Shown: positions 1 through 64,000 of the stretch, in pieces | Layout of the letters: the number at the start of each line of letters is the position of its first letter | Numbering within the stretch: the stretch's first letter is position 1 | DNA from: Lepidodermella squamata | Taxonomy: Eukaryota > Animalia > Gastrotricha | Direction of reading: 5' to 3' | DNA: 64,000 nucleotides | NCBI GenBank assembly: GCA_047495785.1 | Contig: JBLDXI010000028.1 | Location: forward strand, 1,905,462 to 1,969,461 | Notes under the pieces: model-generated | Told to the model about the DNA's origin: nothing | Seen by the model: only the letters and a program-made list of their open reading frames with translations | Database searches by the model: none | Program-made: the position numbers and the translations under genes

Positions 1-1463
1 CTCATTGACGTCAGCTTTGTAGAATCAACGAAACGCCTATTGAGCAAAAGCTTCACGTTTCACCGCGTTGTTACTCATGTGGAGAAATTGGATGCCAAGG
101 TAAGTTTTTATCGCTTATTTCGTATCAAAACTTCATTCCCTACAATATCCAGGAATATATGTACTGGGAATTTCATCAATCAGCGAAAAATGGGAAAACT
201 GAAAACTTCAAAGATTTGCTAAGCAAGGTTCCGGAAGCTGGACTTGATTTGATAATTCGGCATGTAGATGAAACTGATCAAGGAAGAACGGTTCTTCATC
301 AAGCAGTTGCTTCAGGATCTTTGGAAATTTTTCAAATGTTGTCGCCTCGCTTGTCATTTGAAGACTTGAAACAAGGCGATTCCAATGGCGAAACCATCTG
401 CCACCTTGCGGCTAGTTTCCCTGGAATACTTGATCATATCTTGAAAATCGACCCTTCAATCTTACCAGTTCGTGATAAAAAGGGTCGAACAGTTTTGCAT
501 TTGATGGCTTCTAATGGCAGAGTCCCCATCAGTGCTGTTGAGAATTTCAAAGCAATAGTTGACTTGGTTGATTCCGGTAAGAACACTGCTCTTCTTGTCG
601 CATGCGAAAAGGCTAACTCGCAAATGGTCAAGTTTCTCTTGGAAGTTGGCGCAAATATGCGGTTGTCAAGGGGAGCCATGATGCCAATTCACGTCGCCGC
701 AAGTAATAATCACGTTGAAGCTGTGAGAATGATAGCGAGCAAGGATGCTACTATGTTGGATGCTTGTAGTGAAACTGGCTACACTGCTTTTCTGGCCGCT
801 TGCTTCAAGGGTAGTGTTGACGTAATGAAGGAATTGTTAGCAACCTGTCGAAATCAAAAGCTCAGTACGCTTTCTGCGATCCATGTAGTCGTTTATAGTT
901 GCAAAGTCGAAGCTGTTGCGCTTCTCGTCGAAAACGGCTTCGATGTGAATTGCAAACAAAATTCCGTAATGACAGCCTTCTTCCGCGCTGTTGAGAGTGG
1001 CAGCTTACCTGTTGTAAAATATATAATTGAGAAATGCCCAACGGCTTACAGCGAAACGGCACTGCATTACGCCGCTTCTTGTAAAAATGACGATACTGCT
1101 ACGGCAATGATTTCCTATTTCATTGAGTCTCATTCAACGCCTGTTAATCTGAAAGCTTCTGTAAAAAAGCAGCCGCCAACTACTGCGTTGATGATTTGTG
1201 CCGAAGCTAATCACGTTCTAGCGTTTGATTATCTCATCAGCAAAGGAGCTGATCCAGTTATTGTTGACGATAGCGGGAACAACGTCCTTCATATTGCGAT
1301 TGAAAAGCTGTCTCGTGATGTGATTGAAAGCATTCTGAAACTTCCTGTTGCTGGACAGCTGTTGCGAAGCAAAAATGGATCTGGCGTCACGCCAATCGTT
1401 GTTTCAAAGCCCAATTTTCCCGATGATCTTATCGAACGAATGCGTCAAGTCATCGCGGCTTGA
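1..1463 (+). CDS. TRIM-like ankyrin-repeat gene 1 (subfamily A), 5'-partial; last exon 153-1463 encodes ~12 ankyrin repeats
   Basis: Intron 100-152 (GTAAG...CAG). Ankyrin motifs (TVLHQAVASG, TALLVACEKA, NVLHIAIEK). Close paralog of the last exon of gene 4, which carries the RING/B-box N-terminus. Confidence 0.85.
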
Positions 1464-1754
1464 ATTTACACATTTTTAATGAGCTGAATTGTTTTCTAAT
1501 GCTCCTATTGCTGAATGCTTAAATCTAAAATTAAAAACATGAAACATACATATAGGAATCCCATTAGCTTTTCTCAGTTGATTCGTTATCGGTCCGTCAT
1601 TTCATTTCATTTATTTATTTAGGTATTTATTTACTCAGTATAAATCCCATTATTGAGAGCTCGAATTATGAAAAGTGGCGAGTGAAAGAAACAATATAAG
1701 GCAGAACAGTTCCTGTATGTTCAGGGCGTTTCTTGAGTCGCAACAATCTGGCTT

Positions 1755-2430
1755 ACTAACTGTGAACAAGTCAAGTGCAATTACTAGTGTGATGGCGTCG
1801 GGGGTCGGAGGCTTCGCCTATGCCGCATCGAAACGTTACCGTAACCAAATGGACGTTGCGTTTCCGAGCACCCTAGGCATAAGGCCATGGCTAACTCTGG
1901 CGCTTGCTTGACCGTTAGCTCGACCGCATAGCATGGGTATGATCAATGACTGAAAGTGCCCTCTGGTGATCTGGTGATCGTGATCGTAGGGGAAGTCGCG
2001 TTATTCGCGTTTGATGTTGCTTTCGTTGTCGCTGTTGGTTGACGTGAAACCAGGGGCGAAACATTCGAACCACGTGTTACGTTAGCCAAGTTGCCCTGCC
2101 ATTTCTCTCGAAAGTTGGCGATAAGCGACTTACTCTTAGCGACTTCCTGACTATTTAGCCAGAAGAAAGTGTTTCATAGCAAATACCCTGAATGTTCGGG
2201 GAGCGTGCGAGTTGTAGGCATGCAATGTCATTACGCAGTAGGCCTCAGATCGGCTGTCGCTCTGATTCGAGTGACAGGTTTTTGGTTCCGCTTACGTAAA
2301 TTTGGCCCTGGCAAGAGGCGGAAAAGTAATAGTAAGCACGAATGAGATAAAAGTAAGTTATTATTCCTCGCCAATGTTTAACTCCAATGTAGTGACCAGG
2401 TCGGGCCGGGTCACGCTCAGGATCAGGCGG
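1755..2430 (-). mobile_element. Degenerate Mutator-like (MULE) transposase relic, copy 1
   Basis: Minus-strand translation near 1990-2072 gives WFECFAPGFTSTNSDNESNIKRE, resembling the W-x-x-G-x-P-S-T-N-N-x-x-E motif of animal MULE transposases. Stops and frameshifts present. Homologous to 7170-8185. Confidence 0.45.
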
Positions 2431-3990
2431 ATCATTTAGTATTTATTTATTTAACGAGATTGAATCCAGTAAGAAAGCTTAAGGAATCATTATAGGAGAA
2501 AGAAGGTGCAATTCACAAGTGTTCGGTCAGAGTCTCGGGAGATCCGTTTCCCTTCTATTTCATATTCCGTTTTACAATTATTTGTTGGAAAAAATAAATG
2601 GCAGGCTGAGCAGGTGGTTGTACGTCAACTGGTTGATGCATTCTGTGCATCAGGGGGCAGAGAGTTGAAAAGCACCACTCCTCTGTAAGCTAGCGTCTTT
2701 TGAGGTTGCTGCGATGATAAGGCGGGAACGACTAGCCGGCCGCGGAAGACGGTACGAGTCAGGTGCTGGTTTGCCTCTAGCGATTAGTGCCTCGCAGTGA
2801 CTAGATACTGATTTAACTCCGATGTGAGACTCGGCAAAGACGAACACGCAGGACAGACGGATTTTCTGTACCGATTGAAGATCAGCAAATCGGATCGGCT
2901 GAACAATTCAAGTAAATGTCAATAATCTTCCAAAAGAATTACGATGGGTTAGATTGAGCTGTCGTCGAAGCCGCTTGTCAGTTATTTGTGTGATAATTTA
3001 TGGGCTTGTTCTTATTATTCCTCGTCAATGTTGGACTCGATTTCTGAGCTGATAAGTCCACCCCGGGCGAATGGAAGAATGTTTGAATAGGCCGCCTAAC
3101 GTAGGCTCCTGTTGATCATTTATAGCGCGGTTGGGATGGTCAGCACTTCGTAATGCTTTGCGCTTTCGAGATAACAGAGTAATCGAGAAGAATCGCACGA
3201 TCTTGGGTGACGAGGCCGGATTCGAGTAGACATCGGCTCCACAGCGCGTTTTCTACTAATGATAAGCCTTGGCAACGGCCATACTAGAAATTTCAACAGC
3301 GCACGCTGCCGAAGCGCCACCAGGCAACTAGAGCTGAAGCAATGATGAAAATGAAAACAGCGATCGCTGCTGCGGCTGCGGCCGAAGGTGAAATGGATGG
3401 AGTAGCTACAGAAAGAGCCGTATATCACGCGCTGGAGCAAGCTAGCGCCGTTAGATCATCCGTAGCCTCTGGCGAATAGAGGATAGAGGATGTTGAGCCT
3501 AGTTTCGTTCAGCAGTGGGTTGCTTGAAAACAGAAACATAAACGCCGACTCGACTCAGGCCAACGTCAATCTCGGCTCTCTGACGATTCCAGTGACTCCC
3601 GGATTTGAATATTACTTTGTCATGAAGAGTCAATGTTTCAAGCCGGAGATGCTTTACTGTTTCATTGGAAATAACCAGAATACTGAAAATGATACATCTA
3701 CGCCTTATTATAGGCCACAGCTATGACTAATGAGGGAAACGCAATAGAAGCCAAGTTATAAATGAGCTGATACTACAATGGCCAAATGCCAAACAATCAT
3801 GAACAACAATATCATGAATCACAACAATAACTAATCGTTACATACTTTTACTTCCACGCATTGACGCAAATAGAGGATTTAGCATCCCACATCAGCATAT
3901 GGATCTAGACATAGTTTCACGTGCCCCACTTCCTGTGAGGAACATTTCTTGCTGATTCCTACTTTTAGTTTATTATTGATATTGTGGATA

Positions 3991-6690
3991 ATGGCTGATG
4001 CAAAACCGAAGTCTGTCCGGAGTTCGATTGTTGAGGTACCTAATCATTTTAAAAACCTGTTGCAAACATTTATAGTGAGTATGTTTTCAGGCTTTGAGGT
4101 GCACCGTATGCTTGGAACTGAGCCCTGAAGTTAAAATGCTGAATGAATGCGGTCATTCGATTTGTGCCACATGTCTCTCTAAGCTGAACGAAGATAACAA
4201 GAAATCGGTATTTTGCCCTGAATGCAGAACTGAGACTGTTCTGCCGAAGAATGGTCTCGCAGCTCTGCGGACAAATTTTGCCGTGAAAAGAGCAATCGAA
4301 GCTTTAAAAAGCGATGAGCCGATTGATACGAAGAAGAGAAAATTAGGCGAAGGCTGCAATCATCTGGCGTTCGTTGAGAAAGATGAGATCACACGGTGCA
4401 AACACTGCAGAGAGGACTTCTGCGAGAACTGCTACCGGTGTCACCTGGAAAAAATACGCCTGGAGGCTAGATATGCCAGTTATAACGTAAAAACCCAGCT
4501 TAAAATATCAAAATATACCTATATTCATTTATATTCAGCTTCGAGAAACTTTCACCTCGTCGATGACCTGCGTTAGAAAACGGTGCCAAATCATTCGCTC
4601 GAAAATTGAAAGCGTTTCCGATGCGGTCAATGTGGAGATTGACAGCAGTTGCAGAGCGCTCTTAGAAGCTTTGGAGATAACTATTCAGAAGCGGGCTGGG
4701 CAGCTTAAGGCAAAAACAGCTGAGTTCAAAATGGCCCAGCTCGAAATATTCGAGAAAATGACTTCTAGCGATGAAGCGGATGGATTGCAAGAACTTGAAA
4801 AGCTGGCTTCCGAATGCATCAATGCTTCGCTGTTATTCGTCTCAGACAGCAGTATTTTGAAATTTCATGAATTATCAGGAGCGATTCGACGAAAGGTTGG
4901 AAACCCTGCTTTACAACTTGGTTTTTACAAATTTTTCTAATTTTAGTGCGGTAAGCTGATGCGATACGAGCGTGACGAATGGAATCCTTCTGAGGTCAAA
5001 TTAACGTGGCCTGAATCTGATCTTGTCAAAACATTTGCGGACATCCTGACCAAGACAACCGACGTTGATTCTACACCTGTGGCTATATATGAAGCAATAA
5101 GGACGGTACATTTTACGGCTTTTCCTGATCTTTTCTCTCTATATCTGGTTCAATAGCGCGATTCGCGATTTCATTATAGCTATAGTAAATTTGATTTTCT
5201 ATTGTTTTTGCATTTCAGGGCACTGAATACCACGTAATCCATGACGCTGCTCGAACTGGTAGTTTTGAATCGCTTCAAGCGCTCTTCCAGCAAATACCAG
5301 CCGGCTGCGAACCCATCGTTATTGATCATCAGGATGCGCGAGATGGCTATAAAACATTGCTGCTCCAAGCTGCAGCTGACAGTTCGATTGAAAAAGTCGA
5401 ATTTCTTCTGTCAAGACCTAAAATCGATACGCTAGCGATGGATTTCGAACAGCGAACGGCGGCTCACCTTGCTTCGCGAAATGGCAACTTGGCTGTCCTA
5501 AAGCTTTTGCTGGCAAGGGAGCCTAGTTTGAAAGGATTACGTAGCTGCAAATGGTTCAATTTGCTACACGAGGCTGCGAGTGGCGGTCACCTGAATGTCG
5601 TAAAATTCTTGGTGGAAGATGAGAAATTCGACTTGGAAGCCACTGATGAATTGAATGGATATACTGCTGCAATTTTGGCTGCGATTAACGGCAATTGCGA
5701 TGTTGTAAAGTATTTGCTTGAGCGGGGTGCTAATTTCGCCCATCGTGACTCTACAGATGGCGGACTGCCAATAATGCATGCTGCCTGGAATAAAAAACTT
5801 GATGTGGTGAAGCTGCTGTTGAAGAAGAACCCTGATTTCCTGAACCAGGTTGACTCAAAAGGGAGGTCGCTGCTGCGGCATGCAGTTGATGGCGGTGATA
5901 TTAATGTCATAAAGTAAGTCAGATGAGCCAGATGTTTTCGACAAAATGGCCCCGTGGCCCTAAAATCGAATAATTATTCAAGTAGTCGTGATTGTATTTC
6001 ATTTGGGCAAATTTTCAATTTTCCCTGCCTCTCCTCTAATTTAGATGGCTCCTCAAGAAACCTGTCGAAATAGACCGCCTTGATGAAAATGGCGAAACTG
6101 CTCTGTTACAAGCTGCCAGGGAAGGGTATTACGATGTTGTTAAAATTCTGATCGATCACGGAGCAAATATCCAGGCTGAAAATACGAATGCGGAGAAATT
6201 CTACCACGTTTGTGCCGAGTCTGGTAATGTTGATTTATTAAAATTGGCATTTGAGCTGTTTCCTGGCTCCGAATTGTTGCCTGATAATTACGGATTCACG
6301 AGTTTGCACGCTGCTTCTTATGGGAAAGATGCTATAGATTGCTTGAAATTCCTTCTCGAACGCGTCGGTCACGCCATCGATATGCCAACTGAGCCTATGA
6401 AGTGGACCCCTCTGTTGTTAGCTGCGCGACGGGGAAACATTGGAAATTTGGCATTTCTGCTCGAAAACGGCGCTGATATCAAGGCACGCAATAGTAACGG
6501 GAAAAACGTGTTACATGTAGCCATTGAAGAAGAGCAATACAGAGTTGTATCGTTCTTGATCAAACGTCCAGAAGCTGCTTTTTTGTTGAACCAGGCTGAT
6601 GAAAATGGGTACACGCCGTTAAAACTGGCTTACGATGATGAGTGTTTTCCGTCAGAACTGGATGATGAAATGCTAAAATGGCAATTATAG
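3991..6690 (+). CDS. TRIM-like RING/B-box/coiled-coil/ankyrin gene 2 (subfamily B)
   Basis: Exons 3991-4035, 4091-4486, 4539-4895, 4947-5105, 5219-5913, 6045-6690, all with GT-AG introns. C3HC4 RING (CTVC...CGHSICATC...CPEC), B-box-like CNH...CKHC...CENC...H, coiled-coil region, ankyrin repeats. Confidence 0.9.
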
Positions 6691-6829
6691 GTCCATAACT
6701 ATGAGAAATATGTATACGCAGATGATTTTCTTCGCTCTTTTCTACCCGATTTATAAAGCTACTACATTCTTGGTAAATTAATAAATATCTGAAGCATTGA
6801 CCCGATCACTCTTTTTGGTTAATCATGAA

Positions 6830-7175
6830 CACCATTGGCGTATTTTTATTTTATTTCAATTTTAGTGTTTAGAGACAGTGTTTTTGTGATTCTGAAGCGC
6901 GGAATGTGATTGACTTTTGACATACTGGTGCAAAGACATGCTCATAGGGCATAACGAAGGGTAACAAGTGATGAAGTTTTGTGAAATTTATTGATTCTTC
7001 TAAGATTATTAATTGAATACTTTATCCATCAAGTTGCCAAATGGAAGTTGGTATGAATTCGTCGAATACGAGTGGTTCAGCAGTGAAAGCGGTATATTTA
7101 TTAGATGTCATTAGATGTCATTAGATCACTTTTGCGAATTTTAGGTTAACCAACTCGGGCAACTCAAGACTGACT
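6830..7175 (+). pseudogene. Relic of a subfamily-A gene: upstream region, exon 1 and a coiled-coil exon fragment
   Basis: 6830-7095 aligns by eye with 11860-12145 (gene 4 upstream plus exon 1: MEVGMNSSNTS vs MEVRVNSSNTS). CCAACTCGGGCAACT at ~7150 matches gene 4 at ~12867. The rest is absent. Confidence 0.7.
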
Positions 7176-8185
7176 GTGAACACGTCAATGATCGGGGGCT
7201 ACGCCGATGCCGCTTCGAAACATAAGGATAGGTAAAGGGAAGCTGCGGTTCCGACTACCCGGGCATAAGGCCGTGGCTAATTTGTCTGCTCGAGTTGTGA
7301 GGGTGGCGACTGCGGCTCCGGGCCGGAAGAGCCCTTGAGGTAAATATGTCAACGCCGAGGGTCCGATCGGACCTGTTCCTGTTCTTCCGCGTCTTCAGCT
7401 GTCTCCGCTGTCGATGTGGTTGCTGCGATTTTTTTCAGCGCCATCGTAACCTTCAACTTTGTTGTTGCAAATAATCTGTATTTTTTCTGTCGTCCCGTCC
7501 AATGGCATTTGATCGCGATAGGCGAAGTCGCGTTTAATAATTGCACTGTAGCTTTTGTTACCGTTGTTGGTTGACGGTATACCAGGTGCGATACTGTCAG
7601 GGAAACATTAAGACTTGGCTAGGTACTACTCTATACTTTATTGTGAATGAATCGAACATTGATCGTTGGAATTCAAGGCCTTAAATATTGGCGATACAAT
7701 TCTAAGTCGAACACGCGATCACTTCCTAATTAGATATCACATGAGAATCACAATATTGTTCATAGCCATTGCGTAGAAGCCAGCTGCCAAACGGCACATC
7801 GTTACAGATACCTTTGATCCACGTGTTATGTCACTAGCCATTTTCCTCGAACGTGGGCGATAAACGGCCCAGCCTCGGCGAAATCCGACCATTTAGCCAG
7901 AAACAAGTCTTCAAAGAAAGAATAAGACGTTCGGGGAGCGTGCGATTCGTAGGCAGGTAATATCATTACGCAGCTGGCCTCAAATTGGCTGTGCACTGAT
8001 TCCGCTTACAGTAAATTTGATCCCGGATGAAGTTAATTTTCTTCGTCAATGTTGGTCTCCAAGGTAGCGATCAGGTTGCGCCGGGTCGATCTAAGGATCA
8101 AGCCGAAATTGAGTGACTAGATGATGATGTAGCTTCGATGTGGGACTCAGCAAAGGCGAGCACCCGTGACAGTCGCAGGGACATT
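7170..8185 (-). mobile_element. Degenerate MULE-like transposase relic, copy 2
   Basis: Minus-strand APGIPSTNNGNKSYSAIIKRDFAYRDQMPL (7500-7595) and FLAKWSDFAEAGPFIAHVRGKWL (~7835-7905). Homologous to 1755-2430. Confidence 0.5.
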
Positions 8186-9048
8186 CATGAAACTGTAGAG
8201 AGAAATGTGTGGTTTATTATTAATCTAGTTCGGGTATAATTCCAGCCCACCAGCCCGCAGGCTAAACATGGGCGGCAACGAAGCGAGTTAGCAACCACAA
8301 CCATAACAATCAATTGATCACAAAAATTATGTACATAAAAATCTAAGCGTCCATGGCCGCCAACGCCGGCCGAGTCGAGGCGCCGAAATGCGGCAAGCCA
8401 CCCGCCGCCCATCCACCACCGCCAAACCGACACCGCACCGACAGCCAGCCATCCGCCGCCCGCCTCATCCAGGTCGCGGGCCGGCACCGGCTCCCGAACA
8501 GCACCGACCCGCGCCGGGTCAAACGGGTCCAACATGAAACTTGAATAGGTCGACAGGCAACGGTCGCTTAGCCGCCAGAGCAGGCCAGTGTACGGCAGCT
8601 TCAGAACGAAAGGCAGCCCGCCCCAAGTCAGGCAGGCTCGCACCGCCAGAGAGGCCGCCGGAATAAGCCACAGGGCTTACGCCAGGCAGAAATCGTCGGA
8701 AAAAAGCGCCACCGATGGCGCTGGCATTGCCGGAAAATACGGAATTATAAAATATCCACGAATCGAAATGATTCGACGGCATTAACAAAAAAAACGTGAG
8801 AAGCACGGAGGATGTACAGCTATGTACAGCGAAAACAGCAGCATAGTACATTATAGTCCAGAAAATTTTAAAATGAGTCCTGGATTTAAATGTTTGTATC
8901 ACCTCCATGCATAGGCACAGATAGAGGATTTAGCATCCTACATCACCATCTGGATCTGGGCATAGTTCACGTGCCACGTGCCCCACTTCCTGTGAGGAAC
9001 ATTTTGTAGTTTATTCCTAATTTTAGTCTATTATTGATATTGTGGATA

Positions 9049-11688
9049 ATGGCTGATGCTAAACCGAAGTCTGTCCGGAGTTCGATTTTTGAGGTACCTA
9101 ATCATTATAAACCTGTTGGAAACATCAGTTCTTATGTTTTCAGGCTTTAAGCTGCGCCGTGTGCTTGGAACTGAGACCTGAAGCTAAGATTCTTAACGAA
9201 TGCGGCCATTCGATCTGTGCCACTTGTCTTCCGAATCTGAATAAAAATAACAAAAAATCGGTCTTTTGCCCTGAATGCAGAACTGAGACTGTTCTGCCGA
9301 AGAATGGTCTCGCAGCTCTGCGCACAAATTTCGCCGTGAAAAGGGCAATCGAAGCTTTAAAAAGCGATGAGCCGATTGAAGCGAAGAAGAGAAAATTAGG
9401 CGAAGGGTGCAACCATCTGGCCTTCGTTCAGAAAGATGAGATCACACAGTGCAAACACTGCGAAGAGAACTTCTGTGAAAATTGCTATCGATTTCATCTG
9501 GAAAGAATTCGCCTGGAGGCTAGATACGCCAGTTATAATGTAAAATCTCAGCTTAAAATCTCAGTAAATATATTTTTATTTATTCAGCTTCGAGAAACTT
9601 ACAACTCGTCGATTACCCGCGTCAGAAAGCGGTGTCATATCGTTCGCTCCAAAATTGAAAGCGTTGTCTATGCAATCAATGAAAAGATTGACAGCAGTTG
9701 CAGAGCGCTCTTGGAAGTTATGGAGAAAACTATTCAGAAGCGGGCTGGACAGCTTAAGGCAAAAATGGCAGAATTAAAAAAGACCCAGCTGGAAATTTTT
9801 GAGAAGATGGTTTCAAACGATGAACTGGATGGACTGGATGAACTTGAAAAGTTAGCTTCCGAATGCATCAACGCCTCTCTGTTATTCGTCTCAGACAGCA
9901 GTATTTTAAAATTTTATGAACTATCAAAAGATACTCGACGGAAGGTTTAAAGTTTGAAACCATGCTTCACTTTTTGATTTTATCATTTCTCCAACTGCTA
10001 GTGCGACGAACTGTTGCGATTCGAAAATGGTGAATGGACTTCCTCGGTGGTCAAGTTAACGTGGCCTGAAACCGATCTTGTCAAAAAAATTTCTGACATC
10101 TTGACTAAGGCAACTGATATCAGTTGTACACCTGTGGCAATAGATGAAGCACAATCGGAGGTAAAGATCCGTTTCTGATATATTTCTCTTCACCGACTTC
10201 GATAATGCTGTTATTAAATTAAGAGTGTGGTCCTTTGAATTCTAGAACACTGAATACCACGAAATACATGACGCTGCTCGGACTGGTACTTTCGATTCTC
10301 TTCAATCGCTCTTCGAGAAAATACCGATCGGCTGCGAACCCATCGTAATTCAACATCAGGATGCGCGAGATTATGATAAAACATTGTTGCTGCAAGTTGC
10401 AGCTGAAGGCTCGGCTGAAAAACTAAACTTCCTTCTGTCAAGACTTGGCATTGATACGCTAGCGACTGATGCAGATGGCAGAACAGCATCTCACCTTGCT
10501 TCGCGGAATGGCAACTTGGATGTCCTAAAGCTTTTGCTGGCTAGGGAGCCTAGGCTGAAAGAATTACGTAGCAACGAAGGGTTCAATTTGCTACATGAGG
10601 CTGCGAGTGGCGGTCACCTGAATGTCGTAAAATTCTTGGTGGAAGATGAGAAATTCGACCTAGAAGCCACTGATGAATTGAATGGATATACTGCTGCAAT
10701 TTTGGCTGCGATTAACGGCAATTGCGATGTTGTAAAGTATATGCTTGAGCGGGGTGCTAATTTCGCCTATCGTGGCTCTACAGCTGGCGTCTTACCGATA
10801 ATGCATGCTGCTGCGAATATACACATTGATGTGGTAAAGCTGCTGTTGAAGAAGAACCCTGATTTTCTGAACCAGGTGGACTCAAACGGAAGGTCGCTGC
10901 TCAATCATGCAGTTGGGAGCGGAGACATCGATGTCGTAAGGTTAGCCAAACAAAAAATTAGTCAAAAAGCAGGGGCGTAACTAAGGGGGGCGGGGCAGGG
11001 TAACCCAAATTTTGAAATTTTTATTTATCTTCCCTCTTCTAGATGGCTCCTCAATAAACCTGTCGAAATTGACCGCCGAGATGGCTATGGCGAAACCGCT
11101 CTGTTACGAGCTGCTAGGGAGGGATATTACGACATTGTTGAAATTATGATCGATCACGGAGCTGATGTCCGTGCTGAAACGTCGAAGGCGGAAAAATTCT
11201 ACCACCTTTGCGCCGAGTCTGGTGATGTCGATTTACTGAAATTGGCCCTTGGATTGTTTCCTGGCTCGGAATTGACACCCGATGGTTACGGATACACAAG
11301 TTTGCACTGCGCATCTCATGGGAAAGATGCTATAGATTGCTTGAAACTCCTTCTTGAACGCGTCGGTCATGCTATCGATATGCCAAATGAGCCTGGTAAT
11401 TGGACCCCTCTGTTGTTAGCTGCGCGACGAGGAAACATTGGAAATGTGGAATTTCTGCTTGAAAGTGGAGCTGATATTAAGGCGCGTAATAATGACGGGA
11501 AAAACGTGTTACATGTAGCCATTGAAGAATCACGATACAACATAGTATCATTTATGATCGAACGTTCTGAAGCCGCTTTCTTATTGAACCAGACTGATGA
11601 AAATGGGGATACGCCGTTAAAACTGGCTAGCAACGATGACGATTTTCCGCCAGAAACGTTTGGTAAAATGCAGAAATGGGAATTATAG
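9049..11688 (+). CDS. TRIM-like RING/B-box/coiled-coil/ankyrin gene 3 (subfamily B)
   Basis: Same six-exon layout as gene 2 (MADAKPKSVRSSIFE|gt at 9094). RING CAVC...CGHSICATC...CPEC. Ankyrin exons ~10245-10940 and 11043-11688. Confidence 0.9.
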
Positions 11689-12095
11689 GCTCATTACTAC
11701 GAGAAATGTGAGAAATGTGAGAAATGTGAACAAGCAGCTAATTATTCTCGATCTGTCTTACCCATTTTTCAAAGCTAAAAGTTGATAAACCTCCAATTTC
11801 CAATCGAATAAATCTCCAAATTATTTACCGAAGCATTCATTTTGGTTAAAGATTAACACGATTGGCATATATTTATTTATTTCATTTCGATTTTGAGCCT
11901 AGAGTTTTAGAGTTGGAAGATATTAATAATGTTTGGTGATTCTGAAGCACCGAATATGACTGACATATTGGTGCAAATACATGCCCATAGTTCCTAGTTC
12001 ATTACGAAAAAGGGTAAAAAGTGATGATGATGTTGTGTTCAATTTATTGCTTCGTCTAAGATTTGTGATAAATACTTTATCTATCGAATTGTCTA

Positions 12096-14435
12096 ATGGA
12101 AGTTCGCGTGAATTCCTCGAATACAAGTTGTCCAGTGGAGGCGGTATGTGCATTAATGTTAATGATCATTCTTTAATTTTAAAACTTACCCCTTGAAGGC
12201 TCTTACGTGTGCAGTCTGCCTCGAATTGGCAACTGACCCAAAAATGCTCCCACAATGCGGTCATTCATTCTGCTCAAAATGCATCGAATCAATATTGAAG
12301 AAAACGCCGAAATTCGCTCAATTTGCGTGCCCAGAGTGCCGCTGTAAGGCCAATGTATCCATGGATTCTATCAAGCGTGAGATCTGCAATATTTGTTCAT
12401 CGTTTACGTCATTGATTCATATTTTTTATAGCTAATATTGCAGTGAAGCGAGCTGTTCAAGTGTTGAGGGAAGAAAATGAAAACATGAAAAAATCGAAGC
12501 TGGGCGAATCTTGCCTGCATCTGTCTAATTTATCGCGATCTAACGCCGAAATATGTGGCCATTGCGCCACACAATTTTGCCCATCTTGTTTCGTCGCTCA
12601 TCTGGAACACATTCGTGGCGAGATATTTCTCTCCCACTATTGGGTTAGATTGTTTCAAAAATATCAACTGGACCTTTACTTTTGCTATTACAGATCGAAA
12701 CCAGGCGTGAAGCTGCACGATGCCATGCCCAGAGTCAACTTGATGTTATTCGCACGGCAGTCAGCAAGGATGCAGAATATTTTGAGAAGGAAATTCAAAA
12801 GACGGGAGAAAATTTGGTGGCATTGTTCAAAGATGCCATTAAACAGCGTTGCGATTTTCTGATTAGCCAACTCGGGCAACTTAAGGCTGATCAGCTGCGT
12901 TCATTGGAGAGTATTGCGGAACCGATGGCCGAAGAAGCTGATATTGCCGAATTGCTCAAGGATGTGCAATCGGCTTCGCTTTTATTTAACTCTGGCGAAA
13001 AATTCACGCGGCTACATAAAACTGTAACAAGACAGGCTCAGAATGTATGATTGATTATCAGCTTTCTCATTTTTTACCAGTTGTTGATTTCCAGGTTGCT
13101 AATATGCTGACCATTGAGAGCAGTGAAATAGCGAGCCGGAGATTCATGGCGGTTCTCTTCGAGGAAAATTTTGTGGATACAATTAAGAGTAAATTGGAGC
13201 AAAGTTTCTTGTTTGTCAATCAACTACCGACAAGGGAGAAAACGGATGCCAAGGTCAAATTTAACCATTAAACACACAAAATATTCAGATGTATTGCCTT
13301 TAACCAGGAATTGATATACCGCGAATTTCATCAGGCAGCAAAAAATGGAAAGGCCGAGGAATTTAAAGATTTCCTTAGCAAGGTCCCGGAAGCTGGACTA
13401 AATTTGATAATTCGGCATGTTGATGAAACTGATCAAGGAAGAACTGTTTTGCATCAAGCAGTGGCTTCAGGATCAATGGAAATCGTCAAACTTCTATTGC
13501 CTCGCTTTTCATCGGACGAACTGAAATCAGCTGATTCGAATGGTCAAACCATTTGCCATCTTGCAGCATGCTTCCCAGAGATACTAGATTATATCTTGAC
13601 AGTCGAATCATCAATCGTGCGCATGGTAGATGGAAATGGCCGAACGGTTTTGCATTTGATGGCTAACAATCACGTTGAAGCTGTTCGAATGATAGCGAGC
13701 AGAGATGTAAGCATGTTGAATGCCACTTCTTGGAATGGCTATACTGCTTTCCTCGCGGCTTGCTTCAAGGGCAAAGTTGAGGTGATGAAGGAGTTGCTAG
13801 CGACATGCCGTGATCAAAGGGTCAATGATTACTCCGCAATCCATGTGGCCATAATCAGAGGTAATTTGGAAGTAGCAGCGTTTCTCATAGATAATGGTTT
13901 CGATGTGAGATGCACGAAAGGCTCCAGTCTGTCACCATTTTCTCGCGCTGTTGAGGCAGGGTGTTTACCTATTGTCAAATACATGCTCGAAAAATGCCCT
14001 GCAGCTTACAGCGAAACGGCGTTGCGCCATGCTGCCAGATGCAAAAGTGACGCCGATGCCAAATTAATGATTTCTTATTTCGTTGAGACGTACTCCACCC
14101 CGGTTAATTTGAAATATTCATTCTCACCGCCTACCGCATTGATGATTTGCACTTCGGCTAATCATCCACTATCGTTTGAGTACTTGATGAGCAAGGGGGC
14201 CGACCCTGCTCTTGTTGATGATTGCGGGAACAACGCCCTTCATATCGCGGTTGAAAAGCAGTCACAGGCCGTGATCGACTGCATTCTGGGACTTCCCGTC
14301 GCTGGACAGCTGTTGCGGTGCAAAAATGCATCCGGTCTGACGCCGATCGGTGTTGCGAAAGCTAACTACGCAAACGATCTTGTCAAACGGATGCGTCAAA
14401 TCGTCAAGGCGCAGATTGGCTGCGAACATGTGTGA
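12096..14435 (+). CDS. TRIM-like RING/B-box/coiled-coil/ankyrin gene 4 (subfamily A)
   Basis: Exon 1 12096-12143. RING exon from 12199 (CAVC...CGHSFCSKC...CPEC). B-box-like CLH...CGHC...CPSC...H. Ankyrin exon 13308-14435 is paralogous to gene 1. Confidence 0.85.
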
Positions 14436-14866
14436 CTTATATGCCTGCTTAACGTAGTTTTTGTCCTTATTTTTTAGCGAAAGTGAAGTATGGGCAAAAG
14501 AGATTCTTTCTGAATACATTTTCGGCAATTCTTACCGGCCCAAAACTTGTTTAAGATTTGGAATACTGCGAATAGTTTTAACCATTTCAAAGTTGAGTTA
14601 ATAATGAATAATTGTTGAGGATCCGATTCCAGATATTATTGATTTCTCTCTACGGCCTACGGCTGGTTTATCTTGAAACGTATCTGCCATTCTAGAACTG
14701 CATTTTATTAGCTGAAGCTCTTCAGTCGACATGGTAAACGACTTGCCAAACAGTGCAATTTTTGAGGTTTTTTTGGATACAAATTATGCTACGAAGTAGA
14801 ATAAATGGAATGAGAGCAAACATAATTAGCTCTTTTGTATAGTTTTTCTTATTTATTTTATTTGTA

Positions 14867-17800
14867 ATGGCTGATTCAAAACCGAAGACTGTCCGGAGTT
14901 CGATCGCCGAGGTAATTTTCGACAACCCTCAGCAAATGAAATTTAGCGCTCATTATTCAGGCTTTAAGCTGTGCCGTATGCTTGGAACTGAGCTCTGAAG
15001 CTAAAATGCTGAATGAATGCGGTCATTCGATTTGTTCCGCATGTCTTACAAAGCTGATTGACGATAAGAAAAGATCTGTGAAGTGCCCTGAATGCAGATC
15101 CGAGACTGTTTTGCCAAAAAGTGGACTCGCAGCCCTACGCACAAATTTCGCCGTCAAACGGGCAATCGAAGCTCTGCGTAGTAATGAAACAACCGCTGCG
15201 AGGACGGCGAAATTGGGCGAATGTTGCAACCATTTGGCGTTTGCTCAAAAAGACGCTATCACGCAATGCAAGCACTGCGGAGGGAACTTCTGCTCAATGT
15301 GCTACCGGTTTCATTTGGAAAGGATAAGGCTCGAGGCCAGATATGCCAGTTATAATGTGAGCTTTTCCGTTGATTGATATTCTAGAGGCCATTGACCTGA
15401 AAAATCTGTTATTTCAGCTTCGAGAAATGTATGATTCATCAATTTCCCGCATGAACGATCAGTATGAAGAAATTCGTTCAAAAATTGAAAAGGAAGCTAA
15501 CGAAATCTACGAGAAAATTGATGCGAGTTGCAAGGCGCTGATTGGCGCACTTGAAAAAGCTGTGATGGAGCGGGCTTTGCAGCTTAAGACGAAAACTGGA
15601 GAGCTAAAAAAGACTCAACTTGAACATCTGGAGAAAGTAATTTCAAACAAGCAGCTTGATGGATTGGAAGAAACTGAAAAGTTGGCCACGGAGTGCATTG
15701 ATCAGTCGCTGTTATACGTCTCCGACAGCAGCGTCTTGAAATTTTATGAACTATCGAAAGCGACACGCCGCAAGGTATCTGCAACTTTATGTTTTGTATT
15801 TCTATTTGGGCTTGAGTTGGAGAGAAAAGTAGAGCAAAGGAAAAGTATTTATGATTTTTATGATAAACTCAAGCTTTCGTCTTGCCGATATAGCCCACCG
15901 CTAAAATGAGCAAGTTTTACGATATTTTTTGTCGTTGCAAACGTCTGGCGAAAAAATATAAATAGGAGTATGTTGGTGTCCTTTTTGTCAAGTAACAGAG
16001 AGCTTCGTAGCTGATGTGGGATATAAGGCCGTCGAGGATCAGCGTGCGACGTGGGTTTAGCGCTTCGAGTCAAGCCATTCAAATATCGCGACTTGCGCGC
16101 CAGAACAGTGTGGCGGAAATAAAAATATGTGGCGTTCTGTCCAACAAGTGGTTTCGATCTTACCATTAAATATTGCTTTCAACGCTCGAAATATGCGCCG
16201 ATAGCAAGGCTCCTTCTTGGACGTCTTACGGACGAATATTTTCGGAATCACATTTTCCCCACCCTGCCACAATGTGTATCGTAAATAGTTGAAGGAAGAT
16301 CGCGGAACAATCGAAATCATTGGAAAAAGGATGTAAGAAAGATAGTTTTGAATAATTCGTCCCATTCGGAATAATTCGTCGTGAAATAATGTGTCAATCG
16401 GCGCTTCGACCTGTCGCCCGCGCCATTTCGGGCAGAATTATTGCCACGGCATTCCAGCGCCGAATCTTATGCGAACTTTCAGTTTATTTCTATCTCACTT
16501 GCTCATTTCCAAGCAGACAACTCGCGAGCACAGAGGTGATTTGCCTTTCTTGTTTTTCAACTGGCTGGAGAAGTTCGGCTTTGCTTTGAAATCGATGAAA
16601 TCCTGGAAGCCGATGTTGAGAGCCAGCGGGCAGATAAGCCGCCAAATCAGACGATTGCCGGTTCCCTTGAAGATCTTACCAGGCGTTAGAAATATGCCAT
16701 TAGCTGGAGCGGTAGCCTTAACAGTAATCGCACCTCGCCCAGACGAGCAAGCCTTGTGTAGTGACCTTCTTCATGAAAACCCAAGGAAAATTTTATTTTA
16801 GGTAAAAGAGACACAGTGTAAAATGAAACAAAAACTTACCCTTTTCTTCGTGTTCAGTCGAAGGCCGCTTTGCGGTAGATTCGCATTGGATCTGTTTCTT
16901 ATCAAAATTTACGAGTTGCAACGCTGAAGATACCAGGTCGAAATAGTGCCGTATAGCTGAACAGTTGAACGCCTTTGCTCGATTTCACGGCAGATTTTGG
17001 GCCAGTCTTCATAATCGATGATAACAAATGTCTCCTTCGCCTTGGGCGGCGGTTTTCGCCCTAGTAACATCGGAATTCCCTTGTTAGCTGGACGAAGTTT
17101 CGACGAAGTTATGAGAAAAATGGCTCTCATGATGAATAAAGCCGCGATTTTACGATTGTTGAGAAAAGGGTGTAGAAAATTGAGACGCCCACCTACACAG
17201 TTTTCTTGTTAGGCACACCCACCGGGCAGAACTGATATACCAGCTGCGAAGTATCATTTTCAACTCATTTTCAACATTCGGGAATTATGGGGGCGTTTTC
17301 AGTCAGGTCATAGACGACTTTTATTGACTTATCCTTCTTCGCGCCATTACTGTCAGCAGAGAACATAAGAACTGTGTTACGTGAATGGAAAATGTGGAGC
17401 TAGAAATCATACCAATTCCCGTTTTTTCTTCGAAACAACAGATTAAAAGCGTCTGCGTTCTCAAAATCCGTGCCCAAACGGCGATTGTTTAGGGCGTTGC
17501 CATTCATACAATTAGCCAAGTAGTTAATGTAAATTAATGTAAAAATCAGATTATAGTAAAACAACCATTCAATTAATCATTGCTGCTTTATAATTTCTAT
17601 TTGTTTCCCAAATACTAGTGCCATGAACAGTTGCAATATGAACACGGGGAATCGGAATATTCGAAAATCGAATTTTCATGGTTCGAAAATGATCTGCTCG
17701 GCAAATTTTCGGACACGCTGACTAAATTTTCTGCCGTCGGTTTCAAGCAGCCTGTGACCGAGTGCATAACCTATTTGAAGGTAAAAAATTGATATTCCAT

Positions 17801-19382
17801 CGTGAAATGGCATTTGGTTACTAATATATTAGAACATTGAGTACCACGAGGTGCATGACGCTGCTCGTACTGGTGATTTCACCGCGCTCAAACGGCTATT
17901 CGATCAGATTCCGAAATGCTGTGAACCCTTGTTAATCGAACATCGGGATCCTCGTGACTTCAATAGAACACTGTTGCTTCAAGCAGCTGCTGTTGGTTCC
18001 ATTGAAATGACAAATTATCTACTGCAAAAACCTGGAATTGACTACCGAGTAATTGACGCTGCTGGTAGAACTGCTGCTCACATGGCTTCGCAGAATGGTC
18101 ACAAAGAAGTACTGAAAATGTTGCTAACAAAGGAACCTAAATTAAAATCATTGCGGGACAACGAAGGGTTCAATTTGCTTCATCAGGCTTGTTTCGGAGG
18201 TCGCCTTGATGTCGTCAAATTCCTGGTGGAGGATGAGAAATTCGACCTTGAAGCGACTGTTGGAACAAACGACAATACCGCTGCTTTTATAGCAGCTTTT
18301 CGGGGAGTCCTCGATGTTGTCAGTTATTTATTCGAACGAGGAGCAAATTTCGCTCACCGGTCTAAAGATGGAACACTACCCGTAATGCGCGCTGCTGCAA
18401 ACAATAAATTGGACGTGGTTCAGCTGCTCGTTATGAAGAAACCTGAATATTTGAACCAGGTTGATTCAAACGGAGCGTCACTTCTCAATTACGCTGTCTT
18501 GAGCGGTCGTATCGATGTTGTGAGGTAAGCAAGTTTATAATAATGTTGTAGATTTACGTTTATTTCAAATCGGTGGCTGTGCGCGTGCAAGGTGCATTTG
18601 CGTAATAACTTAAAGTTACGAATGAATTTTTTCCGATGCGCTAATCATAAGTGATTACAGCCTGTGTTTTCATATTCTGATCATTGTCCTTCAGGCCCTT
18701 GAATTAGAAGAACTTGGCTTTTCTTCCAAATTCCAGGTGGCTGCTTGATAAACCCGTTGCAATAGAACACAAAAATGACGAAGGTGAAACTGCCCTGTTA
18801 CGAGCTGCGAGGCAAGGGTATTTCGACATTGTAAAGCTGTTGATGGATCATGGAGCAGATCTCACCGCTGAAACAGCCGAGAAAGAAAAATTCTACCATG
18901 TGTGCGCCGAGTCTGGCAATGCCGATTTACTGAAATTGGCACTTGAGTTGTTTCCTGGCTCCGAATTGATACCCGATGGTTACGGATTCACGAGTCTACA
19001 CTGTGCTTCTTATCGGAAAAATGCACTAGATTGCTTGAAACTCCTTGTCGAACGTGTCGGTCATGCTATCGACATGCCAACCGAGCCCAATAAATGGACC
19101 CCTTTGTTGCTAGCTGCGCGGAGCGGTAATACTGCAAGTGTGAATTTTCTGCTTGAAAATGGCGCCGATATAAAGGCGCTCGATAACGACGGCAGAAACA
19201 TGTTACATCTAGCCGTGGATGAAAAACATTACAACATGGTCTCGTATATAATCGAGCGTCAGGACGCCGCTTTCTTCATTAATCAGGCAGATAACGATGG
19301 TGTTACGCCGTTTCAGCTGGCCAGCAACGATGACCATTTTCCGTCTGAAACGTTGAGTAAAATGCAGCAAAGGGTATTGTAG
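14867..19382 (+). CDS. TRIM-like RING/B-box/coiled-coil/ankyrin gene 5 (subfamily B) with an expanded intron 15775-17618
   Basis: MADSKPKTVRSSIAE start. RING and B-box exons, coiled-coil exon to 15774, linker exon from 17619, ankyrin exons ~17833-18525 and ~18737-19382. Confidence 0.85.
15809..17592. mobile_element. 1.8-kb insertion of unknown class with an 11-bp target-site duplication
   Basis: ATTTCTATTTG at 15798-15808 and 17593-17603. Removing the insert restores a 49-bp intron like those of the paralogs. Confidence 0.65.
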
Positions 19383-19636
19383 AATCGATGGCTACAGAAA
19401 ATCTTGAGTCTTAAGAGAATCCTTGATTGGTTTCCTTTCATATGCACTATGTGAACTCGATTTGATTTGAACGAATTTGTTGGATTTAATTTGTTGATAT
19501 CATCAATTAGAATAAATTGCACGTTACCGGCAGCCAGTATTGCTTAAATTGTTGAAAATGTTCCAGACTGGAACCAGGGGCCTAAAACTTTTTTCAAATT
19601 TAGATTTGGATTTTACTTGGAAAATATTCGCGCAAA

Positions 19637-22600
19637 ATGGTGAACGACACATCGCGTACTGCAATTTTTGAGGTTGCTCCACTTCAATTTGATCATAAAC
19701 AAGATTTCTTATTATTCAGTATGTATCAGGCTCTGTGTTGCGCTGTTTGTCTCGAATTATCACCTAATGCGAAAATTTTGACAAATTGCGGGCATACTAT
19801 TTGTGCTGAATGTCTAGCCAAGCTTGTCGAAAAATCAAATAATTCGGCAATATGCCCGGAATGCAGAGAGCAGACTAAGATTCCCAAAGCCGGCTTACGT
19901 ACAAATTATGCTGTCAAACGAGTCGCCGAAATGGTGATGAAAGAAAAAACAAAACCTGCCCTTCGCTTCAAACCGGGCGAAAAATGTAGCCACGCTCACT
20001 TCATCGCTAAATGTGATGTGGAGATTTGTCCGCATTGTGAAGAAAGCTACTGCTCATTATGTTACTTGCTTCATATTGAGCGGGTTAAACTGAAGGCGTT
20101 ATTTTCGTGTCACAAGGTGATCCGAAATTTACAATCTGAAACGCCCTGTGATATTTCTCTGTTTTTCAGATTCGCGAGAAATTTGAGTGTAACACTGCTG
20201 AGGTTGACAAACAAGCTGATTCGATACGCCGTAAAATTGACGAAAACGCTGATTCTGTCAAAGGTCAGATTAAGTCATCCGGCGAAGCTTTGGTGGAATG
20301 GTTCAAGAATGTGATTGATAATCGCTGCGACGAACTGATTGCTAAAGTTGAAGGAATGCGGGGTCGTACACATGAATGTTTTAATGAGTTTATGTCGAAA
20401 GACTGGATGGGCAAGTTGGAGGAGGTGGGAACTCTGGCTTCAACACTCGTAAGCTCGTCGCCGTTGTGCCAGTCCGCTGAAGATGTTATATCATTGCATT
20501 TTCTAGCGAAAGAACAGAGAAGCAAGGTTGGGAGTTATCGATATAAAAACTAATATTAATGGGTGTTTTGCAGTTGGGCGAATTCTTAAACATCGAGAAA
20601 TGCGACGCGGCTAAGTCGAAAATCTCTTTTGCTTACAATCAATCCATCAAGGAGCGTTTAGCTACTGTCATTTCGGAATGCACGAATGTCACCGTTGAAA
20701 GAGACAAAGTCCCAGAGATCGATTTTGAGGTAATTTCTGTGGGTGTACATTTTCCTGCTATCAATTTAGTTTTTTCGCCGACGAAACTAATATCGCCATC
20801 AATTTCGCTAACGGCTTGGTTTTTCTTGCCAACAAAATTTGAAAATTCCCACCAGCGCTGTTATCAGCTGTTCAAAACGTAGATAGCTTGATTTCTAAAT
20901 TTGAAAGGAATTGCTCTTATTCTGCCCTTTTTGTAAATTAATTAAAGCTATGAAAAAGCTTGAAAGACAGAAACCAACAATAAAATGACACGGCCATATA
21001 ACAGAATACATTTTTATTAATTAGCTCAGGCCATAGATAAAGGGAAGCATTTGTTTAAGTTTTTAGACAATTAGATAGAACTCATCAATAGCCCGACAGA
21101 ATAACGTTAACGCGAAACAGCGAACGCAACTAAACAACGTAATTACCACTTGCGACGTAACAGAGCATCGAACTTCATCGAGCTGGTCTAGATATAGAGC
21201 CAATATCAGTCAATATGTCAGTAAATTCATTATTAAATATATTTTCTTTGTAAAATTATGAATGAGACGGCCTCAGTTTTCGGTTGATCTTCGCCAGTCC
21301 TGAATCTTCACCTTGCCAAACCACTGTGTTTTGAAGTACTCATAGACTTGTTGAATTTATGCTTGTTGATTCAGCATTCGACAATTGGTCTTTGATATTA
21401 GTTGAAATGCGGTCGGCACTTTTCGAGCAGGTATAAGCGGCAGGGCCATAAGACGCTTCGCAAGAGTTCAAATAGACGAGCCGGCTGTTGAATAAAGCCC
21501 AATGAAATATTTTTGCTGAATCCAACGAATAACCGACTGTAATTAGGTTGGTTATAACTCAAGTGGAATATTTCTGTATTTGTCCTTTTTGAGTTCGAAG
21601 TGCAAAAAAACAGTGAAAAGGTAGACTTACAATCCAGTTGAAGATTTTATCGGGTCTCAGTTCAGCAACTCACAGATCTTTTCCAGGGCAAGGTTTGAAC
21701 CCCTAAGGATAGCGCCTCTTAAACGGCTAGCGTGGAATTTCAGGAATAGCGGCTTATGCCAAGCATGTCTTCTCCTCAGCCTGGTGCCGCTGTTCGGCGA
21801 TGAATCAGATTTCTTTCGTTGAGCTCGTTCCTTTCTCTCCGGTGCCTAGATTGAGTCAAGCTGCACTTTTGAAGGGATTTTTTAACAAGATCTGTCTGTT
21901 GTATCGAAGAGATAGCTTTGACCATGCAGGCCGCATGTAGCGGCTTTATAAACGACGCGCAGCCCCCAGCTGCTCTAGATAGGCAATGACCATGCCGTCA
22001 AGATGCTGCGGTAATGAGGTAGGGCGTGAAGTAATCGTTGATCGAGAGATAATTAAAATATACAGTGTTGAAACTTGACTCAAAATCAGTTGAGTGTGAG
22101 TTTAGTGTGAGGCTGCTCCACCGCGGTCGTTGCGACCGCGACGTCGTCCATCATGACGAATTTGATCGTTAATTCTTAAATGCGGAAACGTTTGAAGTAT
22201 TCTTATCAGAGCCTTTATATAGAGGATATTGAGCGATATGGCATTAAAGAACGCCTCCGTCGTGTAAAAACTACGATCGTCAATTCAAAGCCCAGATATA
22301 GATATTATTATAGTTTTTCAGTTTTCGATTTCAAATTACAGTTCTAATCTTAATTTATCCCTTTGTTTGCTTCCTAATCTAGGGTGATGCATACCATGAA
22401 TTTCACGCAGCCGCATCCCTTGGAGACGTCGAAGCGCTCAAGGGCCTGATCAGCCGAATTCCGAAAAACTTCGTAAAATTGGTCGTTGATCACCACGACA
22501 AACGAGATTCCGAACGAACTCCTCTGCTTCAGGCTGCTGCTTCTGGTTCAGTCGAAGCAGCTGATTACCTCGTGGCGCTTGGTGCCGACCCATTAGCTGT

Positions 22601-23726
22601 TGATTTGAACAAAAAAGCCATCTTCCATATCGCAGCTAAGCATGGTCATTTAGGTGTGTTAAAAATGTCTCTCGAGAAAAAGCCCGAGATGATGGAGCAA
22701 AGAGATCGATACGGTTTGAATTGCCTTCATGATGCCGCTCTGGCGGGGCAATTAGATGTAGTCAAGTATTTGGTCGAGGATTGTTCTTTTGACTTGAACG
22801 CAAGAGACAGTGGGGTTACTGGGCAAACTGCTGCACATTTGGCTTGCATAAGTGGCAATTTTGAAGTCATAAATTATCTTATTCACAAAGGTGCCAATTT
22901 TAAAATAGCTGACTTCGAACTTGCCCGTACACCAATAGCCGTCGCATGCGCAAGAGGAAATTCTAAACTGTTTCAAATTTTGCTCGATCATGCGCCAAAG
23001 GCTGCTTTGCTACGAGATAAGTTCGGCCAGTCGTTGCAATATCTTGCTGCTGGTAACGGTTATGTTGAAATCGTCCAGAAACTATGTGAGACACTTCCAG
23101 ATTTGCTTGAAATCGTTAATTGCGACGGCTTCACGCCTCTTCTGATAGCTGCTAAATACGGTCAATTGGATGTAGTTAAGCTTCTGGTCACGTTTGGAGC
23201 TGATACAAAAGCTAGAGATAATAATGGCGAAACCATAATTCATCAGTGCGCAAGGTCTGGAAATCTTGAACTGCTGAAATATGCCATGGATTTATACCCA
23301 GCAAGCGACGAGGTTATCGATGATTTTCTTTGGACCCCACTCCACTCAGCAGCGGCGGGTCTGAAAGGGACTGACTGTGTCGATTATTTGCTTCAAAAAA
23401 CTTGGCATATGATCGAATCATGCACGTCTGACCATCTGACACCACTTCTTGTGTCATCGAGAACTGACAACTTGAATATTTTCAAATATCTACTGTCGAA
23501 AGGTGCTAGTCTTTGGGCGACGGCCGACAATGGTGACAATGTTCTCGGCGTGGCACTGAGGAATAAATCTTTCTCCATTGTGTCACATTTACTTGACCTG
23601 CCAGAAGGTAAATTCTTGGTTGTGCATCAGAACAAAAACAAAGAGACTATCAATCAAATTGCTAAGGAGGTCAACCGTTTGCCCGAAGACCTTTTCCGTA
23701 AAATCTCACAGCTTGCATCAGCCTGA
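19637..23726 (+). CDS. TRIM-like RING/B-box/coiled-coil/ankyrin gene 6 (subfamily C)
   Basis: RING CAVC...CGHTICAEC...CPEC. B-box-like CSH...CPHC...CSLC...H. Long intron 20730-22382. Single ankyrin exon 22383-23726. Confidence 0.88.
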
Positions 23727-23911
23727 GCAGTTTTCAATTACAGGCAATTTCCGCATATGCCGAACAATTTTGAAGTTGAATAAATTATTCTTTGTCTAAT
23801 TTTTGTTTGTCTTCTTAATGCTTGCTATGTTTGCGACTGGAACCCAGAACCTACATTTTTCTGCCTTTTTACCATTTAGGAGCGGCCTTTACGTGAAATT
23901 ATTCATTCAGA

Positions 23912-26900
23912 ATGGTGAACGACACATCGAATAGTGCCATTCTTGAAGTTGTTCCCCTTCACTTTGATTATAAACGAGTTTTCTCATTATTCATTTATAT
24001 CAGGCTCTGTGTTGCGCTGTTTGTCTCGAATTATCCTCTGATGCAAAGGTTTTGACAAATTGCGGTCATTCTATTTGCGCTGAATGTCTTGCCAAAATTC
24101 TCGACAAGTCGAAAAAATCGGCAATTTGTCCGGAGTGCAGAAAAGAGACTAAAATCCCATCGTCTGGTTTGTGTACAAATTACGCCGTGAAACGAGTTGC
24201 CGAGGTTTGCAATGAAGCGAAATCGAAGCACGCAAAGTGGTCGAAACCGGGCGAAAAATGTAATCATGCTCACTTTGTGGCGAGAAATGATATGACGATA
24301 TGTCCCCATTGTGAAGAAAGCTACTGTTCGTTATGTTACTTGCTTCACATTGAGTGCGTCAAACTCGAAGCTTTATTTTCGTGTCACAAGGTGATCCGAA
24401 ATTTACAATCTGAAACGCCCTGTGATATTTCTCTGTTTTTCAGATTCGCGAGAAATTTGAGTGTAACACTGCTGAGGTTGACAAACAAGCTGATTTGATT
24501 CGCCATAAAATTGACGAAAACGCTGATTCGGTCAAAAGTTCGATAAAATCATCCGGCGAAGCCTTGGTGGAATGGTTCAAGAATGTGATTGATAATCGAT
24601 GCGACGAACTGATTGCTAAAGTTGAAGGAATGCGGGGTCGCTTACATGAACGTTTCAACGATGTCATGTCGAAAGACTGGATGAGCAAGTTGGACGAGGT
24701 GGAAACTCTGGCGTCAACACTCGTAAGCTCGTCGCCGTTGTGCCAGTCCCCTGAAGATGTTATATCATTGCATTTTCTAGCTAAAGAGCAGAGATGCAAG
24801 GTTAGCACTTATCAATGTAAAATCTAATATCAACGGGTTTTTTCAGTTGGGCGAATTCTTAAACATCGGGAAATGCGATGCAGCTCTGTCGAGAATCTCT
24901 TTTGCTTTCGAGAATCAATCCATCATTGAGCGTTCAACTACTGTCATTTCGGAAAGCACGAGTGTTACTGCGGAAACTGACAAGTTCAAGGATATCGGTT
25001 CTGAGGTATTGTTTTACTTTATACGGCTTAATTGCGGTGCGACCTGAGAGAGTTAGGAGTTAGGAAATCAGAATGGAGATGAACCGATCGTGCAATCGGG
25101 AATCACAGTTCGTGGTTTTTGGAGTCGAGGCCGTGTCGGTTCAGCGTAGTAGTGGTTCGTAGTTTACATTAGACATTACGACTTGCAGAAATTTACGTTC
25201 ATTCTGTTGATTTGTTTGTTATCACTAGAGAAACGAAAACAGTCGATATTGCGAAGATACATCGATTGTCAGAGTAGTGAAACGCAACAATTTTGAGGTA
25301 AGAATACGACCCAACACATGCTCCAGCTCGAGATAGCTCGGCTGCAGCCTTTCTAGGCACCCCGGCTTCATGGCATAGGCAATGTCTACTACACTTCTCG
25401 TAAGCCACGGGCCCGACCGACGGCAAAATTCTAGAGGCGATCATCTAGAGGCGATCATGATTACGATACTACGTCAAATGTGCTATTGAAGTTCAGGGCT
25501 ATAGTGACTAGCTTCCAGTGTCGTGACGGAAAGGGCTATGACCACGTCGTTGACCAGACGGAATGGGGTATCTGTGGCGCTTTTGCCTCGCCAAAATCCG
25601 AACTGGTGGCTGGATGGCAAGTTTCTATTAACTATTAACTTATAATCCCGATCTTCCAAGTCTTTGGTACATAGTACATAGCCGCAATTCAGGCTCTGTT
25701 CATAAGGCGTAAGTGAGAGGCTTGGACCACCATTTTAATCACATTGTTTGATATTTCTTCATGACCGAGAGCATTGAATTATTATAGCTTTTTAAACAAT
25801 TCTTTCATTGAAGATTTCGAGATTCAGCTTTTCTGGCATGCATATTGGCTGTGCGGCTGGGTTAGACTCGATCCCATCCTCTATCGCACGCCAGAAATCG
25901 TGATCTGAGCTGAATGCTGATGTCACAACAGGAGTTGAGACTGCTTTGGCGAATGTCTTGGCAATGAGTTCAGCTTTTGCCTTGCCGTCGGTGATGGATT
26001 TGCCTTTTGCGGTCTTGTCTTGCGGCCAACAACTGCGTTTGCACCTCGTGTTTTTTCAGTAGATTCATTAGATCAGACCCATGCCGGTTTTGCTGTTGAA
26101 GTTTTCTGTCATAGCTCGGAGGCAGAGCTCACAGTCATTGCAATTTTCTTCGCGACCAGATTTTCTATTTGCTTTGAGATGGCGGCATTCAGGGTGGTTT
26201 TAATATAAGCTTTTTCCGTATGTGGATGAAGGCGCTGCAGCTTGTTTCTTTGTTGCAGCGCTGTAGCAATCGGTGTTGTCAATTTCCAACTTTGTATCTC
26301 CCTTGCCATATGCCGTTTTATCGCTCCAACGATAACTTCCAGGTAGCGGAACCTTTCCTACCAACAGCGCGCCAGGGTGAGCGCACTAAACCACAACTTG
26401 TTCAGCCGCTTTATGAAGCTGAACGCGTTTCTCAAATGTATTACTTCGGCGACGACTATTGCCTGCAAATCGTCCATTTGCTCATCGGTTAGTTGTTGTT
26501 GGCCAGTATTTAAAGATACGCTGGTACAAAGGAACGATAGCGTGTAGATCAATGAGATTCCTCGAGGCTTCAACCTTCACAGCCGGGTGCTCCTGAGCGC
26601 CTTTTGCGCGCAAACCACGACATAGGCAGGCGAGGGGTGATCCCGCAGATCAGCAACAGCGTAGATGAGCACCCGATAGCCGATAGCCGGGGCGATGAGC
26701 ACGGTAGTCAGACCCCTTGAAAGCATATATGTTGTCGATTTGTTGAGCGAAATTGAAGTTTCGATATTCCTAATTTAATTTTTCTCAACGTTTTCCTAAT
26801 CTAGACTGATCCATACCACGAATTTCACGCAGCCGCTTCCCGTGGAGAAATCGAAGCCCTCAAGGACGTCATTGGCCGAATTCCGAAAAACTTTGTCAAA

Positions 26901-28148
26901 TTGGTCATTGAACACCGCGACAAACGAGATTCCGAACGAACCCCTCTGCTTCAGGCTGCTGCTTCTGGTTCGCTTGAAGCAATTAACTACCTTCTGGCGC
27001 TTGGTGCCGACCCATTAGCTATTGATTCGAACCAAAGGGCGACCTCTCATATCGCAGCTAAGCACGGTCGTTTAGACGTGATGAAAGTTGCTCTTGAGAA
27101 GAAGCCGGAGTTGATGGAACAAACAGATCACCACGGATCAAATTGCCTTCATGATGCCGCTCTGGCGGGGCAATTAGATGTAGTCAAGTATTTGGTCGAG
27201 GATTGTTCTTTTGACTTGAACGCAAGAGACAGTGGGGTTGCTGCGCAAACTGCTGCTCATTTGGCTTGCAGTAGTGGCAATCTTGAAGTCGTCAAATACC
27301 TAATTGATAAAGGTGCCGATTTTAAAATAGCTGACTTGGAAAAAGAGCGTACGCCAATAGCCGTGGCATGCTCGACGGGAAAGTCGGAAATAGTTAAATT
27401 TTTGCTTAATCATTCGCCAGATGCCGCATTGCAACGAGATAAGTTCGGCCAGTCGTTGCTATCTCTCGCTGCTGACAACGGTCATGTTGAAATTGTTCAG
27501 AAACTATGCGAGACATTTCCAGATTTGCTCGAAGTCGTTAATGGTGAGGGTGTCACCCCTCTCCTGATAGCGGCTGAAAGCGGGCATTTGGATGTAGTTA
27601 AGTTGTTGCTCGAGCGTGGGGCTGATTTAAAAGCTAGAGATTCTAACGGGGAAACCCTAATTCACCATTGCGCATGGTCTGGAAATCTTGAACTGTTGAA
27701 GTATGCCATGGATCTCTACCCTGAAAGCGAAAAAGTTGTCGATGATTTTCTGTGGACCCCACTCCACTCAGCAGCGGCGGGTCTGAAAGGGACTGACTGT
27801 GTCGATTATTTGCTTCAAAAAACTTGGCATATGATCGAATCATGCACGTCTGACCATCTGACACCACTTCTTGTGTCATCGAGAACTGACAACTTGAATA
27901 TTTTCAAATATCTACTGTCGAAAGGTGCTAGTCTTTGGGCGACGGCCGACAATGGTGACAATGTTCTCGGCGTGGCACTGAGGGATAAATCTTTCTCTGT
28001 CGTGTCACATTTACTTGACCTGCCCGAATCTAAATTCTTGGTTACGCATCGGAACAAAAACAAAGAGACTATCAATCAAATCGCTAAGGAAGTTTTCTGT
28101 TTGCCCGAAGAACTTATCCGTAAAATCTCACAACTTACATCAGCTTGA
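23912..28148 (+). CDS. TRIM-like RING/B-box/coiled-coil/ankyrin gene 7 (subfamily C)
   Basis: Close paralog of gene 6 (MVNDTS start). Long intron 25006-26804. Ankyrin exon 26805-28148. Confidence 0.88.
25200..26500 (-). mobile_element. Degenerate non-LTR retrotransposon (LINE) RT relic inside the gene 7 intron
   Basis: Minus-strand fragments in correct RT order: KAKAELIAKTF, SHQFGFWRGKSATD (~25575-25612), EAGVP (~25360), FHYSDNRCIFA (degenerate YADD, ~25250-25285). Many stops. Confidence 0.7.
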
Positions 28149-28270
28149 GCAGTTTTTGAATAACGCGCAACATCCAAGCTCTTGTAAAGATATTGCTTGC
28201 ATGCTGAAGTTAAATAAATTGTTCTCTGGCTAATTTTTGTTTGTCTTGTAGTACCTTAAATCTATTTACA

Positions 28271-31083
28271 ATGGCTGGAAGCTCAAAGTCTATCAGGGCT
28301 TCAATTCTTGAGGTTTAATTTATTGAAACGCCGTAAATTCCACGTAACTTGAATTTCTTAGGCTTTAAGCTGTGCCGTCTGCTTGGAGCTTTGCCCAGAA
28401 GCTAAAATTCTAAACGAATGCGGCCATTCGATTTGCGCCGCTTGTCTCTCAAAGCTGAATGAGGGCAACGATAGAACGACGATCTCGTGCCCTGAATGCA
28501 GAACTGTGACAACTCTGCCGAAAAATGGCCTCGCAGCCGTGCGTACAAATTACGCTGTGAAAAGAGCGGTCGAAGCTTTGAAAAGCGACGATATGATGGA
28601 TTCGAAGAAGAAAAAGCTGGGCGAAGGTTGTCGTCATTTGACATTTGTGGGGAAAGACGAAGTCACGCAATGCAATCACTGTGATGGTAACTTCTGCTCA
28701 ATGTGCTATCGTTTTCACCTGGAAAGGATACGACTCGAGGCCAGATTTGCCAGCCATAATGTGAATACCTTTTTCGACCTAAAAAGGGAAAAAATTGGTT
28801 TCAACGTATAACGGCATTTGTATTTATTAGCTCCGTGAATCATTCGACTCATCGATCTCCCGCATCAGTAATCAGGCTGACACCATTCGAGCTGATATCG
28901 AAAAGGACGCTCGTGAAATCAACGAGAAAATCGAAACCAACTGCAAAGAGCTTTTGGATGCCTTGCAAAAGGCCGTTGCGCAGCGGGCTCAGCAGCTTAA
29001 AGAAAAAACCTCTGAACTCAAAGCAAAACAGCTTGAGATGTTGAAGAAAGTTGTTTCCACTAAATCTTTGGATGGGTTGGATGAAATTAATAAGTTGTCT
29101 TCTGACTGCGATGGTGCCTCTCTCCTATTCGCGTCGGACAGTAATGTTTTAAAATTCCATGACTTATCGAGGAAGGCACGGATCAAGGTTTGAAACTGAA
29201 CGGAATTTAGGAAGATTGAAAATGCAATATGTATGTCATGTTTTGAAATGTATAGTACGATGAGTTGCTGCAGTTCGAAGTCGGAAAATCTGAATTTTCT
29301 AAGATCGAGCTGACGTGGACTGACAAGTCTCTTACCGTCGAATTTACCGATATGCTTCAGAAGGTGACTGACGTCAGTTTTACCAAGTCTTCTGCGCCTG
29401 AAGAAGCCCATTTAAAGGTAAAATTGATTACCTATGAGATTCCGTTTTCTTCACTGCAGTGTTCCGAGAACGGGGGGTAAAAGGGGGGGGGGGGGGGGTA
29501 AAAAACGAACCCCCCTGGCGTCAGAAAATTTCTGTAAAACGTAAGGGTTCCCCCTGTTGATTTGCAAATTTTGGGCTCAAAATGCTCGAGTTACCTCCCT
29601 CAGAGCTGGACCTAGTCGGATCACTGCTTCACTGTCACATTTCTAATTGCATTTCAGAATTCTGAGTACCACAAAATGCATGACGCTGCTAAAATGTCTT
29701 CGTGCCTGTGTCTCGAACTGCTTTTCGATCAAATTCCAAAAGGTTGCGAACCGCTTGTCATCGAGCATCAAGATGAACGAGATAGCAAAAGAACGCTTTT
29801 GCTGCAAGCTGCAGAATCTGGTTCGCTGAGCAAAATCAACTATCTGCTGTCCAAATCTGGAATCGATATTTTAGCAACTGATTCCGATGGGAAGACAGCA
29901 GCGCATATCGCTTCGAATGGTGGTCATCTTGAAGTCCTGAAAATCTTGCTGACACGCGAGCCAACTTTAAAGAACGTCCGTGAAAGTAACGGGCTAACTT
30001 TGCTGCACGAAGCTGCGAAGAATGGCCGCTTAAATGTCGTAAAGTTCATTGTTGAAAATGAAAACGCTGACCTTGAAGCTGTAGATAGTGACGAGAACGG
30101 CAATACCGCTGCATGTTTAGCCGCGATTCAAGGCGACTGTGATGTTGTGAAATATTTGCTAGAGCGGAATGCTAACTTTTCCCACCGGTCTGCTTGTGGC
30201 GTTTTGCCTGTAATGCACGCTGTATCAAATGATAAATTGGACGTGGTGAAGTTTCTGTTGAAGAAGAATCCTGATTTTCTAAACCAGGTCGACTTTGACG
30301 GCCAGTCGCTTCTCCACCATGCAGTCGAAAGTCTTAAAGTCGATACCTTGAAGTAAGTTAATCCAGCTTATAACGATACCTTCCTACTGCGCATTTCGCA
30401 TATTACGCCATTGTTTACTTCTTGATTATTTCAGGTGGCTTCTCAAGAAACGTCTTGAAATGGAGCGCAAAGACAACTGCGGTGAAACCGCTCTGTTACA
30501 AGCCGCTAGATACGGATATTTCGAATCCGCTAAAATTCTAATTGAGCGCGGTGCTGACGTTCATTCCGAAACATCCGAGATGGAAAAATTCTACCACGTT
30601 TGCGCTCAGTCTGGAAATGGCGACTTGATGAAATTGGCCTTGGAACTATTTCCTGGCTGTGAGTTGCTACCGGATGGTTATGGGTTCACGACTCTTCACT
30701 GCGCTGCTTTTGGATGTGAATCCTCTATTGATTGCTTGAAAGTCCTACTCGACCGTGTCAGCCACGCTATTGAAATTCCAACTGAGCCCGATAAGTTGAC
30801 CCCTCTTTTGCTAGTTGCGCGGAACGGTCACATTGAAGCTTTCAAATATTTGCTCGAAAAAGGCGCTAGCGTGAAAGCGCTGAGTAACGAAGGCGAAAAC
30901 GTGTTACATTTAGCAGTGATTGATAAACGTTACGACATGATGTCATATTTGACCGAGCGTCCTGAAGCCGCTTTCTTCATCAACCAGGCTGATAAGGATG
31001 GTGTTACGCCGTTTCAGATGGCCAGCAGAGATGACGCCCTTCCTTCGAAAATTCGAAGTAACATGCAGAAATGGGTTTTATAG
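28271..31083 (+). CDS. TRIM-like RING/B-box/coiled-coil/ankyrin gene 8 (subfamily B)
   Basis: MAGSSKSIRASILE|gt. RING CAVC...CGHSICAAC...CPEC, B-box-like region, coiled coil, ankyrin exons ~29659-30352 and 30435-31083. Confidence 0.88.
29457..29626. mobile_element. hAT-type MITE in a gene 8 intron
   Basis: TIRs CAGTGTTCCGA / TCGGATCACTG. Perfect 8-bp TSD CTTCACTG at 29449-29456 and 29627-29634. Confidence 0.85.
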
Positions 31084-31930
31084 GATCGACTCTGTTTGCA
31101 TGCTTCCATGTTCTGGAACTTGTTTTAGCTGTGTTTTATATCAGATCATTTATTGAAGTACATTTCTGACCAACAGTTTCCTAGTTTGAAAGCAAATTTT
31201 GATTGTTACCTCCAGTCTCAGGCTGTTGTCTATTCATGTCTCGTCGATTGTACAACGATTTAACCAGCGACTGACGATTTTGTTTATCGAATTACTAACT
31301 CCGTTTTAAACTGTTGCAGCTTCATTTCGTGACATTCTTGAAAATAAAAGTTCAGTAGCTGTTGAAAATCTGGTCTAGACTTTGCATGCGAGTTTCTAGC
31401 CTCCCACTGAAAAATTCCTCATCGCGACATAATTTCATCTCCGAAGGCGGTGAAACGGAGTGAAAATAGCCAACCAACCAGGGAAATCGATGCAAGTATG
31501 ACCCGACCAACATTACTTTTCCGTTCGGTAATTCAAAATTTACTCGGCTGCCAAGTTCGATACATACAATTGACCTCAAATGGGTCATTAGGACTTTATC
31601 GGATTCGGATTTGATAGGATTAGATTTTTAAAGTGGACAGTGCTGAATTCGATACGAAGAATGCGTGGCAGTCACCGCCCACTTTCCAATTAGTTAGTAA
31701 TGCATGACTGCTTTTTCCTTTGACAGCCATAAGAATTAACATAAAGACACAGGTGATTTCGGAAATCAATTTGGTACGGTATATGATGAAAGCTTCCGCT
31801 TTTGCTGAAATTTAATACCTTGCTTGGTAAACAAGTATATAGGTCGTAAAGTTGATTCGATTTAGCTCATTCACGTTTCAATAGGACAGATCGCGTACAA
31901 TTCAAACAATTCATTTTACTGCGTTTTCAA

Positions 31931-34246
31931 ATGGCTCGCATGTTTCAAAGTTTCTTCGTTTTGGTGATGGCTTTATGGAGTGACCGTCCAATTCTCGCTC
32001 AGGATGACAACTCTACCGTTTACCTTACAATGCTGGCATTACTGCCTAGAAGTAACGCGACTAATTCGGCTCCATCATCAGCCTGTGAAGCCGCTGTACA
32101 GTTCGTTATTGATGTGGTGAATCCTCGAAAAGATATTCTTGGAAATTATGTTTTCCAAGTGCAAAGCGAGGATGAGGGAATTGGTGCAGATAAAGCTAAT
32201 GCAGCAGCTATTGATTTCTATCGAAAGCAGGAGGAGAGTCCGAACAGTATTATGGCTCCGCTTGTGTTTGGCCCATCAGGTTCGTGTAATAATGTTGCAT
32301 TGACATTAAAACATCTTCAGCTCACTGAATACTCACCCCGTTGCAGTGGTCCACCTCTCTTTAGAAGATCGCAGCTTTACTCGTCCTTGTTCACGGTGTC
32401 AACAGCTACCGATGCAAACGTAATAGCTGGGTTAGCTTTTCTCAAATTAATCGGAAATTGGAGAGAAATAGCGATTTTGACTAACGCCAACAACTCTAAC
32501 GAATACCTTGTAGCGGAAAGAATGAATGAAATTGCTTCTGCGAACGACATATCCGTTCTTCACTACGACAGCGTCTATGACATTGATTTAGAAGTCGCGA
32601 ACGAGTTGAAACCCAGTGATGCAAGAATAATTGTCTTATCCTTGTCCTCTGGAGCGACTTGTTTGAAGTTCTTATGCCTGTCTCACGTTGTCGGAATGCG
32701 CGCGCCCTACTATGCTTTCATCAATTTGCTATGGTGCGCTTTCGAAATCGATCAGCCAGACCCTGCCCTACCTGCAGGATGTACTATGTCAATGGTTATG
32801 GAGCAGCTAGAGATATACTTCTTCACAGGGTCGCTTCCTTTTCCGGTAAATAAGTCTACCGGCCGAACGAGTCTAGGCTACTCCGTAGCAGAATTCGACG
32901 CCTACATGACATCTTATACTAATAGCACAGATTTTTCCACACGATACCTATGTCATGACGCGATTTTGACAGCAATTATGAACGCTGATAAAGCAGACAG
33001 GATTCTGCGATCGAATTACAACGAAAGCCTAGCTAGTTTTAAAAAGGATCCTGAACTTGTTGCGGATGTTGTACGAGCCGTATCTGAAAACACTGATATT
33101 AACGGACTCAGGCTGGGCAGACTTGCCTTTAGCAAACTCGGAGATGTATTTGGGGATGACTTGTGGATTGTTCAAATGCGGAAGGGAAAGCCCGATCTTC
33201 TTGCGAAACTTGTCAAGAAAAATAGGGCAATTTTCAATCTGAGCAGCTACGAATTCACAATTATGAAAAAGCCCTACTGGCCCGGTAACAGTGCGCCGAA
33301 AGATTTGTCAGATGAACTCAATATAACTGCATTTTGTGACCGGGAAGAAGTTTTTCCAATCATTTCAGCCATCATCTCTATCGCTCAGTGCTACGCTACC
33401 ATCATTGCGTTAAAACGAAATGGTCAATCTGGGATTTTCAGAAAAATGAATGTAGTGATACTTCTATTGCTCTGTCTCTTTATGAACTCCGTTGCAATGC
33501 TGATCGTAATTGGAGCTACCTGGTTTCTTGATTTCGAATGTTCGATTCGCAATTTGGTTTTCAACTTTGCCATGTCCTTGCCGAATGCTTTTGTTTTCCT
33601 GCACGCTGTTTGGTTCTTTTCAGCAGTCAAAAAAGTTCCAATTAGAAATGCATCATCTCGGTTATATGCTATCGTCAACGTGCAGGGAGTCTTCAATGAG
33701 AAAAAGAAGCGCAAGGAAGAATCCGAAAGTCAAGCGTTTTTCTTATCAATCGAAAGCCTTGGCAAAATACTTGTTCGGAAGTACCTTGCCATAGCGATCA
33801 GCTACTGCTTTGGGCAGCTCGTCATTTTGGTGGTATATTCAGTCATTTACACATCTCGACACTCCATAACAACGTCAAAGCCTGTTTTCGATTCAAGTTT
33901 GAACTCCTACGTCGATTATATCGACCATATTTGTGTCACTCCACATGTGACCCAAATGCAAAGTTTGGTGTTTTCGATTGATTTCCTTCTTATGATCGCT
34001 TCGTTGTTCATTTGCAACCGATTAAGGAAAGTCAAAGAAACTTCTGCAATTCTACAACGCGAGTTGAAATCAGTGATCCTCGCCGCTCTTAATCAAGCTG
34101 TGCTTCTAATGGCGCTTGTCCTGGTTCTAGTTATCATGTCCAATGTAGCCCGAGATTGCGGAAAAATACTGTTGTTGGCGATGGGACTGGTGTTCTACTC
34201 ATCTTCTACTTTCGCCATTTTCTTATATCAAAAGATGAGGGAGTAA
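31931..34246 (+). CDS. Intronless class C GPCR-like receptor (Venus-flytrap/ANF-receptor domain plus 7TM, GABA-B-like architecture)
   Basis: 771 aa with a signal peptide. VNPRKDILGNY, PLVFGP, WREIAIL, DARIIVL and YLCHDAIL motifs of periplasmic-binding type 1 domains. WPGNSAPKD linker followed by about seven hydrophobic helices. No Cys-rich domain. Confidence 0.8.
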   Translation: MARMFQSFFVLVMALWSDRPILAQDDNSTVYLTMLALLPRSNATNSAPSSACEAAVQFVIDVVNPRKDILGNYVFQVQSEDEGIGADKANAAAIDFYRKQEESPNSIMAPLVFGPSGSCNNVALTLKHLQLTEYSPRCSGPPLFRRSQLYSSLFTVSTATDANVIAGLAFLKLIGNWREIAILTNANNSNEYLVAERMNEIASANDISVLHYDSVYDIDLEVANELKPSDARIIVLSLSSGATCLKFLCLSHVVGMRAPYYAFINLLWCAFEIDQPDPALPAGCTMSMVMEQLEIYFFTGSLPFPVNKSTGRTSLGYSVAEFDAYMTSYTNSTDFSTRYLCHDAILTAIMNADKADRILRSNYNESLASFKKDPELVADVVRAVSENTDINGLRLGRLAFSKLGDVFGDDLWIVQMRKGKPDLLAKLVKKNRAIFNLSSYEFTIMKKPYWPGNSAPKDLSDELNITAFCDREEVFPIISAIISIAQCYATIIALKRNGQSGIFRKMNVVILLLLCLFMNSVAMLIVIGATWFLDFECSIRNLVFNFAMSLPNAFVFLHAVWFFSAVKKVPIRNASSRLYAIVNVQGVFNEKKKRKEESESQAFFLSIESLGKILVRKYLAIAISYCFGQLVILVVYSVIYTSRHSITTSKPVFDSSLNSYVDYIDHICVTPHVTQMQSLVFSIDFLLMIASLFICNRLRKVKETSAILQRELKSVILAALNQAVLLMALVLVLVIMSNVARDCGKILLLAMGLVFYSSSTFAIFLYQKMRE

Positions 34247-35272
34247 ATAATTTCCTGAAAACATTTCCTTGCAAACATCTCGCATCTCAAAGATCGGAAA
34301 TCATTACATTTTGAGTTGAACAATTGATAGGTAATATTCAATGTTATATTTCTGCTTTTTTATATGGTGAGTCGAATGGACATACATGCCGTGTCAAATG
34401 TTTCAAAACTTCAAACATTTTTTGTTCAAGCAATAAAATATCACCCAATGCACAGCATTTTTCTCAAAATTTACATGAACTCGGCTCTCAACCGCAATTT
34501 CAGACCGTTTTCAGTGGAATAAAATTGGATACGAGCGAAGCGATTTAGCCAACGCTTTTTTTTTAAGATTTTCCCTGGAAGAGTGACTAAAAATAAACCA
34601 AATTTTCGCAATTTTCAAGTTTATGAAAACCATCAGGCGACCCCCGCGACCCCCGGCTGACTCGGCGACCCACGGAATAAGGGCGCGCGATCCCTTCATG
34701 ATCGAGAAACCGAGTAGAATTCGAGTTATTGCTGGTCCTGATTCCATAGATTACTCATAGATAGATCATAGATCATGTTTCTCTCGAATTTATCGACACG
34801 GACAATCGACACGGACTATATATGCTTGAATCGAACTCGATTCATGTCGAGACTTGAAACAAAGAAGCATCGATGTCACACGAGGGTTCTTTATTGTGAT
34901 ACCGCCGTCACTTGCATTTTATCAAATACACAGTTCACAGTTCATATCACTTCTTATACAACTTCAAGACGGTGACAATATTATAATCAACGGAGAGGAG
35001 CGTGAAGAAGTCGCTACATCAAAGTTGTTGGCTAGTTTTCGAATTCGCAGTTTAGTAGCTATACGCAAGTACTAAAATGCAAGCAACCTAGTGCGTCGAG
35101 TCTAAAATTATACAATTTTTCGCTTCAATTTCAACCGGCTGTTAAGTGAAATAAAACAACGACGACAGCCTGCAATTAATTAGTTAATTAATTAGAACTA
35201 TATTTTACGCGGGTTTCTTATATTTTCAATTGTGATTTATTGGTTTCGGTGGGTTATGAAGAAGCCGGTGAT

Positions 35273-35433
35273 TTAGTGGATGTCGTGCACTTCCGGGCAG
35301 GCAAGCTCGGGCTTGTGGTAGACGAGCTCCTCGAGGGTCGGGATGCCGAGTTCATCCATGGTCGGCTTCAGCTCCTGCATCATGAACGGCCAGATCTCCT
35401 TCGCCTTCGGGCCGGCCTTGAAGCGGATCACTG
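35273..35433 (-). pseudogene. COX5A: Isolated terminal exon of cytochrome c oxidase subunit 5A
   Basis: Minus strand [52 protein letters not shown], matching the COX5A C-terminus. Preceded by a CAG acceptor, AATAAA downstream. No upstream COX5A exons seen. Confidence 0.75.
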
Positions 35434-36244
35434 CTGTTCCGTCGAAAATAATGGACGCAAAAAATGGAAATTAAGGAATGCTTGCCGGTGTTGAGGGCTG
35501 CATAGAGATTAGATTATAGGGTTGAATAGGGTTGAATCATAGAAAAAAATGACTTTTTTCGCTATGGGTTGAATATCTCCGGAATGGTAGCTAATAAGCG
35601 AACGGGGTTTAGCTTGTTGGAATCGTAATAAATTTCCGAATGAAACTGTCGTATCTTATAAGGCAATTTCTCCCAATAGCCGATTGAGATATCCCAATGA
35701 GCAATCCGAATTGTTCCCAACGTCATTTTCAGTTATTTTACTCAGTTTTAAAATTTGGAAATCAAGCAAGATTGCAGAATATAGCCCTTCGCCTATCTAG
35801 CAGAGCCCATTTTCCCTAATAATTTGTTCCGTAACTGCGTGTTTTATGAGTTTTTAAAAAGCTAGCGTATTTTCACTGTAACAGTCTTCTGGCCTTCTAT
35901 TTCCATTCAAACTCGTGATTAATCTATTAGCAGAAAAATCGATAGGGCTACTCGGGCTCTTTAATATGTGATAGATTATAATTCAATAACCTGAAGGCTG
36001 ATGAAAACAACAGGAAGAAAGCAGCTTTCGGATTGCTCATTGAGCTATCTCTATCGGCAATTATACGATACAACAAAACCATTATCATCTTGAAAATGAA
36101 GAGATAGTTCCCGAAAACCACCGCGTAGGAGAAAAACTAAAAAATACAAACTTGATATTAAAAAACTCGAAGAATTTTTTCCGAAAACTTTTGTAGTAAG
36201 TTTCCTCTCTGGTTAATCTTCTGGTTAATCTGTTGTCAATTTAC

Positions 36245-37158
36245 ATGTAAAAATCGGCTGAAAGCGCCAGAAGAGGTTCGATTGATCGGCCATATCGGTT
36301 AGCATGAGAATCGATAGATCTGAGCAAAATTCGAAGACCCATTTCATGGCAGAAAGGCGCGTTCAAGCCAATCTAAAAAATTCCGAAAATTCCGAAAATC
36401 AAAGGTATATTTTGAAAATACCGATCCATAAATCGCATGACAAGTTTCGACATGTTTCCCGCACAGTATCGCAGCATCCGTAGCAGTAATACACAGCAAA
36501 CCGCCATCTTCAACCGCTTGAACGGCTGAGTCGAGGAATGGCGCTGGGGTGCCGAAAGGGTCAATATCAATCACATCGTAGCGGCGAACAGCGGCGGTGG
36601 GGCGAGAGGCAAACATCACAGCAATAGCGTCATCCTCCGTAATTTTCATCATGTTTTCAATGTTATTCAGTTTCACGTTTTCAGTCAGAAGGCAGACAGC
36701 ATCTGCGCTCAAATCGTTCGCATGAACTTCTTCGACACCTTGAATAATGTGAGAGGTAAACAATTCTGAACACTTTTGAATGATAATTAACCTGGTGCTT
36801 CGAGGGCAAATCGAATCGCCCGCAGCCCAGTTGCGGCGAGTGGTTCCAGGATTCGAATTCCCTTTTCAGATTTTTCGCCACGTTTCAACTCAGCGAATTT
36901 CGCATCATCTTTCAATTTTTCTCGAACGAATTGTGAAATAACTGCGATTGTTAAATCACGATTAAACTGCTGAACCGGATTGTAGAAAACTTTCGGACCA
37001 GCCGAAATTCGCGCTTTTCCCTCAGTAATTTCGTCGCCAATCGTTGACTGGGGATGGCGCGGGTCAGCCGCGGTTTTCACCTCACTTGACGTCATTAAAA
37101 ATCGCCTTAAAATGAGTCTAGGCGAAAAACGAACAATCATTGTAAAGCATTCTATCAA
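36245..37158 (-). CDS. TRMT1: tRNA (guanine26-N2)-dimethyltransferase, only the first three exons present
   Basis: [52 protein letters not shown]. Exon 36372-36245 gives [11 protein letters not shown]...[10 protein letters not shown]. Downstream exons not found. Exact start Met uncertain. Confidence 0.85.
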
Positions 37159-37332
37159 TAAATTGTTACGATTTTCAACCGTTGGCTTTGAAAAGCATGC
37201 ACTTATATCAAACTAGAAGAGAAGAGATTAAGGTGATTATTCACACTCCGTCTCTGATTTGTCAAAAGAAAGAACTCGTGATGATCATTAGCAACACGTC
37301 AATTTCAAGTCTTAAATTTCACCGGCTCTTGT

Positions 37333-38676
37333 TTAGAAATTCGAATTGAGCAAATATTTTCGAATAACTCCATCGCGGCAAGCCGTGTAGATGTAGCGGC
37401 CGTCACTGACCAGGCGTGTCACCGGCTCGCAATCCGCACCGGTCAGTTCGATAACCGGGCCTTTGTTCGCCTTCTCCGAGGCAAGCTTCGTAAACATCGC
37501 ATTTCCAACCGAATACGCAGATCCATCCGAGGAAGTAGCCCACAAACGATTATCGATAACTTGCAGGCTCAAAATCGCGCCTCGAGTACGGTTGTCGACA
37601 TGAGCGACCGGCAATTCAGGTCGGCGCATGTCCAACGCGTAAATTTGGCCATCCTGAGTACCGCACACGACATGGAATGGCGCAAGGTCGCCCAGGGTCG
37701 TGCAGCAGTTGACAGGAGCAGTCAACTTCAGGTCGAACAACTTTTGCCTGAATTCGTCCTCAATCAAACAGCCCAAGAGTCGACCTGACTCACAAGCAGC
37801 CAGAACTAATTTTCCATTCGGAGTCTCGCAATTCGGCGGGCAATCAGCTAGAGCAATGCTGTTCAACGGGTAGCTCAACGCGAATTCAAGCGGGGCTAGC
37901 TCGTAAATGTGAATAGGCTGCTGGGTAGAGACGTCCCACAAACGGATAGTCCCGTCGCGAGAGCAGGACAACACATTCCGACCTTTGTCGATGATGGCGG
38001 TTTCGTTGATAGCACCGGCATGTCCAACCAAAGTAGCGGCGCAGTTGCCAGTATCAGCCGCCCAGACACGGATAGTCAAATCAGCTCCAGCAGTCAACGC
38101 AACGACACCGGATGGGAAAAATCGGCAGGTGTAAATCTCGCCAAAGTGGCCTTGCAGTTGCCTCTGTTTTCGTTATTAAATCAAACAATTTCAAAACGAT
38201 TTTAGCAAGAACTTACGCGAACTTCGCCAGTTGCGGTATCCCAAATGAATAATTGATCATCACAGGCAGATGAGATGCCAATTCCTCCGTTAGTAACATC
38301 TAGACCTCGAATGTACTTGGCAGACGAATGAATATTCTCGAACTGCTTGGTGACCGAAGCAAAACGCTGCTCAAGAACGGCACCGTCGCCCCATTTGCAC
38401 GTTACGTCGATTGATCCGGCGCTTTTGCGATCGAAGCGAGCCGAAAAGTCGTTGACGCTGAAGTCTTTGTTGTTTTTCTCAGAGATGTAGTCGTTCAAGA
38501 CAAGAGAAGAATGGGTCCGAGTGCCGGCTGAAATGAAACACAGTCTGATCTGATTCTGCCAAAGAAAATCGAGCATTACCAGCATTTTCAAAAATGGCCC
38601 AGATTTTTTCGGTCTTTTCACCGACAGAGACTGATTCCCAGTCAGGCTGCAAAATGACGCGGCCCTCAGCGTTCAT
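37333..38676 (-). CDS. PAAF1: Proteasomal ATPase-associated factor 1 (Rpn14-like WD40 protein), 3 exons
   Basis: GHFGEIYTCRFFPSGVVALTAGAD, GRNVLSCSRDGTIRLWD, ELTGADCEPV...IYTACRDGVIRKY. N-terminal ILQPDW. Confidence 0.9.
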
Positions 38677-38876
38677 GATTAAAACCTACACACAATGGAA
38701 ATTATCATTAAACCAATCCATAATTATTTTTTAAACGTGCAGCGTAGTTAGGCATTTAGTGTTTCTAAGAAACTTCAACTCCGGTTATCTTAAATCATAA
38801 ATCTCGACAATTTCGATGTACAGACATCAATTAGATACAATTCACGATTCCAGGACAACTAAGAACCAGATACGAC

Positions 38877-39594
38877 TTAGTCGCGCGATGCTTTGAGCTG
38901 CTTTTTCCGTTGACCGAACATGTGCAAATAAAGCTGAGGGAAAACTGAAAAATGGAATTAAAATTAAACCAGCGATGCGTGGCACAATGAGCAACTTACT
39001 CGGGAAGTACATGGCGATCGCGACAATCAAAAAGTAAGGATAATAGAATGCAAAATTGTACTTGTTGGGCAAGGAAAGGCGGAATAAAGTAGCCGAAAAG
39101 GTGAGCGAATAAAGGATAGACCAAACTTCTCCAGCGACGCCAAGAGGGTAAAGTACGATGAAGAGGGTGTAGCGTAGCCATGTCAAAATATAGGGAACGC
39201 AATCGTACAGCGCAAATGCGTAGTAAGAATACCGGATAACCTCAGTGACGGACCACGCAAACAAGAACATGGGAACCGAGATGTGAGTCTGAACCTGCTT
39301 GACCGAGTAAGCAATTCCCCACGTCACCAGAAGGCGAGAAAAGACTTGAAAAGCAGTTAGCACCGGGTTTGATTTGACCAAGCCGAGAGCAGCATGCAAG
39401 ATTTCCATGACCGCAGCGGTTTGGAACACGAGCAGATGCCATTCGACGGCTGGGTATAGCTTGCTAAATGGAACAAGGCTGTTGTTCAAGTAAGCACGAT
39501 AAGCACACCAGCAGGTCTGAGCCAAAATAATGAACCAGCCATACACAAGAACAACATTGTAGCCAACAAGGTATGCGCGCTTCAAAAATCCCAT
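38877..39594 (-). CDS. HACD: Very-long-chain 3-hydroxyacyl-CoA dehydratase (PTPLA/HACD family), 2 exons
   Basis: FQTAAVMEILHAALGLV, QVFSR, WSVTEVIRYSYY, LRYTLFIVLYPLGVAGE. Exon 2 (38944-38877) gives IFPQLYLHMFGQRKKQL. Confidence 0.92.
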
Positions 39595-40185
39595 GCTTGG
39601 TCAGCTGCTGATAAAAATGTCACTATCGATCGTAAAAGAATTGATTAAGCACTCAATGAAATAGAAAGTAGGTAAAAAATTAGGGGCAAATCAAGGCCAC
39701 AATTCGAGGTTCAAGCTCCATGCCAGGTTTGCCCAGAAATTGAGGTGCGATCGTGGACGCAACGACGATTAGCATTTAAATATAGTAGGATATAGGTTAG
39801 ACAACACTTTCAACATCTCGAAAAGACTCAAAATCTGAGTCACTGCACCGGCTGGATGGGAAATTTATGCGAAAAATTGGATACAGAAGTAAAACCGCAG
39901 GTAGCAAGACGCCGGAGTGCACTTCCCACGAGCGCCGATCAGAAGGAAACAACAAAAAAGCCGCCGAAAAAGCGCCAACTGCAACCTAATTGAGCCATTT
40001 TTTCTTGAACTTATTTTCAGTTTATTCGACTTAATTTTATTTAAAATATTAATTGACTGGATCGTAAATTTTTACAAATGACTTATTTTAGCGTTGTTGG
40101 CTACGCGAAACGAAATGCTGTAGAAAGCGTTCGGCGATACTGCAGATTACCCGTTTCTTAGTCTCAAGCTGTTTGCTGCTGAGCA

Positions 40186-43100
40186 ATGTTTGCGTATCTT
40201 AGTAAAAAGGTAAATTTCCATTATTGGAAGTAACTCGTGTAATTTGAGAGTCCCTTGCAGATCTCCGTCCCGAACAATGCCAACGTGTCATCGATATGTT
40301 GGGATCAGACAGACGGTTACATTGCTTGCGGCTGCGAAGGGAACTTATTGAAAGTTCTCAAGCTCGAATCATCATCGGGTGAGTTCAGAATGTTTGCATT
40401 AAAGAAATATTTCAGTTCTCTGTTTTATTGCCTCTTGCAGGCAACGAGCCGAGGTTGCGTGGATTAGCGGCTCCATCAAATCTTTCGACTAACCAGACGC
40501 TCGAGGGTCACACTGGTGGGTTACGCTGCTTAGAATATTAATTTTTCCTGAAAATACTAATGTGGCTAACAGGCGCAATCAGGGTTGTGGTATGGAATGA
40601 ACGCAGTAAGAAGCTCACCTCGAGTGATGATAATGGCCTCATCATCGTTTGGATGGTGTACAAGGGTAAGCCTACTAATTACTGAGCTAGCATTATCGAT
40701 TAGTTCCATCATAATTCTAGGAAATCTCTATGAGGAGATGATAAATAATCGCACCAAGTCAATGGTTCGCGATATGCGGTGGAATTACAGCGGTGAAAAA
40801 ATCTGCATCTCTTACGAAGACGGTATGTCCCTATTTGAATGTCAAAACCGTGACGAAAGAGAAATAATTTCAAAGGAACTGTAATTGTTGGCTCTGTTGA
40901 TGGCAATCGCATCTGGGGGAAAGACCTTGGAATGCGCCTACACCAATGCGAGTGGTCACCGAACGGTCGATTGATTTTGTTTGGAAATTCGGAGGGCGAG
41001 GTGTTCGTGTACGACAATCAGGGAAACAAAGTTGCCAAGATAGAATTCGACCAAACTCCAGGAGAATTAGCAGCAGTTCATTGGTTTAATGGACGCTCAA
41101 CGGATCCTGCCGCCGCCGTTCTCGCAATAGTGTTTAAGACTGGTGACATTTACTTGCTGAAAAATGAATCAGACTCAAGTAAGTCATGCGATATTGAGCT
41201 TCTTGAACGATAACGGTAATGTTCACTTTTAGCATACATGGCCGTCGAGTCTGGTGTCAAAGCTACTTGCGCTCGCTGGAGCCCTGACGGTAAAATACTC
41301 GCCATGCTGTCATGCTGTAAATTCGCTAACATGTTGGAAATATCTTTAATTATTGCCTTCGAAAGAGCTTCCGGCCGCACGCAATGCAGGAGATGGGCAG
41401 ACCTCTGCCGGCCGGAAAATCTGGGTTTGAGAATCACTGGGTTATTAAATTATGACGTGAAAATGTGCATTTTTGAGGGTTAATCATTGTTCATCTAACC
41501 AGACTGGAAAACGCAGTATGGGTATAATTCAACCCTTCATTCAATCAGGATCGAGGCTAAACTTGTTTTTGTTAGTTTAGTTTAGTTTAGTTTTATTTTG
41601 CTCCGTAAACATGATGAATATATATATGTATCTATCACATAGATACTAGTTAATTATATATAACAAATTATATATTAGTCGATCAGGAGCCAGGGACACA
41701 TATGCGCCCTGTCCACTCACATTATATTTTTGTAATAATATTTTTTATATGGTTTTTAAAGATTAGTCGATCATTAATATCTACTATAAAGGCTGGCAAT
41801 TTGTTCCAATTATTTACAACTCTAAAGCTAAAGAAATGAAATAGCACATCAAGATGAGATTTACGCATCAGGAGAAAATATTTATGGCTACGTGTATCAT
41901 AGTTTGATTTTTTAACATCGAAAAAACATTTCGTATCTAGATTAACATTGTCTTTCAATATATCATTAGTTACACATATATCTCTAACCAAGTGACGCTG
42001 AATAATAGTTAAGCGGCTAAGTTTTAGAAGTCTTTTTTCGTAGTCATGCGTTTTCATCACGCGCCAGGTAAATGTTTTTTGCACACCTTCCAATAACTTT
42101 TGGTCGCCAATTAGTCTTGGAGACCAAACAGTACTACAATAGAGTAAGATGGGTAACACATAAATGTCAAAGGCTTTCATTAATATTTCAGTTTTCTTCG
42201 TTTGGAACGAGCGTAAAATCATACCGCATATTTTCCTAGCTTTAGCAACAGTTTTGGCACATTGGCTGGAGAAAGTCAGACGGCTGTCAACAATAACACC
42301 CAGATCTTTAATTTCATCCACACATTCTAGATTTTTTTGTCCGATTACAATACGCTGCTTAGAATATTAATTTTTCCTGAAAATACTAATGTGGCTAACA
42401 GGCGCAATCAGGGTTGTGGTATGGAATGAACGCAGTAAGAAGCTCACCTCGAGTGATGATAATGGCCTCATCATCGTTTGGATGGTGTACAAGGGTAAGC
42501 CTACTAATTACTGAGCTAGCATTATCGATTAGTTCCATCATAATTCTAGGAAATCTCTATGAGGAGATGATAAATAATCGCACCAAGTCAATGGTTCGCG
42601 ATATGCGGTGGAATTACAGCGGTGAAAAAATCTGCATCTCTTACGAAGACGGTATGTCCCTATTTGAATGTCAAAACCGTGACGAAAGAGAAATAATTTC
42701 AAAGGAACTGTAATTGTTGGCTCTGTTGATGGCAATCGCATCTGGGGGAAAGACCTTGGAATGCGCCTACACCAATGCGAGTGGTCACCGAACGGTCGAT
42801 TGATTTTGTTTGGAAATTCGGAGGGCGAGGTGTTCGTGTACGACAATCAGGGAAACAAAGTTGCCAAGATAGAATTCGACCAAACTCCAGGAGAATTAGC
42901 AGCAGTTCATTGGTTTAATGGACGCTCAACGGATCCTGCCGCCGCCGTTCTCGCAATAGTGTTTAAGACTGGTGACATTTACTTGCTGAAAAATGAATCA
43001 GACTCAAGTAAGTCATGCGATATTGAGCTTCTTGAACGATAACGGTAATGTTCACTTTTAGCATACATGGCCGTCGAGTCTGGTGTCAAAGCTACTTGCG

Positions 43101-46092
43101 CTCGCTGGAGCCCTGACGGTAAAATACTCGCCGTGACTGGTCAACAGTCCGTTCGAGACACGGAACGTGATCGAGATAGAGATATCAACGTTGTGAATTT
43201 TTACACAAACACTGGGGTCTATCTACGAAGTGTAAAATTACCCGGACGAGCCGTAACGGCTTGTTCATGGGAAGCGACTGGTCTCCGCCTAGCTCTTGCC
43301 ATCGACTCCTACATTTACTTCGCCAATATTCGGCCAGAATACAAAGTAATTTTGAGTTTCCGATAATCAAATAATGAATTCATTCGGGAATTTTCAGTGG
43401 GCTTACTGTACCAATACTTTGGCCTATGCTTTCAACAAAGCCAATACTGAAGAGCAATTTGTAATGTTCTGGAATATTCGCAAAAATCTGGTAAGATTTT
43501 GTAATTAAATATAATAGATATGAAATAGTGTAAACAATTTAGCGTCAAATACGACCGGTACGTCAACTGTATCGAATGACTGGCGGAGGCGATTTCTGCT
43601 GCTTGGCTTGTCGATCTGATGATCCATCAAGCCAATACGCTCTCTTTTTGTGCAATGCCCTAGGCATATCTATGGACACTCGGTACACCGATCTCGAGCC
43701 AGTTTTTCTTACGATGACTCGAAACAACGTTATTTGCGCATCGAAGGAGGCTTTTTACGTCTGGCAGTATTTGGATCCAAACAGAATCCTTTTACTCGAA
43801 CGGCAGAAAACGGTTTCGGAGAAACTCTATCACATTGATGAAACGCCTTCGGGTATTGGTAGCGATACTATCGACATGAATAAGATTTATAAGGTTGGTT
43901 AATTTTTCAAGTTGTGAAGAATTTTCTGAAGAGTTATCTCCCTCTAGACCACCGAGGATCCGATTGTTGCTATAGGAGCATCTGATACGCTGCTTTTGAT
44001 TGTGAGTTGGCTACCTTTGGCAAATATTTGCCTTATTATCGTCGTTTTAGGGTCGTCAAAGTGGTACTGTGAACTGTTATTCACTTCCCCAAGTTGCATT
44101 GATTGACAAATTTGTCTTGACTGTTCGACCATACCGATTTTCTCTGAATTCTCAAAGCACGAAAGTCGCGATTCTTGACACCAGTGGCGTTTTGATGTTC
44201 TACAATCTTGAAACGAAAACAGTCGAACCTATGGCAGTTCAAATAGATGCTCCAGCGGCAAATAACGCCACCGCTAAAGGCACGGTAGAGCAACCTGCTG
44301 CAAATGCTGCTCAGCCACCGGCATCGAATGAGAAAAAAGACGTTTGGGACATGATGTGGGCTGAAGATAACAACACGATGTTCACATGCCTCGAAAAAAC
44401 TAAATTGTGCGTGTTGCGAGACGAGAAATTCGAAGAACCTGTTCTGACGTCAGGCTACATTTGCTCATTCTCCGAACTTCAAGTTCGAGTCGCGATGCTG
44501 GATGAAATTTTGCGAACACCCGAAGAACCAAACCCAGAATACGTGCTAAATTTGGAGATCAAAATTCTTCGCGACGCTCGCGAGTTGTTGAAAAAAGGCA
44601 GCTTGAACGATGTTCAAAAGTTTGTCGAGTCAAATTCCCATGCCAAACTCTGGAAGCTACTTGCTGATGCGGCTCTGGAGCAAAATAATTTGAAAATGGC
44701 AGAACATGCTTTTGTGAGATGCCGTGATTATGCGGGCATCAAATTCGTCCAACACCTCGAGCGGCTTCAAAATGACCGCCTCCGAAAGGGAGAGGTCGAA
44801 GCTTATTTCGAGCGATTCGATAGCGCTGAGCAAATGTTTCGAGCAGCTGATCGGCTGTAAGCTTACTAGAAAAGTTGTTTTTCAAATTTTAAATGTATTT
44901 TTTTTACAGCGATTTGGCGGTAGCTTTGCGAAAAAAGCTTGGCGATTGGACGCGAGTTGTTAGCTTGTTGAAGGCTGATTCGGGCGGTGGAAACGATCGT
45001 GAACTGGAAGCTGCGTGTACAGCTTTAGGCGAATTCCACGCCGAGCGCCAGCAATGGCTTCAAGCCGTAACTTACTTACAACAAGCCCATAATTCCGAAC
45101 GATTAGTCGAATGCTACTTCATGCTGGAAGATTACGCTAATTTGGAACAGGCAGCAAATGCTCTTCCTAATAGTCACAAGCTTCTACCTGTAAGTTTCTA
45201 CCTCCAATCTGTTGAGTTTAATTTTTTAGTGCAATAATTTGAAATTGATATTTTCATTTCTCTTCCCCGCGACTGATCTTTCATACCCTCACGGGTTTGA
45301 GGAAGGGGAATGCGAAGGCAAATAAAAAAATATATCAAAAATTTAAAAATCAAAAAAATTAAGCAATATCCAGATTCAAAACTAAGTCGAATTATAGCCA
45401 GGCAGGAAATCCCCTCAAAAAATGCTGCTAAATAACCAACATTATCCGAGATAAATACCTAATTTATTTCTATCAATATTTGTCATTTTTAGGAAGTCGG
45501 CCAAATGTTTCAAGGTGTAGGATTGTGCGATCAAGCTGTTAATTGCTATGTTCGGGTGAGTAATTTTTTCTTAATTTTTCTATAATTTTTTAATTTTTTA
45601 AATATTTATTTCAGGCTGGTAAAATTAGGGAGGCTGTCGATTGTTGTATCCAGCTTAATTCATGGAGCAAAGCTGTTGATTTAGCCGAGAAACACGGCCT
45701 GTCTGACGTTCCGCTGATGCTGCCTCGTCTGGCTCAACAAATGATTGAACAAAATCGAATTATTTCAGCTACCGAACTTTTCCGACGTGCCGAGCGTTTC
45801 CTCGACGCTGCTAAACTGCTGTTCAAATGCGCTGATCGTCTCGCAGCGAGTAACAAGTCCGATGCTGTTGAAGAAAATCTACGTCCTAGCTGCGTTGTTG
45901 GTGGAGCGACATCACGAGCGGATCAAGGACCAACAGAGGGCGGGTAGTGGCCAGGCGAGTCGACCTGGTGGACCGGCCGGTTCGGCTGCGTTGAGGAAGT
46001 CGTCGATGATGCCGGCAACGTTAGGGGCTGGTTCGGCCAGGGCTTCGATCTCGCGAAGCAGTATGCAGTCTGTGAGCGGCAAAACAGTCGAT
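40186..46092 (+). CDS. WDR35: WD repeat protein 35 / IFT121; multi-exon, internally duplicated, frameshifted near 45855, 3' exons absent from the window
   Basis: MFAYLSKK|[73 protein letters not shown]. Confidence 0.9.
40522..43132 (+). repeat. 782-bp direct duplication (40522-41303 = 42351-43132) flanking a 1047-bp insert
   Basis: Identical sequence and ORFs at offset 1829, from TACGCTGCTTAGAAT to AAAATACTCGCC. Confidence 0.95.
41570..42350 (-). mobile_element. 5'-truncated CR1-like LINE (ORF2 C-terminus, 3' UTR and (CTAAA)n tail)
   Basis: [51 protein letters not shown]. The microsatellite reads TTTAG repeats on + at ~41571-41595. Confidence 0.88.
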
Positions 46093-46451
46093 GTAAGTTG
46101 GATTGACATCATGGAAAATTGACGATTTGCCTTGATTTAATCGATTATTAACTTCTTTCGATATGGAATTCATGCTTATTTAAAACAGGGTTTATTCCAA
46201 TTTTTAAGTGTCTAAAATTGGTTGCGCCACTACCTAATTTAGGATTTAGGGTTTAAGCACTCTTGCCCTAAATTTGTCCAATTATTTCCAATTATTTAAT
46301 TATTCAAATGTCAAATGTCCAATTATTAGCTTTTTTATCGATCTTAATGCCTCAAATAATCCTGGAATTTTAGTTTTATTTAATTTATAATTTTTATCTG
46401 ATGTTGGGTTCCAATGCTTCTGATATCGGAAAAATCATTGATTATCAAAAT

Positions 46452-47241
46452 CAGCGGTTCTCATGAGGGGGTTTGCGACCCAAAATTGGGTCGCAGAGGC
46501 TTTTCTGATGGGTCGCTAGGTGGACCGCGGGTCGCATGGGTCGAAAGGCAAAAACATGTAAAAAACTAAATAAATGATGAGATGAAATAAATAAATGAGA
46601 TAAAAGTGGAAAAATTACTTATTATCGAATTTTCCAGTGCTATAGAACATGCTTTTTCAACACTTTTAGCTCTGAAACTTAACTTTAGCCTACTTTTTAG
46701 TCAATTTTAACAGGTTTTGGAGCGTTTTTTAATGAAAAATCTTCAAAATGTCTTCGCTTCGCTCGTTTATTGGTTGAAATCAGAGCGTTGACAGAGTGGG
46801 GGGTGGGGGATCGGGAATAAAACACCCCCAAAGAATTCCTGAAAGTGGTTTCCAACTACAATTTTCCTATGAATCCTCCATATTCCACTGCATTTTAAGC
46901 CCATTTTCGGGTTAAAAATGCCAAAAAAGCGTCAGCTAAAGCTCGCTTCGCTCGCGAGCCCGAGGGTGAAAACTATCACCCCCAAAAAAATATCCTGGCT
47001 ACGCCACTGGTTGAAATCACTAGTCATTTTGGGTAATATATAGCACACAATTTTTTTCAGCCTCGACGGCTGCAGGATCCATGTTCCAAGCGTTTCCAAA
47101 ATTGATGCCTAAAAATAGTATAAAAAAGAAGAAAAATAAAGAATGTACCCCCCAAAATTGAAAATTATAAGCGCCAGGGTCGCACAATTTTCTTGAAAAC
47201 CACTTTTAGGGTCGGGAACTGCCCAGTCGTGAGAACCACTG
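46452..47241. mobile_element. hAT (Charlie-like) non-autonomous element; second copy at 48124-48913
   Basis: TIRs CAGCGGTTCTCA / TGAGAACCACTG. 8-bp TSD ATCAAAAT at 46444-46451 and 47242-47249. Subterminal GGGTCGC repeats. Confidence 0.85.
46781..47009. mobile_element. Second hAT-type MITE nested in the first; copy at 48453-48681
   Basis: 8-bp TSD GTTGAAAT at 46773-46780 and 47010-47017. Imperfect TIRs CAGAGCGTTGACAG / CTGGCTACGCCACTG. Confidence 0.75.
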
Positions 47242-47367
47242 ATCAAAATCGATACTCGAATCGAATCGAAATCAGTATCGGCTCTGAAATCGATAGTGTG
47301 GTCTATCGATTTAGCCTTATTATATTTAGCCGAGATCACACAAAAATGAATGAAAAATTGTTGCATA

Positions 47368-47655
47368 CAGGGTGTTTCAGAACTCGCGCACTATATGAAT
47401 AGCATGCGGCAAATGCGCGCGCATTGTTATGCGCATACACTATTATACGCGTATACTATTTTACCTATAAATGTACCACACACTACTGTAGTCAGCGTAT
47501 AAAATATGCGTAATACATAAATGTACAGCATACATAATAGCACTGCCGTAGTTATTTTCTGGTGGAAACCTTCGAGCCTCGATAAATTTGAGCCGAGTTT
47601 CATTGAATATCTTTTTTATTTCGAGGATGATGTCATGTTTTTCTGAAACATGCTG
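47368..47655. mobile_element. Possible Tc1/mariner-type MITE
   Basis: TA-CAGGGTGTTTCAGA ... TCTGAAACATGCTG imperfect TIRs. The right TA is not conserved. Confidence 0.4.
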
Positions 47656-50600
47656 ATTGATTGGACTCTGAAGCGAGAGGTTTCAAAACAATTTCTCAAA
47701 TTCCGTGGCTGGATATTTCAGAAATTGATGATTTCTGAGAAAATTCTGATTTTACTTGATGTTGAATTTGTCGAAATATCGTTGGTTAATTAGTCTCCTG
47801 CCTTGGCATCAAAATTTCTTTCACGTTGCATTAATTCAAGGCCCCGACTGCACATGTTGATAAACAATGACGTTGATCTAAACCACTGGCGAATGTTATA
47901 CATCAGTAGTAAGAAATACCGCTACTAGCCCGATGGCCTGCCCAGAAACTTAGAACTCCAACTAAGCTGAATATAGATGACCTGATAACTCGAATTACGA
48001 ATTTCTCCCGGCCGGTTTTCAATTTATTTATATGCACTAATAATTTTTACAACGAACTGTTTACTGAAGTTACAAGTTTAGTATTTGTATAGTGACGCTC
48101 TCATCGCTTCCAATTATCAAAATCAGCGGTTCTCATGAGGGGGTTTGCGACCCAAAATTGGGTCGCAGAGGCTTTTCTGATGGGTCGCTAGGTGGACCGC
48201 GGGTCGCATGGGTCGAAAGGCAAAAACATGTAAAAAACTAAATAAATGATGAGATGAAATAAATAAATGAGATAAAAGTGGAAAAATTACTTATTATCGA
48301 ATTTTCCAGTGCTATAGAACATGCTTTTTCAACACTTTTAGCTCTGAAACTTAACTTTAGCCTACTTTTTAGTCAATTTTAACAGGTTTTGGAGCGTTTT
48401 TTAATGAAAAATCTTCAAAATGTCTTCGCTTCGCTCGTTTATTGGTTGAAATCAGAGCGTTGACAGAGTGGGGGGTGGGGGATCGGGAATAAAACACCCC
48501 CAAAGAATTCCTGAAAGTGGTTTCCAACTACAATTTTCCTATGAATCCTCCATATTCCACTGCATTTTAAGCCCATTTTCGGGTTAAAAATGCCAAAAAA
48601 GCGTCAGCTAAAGCTCGCTTCGCTCGCGAGCCCGAGGGTGAAAACTATCACCCCCAAAAAAATATCCTGGCTACGCCACTGGTTGAAATCACTAGTCATT
48701 TTGGGTAATATATAGCACACAATTTTTTTCAGCCTCGACGGCTGCAGGATCCATGTTCCAAGCGTTTCCAAAATTGATGCCTAAAAATAGTATAAAAAAG
48801 AAGAAAAATAAAGAATGTACCCCCCAAAATTGAAAATTATAAGCGCCAGGGTCGCACAATTTTCTTGAAAACCACTTTTAGGGTCGGGAACTGCCCAGTC
48901 GTGAGAACCACTGATCAAAATCGATACTCGAATCGAATCGAAATCAGTATCGGCTCTGAAATCGATAGTGTGGTCTATCGATTTAGCCTTATTATATTTA
49001 GCCGAGATCACACAAAAATGAATGAAAAATTGTTGCATACAGGGTGTTTCAGAACTCGCGCACTATATGAATAGCATGCGGCAAATGCGCGCGCATTGTT
49101 ATGCGCATACACTATTATACGCGTATACTATTTTACCTATAAATGTACCACACACTACTGTAGTCAGCGTATAAAATATGCGTAATACATAAATGTACAG
49201 CATACATAATAGCACTGCCGTAGTTATTTTCTGGTGGAAACCTTCGAGCCTCGATAAATTTGAGCCGAGTTTCATTGAATATCTTTTTTATTTCGAGGAT
49301 GATGTCATGTTTTTCTGAAACATGCTGATTGATTGGACTCTGAAGCGAGAGGTTTCAAAACAATTTCTCAAATTCCGTGGCTGGATATTTCAGAAATTGA
49401 TGATTTCTGAGAAAATTCTGATTTTACTTGATGTTGAATTTGTCGAAATATCGTTGGTTAATTAGTCTCCTGCCTTGGCATCAAAATTTCTTTCACGTTG
49501 CATTAATTCAAGGCCCCGACTGCACATGTTGATAAACAATGACGTTGATCTAAACCACTGGCGAATGTTATACATCAGTAGTAAGAAATACCGCTACTAG
49601 CCCGATGGCCTGCCCAGAAACTTAGAACTCCAACTAAGCTGAATATAGATGACCTGATAACTCGAATTACGAATTTCTCCCGGCCGGTTTTCAATTTATT
49701 TATATGCACTAATAATTTTTACAACGAACTGTTTACTGAAGTTACAAGTTTAGTATTTGTATAGTGACGCTCTCATCGCTTCCAATGACCAATGCCCCAT
49801 GGCGACTGGTTGATTGGACCGTGCGGACCGTGCGGACCGTGCGGAAAAGGAACAAAGTCGCGTGGTGCTTGAACTATTGGACGGGGAAATGGGCAGCCGA
49901 GTTCATTGGGTTGAGGAAAACATCCGCCTTCCTTAAAATTGTACTGATTCATCCTACTCAAATAAGATTGATGAATACTAAGAGTTAGATGAAAATTGTC
50001 CACCTGTTTAGTTTCCTGAGAAAAATTTTCCACAATAAGGACAGCCAAAGCAACTTGAAGAGGCGATATCACAGTCTCGATTTTTACAATACAGGCACTC
50101 TACTCCCATGAATAAGCGATTTGCCATGAATGATGCAATGCAGCAAAGCGTCATTTAGGTGCTAAGCAACCTCCTGTTTTTTCGATAATAAGCATAGGAA
50201 TAGAGAGAATTGCGAAGCGCCGAAGTTGGTAGCCGCTAAATAATTAAACAGAAACACAGTTGACGTAAAATGCGAGGAAGTACTGAAGTAGCTTAAACTT
50301 TCATCAATTTTACGCCATTTTTTTCCTGATTCGTGCACCATGCCTGGCCAGCAACCACCTAACGTAACTTGTGGTACTCACGCTAACATGCATAATCCTC
50401 AACATCCAACTTACACGGGACCCTGCAACAAGCAGTGCCAGCATCCTTGCGCAGGGAAGAAATGATCTCGACTCCACTGCGAGTGACTCAATTGACAGGA
50501 AACTAATAACCTCTCATTAAGTTTGTGTAGTTAGTGTTACTAAAACTGCTTATATTCACTATCAATGAGTGGGAAAGGCAAAGATGGCTGTGGTTGCGGT

Positions 50601-50815
50601 GGTAGTGGAAAAACGGACAGTGGCGCCAGTGGTCATGGCAAAACAGGATCGAAATCGAAATGAAGCCGCCATCAAAGCTGCAACGCATTTCAACTTATAA
50701 ATGTTAAAATGTTTCAATATATAAATTGGCTGATTACATCCATTATTTAGTTTGAACATTTGAACTATGGAACATTTAAATATTGAAATATTTTAATTTC
50801 TCAAATAAATATAAG

Positions 50816-51073
50816 ATGCTTCGTCGCAAGGTAATAAATCCCGACAAAATCAGCCAAGCAATCCATGAATATCAGAATAGCTCTAAGACAGTAGATAAAA
50901 TCGCAGCTGAAGTGGGACTCAGCAGAGGCACGATTTACTATCATTTAGGCAAACAACAACGCGTCTCATCGCTGAAGGGCGGTGGCATCAACGTTAGTCT
51001 GATTCCAAAGGATGTCTCTCATGTCGGCGGCAAGGAAGCTTACCTGCTAAGAAGAAGATTTCTCGGTAAATAA
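50816..51073 (+). CDS. Small helix-turn-helix DNA-binding protein
   Basis: KTVDKIAAEVGLSRGTIYYHL is a classic HTH signature. First ATG at 50816. Confidence 0.7.
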   Translation: MLRRKVINPDKISQAIHEYQNSSKTVDKIAAEVGLSRGTIYYHLGKQQRVSSLKGGGINVSLIPKDVSHVGGKEAYLLRRRFLGK

Positions 51074-51080
51074 TATAAGC

Positions 51081-51416
51081 ATGGAGAAAGGATTTCTTTC
51101 ATACACAGAGGTCGATGAAATCGTCGATGAGAAGGATCAAGATATTGACAAACTGAAGCAGGAAGTTGAGATTATCAGCGATCAGTATTCCTCGCTCAAG
51201 AGACAGTCCTCAAATACCCGTATTAAGACTTTGGAGAACGAGAAGGCTGTCATTGAACAGAAATACAGTGATTTGCTGATTGCAAGGGAAAAAGAAGATA
51301 ACGACCGTAAGTTACAGAGCCAGAGGCGCAAAGCTGAGCTGTCTGAACGGCGACAGAAAATGAAGTCAGATATAGAGAAATTCATAGCTGAAATGAGGGC
51401 GCGACGAGAAAAATAA
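51081..51416 (+). CDS. Coiled-coil protein, unknown function
   Basis: 111-aa ATG ORF, E/K/Q-rich heptads, packed between viral ORFs. Confidence 0.65.
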   Translation: MEKGFLSYTEVDEIVDEKDQDIDKLKQEVEIISDQYSSLKRQSSNTRIKTLENEKAVIEQKYSDLLIAREKEDNDRKLQSQRRKAELSERRQKMKSDIEKFIAEMRARREK

Positions 51417-51434
51417 AAATCGTTTTAATACTTA

Positions 51435-51689
51435 ATGAATACTTACTCGAGTGCCCAAGAAGAAATAATCTCATATATAAAGGTGCTTGTTAGAGAACTT
51501 CAGATCGACTGCTTAAGGACGAACACTCAGCTTCAACGCATTTTTGTTGCATTGAGTGTAATCGCCGCGTTGCTAGGGTATTTTGTAAATAGGGATAGAA
51601 TTAAAAAGCCTTCGACCATCAAAGGCAATCATGCTAAAGCAGTTAGAGCACCAAAGAAACGTGTGAAATTTTACTCACCTTTTCGCTAG
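51435..51689 (+). CDS. Small single-pass membrane protein
   Basis: IFVALSVIAALLGYFV followed by a basic tail. Confidence 0.55.
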   Translation: MNTYSSAQEEIISYIKVLVRELQIDCLRTNTQLQRIFVALSVIAALLGYFVNRDRIKKPSTIKGNHAKAVRAPKKRVKFYSPFR

Positions 51690-51690
51690 C

Positions 51691-52272
51691 TTAAGAGACG
51701 TTCACACCGTGCTTTTTCAGTTCCTCAAGAAATATTTGCGTGCGATCACAATTTAAACTCTTCTGGAGCAACCTTTTCATATCATGGAATTTCTCGTTTT
51801 CTCTCATGATTACCTGATACTCAGTGTCACTAATGTGGTTATCTTCCAAGGCTGATTTGATCATGTCGCCAATTGAGTTGGCTTTCGACATAGCAAGCGT
51901 GGCTATTCGCTCATGTTTTTCGGCTTTGCGTTCGAACTTCAAGTCAAGCAGGTTGAGAACTAGTATGACCATACCTCCCGAAGCTGCACTGATTTCCAAA
52001 AGTAGGCCTGTGGGAAGGCCCAGTGACATCAGTGCGATTCCACCAATCGCAAGCGATGTTGTGCCGCCCGTAATTCCATGAATAGTAGCTTTGCAAATTG
52101 ACGAAAAACGGGAATACCTATTGTAAAGCTTCTTTCTTTTCGATATTTCTGTGTTGAAAACATCATTTAGGCGCCGGAGCTCAGCAAGCCTGAACTCTTG
52201 AGTAGAGGACATTTGTAGTCTAGGGGCAGTGGGGTAAATACTTTCTACTGTTTTTAGCTGGTTGTCATTCAT
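51691..52272 (-). CDS. Adintovirus two-TM membrane protein (family annotated as 'gasderminX'-like)
   Basis: YPTAP...FRL...RKKLYNRY, Gly-rich hydrophobic hairpin, KHERIATLAMSKANSI...ALEDNHISDTEY pattern recalled from adintovirus ORFs. First ATG at 52272. Confidence 0.6.
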   Translation of the reverse strand: MNDNQLKTVESIYPTAPRLQMSSTQEFRLAELRRLNDVFNTEISKRKKLYNRYSRFSSICKATIHGITGGTTSLAIGGIALMSLGLPTGLLLEISAASGGMVILVLNLLDLKFERKAEKHERIATLAMSKANSIGDMIKSALEDNHISDTEYQVIMRENEKFHDMKRLLQKSLNCDRTQIFLEELKKHGVNVS

Positions 52273-52286
52273 TCTGAATGTATGTA

Positions 52287-52946
52287 TCACGTATTCTTTA
52301 GGTTAGAAATAATCAAAATGTATGACAGTTGTATGCTTTCGTCAGCTGCTGCAATAACCGTTAAGCTATCATTCAATCGGAATTGCTCTATAAAGGAACA
52401 GTATTCATTGCTACTCTCCAAATTAATATTGTTATAGTTGAAGTATTTCGAGAACAAGTTACCGTTGTTTTTGAAGAAATCAAGAGTGAAGGATGTGGCT
52501 CTGTTGTCGTCCAGCCGGAACCACATTTCCACTCTGGCTGTAACGTCCGCTCGAAACACTAAGCTATCGCTTACTTCAGGCATTCCGGAAATCATGTTAT
52601 CAAAACTTAGCTTATTCTCGCGCGAAAGAGAAACCTTGCCAGAGCATATCAATCTGGAATCCCGAATCGCGCCATCGTTTGGATTTATTGGTGGATGGAT
52701 GTTCGTGAGCCTAGCATTTTTAAAGTCAACAGTCTGATCGGATTGAATCATTAAACAACTTCGCTCAACCCAATTTTTACTAACAGCATCGTTGTCGAAA
52801 ACGGGACCACCCAAATTTTCGATGCAGTAGCTATTCGCGTTTAGGTTTGCCGCAAATGGAGTACTGCCGTCTGCCCTCAAATAAATTGCTGCCTGTCGTG
52901 CATTTTCAAACCATTCACTAGGAATGAATATTTCATTCGATCTCAT
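52287..52946 (-). CDS. Fiber/spike-like protein
   Basis: Two shaft-like repeats IENLGGPVFDNDAVSKNWV and LTNIHPPINPNDGA, followed by a beta-rich head. Confidence 0.55.
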   Translation of the reverse strand: MRSNEIFIPSEWFENARQAAIYLRADGSTPFAANLNANSYCIENLGGPVFDNDAVSKNWVERSCLMIQSDQTVDFKNARLTNIHPPINPNDGAIRDSRLICSGKVSLSRENKLSFDNMISGMPEVSDSLVFRADVTARVEMWFRLDDNRATSFTLDFFKNNGNLFSKYFNYNNINLESSNEYCSFIEQFRLNDSLTVIAAADESIQLSYILIISNLKNT

Positions 52947-53439
52947 AATGAGCGATGACTAGATTATACTTATTCCGCCATTGCCTCAGCGTCTTATCGT
53001 TAACCGATTTCACGTGTACGCTCTGTGCCACAAGGTCGTAGCCATGTTCCTGAGCCAGAGCTTTGATAACAAAGTCAAGGTGCATCATATTTTGATCGGG
53101 AAAGAGTTCTGCATAGCCCAAGTCAAACTTAATAAAGCTCGACATCAACCTCTCAAGTTGAGGAGGTAGCATTTCTATACCGCGCTTTTTAATTACAGTC
53201 ATTAAATGCCATTTTCGTTTGTAAGGTACTAATTTGAATGGCGGGGAGTGCTCACAGTATGGATAGCATAAACCGCAGTTTGGGCATACGTTGAAATTCG
53301 CCCTTTCGTCAAGCAAAAGTTCTGTGGCACACGCATCGCAATACACGTAAGGCATAGTAGAAAATGTCTTTCTCACTGATTTGGAATTCTCAAATATATC
53401 TATCAGTTTCTTCAATTCATCTTCAACGGACGCTTGCAT
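52933..53439 (-). CDS. VLTF3-like late transcription factor
   Basis: Zn ribbon CDAC...VCPNCG followed by PYKRKWHL (cf. the YKRxNHF motif of VLTF3) and C-terminal KTLRQWRNKY. Confidence 0.6.
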   Translation of the reverse strand: MQASVEDELKKLIDIFENSKSVRKTFSTMPYVYCDACATELLLDERANFNVCPNCGLCYPYCEHSPPFKLVPYKRKWHLMTVIKKRGIEMLPPQLERLMSSFIKFDLGYAELFPDQNMMHLDFVIKALAQEHGYDLVAQSVHVKSVNDKTLRQWRNKYNLVIAHYEIE

Positions 53440-53602
53440 CCTTTTTATCTACGATGGCATTTCTCTTTAACACTCTTATGAATTTATACTTTGTCATACC
53501 GCAGAGTGTACAAGATCCTGTCCTGATCGCTCTGTTATTACGAGTTGCTAATTGCTGCTCATTCACTGTATTAGTGTTTTTCCTACAATGCAGGCAATAC
53601 AT
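53423..53602 (-). CDS. 59-aa zinc-ribbon protein (DUF5679-like), not in the ORF track
   Basis: MYCLHCRKNT...GSCTLCGMTKYKFI. TCTA motif 14 nt upstream. Confidence 0.7.
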   Translation of the reverse strand: MYCLHCRKNTNTVNEQQLATRNNRAIRTGSCTLCGMTKYKFIRVLKRNAIVDKKDASVR

Positions 53603-53604
53603 AT

Positions 53605-54063
53605 CTAGCTTAACAATAGATTTTTCAGTAAGTCATCATTGTGCGGCGACCCAGTGTTATTGAAGTCCAGCAAAATAGCTAACTTATCCCTACCTTTAGC
53701 TAGTTCTCTTAGAAAGTAAATGGCATAGAAGCCACATGCAACAGAGCCAGGATGCTGTATATCGTGTGTGGAATACCAAATTACTCGTTTTCCACGACGC
53801 TGAATGATCTCATTAGGGCATATAAACCCGAAGCTATCGAAGTAGATTATTTCAGTCGACTTCACAGCCATTGAGACCCAATGACTTCCGCGGTTAACTT
53901 TATCGTCCAGGTTAATGACGTAATATCCTCGTTGAAGTGTAGCAGGAAGGTCGTCCCGAGCGTAACAGCCCTTGAAGTCGTTTCCGAGAAGCCTCTTTAA
54001 AGCTTCGGTTATCTCAAGATTGGATAGAGGATAAAACCCGCGATTTTTCAGTTTTTTTCCCAC
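53605..54063 (-). CDS. Adenain-like (Ulp1/C5-type) maturation cysteine protease; no AUG before the catalytic His
   Basis: VINLD...GSHWV, YFDSFG, Q...SVACGFYAIYFL. Confidence 0.9.
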   Translation of the reverse strand: MGKKLKNRGFYPLSNLEITEALKRLLGNDFKGCYARDDLPATLQRGYYVINLDDKVNRGSHWVSMAVKSTEIIYFDSFGFICPNEIIQRRGKRVIWYSTHDIQHPGSVACGFYAIYFLRELAKGRDKLAILLDFNNTGSPHNDDLLKNLLLS

Positions 54064-54626
54064 GGCATGTAAACCCCTTTTCCGAATAAGGTCGGAAGAA
54101 ATGCACCCAGTAAGCTTGATACAAGCGGCAATATAAAAGCTCCACCCTGTTGCTCTATGTGGCTTTTAATTGCCTTGCTACTGCCAGCAGGCACAATTTG
54201 TCGGGACTCCAGAAGCGAAACCGCCTTTTGCAGTTCATCTAAATCCTCTTTTGGTATTGTCAGCGACACGCCTTTGCCTACGATCTTGTCAGCTGCTGTA
54301 CTGGCGAGGGAACTGGCAAGGCCGCTCAGCGCTGCAACGGCTACAGGGGCTATAAATTTAGAAGCTGTGGCAAGCGCTGGTAACAGGAACCCGCCAGACT
54401 GATTCTTCCGGAGCTGAGTTTTGCTCAGTTTAATATCAAGCCCTTTCATCCTTTGTTTGCTCTTCATTACTTTATCTATCTGCCTTTGCGTCAACAACAA
54501 CTTGGAACCATTTGGATCTGCAAGAAGCTGATCAATTGTGAAACGCAATACAACTTGGCCTGGTTTTTGAAATGCTCTTCTCTGGGTCTCTGTTAGTTTA
54601 ATGTCGAATGGAATGTATTTAGTCAT
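54048..54626 (-). CDS. Virion core / membrane-active precursor protein
   Basis: Basic N-half (LTQRQIDK, IKLSKTQLRK). GG|FL and GKG sites flank amphipathic helices (GGFLLPALATASKFIAP; GGAFILPLVSSLLGAFLPTLFGKG). Confidence 0.7.
   Translation of the reverse strand: MTKYIPFDIKLTETQRRAFQKPGQVVLRFTIDQLLADPNGSKLLLTQRQIDKVMKSKQRMKGLDIKLSKTQLRKNQSGGFLLPALATASKFIAPVAVAALSGLASSLASTAADKIVGKGVSLTIPKEDLDELQKAVSLLESRQIVPAGSSKAIKSHIEQQGGAFILPLVSSLLGAFLPTLFGKGVYMPWEKN
54051..54057 (-). other. Putative -1 ribosomal frameshift slippery heptamer A_AAA_AAC
   Basis: Core ORF ends TGG GAA AAA AAC TGA. The protease ORF is in the -1 frame at this point. Confidence 0.7.
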
Positions 54627-54647
54627 TATTATTCTAAGTTAGAAAAT

Positions 54648-56021
54648 TCACAGCATGTTAAGGCTTATCTCGAGCTTATCGTCTTTGTAGTTGAAGCCTA
54701 TTTCTTTTTCCCTAAAAATGAAACAAAACATAACTAATGGCTTATCGACAGGACTGATTCTAGCTTTAAATGTGACACTCACGCTTTGGTCACCGCGTGA
54801 ATTATATATAGCACCGGCATCTACACTTTCCAGATTGAATGCCAGGAAACGGTAAAATCGACAAAAATCAAGGTAACTAAGCTGACTACCAGTGTTCGTG
54901 CTTTCGCGATCGTTGAAATGGTTCATGTTTTCCTTAATATAGTTATAGAGCCGGTGAGCGTTGAAGCGTGAAAAGTTCATGTTGGCCTCGGCAAACGCCT
55001 CCTTATTGTTTATCATGAGAGAGTAGCTGAATATATTCCATTGAGTGTAAATTTGTGTCAGTTTAGTTTGATACTCTGCGTCTGAGAAGTCTTGCAAGAA
55101 TACAATATACAGCCAGCTTGGTTTTTTCATCTCAGATGTGATTGTCCATTGTACTGAAGAACTATTCACAGCAAACTGGGGGCTCTGAAAGCATTCTAGC
55201 GATTGCCATTTGTAAACTTTCGTGAGACCCGTATTGAAAGCTTTCAAAATGCGTGCTCTAGTTTCAGGCATCAATGTGACTTCCGGAATAAACATATAAG
55301 CTGAAGAAATCTGGAAATGCATCCCTTCCGGCAAATCATCGTTTTTCCCTATGGCTGCGACTATGGGTTTGGTGTAATTTGGTGTTAATATCACTCGAAA
55401 TCTCGCCTTGGTCCACATCCCAAAATAATTTTGGAAGAAAGGAATGTCCCTTAAGTAAAGTGTGACAACCATCTTATGATCTTTAACATACAAGGATCTC
55501 AAGAGTAGTCCCTCGTTGCAGCTGTTCTTCGCAGGATCGAAACTTTCTGCTGTAACTTCAGGAGTCATTTCATAATTGACATGGGCTGGGTAGTCTCTGG
55601 CGAAAAGAGATTCTTCCCCAAGACTTCGCGCGTAGTCATCCGACCAGTGAATAACGCCCAGCAACGAGCTCCAGTGTTCGTTATAACGTGTTTGCTCTAC
55701 CTGGTTATCATTATCACCTACTTGCACTTCAACTGTTTCAAACATGGATATAACATGGTTCCTAATTGCGTACTTGTCGGTTGCTTTGAAAGCCTGACTA
55801 TCGTTTCGCCGGAACTCAACACTCAATTGAATATAGGCTTCCCTCGGCAATAAAAACAACTCACGCAAGTTATATGTAGAAAAGATAAGGCGAGAAGGCT
55901 GAGAGGGCTGATCCTGTATAAAACTTGTTGCACAAACCTCGGCCCAGCTTTTCCTTTCGAACTGCCGATCATCTATGGTCGGACTCTCAAAGAGACAGTT
56001 CACTATTTCGGATTGAAGCAT
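54648..56021 (-). CDS. Major capsid protein (double jelly-roll, hexon-like)
   Basis: 457 aa, beta-rich. LPREAYIQLSVEF, ISMFETVEVQV, QISSAYMFIPEVTL, KPSWLYIVF, FLAFNLE. Lies in the structural module. Confidence 0.8.
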   Translation of the reverse strand: MLQSEIVNCLFESPTIDDRQFERKSWAEVCATSFIQDQPSQPSRLIFSTYNLRELFLLPREAYIQLSVEFRRNDSQAFKATDKYAIRNHVISMFETVEVQVGDNDNQVEQTRYNEHWSSLLGVIHWSDDYARSLGEESLFARDYPAHVNYEMTPEVTAESFDPAKNSCNEGLLLRSLYVKDHKMVVTLYLRDIPFFQNYFGMWTKARFRVILTPNYTKPIVAAIGKNDDLPEGMHFQISSAYMFIPEVTLMPETRARILKAFNTGLTKVYKWQSLECFQSPQFAVNSSSVQWTITSEMKKPSWLYIVFLQDFSDAEYQTKLTQIYTQWNIFSYSLMINNKEAFAEANMNFSRFNAHRLYNYIKENMNHFNDRESTNTGSQLSYLDFCRFYRFLAFNLESVDAGAIYNSRGDQSVSVTFKARISPVDKPLVMFCFIFREKEIGFNYKDDKLEISLNML

Positions 56022-56040
56022 TTAAATAGGCATTAGATAT

Positions 56041-56340
56041 TTAGCGTATCAGCTTAAAGCCAGTTCCAGTGTAATTATCGATGTCTCTTTTGATTTTCTT
56101 CTCTAGCTCCTCAATAGCGTGGATAGAGCGCTCAGCTTGTTTTGCCGGCAGCACTTTGTCTGCAAGTTTGTTCGCGGCATAGGCACCTATTTTGTCACCG
56201 GCAACTTCCGCTGCCTTTGATAGAGCTGATTTGGCCAAAGTCTGAACCGGTAAGAGACCGGTAAATCTGTCGAGCATATTTTTTGCGATGTCTACATAAC
56301 CGCGTCCTACGACATATGCTTTTGTTCTGCGATTTTTCAT
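56041..56340 (-). CDS. Small basic/amphipathic core protein precursor
   Basis: VVGRG|YVD and YTGTG|F putative cleavage sites. Ala/Lys-rich helix. Confidence 0.65.
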   Translation of the reverse strand: MKNRRTKAYVVGRGYVDIAKNMLDRFTGLLPVQTLAKSALSKAAEVAGDKIGAYAANKLADKVLPAKQAERSIHAIEELEKKIKRDIDNYTGTGFKLIR

Positions 56341-56363
56341 TATAACAAAGTAACTAGAAAAAG

Positions 56364-57104
56364 CTAGCGAATATCAAGACCAATACCCCATTTTCTTTCA
56401 GTCATCTCCAGTGGTGCACCAGCCTGGGTGGTGAGCGTTATTTTTATGTTTTGTGTATTAGCATTCGTACAGGACAAGTAGCGTTTCTCATTTGGAACAA
56501 TGTTAACGTGTTGACCGAAATTTTTGTTAATCGGACAGGTGAAGATGACATCACTAACCTCCGGGACTAGGCTATTATTGACGACGTTACAGTGAACAAA
56601 CATCGAGTCATTTGACATCGTGATGTTAGGAATATGCTGCCCATTAAAATCTGCCCGGAATTCGCCTTTGTCTACACCTAGAAATTCAGACGTAGCATCA
56701 TGCTCGATCAGAAGAGCGTAACCTGGTTGAATTCGAAAGCTCAGTTTATTCAGAACAGTATTGACAGACAAGCTTATGCCGTAAACTTCTGAGCCGTCGA
56801 TGGTCTTGAAATGGCCGTTTCCCTTCATAACAAAGTGAATATAATTGTTATAATCACGAAAAGTGAAGGTTCCATCAGGAAATCGTATTTCAAAAGTTTT
56901 GTCTTCTGGATCTTTATATCTGAGCTTACTATTACCTGAAGCATGTGATACATTATAAAAAACATCGTAAAAGTGAATGTAGGAAACGGCGATGCTGCGC
57001 TTTGTGAAATCGATCTTATCATTCAGGTAACGATCGATGACGTTGCTGGCGTCCGACCTGTTATTGCAGTAATATTCCAAAGGCAGAAATATTGGATCAC
57101 CCAT
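56364..57104 (-). CDS. Minor capsid protein (penton, single jelly-roll)
   Basis: YNVSHASGNSKLRY, IRFPDGTF, SMFVHCNVVNNS, IKITLTTQAGAPL. Confidence 0.8.
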   Translation of the reverse strand: MGDPIFLPLEYYCNNRSDASNVIDRYLNDKIDFTKRSIAVSYIHFYDVFYNVSHASGNSKLRYKDPEDKTFEIRFPDGTFTFRDYNNYIHFVMKGNGHFKTIDGSEVYGISLSVNTVLNKLSFRIQPGYALLIEHDATSEFLGVDKGEFRADFNGQHIPNITMSNDSMFVHCNVVNNSLVPEVSDVIFTCPINKNFGQHVNIVPNEKRYLSCTNANTQNIKITLTTQAGAPLEMTERKWGIGLDIR

Positions 57105-58140
57105 TTACCATTGTTATTAGATTTTCGTATTCAGCTTTGGTCAATCTATTGTTCTTCAAAAGAAAATCTGCAATGCTCACAACTTCGTTATATATTTCAG
57201 CGTTATTGTTTCCCGCTCTGATTTCACCAATCGCGTTTACAAGCCTCTTTTGGGCATCAACAACATCAGTTACGTAAATTCTGTTCCAGATTTTAGAATG
57301 GGGTTTGGGTCGATATCCAGTCAGTTCACAAATTTTTTGATATTGATCGTAGTCTTGCTTAGAAAAGTTCACCTTCGGATTGTACCTTTTCAAGAGCAAT
57401 TGTTTGACACCATCACTTATGTCTATATCGGCTAAACCTTGCACTTTACCTTTATTCTTCTTGCGAATCCTTAAAACCCCTCGCTTTATGTCGTCTTTTC
57501 TGGCGTAAAACCTACCAATTTTTAAATAATTGTTGGATATACCTGTACCAGATTTCTCAAGTAGCACCCGTTGATTCTCAAAAGTCTCAAGCAACGAGTT
57601 CTTGAAGTTTTTCAAAATTTGTATATCATTTTGAATCGATTGATACTGTGGAGAGTCTTTGTATCCTTTTTTAGTGAGTTGAGCTAATTGGGAGCCCAAA
57701 ACATTTTTATTATAGTGCGAAAGAGATACAATAATATGCGCGGGATCAGCCCCAGCCTCTTCAATCTCTTTAGCTGTGGGGAAGTTATGTCTCTTCAAAA
57801 CTATGTTCTCCACTGATTCCTTCGCCTCTTCAGTTGTCGGCTCCGCCTTTGGTAATACCGCTTCCAGACGATGCGGGTGATTAGCTGTTGGTAAGCTTCT
57901 CTTTGCTGTTTGTTTGAGCTCCTTGGCAACTGATCTTATTGCTTCCACAGTTGGCATCTGCCTGTAAGTCTCTTGCAAAGCTGTAAGGGGATCGGGTTCA
58001 ACATTTACACTATGCTTATACTTTAAAGCATATACATCGCCTTTAACCATGGCCAAGTGTCGGTCGTACATCTTTTCCTGCTTATCTAAATCTTCAAGAA
58101 TTCGAATTTGTTCATCAGTTGTTAATTCGCGTAGCGGCAT
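57097..58140 (-). CDS. Conserved Polinton/adintovirus protein, unknown function
   Basis: C-terminal RLVNAIGEIRAGNNN...EVVSIADFLLKNNRLT motif and internal SGTG|I site. Start moved to the ATG at 58140 (track start is GTG; TCTA motif 11 nt upstream). Confidence 0.7.
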   Translation of the reverse strand: MPLRELTTDEQIRILEDLDKQEKMYDRHLAMVKGDVYALKYKHSVNVEPDPLTALQETYRQMPTVEAIRSVAKELKQTAKRSLPTANHPHRLEAVLPKAEPTTEEAKESVENIVLKRHNFPTAKEIEEAGADPAHIIVSLSHYNKNVLGSQLAQLTKKGYKDSPQYQSIQNDIQILKNFKNSLLETFENQRVLLEKSGTGISNNYLKIGRFYARKDDIKRGVLRIRKKNKGKVQGLADIDISDGVKQLLLKRYNPKVNFSKQDYDQYQKICELTGYRPKPHSKIWNRIYVTDVVDAQKRLVNAIGEIRAGNNNAEIYNEVVSIADFLLKNNRLTKAEYENLITMVNG

Positions 58141-58340
58141 ATCACTCTGACTAGAATAAATCGCTCCTTGTTCGCCCAGCGGTCGCTCCTCGTTAGCCAC
58201 ATGATCGCTTTTTGAACGCCAAATGATCGCCCATTGAACGCTCAGTTGAACTCATCTTATATTGGAGATAATCAGCAAAGCTAAGATAATTCAAACTGTT
58301 TGATAGATAATTTAAACTAATTTCTAATAGTTAAAAATGA

Positions 58341-59033
58341 TTAGGCGAAGATTGAAGCGTAGTTAGCTCTTAGTCTTAGACACTGTGGCTTGCTTTGACC
58401 GTCAATGATAAACGAACCATGAGGAAGGCTTACGGCTTCATTGTACTTGGCAATAAACTCTGTTGTCTTAATTGAGGGGGCGTATATTCGATGAATTAGG
58501 CTCAGCTCCCTGTTGTCTGCCAGCTTCTTCAGCACAACAAAATCGGCATTATCCCTAATTGTCTTTGGGATCTTAAAATATGACTGCGAAAGATAAAAGG
58601 CTGACGCGTTGTATTTTCGGCATCTTATCCACATTGCACCGATATGTGTTTCTTGCAGCTTCTTTTGCTCCATGCAGATATCGTCGAAAGCATAAGCATG
58701 CTGGAAACTTTTATCCAGGCTCTCAAGAGGCATGACTTCAGAAATGTCATTGGAAGAGTGAACAAGGCTTACTGAAATTCCTTGCTTGGAAAGAATGTCT
58801 TCCTTTTGTTTCTGAAGCCTAATCAAGTACTCGTACTTGTCCTCATCTAGAGTTTTACTATATAAGTAGATCTTGTGAAAAAATGAGTTATGCAGTATAG
58901 TCAAAAGATCTGAAGTCTTTCCGGTCCCGGACGGTCCAATAATAAGACATCGAAAAGGATGCTGAGGGAAAAAGGGCGATCCATTTTTGTACTCCTGTCG
59001 CTGTGATTGAACGATGCTGTCCCAATTAATCAT
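58341..59033 (-). CDS. A32/FtsK-like genome-packaging ATPase
   Basis: PFRCLIIGPSGTGKT (Walker A), YAFDDI (Walker B), RKYNASAFYLSQSYFKIPKTIRDNA. Likely ATG at 59033. Confidence 0.92.
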   Translation of the reverse strand: MINWDSIVQSQRQEYKNGSPFFPQHPFRCLIIGPSGTGKTSDLLTILHNSFFHKIYLYSKTLDEDKYEYLIRLQKQKEDILSKQGISVSLVHSSNDISEVMPLESLDKSFQHAYAFDDICMEQKKLQETHIGAMWIRCRKYNASAFYLSQSYFKIPKTIRDNADFVVLKKLADNRELSLIHRIYAPSIKTTEFIAKYNEAVSLPHGSFIIDGQSKPQCLRLRANYASIFA

Positions 59034-59069
59034 TTGCTCTTTATTTAGATTTTCAAGTCCTAATGAATA

Positions 59070-60491
59070 ATGTTTGACAGAATAATTAACAGCTTGCCGG
59101 TGGAATTTCATTTACCGAGTTATCCCGTTCAAGGAGAAATCGTTCCTGGAGGGTCTTATAACAATAAGCAGTCATATAGCTACGCTGGCCCAGGAACACA
59201 TTTTGCGCAAAGAATGAGGCAGGGCTACAGAGGTATAAATGAGTTGGACGAGGCAGCCAGAGAACATGACGCTGCCTATCACTTTTACAAAGACAGAGAG
59301 CGACGCACCGTTAGCGATAGAATTCTTGCAGACAAGGCACTCAGGATTGCAAGCGATCTATCGAAAAGTGGTTACGAGAGGGCTATGGCAGCATTTGTCT
59401 ACAAAACGTTCGTTGAAGGTGGAATCGCTGACCACCTGCAGGGGAAAGGCATGGTTCTTCGAGATAGGAAACCTGTTAGTTACTCGCAACAAATTCCGAA
59501 GCGAAAGACAAAACAAGAGCCGCCGCGATCAGAAACAGTTAGCAAAATGAAGTTTGAAACATTAGCTGAGGAGCTTCATAAACCCGCAAGAAAGCGGTTT
59601 CCAAGACGTCGCGTTCATGTGCATAACGTTGACGACACATGGGGCATGGACATCGTCTTCATGAACGACTTGACCGATGACAATAATGGCTATAAGTACA
59701 TTTTAACCGTGATATGCTGCTTCAGCAGATATGCATGGGCCGTCCCCTTGAAATCAAAAGACGCAAAAAGTGTTTTCGATGCCTTCTCATCAGTTATAAA
59801 GACAAGCCGACGACAGCCTAAAAATATTTGGGTCGATGAGGGCAGTGAATTTTATAATTCAATCTTCACTAAATGGTTGAAAGCAAATAAGGTGAATCGG
59901 TACTCGACCTATGAAAATTTTCATAATCCTATGATCGAGAGGTTTAACAGGACTCTTAAAACTAGAATGTGGAAACGCTTTACACGAAACAACTCACGCA
60001 ATTGGGTTGCAATATTAGATGACCTAGTTAGAGAGTACAACCTTACTAAGCACAGATCGATTCGAATGACGCCAATTCAGGCGACTGATCCAAAGAATAG
60101 AGACATCGTTCACAACAATTTGTACGCGGAATCAGAGGAAAATAAGTTACTTAAGCCCAAATTCGCTGTTGGTGACATTGTGAGGATCAGTCGACTGAAA
60201 GAGACCTTTGAAAAAGGTTTCCACCCTTCATGGAGTGAAGAACTTCTCAAAGTCGTCAAGGTTAACGAAACCCTTCCTAGAACCTATAAAATTGAGGCTC
60301 TAGATGGTGAACCAGTAGTAGGTAGCTTCTACGAACAGGAATTGCAGAAATCTTCCCAACAGCAAGAAAACCTTTACCGGGTTGAAAAGATTTTGAGAAG
60401 AAAGAAAGTTAAAGGTAAGGAAATGGTTCACGTCAAATGGGCAGGATATGATAAGCCGACTTGGGAGCCCGCAGATAACTTGTTGGATTAG
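59070..60491 (+). CDS. Fusion of parvovirus-type phospholipase A2, retroviral-like (rve) integrase and chromodomain
   Basis: YSYAGPGT...INELDEAAREHDAAY (PLA2). WGMDIV / IWVDEGSEF / IERFNRTLK (DDE). YRVEKIL...VKWAGYDKPTWEP (chromodomain). Confidence 0.92.
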   Translation: MFDRIINSLPVEFHLPSYPVQGEIVPGGSYNNKQSYSYAGPGTHFAQRMRQGYRGINELDEAAREHDAAYHFYKDRERRTVSDRILADKALRIASDLSKSGYERAMAAFVYKTFVEGGIADHLQGKGMVLRDRKPVSYSQQIPKRKTKQEPPRSETVSKMKFETLAEELHKPARKRFPRRRVHVHNVDDTWGMDIVFMNDLTDDNNGYKYILTVICCFSRYAWAVPLKSKDAKSVFDAFSSVIKTSRRQPKNIWVDEGSEFYNSIFTKWLKANKVNRYSTYENFHNPMIERFNRTLKTRMWKRFTRNNSRNWVAILDDLVREYNLTKHRSIRMTPIQATDPKNRDIVHNNLYAESEENKLLKPKFAVGDIVRISRLKETFEKGFHPSWSEELLKVVKVNETLPRTYKIEALDGEPVVGSFYEQELQKSSQQQENLYRVEKILRRKKVKGKEMVHVKWAGYDKPTWEPADNLLD

Positions 60492-60516
60492 TTCAATCAT
60501 GACCGCACAGTGAAGC

Positions 60517-60825
60517 CTATGAGAGCAATTTTTGCAGTTTTATTGCCAACATTTGATTTATAATTTCCTCTATATCCTTCGTCGTAAGGTTTTCAGGCTT
60601 AGGCTCACACGTTCTGCCACTTGTGATCGCTCCTTCCATTTGTGAAGTTACTTCATGACATTTTCCCTGTACAGGGTTTGCACGACTTGCTCTAACAACT
60701 TCCATAGTTTTCTTCCAATAGTTTTTGCAAGCTATACGATGCTGATCACGATAGCCTGTCTCGCGTTCTTCTTCAGTCAGATATTTCTTCGGGCGACCTC
60801 TTTGCTTAATCGTGTTTGTAGTCAT
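60517..60825 (-). CDS. Small basic protein with AT-hook-like RGRPKK
   Basis: KQRGRPKKYLTEEER...KNYWKK. TCTA motif 13 nt upstream. Confidence 0.65.
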   Translation of the reverse strand: MTTNTIKQRGRPKKYLTEEERETGYRDQHRIACKNYWKKTMEVVRASRANPVQGKCHEVTSQMEGAITSGRTCEPKPENLTTKDIEEIINQMLAIKLQKLLS

Positions 60826-60917
60826 TATATATTATCATTAGAAAAAAACTATATAAGATTTTCTGCAATTGCGGAAAATTACTTAAAGATTTTTTTCTTA
60901 GTATAATATATACAATC

Positions 60918-63900
60918 ATGACCGACAACAGTGAAACCAATGTAATGGGACCTAACGGTCGTCGTATTAAGGTTGGTGGCCGAGCATACAATACGCTATT
61001 GAGGAAGGGTTTTGAATTAAAAGATAACCGTTGGACGAAGGGTGGGATGCCTTACGAGAGAACCCAACGGAAAACAGTATTAAATCCTATCACGCAAAAA
61101 TATATTTCTATCGGTTCGTCCAATTTCAAAAAACTTGAGAAGGAGTTTTTCTATGACGAAGCGAATAATCAGCTTATGAAACGAGGTGTGAGCAAGATAA
61201 AAAGGGGCAGCCAGGACTATCAGAGGCTGCGTAAAGATGGCTATATCTTGAATTCTGCTGGTGAAATGGTGTTCCGAGGGCAGAAAGAAAATCATGTCAT
61301 AAATCCTAAGACTTTGAAATTCATCAAATGGGGTGGACCAACGTATAACAAGATGATTGCCGACGGCTATATTTATATCGAGCGCATTAACTCTCTCGAG
61401 AATAACAATTATATGGAATTTAATGAGCAGAAAAATCCCGAGCATTTAAAGAATATCCTCTATAGGTTAGACATTGAAGCTCATAATTCAGGAAGTGATT
61501 TCCATCTATTCACCGAAAAGGTTAGAGAATCAGTTGTTGATTACGTGCAAGAAAAATTAGAGCAAAATGATAACATTAAAATAGTGTTTAACGCTGATTT
61601 GAATTGGAAAAAAGACAACAATAGTAAATCAGAACATAAATGGTCTTCCGCTGTAAAGGCTGCCCCAGTTATCAGGAAATATGATGACATAGGGAGCGTT
61701 GTAGACCAACACTTCTCTCAACTTGGTGGTTCCATTGAGAATTACGAGCAGCGCGGCTCCGGATGGATCTTCCAAAACATTTCGCGACTCCGTGTTTGTG
61801 CTTTCAGCTACTGCCCGTTAGGGACAGGATCTTACATTCCAACACCGAAGTTTATTGCAGATAAAAAGGCCGTTATAAATGTTAAAAACACCGACGATGA
61901 ATGCATTATCTGGAGCATGCTGGCTTGCTTGCATCCAGTAGATAAAAATGCACAGGAAACATCCAAGTACAAGTTTTTTAAAAATGAACTGAAACATGAC
62001 GGTATCAAGTTTCCCATTTCGTGGAACGACATTTCAAATCTTGAAGATCAGAATAGGATAAAGATCAACGTGATTGAATACAAAGAAAAAGATGGTTGCC
62101 ATCGCCTCATTTCATACTACGCGTCGAAGAAACCTTACGCCCAAGAAGTTAACCTTCTGCGAACTACTCTCAGAGACGGTGCTAAGGTGATAGCACACTT
62201 CAGCTGGATAAAAAATTTGAGCCGGTTGCTACCTAGTTCTGATCAGCACAAAAAGCATTGGTGCTTACAGTGTCTGACTGGATTTGACAGCGAAATAAAG
62301 CTGAAAGAGCATAATTGCATAGTAAATGGCAACGTCATAGTGAAGTTTCCTCCGAAAGGTAGCCAAGTTATTTTCAAAAATTACTACAAGCAGCTTGAAG
62401 TACCGTTCGTTTTCTATTGTGATGCGGAGACTACGCTAACGAATTCCGATGTTCAAAAGGGTAGGTCCTTGATTTATCAGAAGCATGTTGCGAATTCCTT
62501 CGGATGTTTACTGGCTAGTAAGGTACCTGAAATCCGTTCGAAGTATTGGCAGTTTGAAGGGGCAAATTGTGCGGAGCAGTTCCTGAGATTCTTGATTAAA
62601 AAGCAATACAGTTTGAGGAAATTTATCCAGGAAACCAATAAAGACATGGTGTTATCTCAACCAGAGCAACAAAGTTATGATAATGCACAGCACTGCCATG
62701 TTTGCCGAAGCGCCTTGGGCGACGATAAAGTCCGCGATCATGACCATCTTACAGGCCGTTTCAGGGGAGCTGCTCATAATGCCTGCAATCTGAATTTGAA
62801 TCTCAAGCATTCTTTCATCCCGGTTGTTTTTCATAACCTGAGTGGGTACGATTCGCACTTGATAATGCAGGCAGCCGGAAAAGTAGTGAACGAAATCAAT
62901 GGAGAAAAGATTGCAAATTTCAAAAAAGAAGACAAAAAGAAAAGACCAAACCTGTTGACGATTGACGTCATAGCTAATTCCTCGGAAAAGTATTTAAGTT
63001 TTAGTATAGGCAAACTTCGATTTATCGATTCGTTTCAGTTTATGAGTGAAAGCCTGGACCAAATAGTCAGTAATCTGAAAAAATCGGGAAAGAGATTCGC
63101 TCATTTTGATGAACAGCTTTCCAAGTTCACAACTGAACAAAGATCCCTGCTGCTTCGTAAGGGAGTGTATCCGTACGATTATATAGATAGCCTCGACAAA
63201 CTGAATGAAACTCAGCTACCGAATAAGTCACATTTCTCAAACAGACTAAATTCTTGTTCGCTTGATGATAACAAAATCGAAATAACTTCTATATCTGACG
63301 AGGATTATGAACACGCACAAGCCGTTTGGTCAAAACTGAATTGCAAAACTCTGAAAGACTACCACGACCTGTATTTGAAAACAGATGTTCTCTTGTTAGC
63401 AGATTGTTTTGACAGTTTTCGAGACACCTGCATAAGCTATTACGATCTGGACCCGGCGCATTATTTAGGTGCACCTGGGTTAAGTTGGGACGCGATGTTG
63501 AAATACACACGTGTTGAACTGGATCTCTTTGATAATAAGGAGATGCTTGAATTCGTTGAAAAAGGCATAAGAGGCGGTATAGCTGTTATTCCTGGGAGGT
63601 ACGCGAAGGCTAACAACGAAGGTATGACAGACTATGACGCAAATGCTCCGAAATCGTTTATAATGTATTGGGACGCCAACGCGCTTTATTCTTTCGCGAT
63701 GACCCAGTGGTTACCGCAGAAAGACTTCGAATGGATTGGTCCTGAAACAATCACCAAAGATTTCGTGAAGTCAATTGGGGCCAAAGACGAATTCGGGTAC
63801 ATGCTGGAGGTTGATATCGACTATCCTGCAAGGCTTCATAACTCACATAATGACTATCCGTTTTGTCCAGAGCATATTCTTTGCGAACCGAGCCCTCACA

Positions 63901-64000
63901 TGCAAGATCTGCATAAGCAATTAGGACTTAACAGGCCGGCGAAGGTGAAAAAGCTAACACAAAATCTGAACGACAAGAAAAATTACGTCATGCACTATCG
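60918..64000 (+). CDS. Protein-primed family B DNA polymerase (pPolB), open at the window end and missed by the ORF track
   Basis: Continuous frame from ATG 60918: GSGW, SYIPTP...VINVKNTDDECIIWS (vOTU-like), C2H2 finger, YCDAET (ExoI), CHVC...DHDHLTGRFRGAAHNACN, FHNLSGYDSH (ExoII), RKGVYPYDY, YLKTDVLLLAD (ExoIII), IRGG, YWDANALYSFAM (motif A). Confidence 0.95.
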   Translation, partial: MTDNSETNVMGPNGRRIKVGGRAYNTLLRKGFELKDNRWTKGGMPYERTQRKTVLNPITQKYISIGSSNFKKLEKEFFYDEANNQLMKRGVSKIKRGSQDYQRLRKDGYILNSAGEMVFRGQKENHVINPKTLKFIKWGGPTYNKMIADGYIYIERINSLENNNYMEFNEQKNPEHLKNILYRLDIEAHNSGSDFHLFTEKVRESVVDYVQEKLEQNDNIKIVFNADLNWKKDNNSKSEHKWSSAVKAAPVIRKYDDIGSVVDQHFSQLGGSIENYEQRGSGWIFQNISRLRVCAFSYCPLGTGSYIPTPKFIADKKAVINVKNTDDECIIWSMLACLHPVDKNAQETSKYKFFKNELKHDGIKFPISWNDISNLEDQNRIKINVIEYKEKDGCHRLISYYASKKPYAQEVNLLRTTLRDGAKVIAHFSWIKNLSRLLPSSDQHKKHWCLQCLTGFDSEIKLKEHNCIVNGNVIVKFPPKGSQVIFKNYYKQLEVPFVFYCDAETTLTNSDVQKGRSLIYQKHVANSFGCLLASKVPEIRSKYWQFEGANCAEQFLRFLIKKQYSLRKFIQETNKDMVLSQPEQQSYDNAQHCHVCRSALGDDKVRDHDHLTGRFRGAAHNACNLNLNLKHSFIPVVFHNLSGYDSHLIMQAAGKVVNEINGEKIANFKKEDKKKRPNLLTIDVIANSSEKYLSFSIGKLRFIDSFQFMSESLDQIVSNLKKSGKRFAHFDEQLSKFTTEQRSLLLRKGVYPYDYIDSLDKLNETQLPNKSHFSNRLNSCSLDDNKIEITSISDEDYEHAQAVWSKLNCKTLKDYHDLYLKTDVLLLADCFDSFRDTCISYYDLDPAHYLGAPGLSWDAMLKYTRVELDLFDNKEMLEFVEKGIRGGIAVIPGRYAKANNEGMTDYDANAPKSFIMYWDANALYSFAMTQWLPQKDFEWIGPETITKDFVKSIGAKDEFGYMLEVDIDYPARLHNSHNDYPFCPEHILCEPSPHMQDLHKQLGLNRPAKVKKLTQNLNDKKNYVMHY

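What the first reader, a model, noticed from the sequence alone, without database searches (positions are those of the whole stretch)
1..31083. Tandem array of TRIM-like E3 ligases with ankyrin-repeat C-termini (RING-B-box-CC-ANK)
Seen: eight co-oriented spliced genes (one partial) plus a relic, each joining a C3HC4 RING, a Cys/His B-box-like motif and a coiled coil to ~10-12 ankyrin repeats, in three subfamilies (A: genes 1, 4; B: 2, 3, 5, 8; C: 6, 7). Established: TRIMs use the C-terminal domain (PRY-SPRY, NHL and others) for target recognition, and ankyrin is not one of the standard vertebrate TRIM C-terminal classes. Tandem birth-and-death expansion is typical of immune TRIMs. Inference: a lineage-specific family of variable-sensor ubiquitin ligases, plausibly an innate or antiviral recognition system.
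Basis: partly seen in the sequence, partly recalled or inferred. Interest (0 to 1): 0.85.

Follow-up and report, generated by a model that had tools for sequence, protein, structure and literature searches.

The report
Tandem TRIM-like ligases ending in ankyrin repeats
An unidentified animal genome carries eight neighbouring genes for ubiquitin ligases built like TRIM proteins, but with a long ankyrin-repeat arm where TRIMs normally carry their target-binding domain; the design is real and rare, and nothing yet shows an immune role.

Summary
Window 1-31083 carries seven intact genes and one 5'-truncated gene, all on the + strand, with 5-6 exons each and GT-AG introns mostly 46-130 nt long. They encode proteins of 692-768 aa. 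Each has a C3HC4 RING, a divergent B-box-like Cys/His zinc domain, a roughly 100-residue helix, a 53-aa linker and 11-13 ankyrin repeats. The "relic" was not found.

The N-terminus is TRIM-type. Its nearest solved relatives are the TRIM2, TRIM56, TRIM32 and TRIM3 RINGs, and its nearest database relatives are TRIM-NHL and filamin proteins. None of the 150 closest representatives has ankyrin repeats. However, three contigs from other unnamed organisms carry a related first exon followed by ankyrin ORFs, one of them in tandem, so the family is wider than this genome.

A probable RNA run covers exons rather than introns and confirms one predicted splice. No single transcript yet links RING to ANK.

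dN/dS is below 1 everywhere: 0.14-0.22 for RING/B-box, 0.22-0.40 for ANK, and 0.23-0.68 at canonical ANK binding positions. The genes are therefore functional, but diversifying selection and an immune role are not shown.

An earlier follow-up in this scan reached the same reading for a second cluster in this genome (s1-365905).

Verdict: a new variant of a known kind.

The parts
1..1463 (+). g1, subfamily A, 5'-truncated by the window edge. Linker-exon end 1-99, intron 100-152, ankyrin exon 153-1463 (stop included).
   Evidence: Ank_2 E 9e-48. 65% identical to g4 over 401 aa. Donor AAG|GTAAGT and acceptor CAG| match those of g4.
3991..6690 (+). g2, subfamily B, 766 aa. Exons 3991-4035, 4091-4486, 4539-4895, 4947-5105, 5219-5913, 6045-6690.
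   Evidence: Intact ORF. RING Pfam hits and ANK hits.
9049..11688 (+). g3, subfamily B, 766 aa. Exons 9049-9093 (N-terminus), 9144-9539 (RING + B-box-like), 9588-9944 (long helix), 10002-10160 (linker), 10246-10940 and 11043-11688 (ankyrin repeats).
   Evidence: Intron 9540-9587 is confirmed by a GT..AG joint 9539>9588 in run X1 and is absent from DNA run X2. Structure models.
12096..14435 (+). g4, subfamily A, 692 aa. Exons 12096-12143, 12199-12376, 12432-12643, 12694-13044, 13095-13253, 13308-14435. It has an extra intron inside the RING region and lacks 65 aa (two repeats) relative to g1.
14867..19382 (+). g5, subfamily B, 766 aa. Exons 14867-14911, 14961-15356, 15418-15774, 17619-17780, 17833-18524, 18737-19382. 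Intron 3 is 1844 nt.
19637..23726 (+). g6, subfamily C, 760 aa. Exons 19637-19672, 19730-20116, 20170-20526, 20574-20729, 22383-23726. A single ankyrin exon follows a 1653-nt intron.
   Evidence: Ank_2 E 3e-89.
23912..28148 (+). g7, subfamily C, 761 aa. Exons 23912-23947, 24004-24390, 24444-24800, 24847-25005, 26805-28148. Intron 4 is 1799 nt.
   Evidence: 80% identical to g6.
28271..31083 (+). g8, subfamily B, 768 aa. Exons 28271-28312, 28362-28760, 28831-29187, 29256-29417, 29658-30352, 30435-31083.
23343..23534 (+). Tract of the g6 ankyrin exon that is 100% identical to the matching tract of g7 (27765-27956), inside exons that are otherwise 76-94% identical. Probably a recent gene-conversion tract.
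   Evidence: sliding 96-nt identity.

Best explanation
These are eight paralogous genes for cytosolic RING-type ubiquitin ligases of the TRIM/RBCC design. A long ankyrin-repeat solenoid (11-13 repeats) takes the place of the usual C-terminal target-binding domain (NHL, filamin, PRY-SPRY).

Proposed mechanism:
1. The RING, which keeps all eight zinc ligands and the CPECR arginine after the last cysteine, recruits a ubiquitin-charged E2.
2. The B-box-like zinc domain runs straight into a helix of about 100 residues, which, as in TRIMs, would pair into an antiparallel dimer.
3. The concave face of the ankyrin arm binds the substrate or partner. The three subfamilies and their diverged surface residues would give different specificities.

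The family arose from a TRIM-NHL/TRIM2-like ancestor by replacement of the C-terminal domain. It grew by local tandem duplication, with repeat-number change (g4 against g1) and gene conversion (g6 and g7).

Shown here: the architecture, intactness, purifying selection, TRIM-type RING and fold, exon-biased signal in a probable RNA run, and one splice.

Inferred: E3 activity, dimerisation, and the ankyrin arm as the substrate receptor. The cellular role is not known. General substrate-specific protein turnover or regulation is at least as likely as immunity.
For: Gene models: seven intact multi-exon ORFs with shared intron positions and phases.

Domains: Pfam RING above gathering score and strong ANK.

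Solved structures: a profile search of PDB sequences puts TRIM2 (E 5e-13), TRIM56, TRIM32 and TRIM3 on top. The alignment runs through the LPxxG(l)aaLrtN motif after the RING and into the TRIM2 B-box.

Predicted structure:
- The RING/B-box exon model has pLDDT 85.5, with a strand-strand-helix second zinc domain.
- Foldseek matches the TRIM2 RING at rmsd 1.6-1.8 A and 36% identity, and aligns TRIM21 RING-B-box, KAP1 and TRIM72 RBCC over 115-280 columns.
- The RBCC model has one helix over residues 112-224, followed by two short helices.

Sequence relatives:
- BLAST collinearity with a six-NHL TRIM (P0159) extends to residue ~241.
- Zinc ligands C89, C103, C106, C111, C114 and H118 are conserved in >=90% of 32 aligned relatives.
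- Contigs L001, L002 and L004 from other samples have a related first exon followed by ANK ORFs above the Pfam cut-off. On L004 the match is collinear with residues 323-583 at 30% identity, E 1.5e-23.

Expression: run X1 (kind guessed as RNA) shows exon-biased depth and the joint 9539>9588.

Selection: dN/dS is 0.14-0.22 for RING/B-box and 0.22-0.40 for ANK.
Against: - No read or contig spans RING and ANK exons, so one transcript is inferred, not shown. X1's kind is only guessed as RNA, and it is held as short contigs.
- The Pfam B-box models are not significant (best ANCHR-like_BBOX E 0.011; zf-B_box absent).
- A typical eighth ligand (H-x2-H) is kept only in subfamily A.
- Profile-profile comparison of the helical exon with TRIM-NHL coiled coils is weak (probability 21%).
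- The RBCC model includes 16 intron-encoded residues (133-148), because spliced proteins could not be handed to the tools.
- No biochemical data exist for any member.
Confidence: 0.75

Rival explanations
1. The family is a diversified intracellular immune or antiviral sensor system: TRIM5- or TRIM21-like restriction factors whose ankyrin surfaces track pathogen or mobile-element proteins under diversifying selection.
For: - Tandem expansion into three subfamilies here, plus a second cluster of about 15 genes and wrecks elsewhere in the genome (earlier finding s1-365905).
- Canonical ANK binding positions vary more between paralogs than framework positions do (0.52 against 0.32, Mann-Whitney p 9e-6), and their dN/dS is usually higher.
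- Repeat-number change and gene conversion occur.
- TRIM expansions in vertebrates are often immune (general knowledge).
- Polinton-type and other mobile elements are abundant in this genome.
Against: - dN/dS at the binding positions is 0.23-0.68, never above 1.
- Exposed ANK positions are the least constrained in any ankyrin protein, so greater variability there is expected without an arms race.
- There is no pseudogene in this window.
- There are no expression data under challenge and no fusion or linkage to known immune domains.
- The closest relatives (TRIM2, TRIM3, TRIM32, TRIM71-like) are mostly developmental or neuronal ligases.
Confidence: 0.2
2. The RING/B-box/helix part and the ankyrin part are separate neighbouring genes that merely alternate along the array, so the fused architecture is an annotation artefact.
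For: - No single RNA contig bridges the two parts.
- Prokaryote-style gene callers list them as separate ORFs on the foreign contigs.
Against: - In all seven genes the exons join in frame through canonical GT-AG introns of 46-130 nt. In g5, g6 and g7 one intron each is 1.65-1.84 kb.
- The ankyrin exons start exactly at an acceptor site. In the B and C genes they directly follow a stop codon and no start codon opens them.
- Intron phases are conserved across subfamilies that are only 26-38% identical.
- The same order and spacing recur on three foreign contigs.
- X1 depth is present on both parts and falls to 0-1.6 in introns and intergenic DNA.
Confidence: 0.04

Closest known systems
TRIM-NHL / TRIM2, TRIM3, TRIM32, TRIM71 and TRIM56-type RBCC ligases
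   Same: - C3HC4 RING, with the same post-RING motif (LPxxGxxaLxxN) and helix.
- A single B-box-type zinc domain and a long helix, in the same order.
- 36% identity and 1.6-1.8 A rmsd to the TRIM2 RING.
- They are the best hits in the PDB sequences and in the 1.84-billion-protein representative library.
   Different: - The C-terminus is 11-13 ankyrin repeats instead of an NHL propeller or filamin domain.
- The B-box is divergent (C-x-H-x11-C-x2-C-x4-C-x2-C-x3-H) and is not recognised by the Pfam B-box models.
- The best library hit scores only 95 bits.
ASB proteins (ankyrin repeats + SOCS box) and Fem1-type Cullin substrate receptors
   Same: They use an ankyrin solenoid as the substrate-recognition module of a ubiquitin ligase (established knowledge). 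This is the best functional analogy for the C-terminal arm.
   Different: ASB and Fem1 have no RING of their own and dock onto Cullin-RING complexes. The proteins here carry their own RING, and no SOCS box or other Cullin adaptor was found by Pfam.
XB3/XBAT (plants, Giardia), Mind bomb and BARD1: other proteins that combine ankyrin repeats with a RING
   Same: Ankyrin repeats and a RING sit in one polypeptide. Pfam RING_XB3-XBAT31 gives a sub-threshold match (27-28 bits against a cut-off of 50).
   Different: - XB3 and MIB have the ankyrin repeats N-terminal and the RING C-terminal, with no B-box or coiled coil (PMC7029713 for XB3 and MIB architecture).
- BARD1 has RING, four ANK and BRCT, with no B-box or coiled coil.
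Unnamed RING/B-box + ankyrin genes on contigs from other samples (L001 from Logan SRR23086389; L002 from ENA ERZ27332993; L004 from ENA ERZ23486787)
   Same: - The same first exon, with the same Cys/His spacing (30-39% identity).
- It is followed on the same strand by ankyrin-bearing ORFs.
- L002 holds at least three or four such units in tandem within 10.4 kb.
   Different: - On L002 there are fewer and more degenerate ankyrin repeats, and the helix, linker and ANK lie in one exon.
- The source organisms are unknown.
- These sequences are not described anywhere I could find.

Membership tests
TRIM / RBCC ubiquitin ligases | N-terminal C3HC4 RING finger | tested here: met
   - Pfam zf-RING_UBOX (29.9-35.4 bits against a cut-off of 25.2) and zf-C3HC4 (28.6-29.8 against 21).
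- Ligands C4, C7, C20, H22, C25, C28, C42 and C45 are invariant.
- TRIM2 RING E 5e-13 and rmsd 1.6-1.8 A.
TRIM / RBCC ubiquitin ligases | One or two B-box zinc fingers directly after the RING | tested here: inconclusive
   For:
- An invariant Cys/His set at the right place.
- It is conserved in >=90% of 32 relatives, including ones with a Pfam-recognised zf-B_box (P0127).
- It aligns to the TRIM2 B-box.
- The model shows two strands and a helix.

Against:
- Pfam zf-B_box gives no hit, and ANCHR-like_BBOX only E 0.011-0.05.
- The spacing is C-x-H-x11 instead of C-x2-H-x7.
- The eighth ligand is missing in subfamilies B and C.
TRIM / RBCC ubiquitin ligases | Long coiled coil after the B-box that forms an antiparallel dimer | tested here: inconclusive
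   - The model gives one helix over residues 112-224 (pLDDT mostly 85-97), then two short helices, as in TRIM coiled-coil/L2 regions.
- It aligns over 271-282 columns with KAP1 and TRIM72 RBCC.
- BLAST collinearity with a TRIM-NHL protein runs to residue ~241.
- hhalign of the helix exon alone against TRIM-NHL helices gives only 21% probability.
- Dimerisation could not be tested with these tools.
TRIM / RBCC ubiquitin ligases | RING, B-box, coiled coil and C-terminal domain in one polypeptide, in this order | tested here: met
   - In-frame GT-AG models in seven genes.
- The intron between the B-box exon and the helix exon of g3 is seen spliced in X1.
- The same order recurs on foreign contigs.
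- Caveat: no single transcript spans the whole gene.
TRIM / RBCC ubiquitin ligases | E2-dependent ubiquitin-ligase activity | not testable with these tools
   Only indirect evidence: all zinc ligands are kept, a hydrophobic residue sits in C-x-[VI]-C, and the arginine in CPECR follows the last cysteine (sequence; its role comes from established RING biochemistry).
ASB (ankyrin repeat and SOCS box) substrate receptors | C-terminal SOCS box after the ankyrin repeats | tested here: not met
   Pfam finds only ankyrin families in the C-terminal exons. The proteins end 25-30 residues after the last repeat.
XB3/XBAT ankyrin-RING ligases | Ankyrin repeats N-terminal and a single RING at the C-terminus | tested here: not met
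   The order here is reversed: RING at residues ~18-60 and ANK from ~325. RING_XB3-XBAT31 scores 27-28 bits against a cut-off of 50.

The most novel reading that the evidence does not exclude
RBCC-ankyrin ligases are a previously undescribed class of TRIM-like intracellular receptors in a poorly sampled animal lineage. Their diversified ankyrin grooves would recognise proteins of viruses or of the Polinton-type and other mobile elements that crowd this genome, and mark them for ubiquitination. That would be a convergent counterpart of TRIM5/TRIM21 built on a different sensor fold.
Probability: 0.15. Interest if true: 0.8.

Novelty: new variant of a known kind. Interest (0 to 1): 0.55.

Why it matters
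TRIM ligases are classified by their C-terminal recognition domain, and ankyrin repeats are not among the described classes. I found no description in the searched literature, including the broad TRIM surveys PMC3503706 and PMC2533329.

None of the 150 nearest representatives in a 1.84-billion-protein library combines this N-terminus with ankyrin repeats. Yet the design recurs in this genome (a second cluster, noted earlier in this scan) and on contigs from three other samples.

It shows that the RBCC scaffold can be re-armed with a repeat solenoid, the same module that protein engineers use as designed binders (DARPins). It also gives a natural family in which the specificity of a self-contained RING ligase may be tuned repeat by repeat.

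If an immune role were shown, it would extend the TRIM restriction-factor logic to a new sensor fold in invertebrates. Without that, it is a well-supported lineage-restricted expansion of E3 ligases with unknown substrates.

Tried and rejected
1. Relic. tblastn of all seven proteins against the window at E 1e-3, and again at E 50 with short words, found only chance-level hits outside the exons. The relic is rejected.

2. Full-length relatives through the ankyrin exon of g6. Only generic ankyrin proteins came back (<=34% identity) and none has a RING.

3. Full-length relatives through the L002 helix+ANK ORF. It found only itself.

4. Representative-library search with the RING/B-box profile. 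There are 4269 hits, the best at 95 bits. None of the listed 150 matches the g6 ankyrin domain by phmmer. Lower-ranked hits could not be inspected.

5. hhalign of the helix exon against TRIM-NHL helices. It is weak (21%), so I do not use it as support.

6. Pairwise dN/dS by domain and by ankyrin position. No value exceeds 1. The method averages over sites and has little power with 2-4 sequences per subfamily.

7. Organism. The HACD gene at 38842-39594 gives about 50% identity to many bilaterians and 74% or 63% only to unnamed metagenome proteins. The host is an animal of a poorly sampled lineage; I did not identify it further.

8. Literature. Three searches and look-ups in three papers found no described RING-B-box-coiled-coil-ankyrin family. 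This is absence in an open-access library only.

9. Technical limit. Spliced proteins could not be given to the search or fold tools, which accept references only, so every search used single exons. The RBCC model reads through the 48-nt in-frame intron of g3.


Full report
**What is in the sequence**

The first 31 kb of the window (GC about 43%) hold many long open frames on the + strand. They alternate between RING-finger and ankyrin-repeat content.

I joined the frames through canonical GT-AG introns, choosing sites that recur at the same place in paralogs. This gave seven complete genes and one gene cut by the window start:
- g1: 1-1463, partial.
- g2: 3991-6690.
- g3: 9049-11688.
- g4: 12096-14435.
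- g5: 14867-19382.
- g6: 19637-23726.
- g7: 23912-28148.
- g8: 28271-31083.

Every complete model translates without a stop into 692-768 aa. Most introns are 46-130 nt. In g5, g6 and g7 one intron each is 1.65-1.84 kb.

Intron positions and phases are shared across the family. They are phase 0 after the short first exon, after the B-box exon, after the helix exon and after the linker exon. Subfamily B has one more intron inside the ankyrin region (phase 2). Subfamily A has one more inside the RING region.

**Subfamilies**

A full alignment gives:
- A (g1, g4): 65% identity.
- B (g2, g3, g5, g8): 58-79%.
- C (g6, g7): 80%.
- Between subfamilies: 26-38%.

The g2 and g3 units are 78% identical at the DNA level over 3.3 kb, introns included, so they are a recent tandem duplicate. 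g4 lacks a block of exactly 65 residues (two ankyrin repeats) relative to g1. g6 and g7 share a tract of about 190 nt with 100% identity, inside ankyrin exons that are otherwise 76-94% identical. Their large introns do not align at all. That points to gene conversion plus independent intron turnover.

The 'relic' of the finding could not be found at any sensible threshold.

**Domains**

Pfam recognises the RING above gathering score and the ankyrin repeats very strongly. It finds nothing for the helix and linker exons and no significant B-box.

In the six B and C genes aligned, the RING ligands are invariant. So is a second set: C89-x-H91-x11-C103-x-H105-C106-x4-C111-x2-C114-x3-H118.

A scan with the ankyrin consensus finds 11-13 repeats from about residue 325 to the C-terminus. 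The ankyrin domain is of the generic, consensus-like long-solenoid kind. Its best solved matches are NOMPC, ankyrin-1/2 and designed ankyrin proteins.

The N-termini (MADAKPKSVRSS... in subfamily B) read as hydrophilic, with no hydrophobic leader. I ran no signal-peptide or membrane predictor. The proteins are therefore most likely cytosolic or nuclear.

**Is the N-terminus TRIM-type?**

Sequence evidence:
- A profile of the RING/B-box exon searched against all PDB sequences puts TRIM2 first (E 5e-13), then TRIM56, TRIM32 and TRIM3.
- The alignment covers the motif after the RING (LPKxGLAALRTNF against LPEKGVAALQNNF in TRIM2) and continues into the TRIM2 B-box.

Structure evidence:
- AlphaFold2 on a 32-sequence alignment gives a confident model (pLDDT 85.5). 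It has a RING, a flexible linker, and a second zinc domain of two short strands and a helix.
- Foldseek matches the TRIM2 RING at 1.6-1.8 A and aligns TRIM21 RING-B-box over 115 columns.
- A second model, which adds the next exon, shows the B-box helix continuing as one helix from residue 112 to 224, followed by two short helices. This is the layout of TRIM coiled-coil/L2 regions.
- That second model aligns over 271-282 columns with the KAP1/TRIM28 and TRIM72 tripartite motifs.
- Sixteen residues of that model (133-148) come from the in-frame 48-nt intron of g3, because only contiguous references could be submitted. The true helix is correspondingly shorter.

A language-model feature search also lands on RING + B-box clusters from nematodes, rotifers and molluscs.

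Weak points:
- The Pfam B-box models miss the domain.
- Subfamilies B and C lack a typical eighth ligand.
- A profile-profile comparison of the helix exon alone with TRIM-NHL helices is not convincing.

I therefore call the protein TRIM-like (RBCC-like) with a divergent B-box. I do not file it as a proven TRIM family member.

**Relatives**

An exhaustive HMMER search of 1.84 billion representatives with the RING/B-box profile gives 4269 hits at E<=1e-3, and none better than 95 bits.
- The long proteins among the best hits are TRIM-NHL or filamin-type TRIMs.
- None of the 150 listed matches the family's ankyrin domain.

The very best hits are short ORFs of 135-165 aa that end where the first coding exon ends here, and they share the unusual Cys/His spacing. 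Their contigs are informative:
- L001 (a Logan assembly): the RING/B-box ORF is followed by an ORF with ankyrin repeats.
- L002 (a 10.4-kb ENA metagenome contig): at least three or four such units lie in tandem, each a RING/B-box ORF followed by a 410-460-aa ORF with ankyrin repeats above the Pfam cut-off.
- L004 (another ENA metagenome): the RING/B-box ORF is followed 400 nt downstream by sequence collinear with residues 323-583 of g3 (30% identity, E 1.5e-23).

The architecture is therefore not confined to this genome, and tandem organisation recurs. Searches from the ankyrin side found only generic ankyrin proteins, and the L002 ORF found only itself.

The host is an animal. Its HACD gene is about 50% identical to many bilaterian orthologs, and more similar only to unnamed metagenome proteins.

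An earlier follow-up in this scan described a second, 46-kb cluster of the same kind elsewhere in this genome and reached the same conclusion (s1-365905). I did not re-examine that cluster.

**Transcription and splicing**

Two public runs hold the stretch 9000-14500.

X2 behaves as DNA. Depth is even at about 70-210, the joint described below is absent, and many single-base differences suggest another strain or haplotype.

X1 is labelled 'RNA?' and is kept as short contigs. Its depth is exon-biased:
- 7-40 over most g3 exon stretches.
- 0.1-1.6 over the bins dominated by introns.
- 0 over the intergenic 11760-12127.
- 1-7 over most of g4.

X1 has a GT..AG joint at 9539>9588, which is exactly the predicted intron between the B-box and helix exons of g3.

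No contig bridges RING and ankyrin exons. A single transcript therefore remains an inference. It rests on frame-preserving introns, the lack of independent starts, conserved intron phases, and the recurrence of the same order on foreign contigs.

**Selection**

Nei-Gojobori estimates give dN/dS:

| Region | dN/dS |
|---|---|
| RING/B-box | 0.14-0.22 |
| Helix exon | 0.08-0.30 |
| Linker | 0.18-0.68 |
| Ankyrin region | 0.22-0.40 |

All members are under purifying selection and are working genes.

The canonical target-binding positions of ankyrin repeats are the positions randomised in designed ankyrin proteins: 2, 3, 5, 13, 14 and 33. At these positions paralogs differ more than at framework positions (0.52 against 0.32 mean pairwise difference, p 9e-6). 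dN/dS there is mostly higher (0.23-0.68 against 0.20-0.43) but never exceeds 1.

Exposed positions are the least constrained in any ankyrin protein. This pattern fits divergence of specificity, but it does not demonstrate an arms race.

dS is uneven along g6 and g7: 0.97 in the RING exon against 0.20-0.28 downstream. This agrees with the conversion tract.

**How it most likely works**

The best-supported model is a self-contained RING E3 ligase.
1. The RING binds a charged E2. All ligands, the hydrophobic residue in C-x-V/I-C and the arginine after the last cysteine are kept.
2. The B-box-like domain and long helix provide the TRIM-type scaffold, probably an antiparallel dimer.
3. The ankyrin solenoid is the substrate receptor, by analogy with ASB and Fem1 receptors of Cullin ligases.

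Architecture and constraint are shown. Activity, dimerisation and substrate binding are inferred.

The immune-sensor reading remains possible (I give it about 0.2), but no evidence here favours it over ordinary substrate-specific regulation. The nearest relatives (TRIM2, TRIM3, TRIM32, TRIM71-like) are not classical immune TRIMs.

**Novelty**

I found no description of a RING-B-box-coiled-coil-ankyrin family in the open literature searched. Such proteins are essentially absent among the closest database relatives. I rate it a new variant of a known kind (TRIM-like RBCC ligases with a new C-terminal recognition module), of moderate interest.

Noticed in passing
window 31931-34246 (+): Intronless 771-aa ORF directly downstream of the array. 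It has a Pfam ANF_receptor ligand-binding region (E 9e-15), followed by several hydrophobic stretches. It looks like a class-C GPCR-like receptor.
   Followed up: no
window 51691-60491 (mostly - strand): A run of ORFs that reads like a Polinton/Maverick-type element, with an integrase-like ORF at 59070-60491 and capsid-, ATPase- and protease-like ORFs upstream. Other first-reader notes of this scan already cover it. I did not analyse it.
   Followed up: no
window 38842-39594 (-): A 250-aa ORF (no intron modelled) for a very-long-chain 3-hydroxyacyl-CoA dehydratase (PF04387). It is about 50% identical to many bilaterian orthologs, and 74% and 63% identical only to unnamed metagenome proteins. 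The host animal therefore belongs to a poorly sampled lineage.
   Followed up: partly
window 23343-23534 and 27765-27956: A tract of about 190 nt that is 100% identical between the g6 and g7 ankyrin exons, which are otherwise 76-94% identical. The 1.65- and 1.8-kb introns just upstream do not align at all. This suggests gene conversion in the exon and independent insertions or turnover in the introns.
   Followed up: partly
window 1805-2268 and 7192-8002: Two short intergenic segments (90 and 171 nt, about 77% identical) recur downstream of g1 and downstream of g2. They are probably a dispersed repeat or remains of an older duplication unit. Nearby, 8185-8908 is a GC-richer, low-complexity stretch with spurious minus-strand ORFs.
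   Followed up: no
L002 1-10413 (ENA ERZ27332993, contig k141_550781): A contig from an unknown eukaryote in a metagenome. It carries three or four tandem units, each a RING/B-box exon plus a helix-and-ankyrin ORF, related at 30-39% identity to the window's genes. It is an independent tandem array of the same architecture.
   Followed up: partly
window 41722-42321 (-): A 199-aa ORF that reads like the C-terminal part of a non-LTR retrotransposon reverse transcriptase. This is judged by eye and was not tested.
   Followed up: no

Follow-up and report, generated by a model that had tools for sequence, protein, structure and literature searches.

Genes and features of the element

The window, by which we mean the whole 64,000-nucleotide stretch of DNA analysed, holds in its right part a Polinton whose genes abut or overlap, mostly with gaps of −17 to 23 nt, and in which AATAAA is sparse.

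50816–51073, + strand: HTH protein, 85 aa; Pfam HTH families below cut-off (best E 1.8e-4)
51081–51416, + strand: coiled-coil-like ORF, 111 aa (ORF51081)
51435–51689, + strand: small ORF, 84 aa, without a TCT box
51691–52272, − strand: conserved Polinton protein, 193 aa, with a hydrophobic segment; 29% identity to an ORF of locus L116 (E 4e-19)
52287–52946, − strand: fiber-like ORF, 219 aa (putative label; weak atlas look-alikes only)
52933–53439, − strand: VLTF3-like protein, 168 aa; CxxC-CxxC zinc ribbon and predicted single cyclin fold; without a TCT box
53423–53602, − strand: DUF5679 zinc-ribbon protein, 59 aa (PF18930, E 2.3e-15)
53605–54050, − strand: adenain-like cysteine protease frame (Peptidase_C5, E 1.4e-4, above cut-off), without an ATG at the N-terminal motif
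54048–54626, − strand: core-like protein, 192 aa, with GxG/xGG motifs
54648–56021, − strand: major capsid protein (MCP), 457 aa; homologs P0009 and P0011 match the DJR-like domain PF21738
56041–56340, − strand: small core-like protein, 99 aa
56364–57104, − strand: penton-like minor capsid protein (label inferred from position); 23% identity to the syntenic L116 ORF
57097–58140, − strand: conserved ORF58140, 347 aa; 7 homologs at 52–65%
58341–59033, − strand: A32-like packaging ATPase (Pox_A32, E 2.8e-10)
59070–60491, + strand: PLA2-like domain fused to an rve integrase and chromodomain, 473 aa, without TCTA (TCAA at gap 13)
60517–60825, − strand: ORF60825, 102 aa, with a basic N-terminus
60918–64000, + strand: putative protein-primed family B polymerase (pPolB), extending past the window end; 49% identity to an ORF of locus L001

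As in Polintons/Mavericks, the integrase matches rve (E 2.9e-13) and carries a C-terminal Chromo domain (E 1.1e-7), and the element encodes the trio of double jelly-roll MCP (recognized via its homologs), A32 ATPase and adenain-like protease. No database confirmed the fiber, core and small core labels. The ORF at 60918–64000 is presumably pPolB, a name given from its motifs and its identity to the L001 ORF; Pfam and PHROGs matched only an endonuclease VII-like insert in it, and a comparison with the PDB gave no match. The right end of the element lies outside the window, within which no matching inverted repeat was found, and the window-held part contains no RNA polymerase gene. The gene set, VLTF3 and DUF5679 liken the element to the Polintons/Mavericks (adintoviruses) of, for example, stony corals, in which VLTF3 is patchy and DUF5679 frequent according to excerpts of PMC11131425 (which credits VLTF3 to Krupovic and Koonin 2016); a difference from those elements is the PLA2-like domain joined to the present integrase.

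Sequencing run X3, which is RNA only by guess, yielded contigs over 54231–55117 and around 50300–50990 and none over most genes, and is uninformative on expression and starts.

A TCTA motif at fixed distance from virion gene starts

All ten TCTA sites claimed in a sequence-only reading of this DNA were found, on the − strand and at the gaps it had given; nine are listed here, and the tenth, ahead of ORF60825, stands with the second class of boxes below.

52304–52307, − strand: TCTA 13 nt 5′ of a putative GTG start at 52290, in frame with ORF 52272
52960–52963, − strand: TCTA 13 nt 5′ of the fiber-like gene, within the VLTF3-like CDS
53617–53620, − strand: TCTA 14 nt 5′ of the DUF5679 gene (ATG 53602), within the protease CDS
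54640–54643, − strand: TCTA 13 nt 5′ of the core gene
56034–56037, − strand: TCTA 12 nt 5′ of the MCP gene
56355–56358, − strand: TCTA 14 nt 5′ of the small core gene
57118–57121, − strand: TCTA 13 nt 5′ of the penton gene, within the ORF58140 CDS
58152–58155, − strand: TCTA 11 nt 5′ of ORF58140
59046–59049, − strand: TCTA 12 nt 5′ of the ATPase start at 59033

TCTA lies 11–14 nt ahead of the ATG at 9 of the 16 gene starts of the Polinton, as compared with 3 of the 433 remaining ATGs in 50750–64000 (Fisher p = 1.3e-12) and with 21 of 1584 host ATGs, a weak control made up mostly of internal ATGs. The tetranucleotide WWWW directly precedes TCTA at 10/10 sites, the 3′ flank being less uniformly A/T. 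The extended form WWWWTCTAR occurs 12 times in the element, followed at 11–14 nt by an ATG in eight cases and by a GTG in one, while in the host part only 2 of 28 occurrences have a start codon at that spacing. The ATPase gap is valid only from the second ATG (59033), not from 59111; since the equivalent start residue is present in 17/17 close homologs (P0014–P0030), this start is confirmed independently of the motif. At the penton site, inside ORF58140, the residues are codon-compatible with TCTA in all six full-length homologs.

It is hardly credible that the pattern arose by chance, or that it merely follows from AT-rich spacers and from stop codons (CTAA, CTAG). The motif has just four fixed bases and the element contains 84 TCTA sites in total, but none of 2000 dinucleotide shuffles reached nine starts (maximum eight) in a look-elsewhere test allowing any 4-mer and any 4-wide spacing window, none of 98 AT-rich background ATGs had TCTA at 11–14 nt, and coding sequence contains four of the sites. 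An origin from stop codons was rejected, as those of the upstream genes fall outside the motif. The claim that TCTA fronts structural genes holds for virion and packaging genes; ORF60825 is not established as structural.

In CroV the TCTA spacing is 11–20 nt, and in mavirus the motif stands before nearly all genes, replication genes included. The mavirus pattern is not seen here, with TCTA at nine of 16 starts and none before pPolB, integrase, HTH and VLTF3, and the element further differs from both viruses: it is a Polinton whose host is probably an animal, it pairs TCTA with another TCT form, it encodes its own VLTF3-like protein, and no helper virus is known for it. The likeness lies in the AT-flanked TCTA shortly 5′ of the start codon (gap 11–14), a sequence match, as had been proposed, to the TCTA core, A/T-rich in its flank and likewise close to the start codon, that excerpts of PMC5294985, PMC13196603 and PMC8547959 describe for the CroV/ChlorV late promoter and for mavirus and type 4 EMALE promoters. 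We found no paper on a TCTA promoter in animal Polintons, and the word "promoter" was not found in PMC11131425, PMC8502044 and a nematode Polinton preprint.

It is very unlikely that TCTA acts post-transcriptionally, as a signal in the 5′ leader, for RNA processing or for re-initiating translation, on long mRNAs produced by read-through. Such a role would suit a gap counted to the start codon and the tight packing of genes with few AATAAA signals; however, the same core is described as a promoter in CroV (PMC5294985, in part), ORF58140 also has TCTA despite 200 nt of free DNA upstream, and most sites have no conserved AG after the motif. The last observation makes a splice acceptor unlikely, and this candidate was rejected.

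A second class of TCT box, and TCT boxes in distant loci

A second TCT form, TTTCT-N7-9-ATATA, precedes the HTH gene, ORF51081 and pPolB, where it reads TTTCTC or TTTCTT, as well as ORF60825.

50797–50813, + strand: TTTCT-N7-ATATA before the HTH gene
51059–51077, + strand: TTTCT-N9-ATATA before ORF51081
60894–60910, + strand: TTTCT-N7-ATATA before pPolB
60828–60844, − strand: TTTCT-N7-ATATA including TCTA (60839–60842) 13 nt before ORF60825; both classes

Some TCT form precedes 12 of the 16 starts. The reported absence of TCTA before pPolB, integrase, VLTF3, HTH and protease stands for TCTA at that spacing, but HTH and pPolB bear the other form and the protease lacks an ATG where its N-terminal motif lies. 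A code opposing TCTA alone to TTTCT-N7-9-ATATA fits a temporal cascade.

In 59 distant Polinton-like loci, a WTCT box showed a peak at the 13-nt gap (98 versus 21 expected). VLTF3 was undetected in 17 of 18 box-positive distant loci, these being partial loci searched with an insensitive profile, which counts against the proposal that the element's own VLTF3-like protein drives the cascade. Such absences are soft, because profile A3 and a regular expression both missed the true VLTF3 of locus L160. TCTA looks like one class of a TCT-box code, and the box looks both inherited and widespread.

The box might be a core promoter or initiator for the host machinery alone, the VLTF3-like protein being incidental or a mere modulator, which we consider unlikely. 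The animal initiator is YYA+1, which CTA resembles; a fixed short gap to the ATG would suit an initiator, as would the presence of some TCT form before most starts and of the box in distant loci with no detectable VLTF3. On the other hand, the host ATGs of the window are unenriched (with the weakness of that mostly internal control), the two TCT forms divide by gene class, and the VLTF3-like gene of the element has stayed intact and has 6 close homologs.

It is quite unlikely that these promoters are adapted to the late transcription apparatus of a large DNA virus infecting the same cell, as those of mavirus are to CroV: TCTA marks 9/16 genes here against nearly all in mavirus, the box is too widespread to indicate one helper, and the element carries its own VLTF3-like gene and so would have less need of a helper virus. 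This provirophage-like reading draws on the identity of the core with the CroV/ChlorV late motif and that of type 4 EMALEs, on the proposal that a CroV late factor activates integrated mavirus (10.1101/068312, in part), and on the lack of VLTF3 in most box-positive aquatic loci, as expected of a helper-dependent element; however, among the viruses compared in the available part of PMC13196603, late TCTA is common only to CroV and ChlorV, both protist viruses. With the TCT box so widespread in distant Polinton-like loci, a TCTA match alone is no sign of a CroV-like helper, and the spread of the box is a warning not to regard a CroV-like partner as proven by such a match. In the interpretation first offered for this DNA, the motif, its place before virion and packaging genes and the encoded VLTF3-like protein are supported, but dependence on a co-infecting large virus is so far unsupported.

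The VLTF3-like protein

Zinc-ribbon and fold evidence supported the call of a VLTF3-like factor encoded by the element. The four Cys of the ribbon are invariant in 7/7 sequences, and the A2L ribbon was matched by the window protein (E 0.0087) and by P0111 (E 5.4e-5, above cut-off). For the Pox_VLTF3 C-terminal domain, the window protein has no Pfam match and its homologs score below cut-off (E 5e-4 and 0.011). The protein scored 0.95 in the atlas and matched VLTF3-like models in Foldseek (E 3e-3), while hhalign to the L160 VLTF3 was not significant and the VLTF3 profile, run against PDB sequences, returned zinc-finger noise only. TFIIB consists of a zinc ribbon and then two cyclin repeats. Structure models predict for the VLTF3-like protein a zinc ribbon and one cyclin fold, a cut-down TFIIB-like build that departs from the two-repeat architecture.

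A probable frameshift between core and protease

54051–54057, − strand: slippery heptamer A_AAA_AAC among the last codons of core; the protease is encoded in the −1 frame, which is open through the heptamer

This heptamer is the slippery site of MMTV, and the arrangement resembles retroviral gag-pro in that the slippery heptamer closes a structural gene and the protease follows in the −1 frame; unlike gag-pro, it belongs to a DNA virus, and no frameshift-stimulating structure was found downstream of the heptamer beyond chance (z −0.18). Six other loci share this layout, in which a slippery heptamer at the core end is followed by the protease in the −1 frame. The automatic "no Met" class was positive in 7/16 rows; the 9 negative rows comprise seven in which the N-terminal motif was not located, L136, where the partner ORF has no start in the stretch covered and the slip site is present, and L098, with a Met 5 residues earlier. 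From the reading frames, the protease is likely made by a gag-pro-like −1 frameshift from the core gene, and the lack of a separate start would account for the missing TCTA. In the available part of PMC11071296, slippery sites are proposed in the adintovirus penton, not in core–protease. The core–protease frameshift, if true, explains start-less Polinton protease genes, and such copies need not be broken.

A proposed early–late cascade

The explanation that we favour, at about an even chance, is that TCTA forms a late promoter core within an inherited code of two classes, and that host Pol II reads it in the nucleus, helped by the element's VLTF3-like protein. Second-form boxes would drive early genes, and the VLTF3-like protein would then recruit Pol II to TCTA sites; the resulting mRNAs would have short leaders, each gene having its own promoter even within an upstream CDS. 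The protease would need no promoter, being likely a −1 frameshift product of the core gene. More tentatively, the element may be an animal Polinton with its own early–late cascade, in which host Pol II is directed by a very small VLTF3 of TFIIB-like build to a TCT box of ancient origin that Polinton-like viruses share with CroV-type giant viruses; the match between virophages and giant viruses would then reflect common ancestry, helper dependence would have arisen on VLTF3 loss, and the protease would come from a conserved core–protease −1 frameshift. These proposals bear on how Polintons, which have no RNA polymerase, turn on their capsid genes, alone or with a helper, and they can be tested with short reporters, since the promoter is defined and both a second class and a candidate factor are at hand.

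The late factors of beta- and gammaherpesviruses form a multi-subunit complex with a TBP-like subunit. They offer a works-like analogy only, in that a viral factor binds both host Pol II and TATT, a short late motif (PMC8360532, in part), the proteins being unrelated and the factor here one small predicted TFIIB-like protein. Mriyaviruses, according to excerpts of PMC11253617 (a paper from which the word "promoter" is absent), have VLTF3 without a viral RNA polymerase and presumed nuclear transcription, as would the window-held part of this element with its VLTF3 and no RNA polymerase gene; they differ in retaining VLTF2 and lacking pPolB.

Scans for relatives' DNA gave no match with the MCP in viral, metagenome and genome contigs or with VLTF3, and a PF04947 search gave 0 matches in 3 of 50 records. 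ATPase scans, one of them over 16/64 parts, recovered only relatives at 26–39%; relatives at 50–72% identity are known from proteins alone.

A TCTA signal upstream of the element's genes

By gene content, the Polinton-type element occupies the window from ~50.8 kb to its end; domain profile searches showed that it encodes an rve integrase with a chromodomain, an A32 ATPase and an adenain-like protease, while MCP was called from a double jelly-roll domain found in homologs. The polymerase is named from sequence motifs, an identity that received no confirmation from profile searches. Contigs of sequencing run X1 covered 30/30 bins, mostly at ≥95% identity and with many variants, compatible with a multi-copy family.

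The sequence-only reading had placed ten TCTA sites shortly before element start codons, and all ten were present as described. At a gap of 11-14 nt, TCTA preceded 9/16 ATG starts versus 3/433 other ATGs (p 1.3e-12). Because this spacing window came from the earlier reading, a look-elsewhere test was run, widened to all 4-mers and spacing windows, in which 0/2000 dinucleotide shuffles reached 9 starts. The ATPase start that matches the TCTA gap is the one used in 17/17 close homologs. The extended form WWWWTCTAR occurred 12 times in the element, followed by ATG at eight and GTG at one (host DNA, 2/28). The TCTA signal before element genes is real and strong, and a chance pattern is scarcely credible; that TCTA instead serves as a post-transcriptional signal is improbable.

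A second class, TTTCT-N7-9-ATATA, is a post hoc pattern defined by eye; it stands before HTH, ORF51081, pPolB and ORF60825, its only occurrences in the element, with 1 in 46 kb of host DNA. Altogether, a TCT box of some form lies upstream of 12/16 element starts, the others being ORF51435, ORF52272 (whose box is 31 nt from its start, or 13 nt from a GTG), VLTF3 and PLA2-integrase. In this last gene (59070-60491, plus strand) a parvovirus-type PLA2 domain is fused in frame to the integrase-chromodomain, and a 36-nt divergent spacer is common to it and the ATPase gene. The PLA2-integrase junction is a GKG motif that resembles those in core proteins, which hints that this enzyme may be packaged and cleaved.

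The TCT box in related Polintons

Scans of viral, metagenome and genome contigs with the MCP, and a scan for VLTF3, turned up no DNA of close relatives. These were compared at the protein level, so that their support for the motif is indirect. At the putative penton promoter within ORF58140, 6/6 full-length homologs (n = 7, one cut) end in [NDH]-L-[MI], and 5/6 carry N-[GE] at the window's spacing; these C-termini would permit AT-CTA-A together with an overlapping ATG. In VLTF3 homologs, [ND]-L-V was kept in 3/6, and the translated upstream part of the relative P0008 would allow a gap of 14.

For distant Polinton-like loci (160 fetched by ATPase alone, one by polymerase), we kept the 59 that had an ATPase ORF after dereplication and compared 548 first-ATG upstream regions with 200 mononucleotide shuffles. 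WTCTN at gap 11-14 was found 98 times versus 21 expected (shuffle maximum 32; mode 13), WWTCTA 31 times versus 8, and the bipartite form in 109 regions versus 9; 18/38 loci having at least six ORFs were significant at 0.01. Among loci of similar gene order, L002 (9/18) and L082 (7/12) were box-rich, whereas L116 (0/11), L135 (1/8) and L003 (2/19) were box-poor. From these counts and this split, the TCT box appears to be old, widespread and patchy. In L003, many genes are preceded by a fixed motif of another kind, TTGCTAATATA, and another Polinton-like contig combines a clear VLTF3 (L160:2130-2729, Pfam E 5.6e-14) with TCT boxes.

In the partial texts available, TCTA is known from CroV, ChlorV, mavirus and type 4 EMALEs (PMC5294985, PMC13196603, PMC8547959, 10.1101/068312), a CroV-like late motif from some Halocafeteria virophages (10.64898/2026.07.28.741278), and a TATA initiator, resembling the ATATA half of our second class, from ASFV late promoters (PMC7163114). 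Our search, with subscription journals and preprint supplements beyond its reach, found nothing published about TCTA in Polintons of animals or about a core-protease frameshift; a term search did not find the word "promoter" in the main text, as far as available, of PMC8502044, PMC11131425, PMC12220804, PMC11071308, 10.1101/2023.08.22.554363 or 10.1101/2022.07.12.499685. The signal described here would be a promoter type already known, in a new form.

A putative frameshift between core and protease

The protease lacks an ATG at its N-terminal motif and lies in the -1 frame relative to the core gene, whose last bases are A_AAA_AAC followed by a stop codon.

54048-54057, minus strand: core-protease junction, with a slippery heptamer in the zero frame close to the stop codon of core and the protease frame at -1
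L003, L005, L082, L116, L134, L135, L138: distant loci named, alongside the window, for a core-protease slippery junction

Among 44 dereplicated proteases, this layout with heptamer was found in 7/7 that lack a start but have a complete partner ORF and an N-terminal motif that could be located, window included, versus 1/28 with their own Met and 63/513 ORFs in general. Nine rows classed automatically as lacking Met had been set aside (motif not located in seven; partner ORF without start, though with a slip site, in L136; Met five residues earlier in L098), and restoring them gave 7/16 versus 1/28 (p 0.002). An X4 contig from another study spans the junction gap-free, with ~32 letters on its short side; a stimulatory structure was looked for at the junction and none was found. 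These comparisons point to a likely programmed, conserved -1 frameshift from core to protease, a testable lead; the protease would lack TCTA because this frameshift would supply it. Slippery sites have been proposed in adintovirus penton (PMC11071296, text available in part).

Transcription of the element

The element's part within the window holds no RNA polymerase gene, so that its transcription must depend on an enzyme of the host or of a helper. We favour, at roughly even confidence, host Pol II, which would be guided to the element genes by the VLTF3-like protein. Mriyaviruses likewise keep VLTF3 without a viral RNA polymerase (PMC11253617, partial text). Against guidance by VLTF3 stand a VLTF3 gene without a recognised promoter, no VLTF2 seen in the element, and a TCT box often present where VLTF3 went undetected; that host machinery alone transcribes the element is unlikely. 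Transcription by a helper large virus is rather doubtful, and the earlier suggestion of provirophage behaviour in an animal found no support. Host Pol II guided by the VLTF3-like protein would amount to a self-contained late switch, a testable lead.

Host flank

The left flank is host DNA with introns; it encodes WDR35, an ANF-receptor protein, and arrays of RING-coiled-coil and ankyrin genes, a content that fits an animal host, short of proof. RING-coiled-coil and ankyrin-repeat genes alternate in a tandem array (window 1-31100), possibly with an immune role, followed by the ANF-receptor membrane protein at 31856-34246. Beside the element lie two tandem duplications, 46441-48120 / 48113-49792 (99.9% over 1680 nt) and the near-identical ~40600-41300 / 42430-43100, the latter repeated WDR35 exons; they reflect either a recent event or an assembly artefact. 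Between the duplicated exons, an ORF (41722-42222, minus strand) resembles by eye a LINE reverse transcriptase C-terminus, and a Pfam search gave it no match. Deep contigs of run X3, taken as RNA by guess, cover 50300-50850, and their loose ends at 50829 and 50852 are runs of A; this may be polyadenylated RNA from the element's left end, or a related repeat.

What the first reader, a model, noticed from the sequence alone, without database searches (positions are those of the whole stretch)
53605..54626. Protease probably made by gag-pro-like -1 programmed ribosomal frameshifting from the core-protein gene
Seen: the adenain ORF has no AUG until after the catalytic His (GSHWVSM) and no TCTA motif of its own. 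It overlaps the end of the core ORF in the -1 frame exactly at GAA AAA AAC TGA, a canonical X_XXY_YYZ heptamer (A_AAA_AAC, as at MMTV gag-pro). An imperfect stem (CGGGTTTTATCCTC...GAGATAACCG) follows about 10 nt downstream, and an LFGKG|V putative cleavage site just upstream could release the protease. Inference: a core-protease fusion sets stoichiometry and packages the protease. I am not aware of this being described for Polintons but cannot search.
Basis: partly seen in the sequence, partly recalled or inferred. Interest (0 to 1): 0.88.

Follow-up and report, generated by a model that had tools for sequence, protein, structure and literature searches.

The report
Polinton protease hidden behind a frameshift
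In a virus-like Polinton element, the capsid-maturation protease gene has no AUG start before its active site and begins one base out of frame under the last codons of the core-protein gene; relatives keep the same arrangement, so the protease is likely made as a rare core-protease fusion by ribosome slippage, much as retroviruses make theirs.

Summary
On the minus strand the 192-aa core ORF ends GAA AAA AAC TGA. The adenain-fold protease overlaps it in the -1 frame, and its first AUG lies after the catalytic His.

This is probably not a sequencing error or a dead copy. Three contigs from two runs cross the junction without an indel. All 11 close-relative cores stop at the same place, and no close in-frame fusion was found. 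Four distant contigs (L060, L065, L072, L114) repeat the pattern: an upstream ORF, an in-frame A_AAA_AAN heptamer, and an AUG-less protease in -1. In-frame core-protease fusions occur in distant relatives.

The downstream stem is no more stable than shuffles, and the adenain-type cut would be LFGK|G.

One is a GUG in good context 13 nt before the core stop (AUG in 5 close relatives), which allows reinitiation. The other is polymerase slippage on the A-run.

My estimate is -1 ribosomal frameshift 0.6, reinitiation 0.2, polymerase slippage 0.13. No expression data cover the junction. A predicted hexon-adenain frameshift is already in a preprint; I found no report of a core-protease one.

The parts
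54048..54626 (-). Core-protein ORF, 192 aa; basic N-terminal half and pX-like hydrophobic segments after GG motifs
   Evidence: 9 close homologues at 40-68% identity; only weak links to Adeno_PX (1 of 10 members at E 2.6; Atlas 0.85), so the 'core' label is an inference
54051..54057 (-). Slippery heptamer A_AAA_AAC in the core frame, directly before the stop codon
   Evidence: no indel in the X1 and X3 contigs that cross it
54048..54050 (-). Core stop codon TGA
   Evidence: 11 of 11 close-relative cores end 3-4 residues after the same Pro-Trp
53605..54051 (-). Adenain-like (clan CE) cysteine protease, 148 codons after the junction, in the -1 frame
   Evidence: Pfam Peptidase_C5 E 3.3e-4, just below the cut-off; model pLDDT 88.2; best Foldseek hits are adenovirus proteases, E 4.8e-7
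53881..53883 (-). Predicted catalytic His codon (HW motif), upstream of the first AUG at 53871
   Evidence: aligns with the HW of adenain
53734..53736 (-). Predicted catalytic Cys codon (CGF motif)
54061..54063 (-). In-frame GUG (context gccGUGg), 13 nt before the core stop; rival start, formed by the Pro-Trp codons of the core
   Evidence: AUG at this place in 5 relatives and a Leu codon in 1
54075..54089 (-). Adenain-type cleavage motif LFGK|G near the core C-terminus (predicted release site)
   Evidence: consensus from PMC4246237; not tested
54270..54284 (-). Adenain-type cleavage motif IVGK|G
54387..54401 (-). Relaxed (P4 Gln) motif QSGG|F
54138..54152 (-). Relaxed (P4 Gln) motif QQGG|A
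54006..54040 (-).
   Evidence: -4.3 kcal/mol, 48 of 100 shuffles as stable
54640..54643 (-). TCTA motif 17 nt before the core AUG (element-wide motif, promoter-like by inference)
54648..56021 (-). Probable double jelly-roll major capsid protein, upstream neighbour
   Evidence: Atlas 0.97 to clusters including PF21738, recognition value low; no Pfam hit
58341..59033 (-). A32-like packaging ATPase (context)
   Evidence: Pox_A32 E 2.8e-10
59070..60491 (+). PLA2-like domain + rve integrase + chromodomain (context)
60918..64000 (+). Probable family-B DNA polymerase, open for 1027 codons to the window end (context)
   Evidence: DANALY motif; reading it as a PolB motif is recalled; Pfam found only Endonuclease_7

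Best explanation
The protease gene has no AUG before its active site and no TCTA motif of its own, overlaps the core gene's last codons in the -1 frame at A_AAA_AAC, and is likely translated from the core mRNA when a few percent of ribosomes slip back one base there, which would give a core-protease fusion. Shown: the frame arrangement, the missing AUG, the heptamer, its conservation and the protease fold. Inferred: a shared mRNA, and slippage at a low rate without a detectable RNA stimulator, perhaps helped by the adjacent stop codon. The product would be about 340 aa (core ...PWEK-X-LKNRGF... protease). The core half would likely carry the enzyme into the assembling particle, and self-cleavage at LFGK|G would release it. 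A low rate fits the 7-50 protease copies per adenovirus virion (PMC4246237).
For: (1) No indel at the junction in two X1 contigs (depth 708 and 232) or one X3 contig. (2) In the overlap upstream of the junction, 4 of 4 natural differences are silent in the core frame and non-silent in the protease frame. Of the 4 differences downstream of the three-codon linker (54028 and below), all are at third positions of the protease frame and 3 are silent. So the protease's constrained part starts at the junction. (3) 11 of 11 close cores end PWE(x)K[N/K/I], and 6 of 6 full-length close proteases begin (M/L)G(x)K at the matching place. For the pair P0044+P0002 (paired only by equal contig length) the two frames force A_AAA_AAY, even though a codon is inserted upstream. 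(4) Of 98 distinct scorable protease loci including the window, 5 lack a Met at or before the conserved L[ST]N helix, and all 5 have an upstream ORF overlapping in -1 with an in-frame A_AAA_AAN. Only 2 of the 93 with a Met do (33 loci skipped, duplicates collapsed). L060 and L065 have clear core homologues upstream. L060 has no AUG/GUG/CUG/UUG in the protease frame until 47 nt past the core stop, and L072 none until 74 nt. (5) Fusion is a recurring architecture: 111 of 118 longer hits carry core and protease in one ORF, and 86 of them join through a Lys run with a Met in only 1; P0121, P0127 and P0158 are also fused. (6) A_AAA_AAC is among the most shift-prone heptamers on mammalian ribosomes (PMC5009743 passage). 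(7) The other genes of this copy are uninterrupted.
Against: No significant downstream structure at any of 6 sites tested (best z -1.29), and one X1 variant changes a base within the proposed stem with no partner change listed. The pair P0096+P0003 forces A_AAA_AUY, which is not a canonical heptamer, and it has an AUG. Five of 11 close proteases start with AUG at the overlap. The -1 cases, the close family and the multicopy family fall in one 49-row group (SH-aLRT 97, quick tree), so they are not independent and the Fisher P of 4e-6 overstates the case. No DNA of close relatives was found. No RNA or protein evidence covers the junction.
Confidence: 0.6

Rival explanations
1. Termination-reinitiation or another non-canonical start: ribosomes that stop at the core stop codon restart 13 nt upstream, at GUG here and at AUG in several relatives, and make a free protease.
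For: GUG at 54063 has G at -3 and +4. Five of the 7 relatives or copies with a called start at this place have AUG: P=0.04 at this element's CCA share of 0.32, but P=0.26 if the 4 called from an internal Met are counted as non-AUG. P0003 has an AUG and no canonical heptamer. Reinitiation can use non-AUG codons and starts up to 29 nt upstream of the stop (PMC3542737 passages).
Against: The NUG is forced by the invariant Pro-Trp codons, and its first base varies (A, G, U or C) as a free third codon position would. The only UGGGA in the 100 nt before the stop starts 12 nt upstream, not in the 40-90 nt zone. Leaky scanning would have to pass 6 upstream AUGs. L060 and L072 have no comparable start near the stop, and only 1 of 86 Lys-run junctions has a Met.
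Confidence: 0.2
2. Transcriptional slippage: RNA polymerase stutters on the A-run, so a small share of transcripts encode the same core-protease fusion, as potyvirus polymerase does at GAAAAAA.
For: The window has G3A7. The feature common to all cases, P0003 included, is a run of 6 or more A; L060, L065, L072 and L114 have A8 to A11. No RNA stimulator was found. About 2% slippage at GAAAAAA is reported for potyviruses (PMC5009743 passage).
Against: In most cases the run sits in codon register as X_XXY_YYZ, including the minimal A6 case P0002. DNA-dependent polymerases usually need longer runs (recalled, not checked).
Confidence: 0.13
3. The junction is a sequencing error or an inactivating mutation in a gene that is normally fused or normally has an AUG.
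For: Homopolymer runs are error-prone. In the multicopy family the Lys-run junction takes 24 forms among 86 proteins, which suggests length noise among genomic copies.
Against: No indel in 3 bridging contigs from 2 runs. 11 of 11 close cores stop at the same place. The best fused hit is only 43% identical. All 4 distant DNA cases are -1 and none is only +1.
Confidence: 0.04
4. A spliced or separately initiated protease mRNA supplies an AUG from elsewhere.
For: Earlier scan notes report introns in Polinton protease genes (unchecked AI notes). Adomavirus late genes use splice acceptors (10.1101/341131 passage). An AAG with 10 of 15 upstream pyrimidines lies at 54115, in phase.
Against: That acceptor would add codons that vary freely in the protease frame. 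The next pyrimidine-rich AG (54013) would drop the conserved PLSN motif. There is no GTRAG donor in the core ORF and no TCTA before the protease.
Confidence: 0.03

Closest known systems
Predicted Hexon-Adenain ('Hexain') and Penton -1 frameshifts in adintoviruses (Buck et al. 2024, PMC11071296; passages and section 16 read, supplements searched)
   Same: Same virus group, same proposed -1 shift into the maturation protease; computational prediction only.
   Different: There the upstream partner is the major capsid protein. Here it is the core protein, the protease has no AUG, and the junction is traced across relatives. The core-protease case was not found in the main-text passages or the held, partly cut supplements.
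Retroviral gag-pro -1 frameshift (MMTV type)
   Same: Structural precursor followed by a protease in the -1 frame. That MMTV gag-pro uses the same heptamer is recalled; PMC5009743 passages confirm the heptamer's shiftiness and MMTV's pseudoknot.
   Different: dsDNA element, cysteine protease of the adenain fold, stop codon directly after the heptamer, and no detectable pseudoknot or stable stem.
Adenovirus protease (adenain) with its pVI/pX/pVII substrates (PMC4246237; passages and section 4 read)
   Same: Fold, His/Cys motifs, XGX|G and XGG|X sites in the partner protein, and low copy need. The tail left after LFGK|G starts GV, as the pVIc cofactor does.
   Different: Adenain is a stand-alone gene of the L3 unit and its cofactor peptide comes from a separate protein. 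Here the protease is 148 aa and would be born attached to the core tail.
In-frame core-protease fusions of related elements (P0121, P0127, P0158, P0046 family)
   Same: Same domain order, with a GxG motif and a Lys run at the join in P0121 and the P0046 family.
   Different: One continuous ORF. Some may be genomic copies with altered A-run length rather than stable fusions; no DNA was seen.

Membership tests
Programmed -1 ribosomal frameshift site | X_XXY_YYZ heptamer in the zero frame inside a -1 overlap | tested here: met
Programmed -1 ribosomal frameshift site | Stimulatory stem-loop or pseudoknot a few bases downstream | tested here: not met
   z 0.08 to -0.71 for the window and none significant at 5 other sites; the pseudoknot scan had no control and gave only GU-rich candidates
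Programmed -1 ribosomal frameshift site | Conservation of the shift site and frame across relatives | tested here: met
   4 distant DNA loci; forced in 1 of 2 inferred close pairs and compatible in 4 more; P0003 is an exception
Programmed -1 ribosomal frameshift site | Transframe product or measured frameshifting | not testable with these tools
   no reads or proteomics over the junction
Calicivirus-type termination-reinitiation | Start codon close to the upstream stop | tested here: met
   GUG 13 nt upstream; absent in L060 and L072
Calicivirus-type termination-reinitiation | UGGGA (TURBS motif 1) within 40-90 nt upstream of the stop | tested here: not met
   only at 12 nt; definition from PMC3542737
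Adenain-like clan CE protease | Fold and His/Cys catalytic motifs | tested here: met
   Pfam C5 score 20.8 against a cut-off of 21.3
Polinton/Maverick | PolB, rve integrase, packaging ATPase, protease and capsid genes together | tested here: met
   integrase and ATPase by Pfam; protease; capsid by Atlas lead; PolB by motif only
Polinton/Maverick | Terminal inverted repeats and target-site duplication | tested here: inconclusive
   the right end lies beyond the window; no long inverted repeat in 40000-64000; no genome held
Adintovirus (Starrett 2021; Buck 2024) | Integrase with C-terminal chromodomain | tested here: met
Adintovirus (Starrett 2021; Buck 2024) | PolB with N-terminal OTU-like domain | tested here: inconclusive
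   no OTU hit in Pfam; no profile-profile search was run
Adintovirus (Starrett 2021; Buck 2024) | Hexon recognisable by BLASTP to reference adintoviruses; animal host | not tested
   host flank is eukaryotic (WDR35, PTPLA, ankyrins); the host group was not resolved

The most novel reading that the evidence does not exclude
A broad clade of Polintons and Polinton-like viruses has independently evolved retroviral gag-pro logic. The maturation protease is expressed only through a stimulator-free -1 shift at a Lys-coding A-run at the end of the core gene. It is packaged as a core fusion and cut free with a pVIc-like peptide still attached as a built-in activator, while sub-lineages drift between frameshift, permanent fusion and a regained AUG.
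Probability: 0.3. Interest if true: 0.8.

Novelty: new variant of a known kind. Interest (0 to 1): 0.62.

Why it matters
If true, this is a conserved recoding site in a eukaryotic dsDNA virus-like element. It would explain how a few protease molecules are both dosed and delivered into the particle. It would also mean that gene callers truncate these proteases or mis-assign their starts (4 of 10 close homologues were called from an internal Met) and that AUG-less copies should not be scored as dead. The 100-nt junction is directly testable in a reporter.

Tried and rejected
No whole genome is held. Searches for DNA of close relatives found none: viral contigs, metagenome contigs, prokaryote genomes (2 unrelated or distant loci). 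L059 has a core homologue but no protease hit in the locus.

No RNA holder was listed. X2, whose RNA status is a guess, has contigs over about 54231-55117 but none over the junction or the protease; this is not evidence either way. X4 laid nothing locally.

The proposed stem was rejected, and the pseudoknot scan was uninformative. The Fisher test is set aside because the cases cluster in one clade. The careful tree did not finish, so only the quick tree was used. L073 has a -1 overlap with an A10 run but also a Met; L115 has a heptamer but a Met; L166 lacks a Met by the first criterion but is a poor partial match and was skipped. Pfam gave no real family for the core.

Literature searches for a core-protease frameshift in Polintons or virophages gave only PMC11071296 as relevant. 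A search for TCTA as a mavirus late promoter found no paper. The library lacks most subscription papers, the supplements of PMC11071296 and PMC8502044 were cut when stored, and bioRxiv supplements were not seen. Earlier-findings look-ups for this junction found nothing. No complex prediction was run.

Full report
Setting. The finding lies in a Polinton-type element that runs from about 49.8 kb past the window's end, next to eukaryotic host-like DNA (ankyrin, WDR35, PTPLA genes). It has an A32-like ATPase and a PLA2-rve-chromodomain integrase, a probable double jelly-roll capsid (a lead only) and a polymerase-like ORF open for 1027 codons. The right end is outside the window and no genome is held, so terminal repeats could not be checked. 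The host group was not resolved.

The observation. On the minus strand the 192-aa ORF 54626-54048 ends ...ATG CCG TGG GAA AAA AAC TGA. The frame one base behind is open from 54165 to 53605. It encodes an adenain-fold protease: Pfam C5 scores just under its cut-off, the model has pLDDT 88.2, and the top six Foldseek hits are adenovirus proteases. Its first AUG (53871) follows the catalytic His codon (53883), so no AUG-initiated product could be active. A_AAA_AAC occupies 54057-54051 in the core frame. In-frame heptamers occur at 28 of 9374 codons, and only this 1 of 47 ORFs ends in one. TCTA precedes 8 of 10 other starts at 15-18 nt but not the protease, which suggests the protease has no transcript of its own.

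Two details fail. The proposed stem folds at -4.3 kcal/mol, with 48 of 100 shuffles as stable; the whole region has z -0.55. The adenain consensus (PMC4246237 section 4) puts the cut at LFGK|G, not LFGKG|V.

Is it an error or a dead copy? Two X1 contigs and one X3 contig bridge the junction with no gap and no change between 54048 and 54098. X1 could come from the source organism, but its contigs differ from the window at many sites. The natural differences also show where selection acts. In the overlap upstream of the junction, 4 of 4 are silent for the core and non-silent for the protease frame. Three just after the stop are non-silent, in a linker. The next 4 are all third-position changes in the protease frame, 3 of them silent. 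All 11 close cores end PWE(x)K[N/K/I]. A search for longer forms found no close fusion: best identity 43% among the 120 listed of 686 hits.

Relatives. No DNA of close relatives was found, so their junctions were inferred from proteins. Six full-length close proteases begin (M/L)G(x)K, and four were called from an internal Met. Pairing by equal contig length, P0044+P0002 force A_AAA_AAY before the stop despite an extra codon. P0096+P0003 force A_AAA_AUY, an A6 run that is not a canonical heptamer. The other four are compatible with a heptamer but do not force it.

For distant elements DNA was available. Of 166 loci plus the window, 98 distinct proteases could be scored (33 skipped, duplicates collapsed). 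93 have a Met at or before the conserved L[ST]N helix. The 5 that do not (window, L060, L065, L072, L114) all have an upstream ORF overlapping in -1 with an in-frame A_AAA_AAN; only 2 of the 93 do. The upstream ORF is a clear core homologue in L060 (E 4.6e-13) and L065 (98%), a weak one in L072 (27%), and cut off by the contig end in L114. These cases share one broad clade with the close family (49 rows, SH-aLRT 97, quick tree), so they show inheritance across deep branches, not independent trials.

In-frame fusions also exist. 111 of 118 longer hits hold core and protease in one ORF. 86 share a Lys-run junction with a Met in only 1 and 24 different run forms, probably genomic copies with varying A-run length (inferred; no DNA seen). 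P0121, P0127 and P0158 are further fusions.

Mechanism. The best reading (0.6) is -1 ribosomal frameshifting on the core mRNA. A_AAA_AAC is among the most shift-prone heptamers (PMC5009743 passage). The product would be about 340 aa (...PWEK-X-LKNRGF...). The core carries four adenain-type sites, two canonical and two with Gln at P4, and the last lies nine residues before the core's end. Adenovirus needs only 7-50 protease molecules per particle, so a low rate without a stimulator could suffice. The rate, the packaging role and self-release are inferred.

Against this reading, no significant structure follows any of six sites and P0003 lacks the heptamer. The main rival (0.2) is reinitiation at the NUG formed by the Pro-Trp codons: GUG in good context here, AUG in five relatives. 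The AUG share is suggestive (P 0.04 of 7 called starts) or unremarkable (P 0.26 of 11). There is no TURBS-like UGGGA at the usual distance, and L060 and L072 lack a nearby start. Polymerase slippage on the A-run (0.13) gives the same fusion and cannot be told apart from DNA. Splicing (0.03) and artefact (0.04) are unlikely. Lineages may use more than one route.

What is known. Buck et al. (PMC11071296; passages, section 16, supplements searched but cut) predict -1 shifts in adintovirus penton genes and hexon-adenain fusions by KnotInFrame. Passages of Starrett et al. (PMC8502044), Welch et al. (10.1101/341131) and the nematode Polinton preprint (10.1101/2023.08.22.554363) mention no such junction. 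Seven searches found no core-protease frameshift; the library is incomplete. The site works like a retroviral gag-pro junction but fails the stimulator criterion and has no experimental proof. Verdict: a real, conserved feature and a new variant of a known kind; interest 0.62.

Noticed in passing
window 52946-59033 (-), upstream of starts: TCTA lies 15-18 nt before 8 of 10 starts checked on the virion-module strand (chance about 2.7% per 7-nt band); it is absent before the integrase and polymerase. It is promoter-like; a likeness to the CroV/mavirus late promoter is recalled and was not found in the literature search.
   Followed up: partly
window 54048-54077 (-): The core tail left after LFGK|G begins GV, like adenovirus pVIc (GVQSLKRRRCF, PMC4246237), and its PWE is invariant in 11 of 11 close relatives; possible cofactor peptide.
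   Followed up: no
window 59070-60491 (+): A PLA2-like domain is fused in frame to the N-terminus of the integrase-chromodomain protein. In the adintovirus paper passage PLA2 is described with a pX-like domain instead.
   Followed up: no
window 53423-53602 (-): 59-aa DUF5679 zinc-finger-like gene right after the protease; its TCTA motif lies inside the last protease codons.
   Followed up: partly
window 62680-62795 (+): Endonuclease-VII-like (HNH-type) segment inside the polymerase ORF (Pfam E 4.9e-4, residues 589-626).
   Followed up: no
window 50816-51073 (+): Small helix-turn-helix protein near the element's left end.
   Followed up: no
window 49674-50829: Run X2 (RNA is a guess) has high contig depth near the element's left end with poly-A and poly-T loose ends, in a stretch with no long ORF; possibly an abundant non-coding or terminal transcript.
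   Followed up: no
window 46441-49784 and 40522-42650: Exact long duplications in the flank (spacing 1672 and 1829 nt), next to the element's left end; repeat or assembly artefact.
   Followed up: no
window 159-31083 (+): Long cluster of ankyrin-repeat ORFs, one with a RING finger, many in pieces.
   Followed up: no
L003, L010, L011 (protease ORFs): Proteases of other Polinton-like viruses are fused in frame to long, non-core N-terminal domains; L003 and L011 have a GKG motif just before the protease.
   Followed up: partly
L073 2380-2450: Core-like C-terminus ending in an A10 run with a -1 overlapping protease that has its own Met five codons before the conserved helix; possible intermediate state.
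   Followed up: partly
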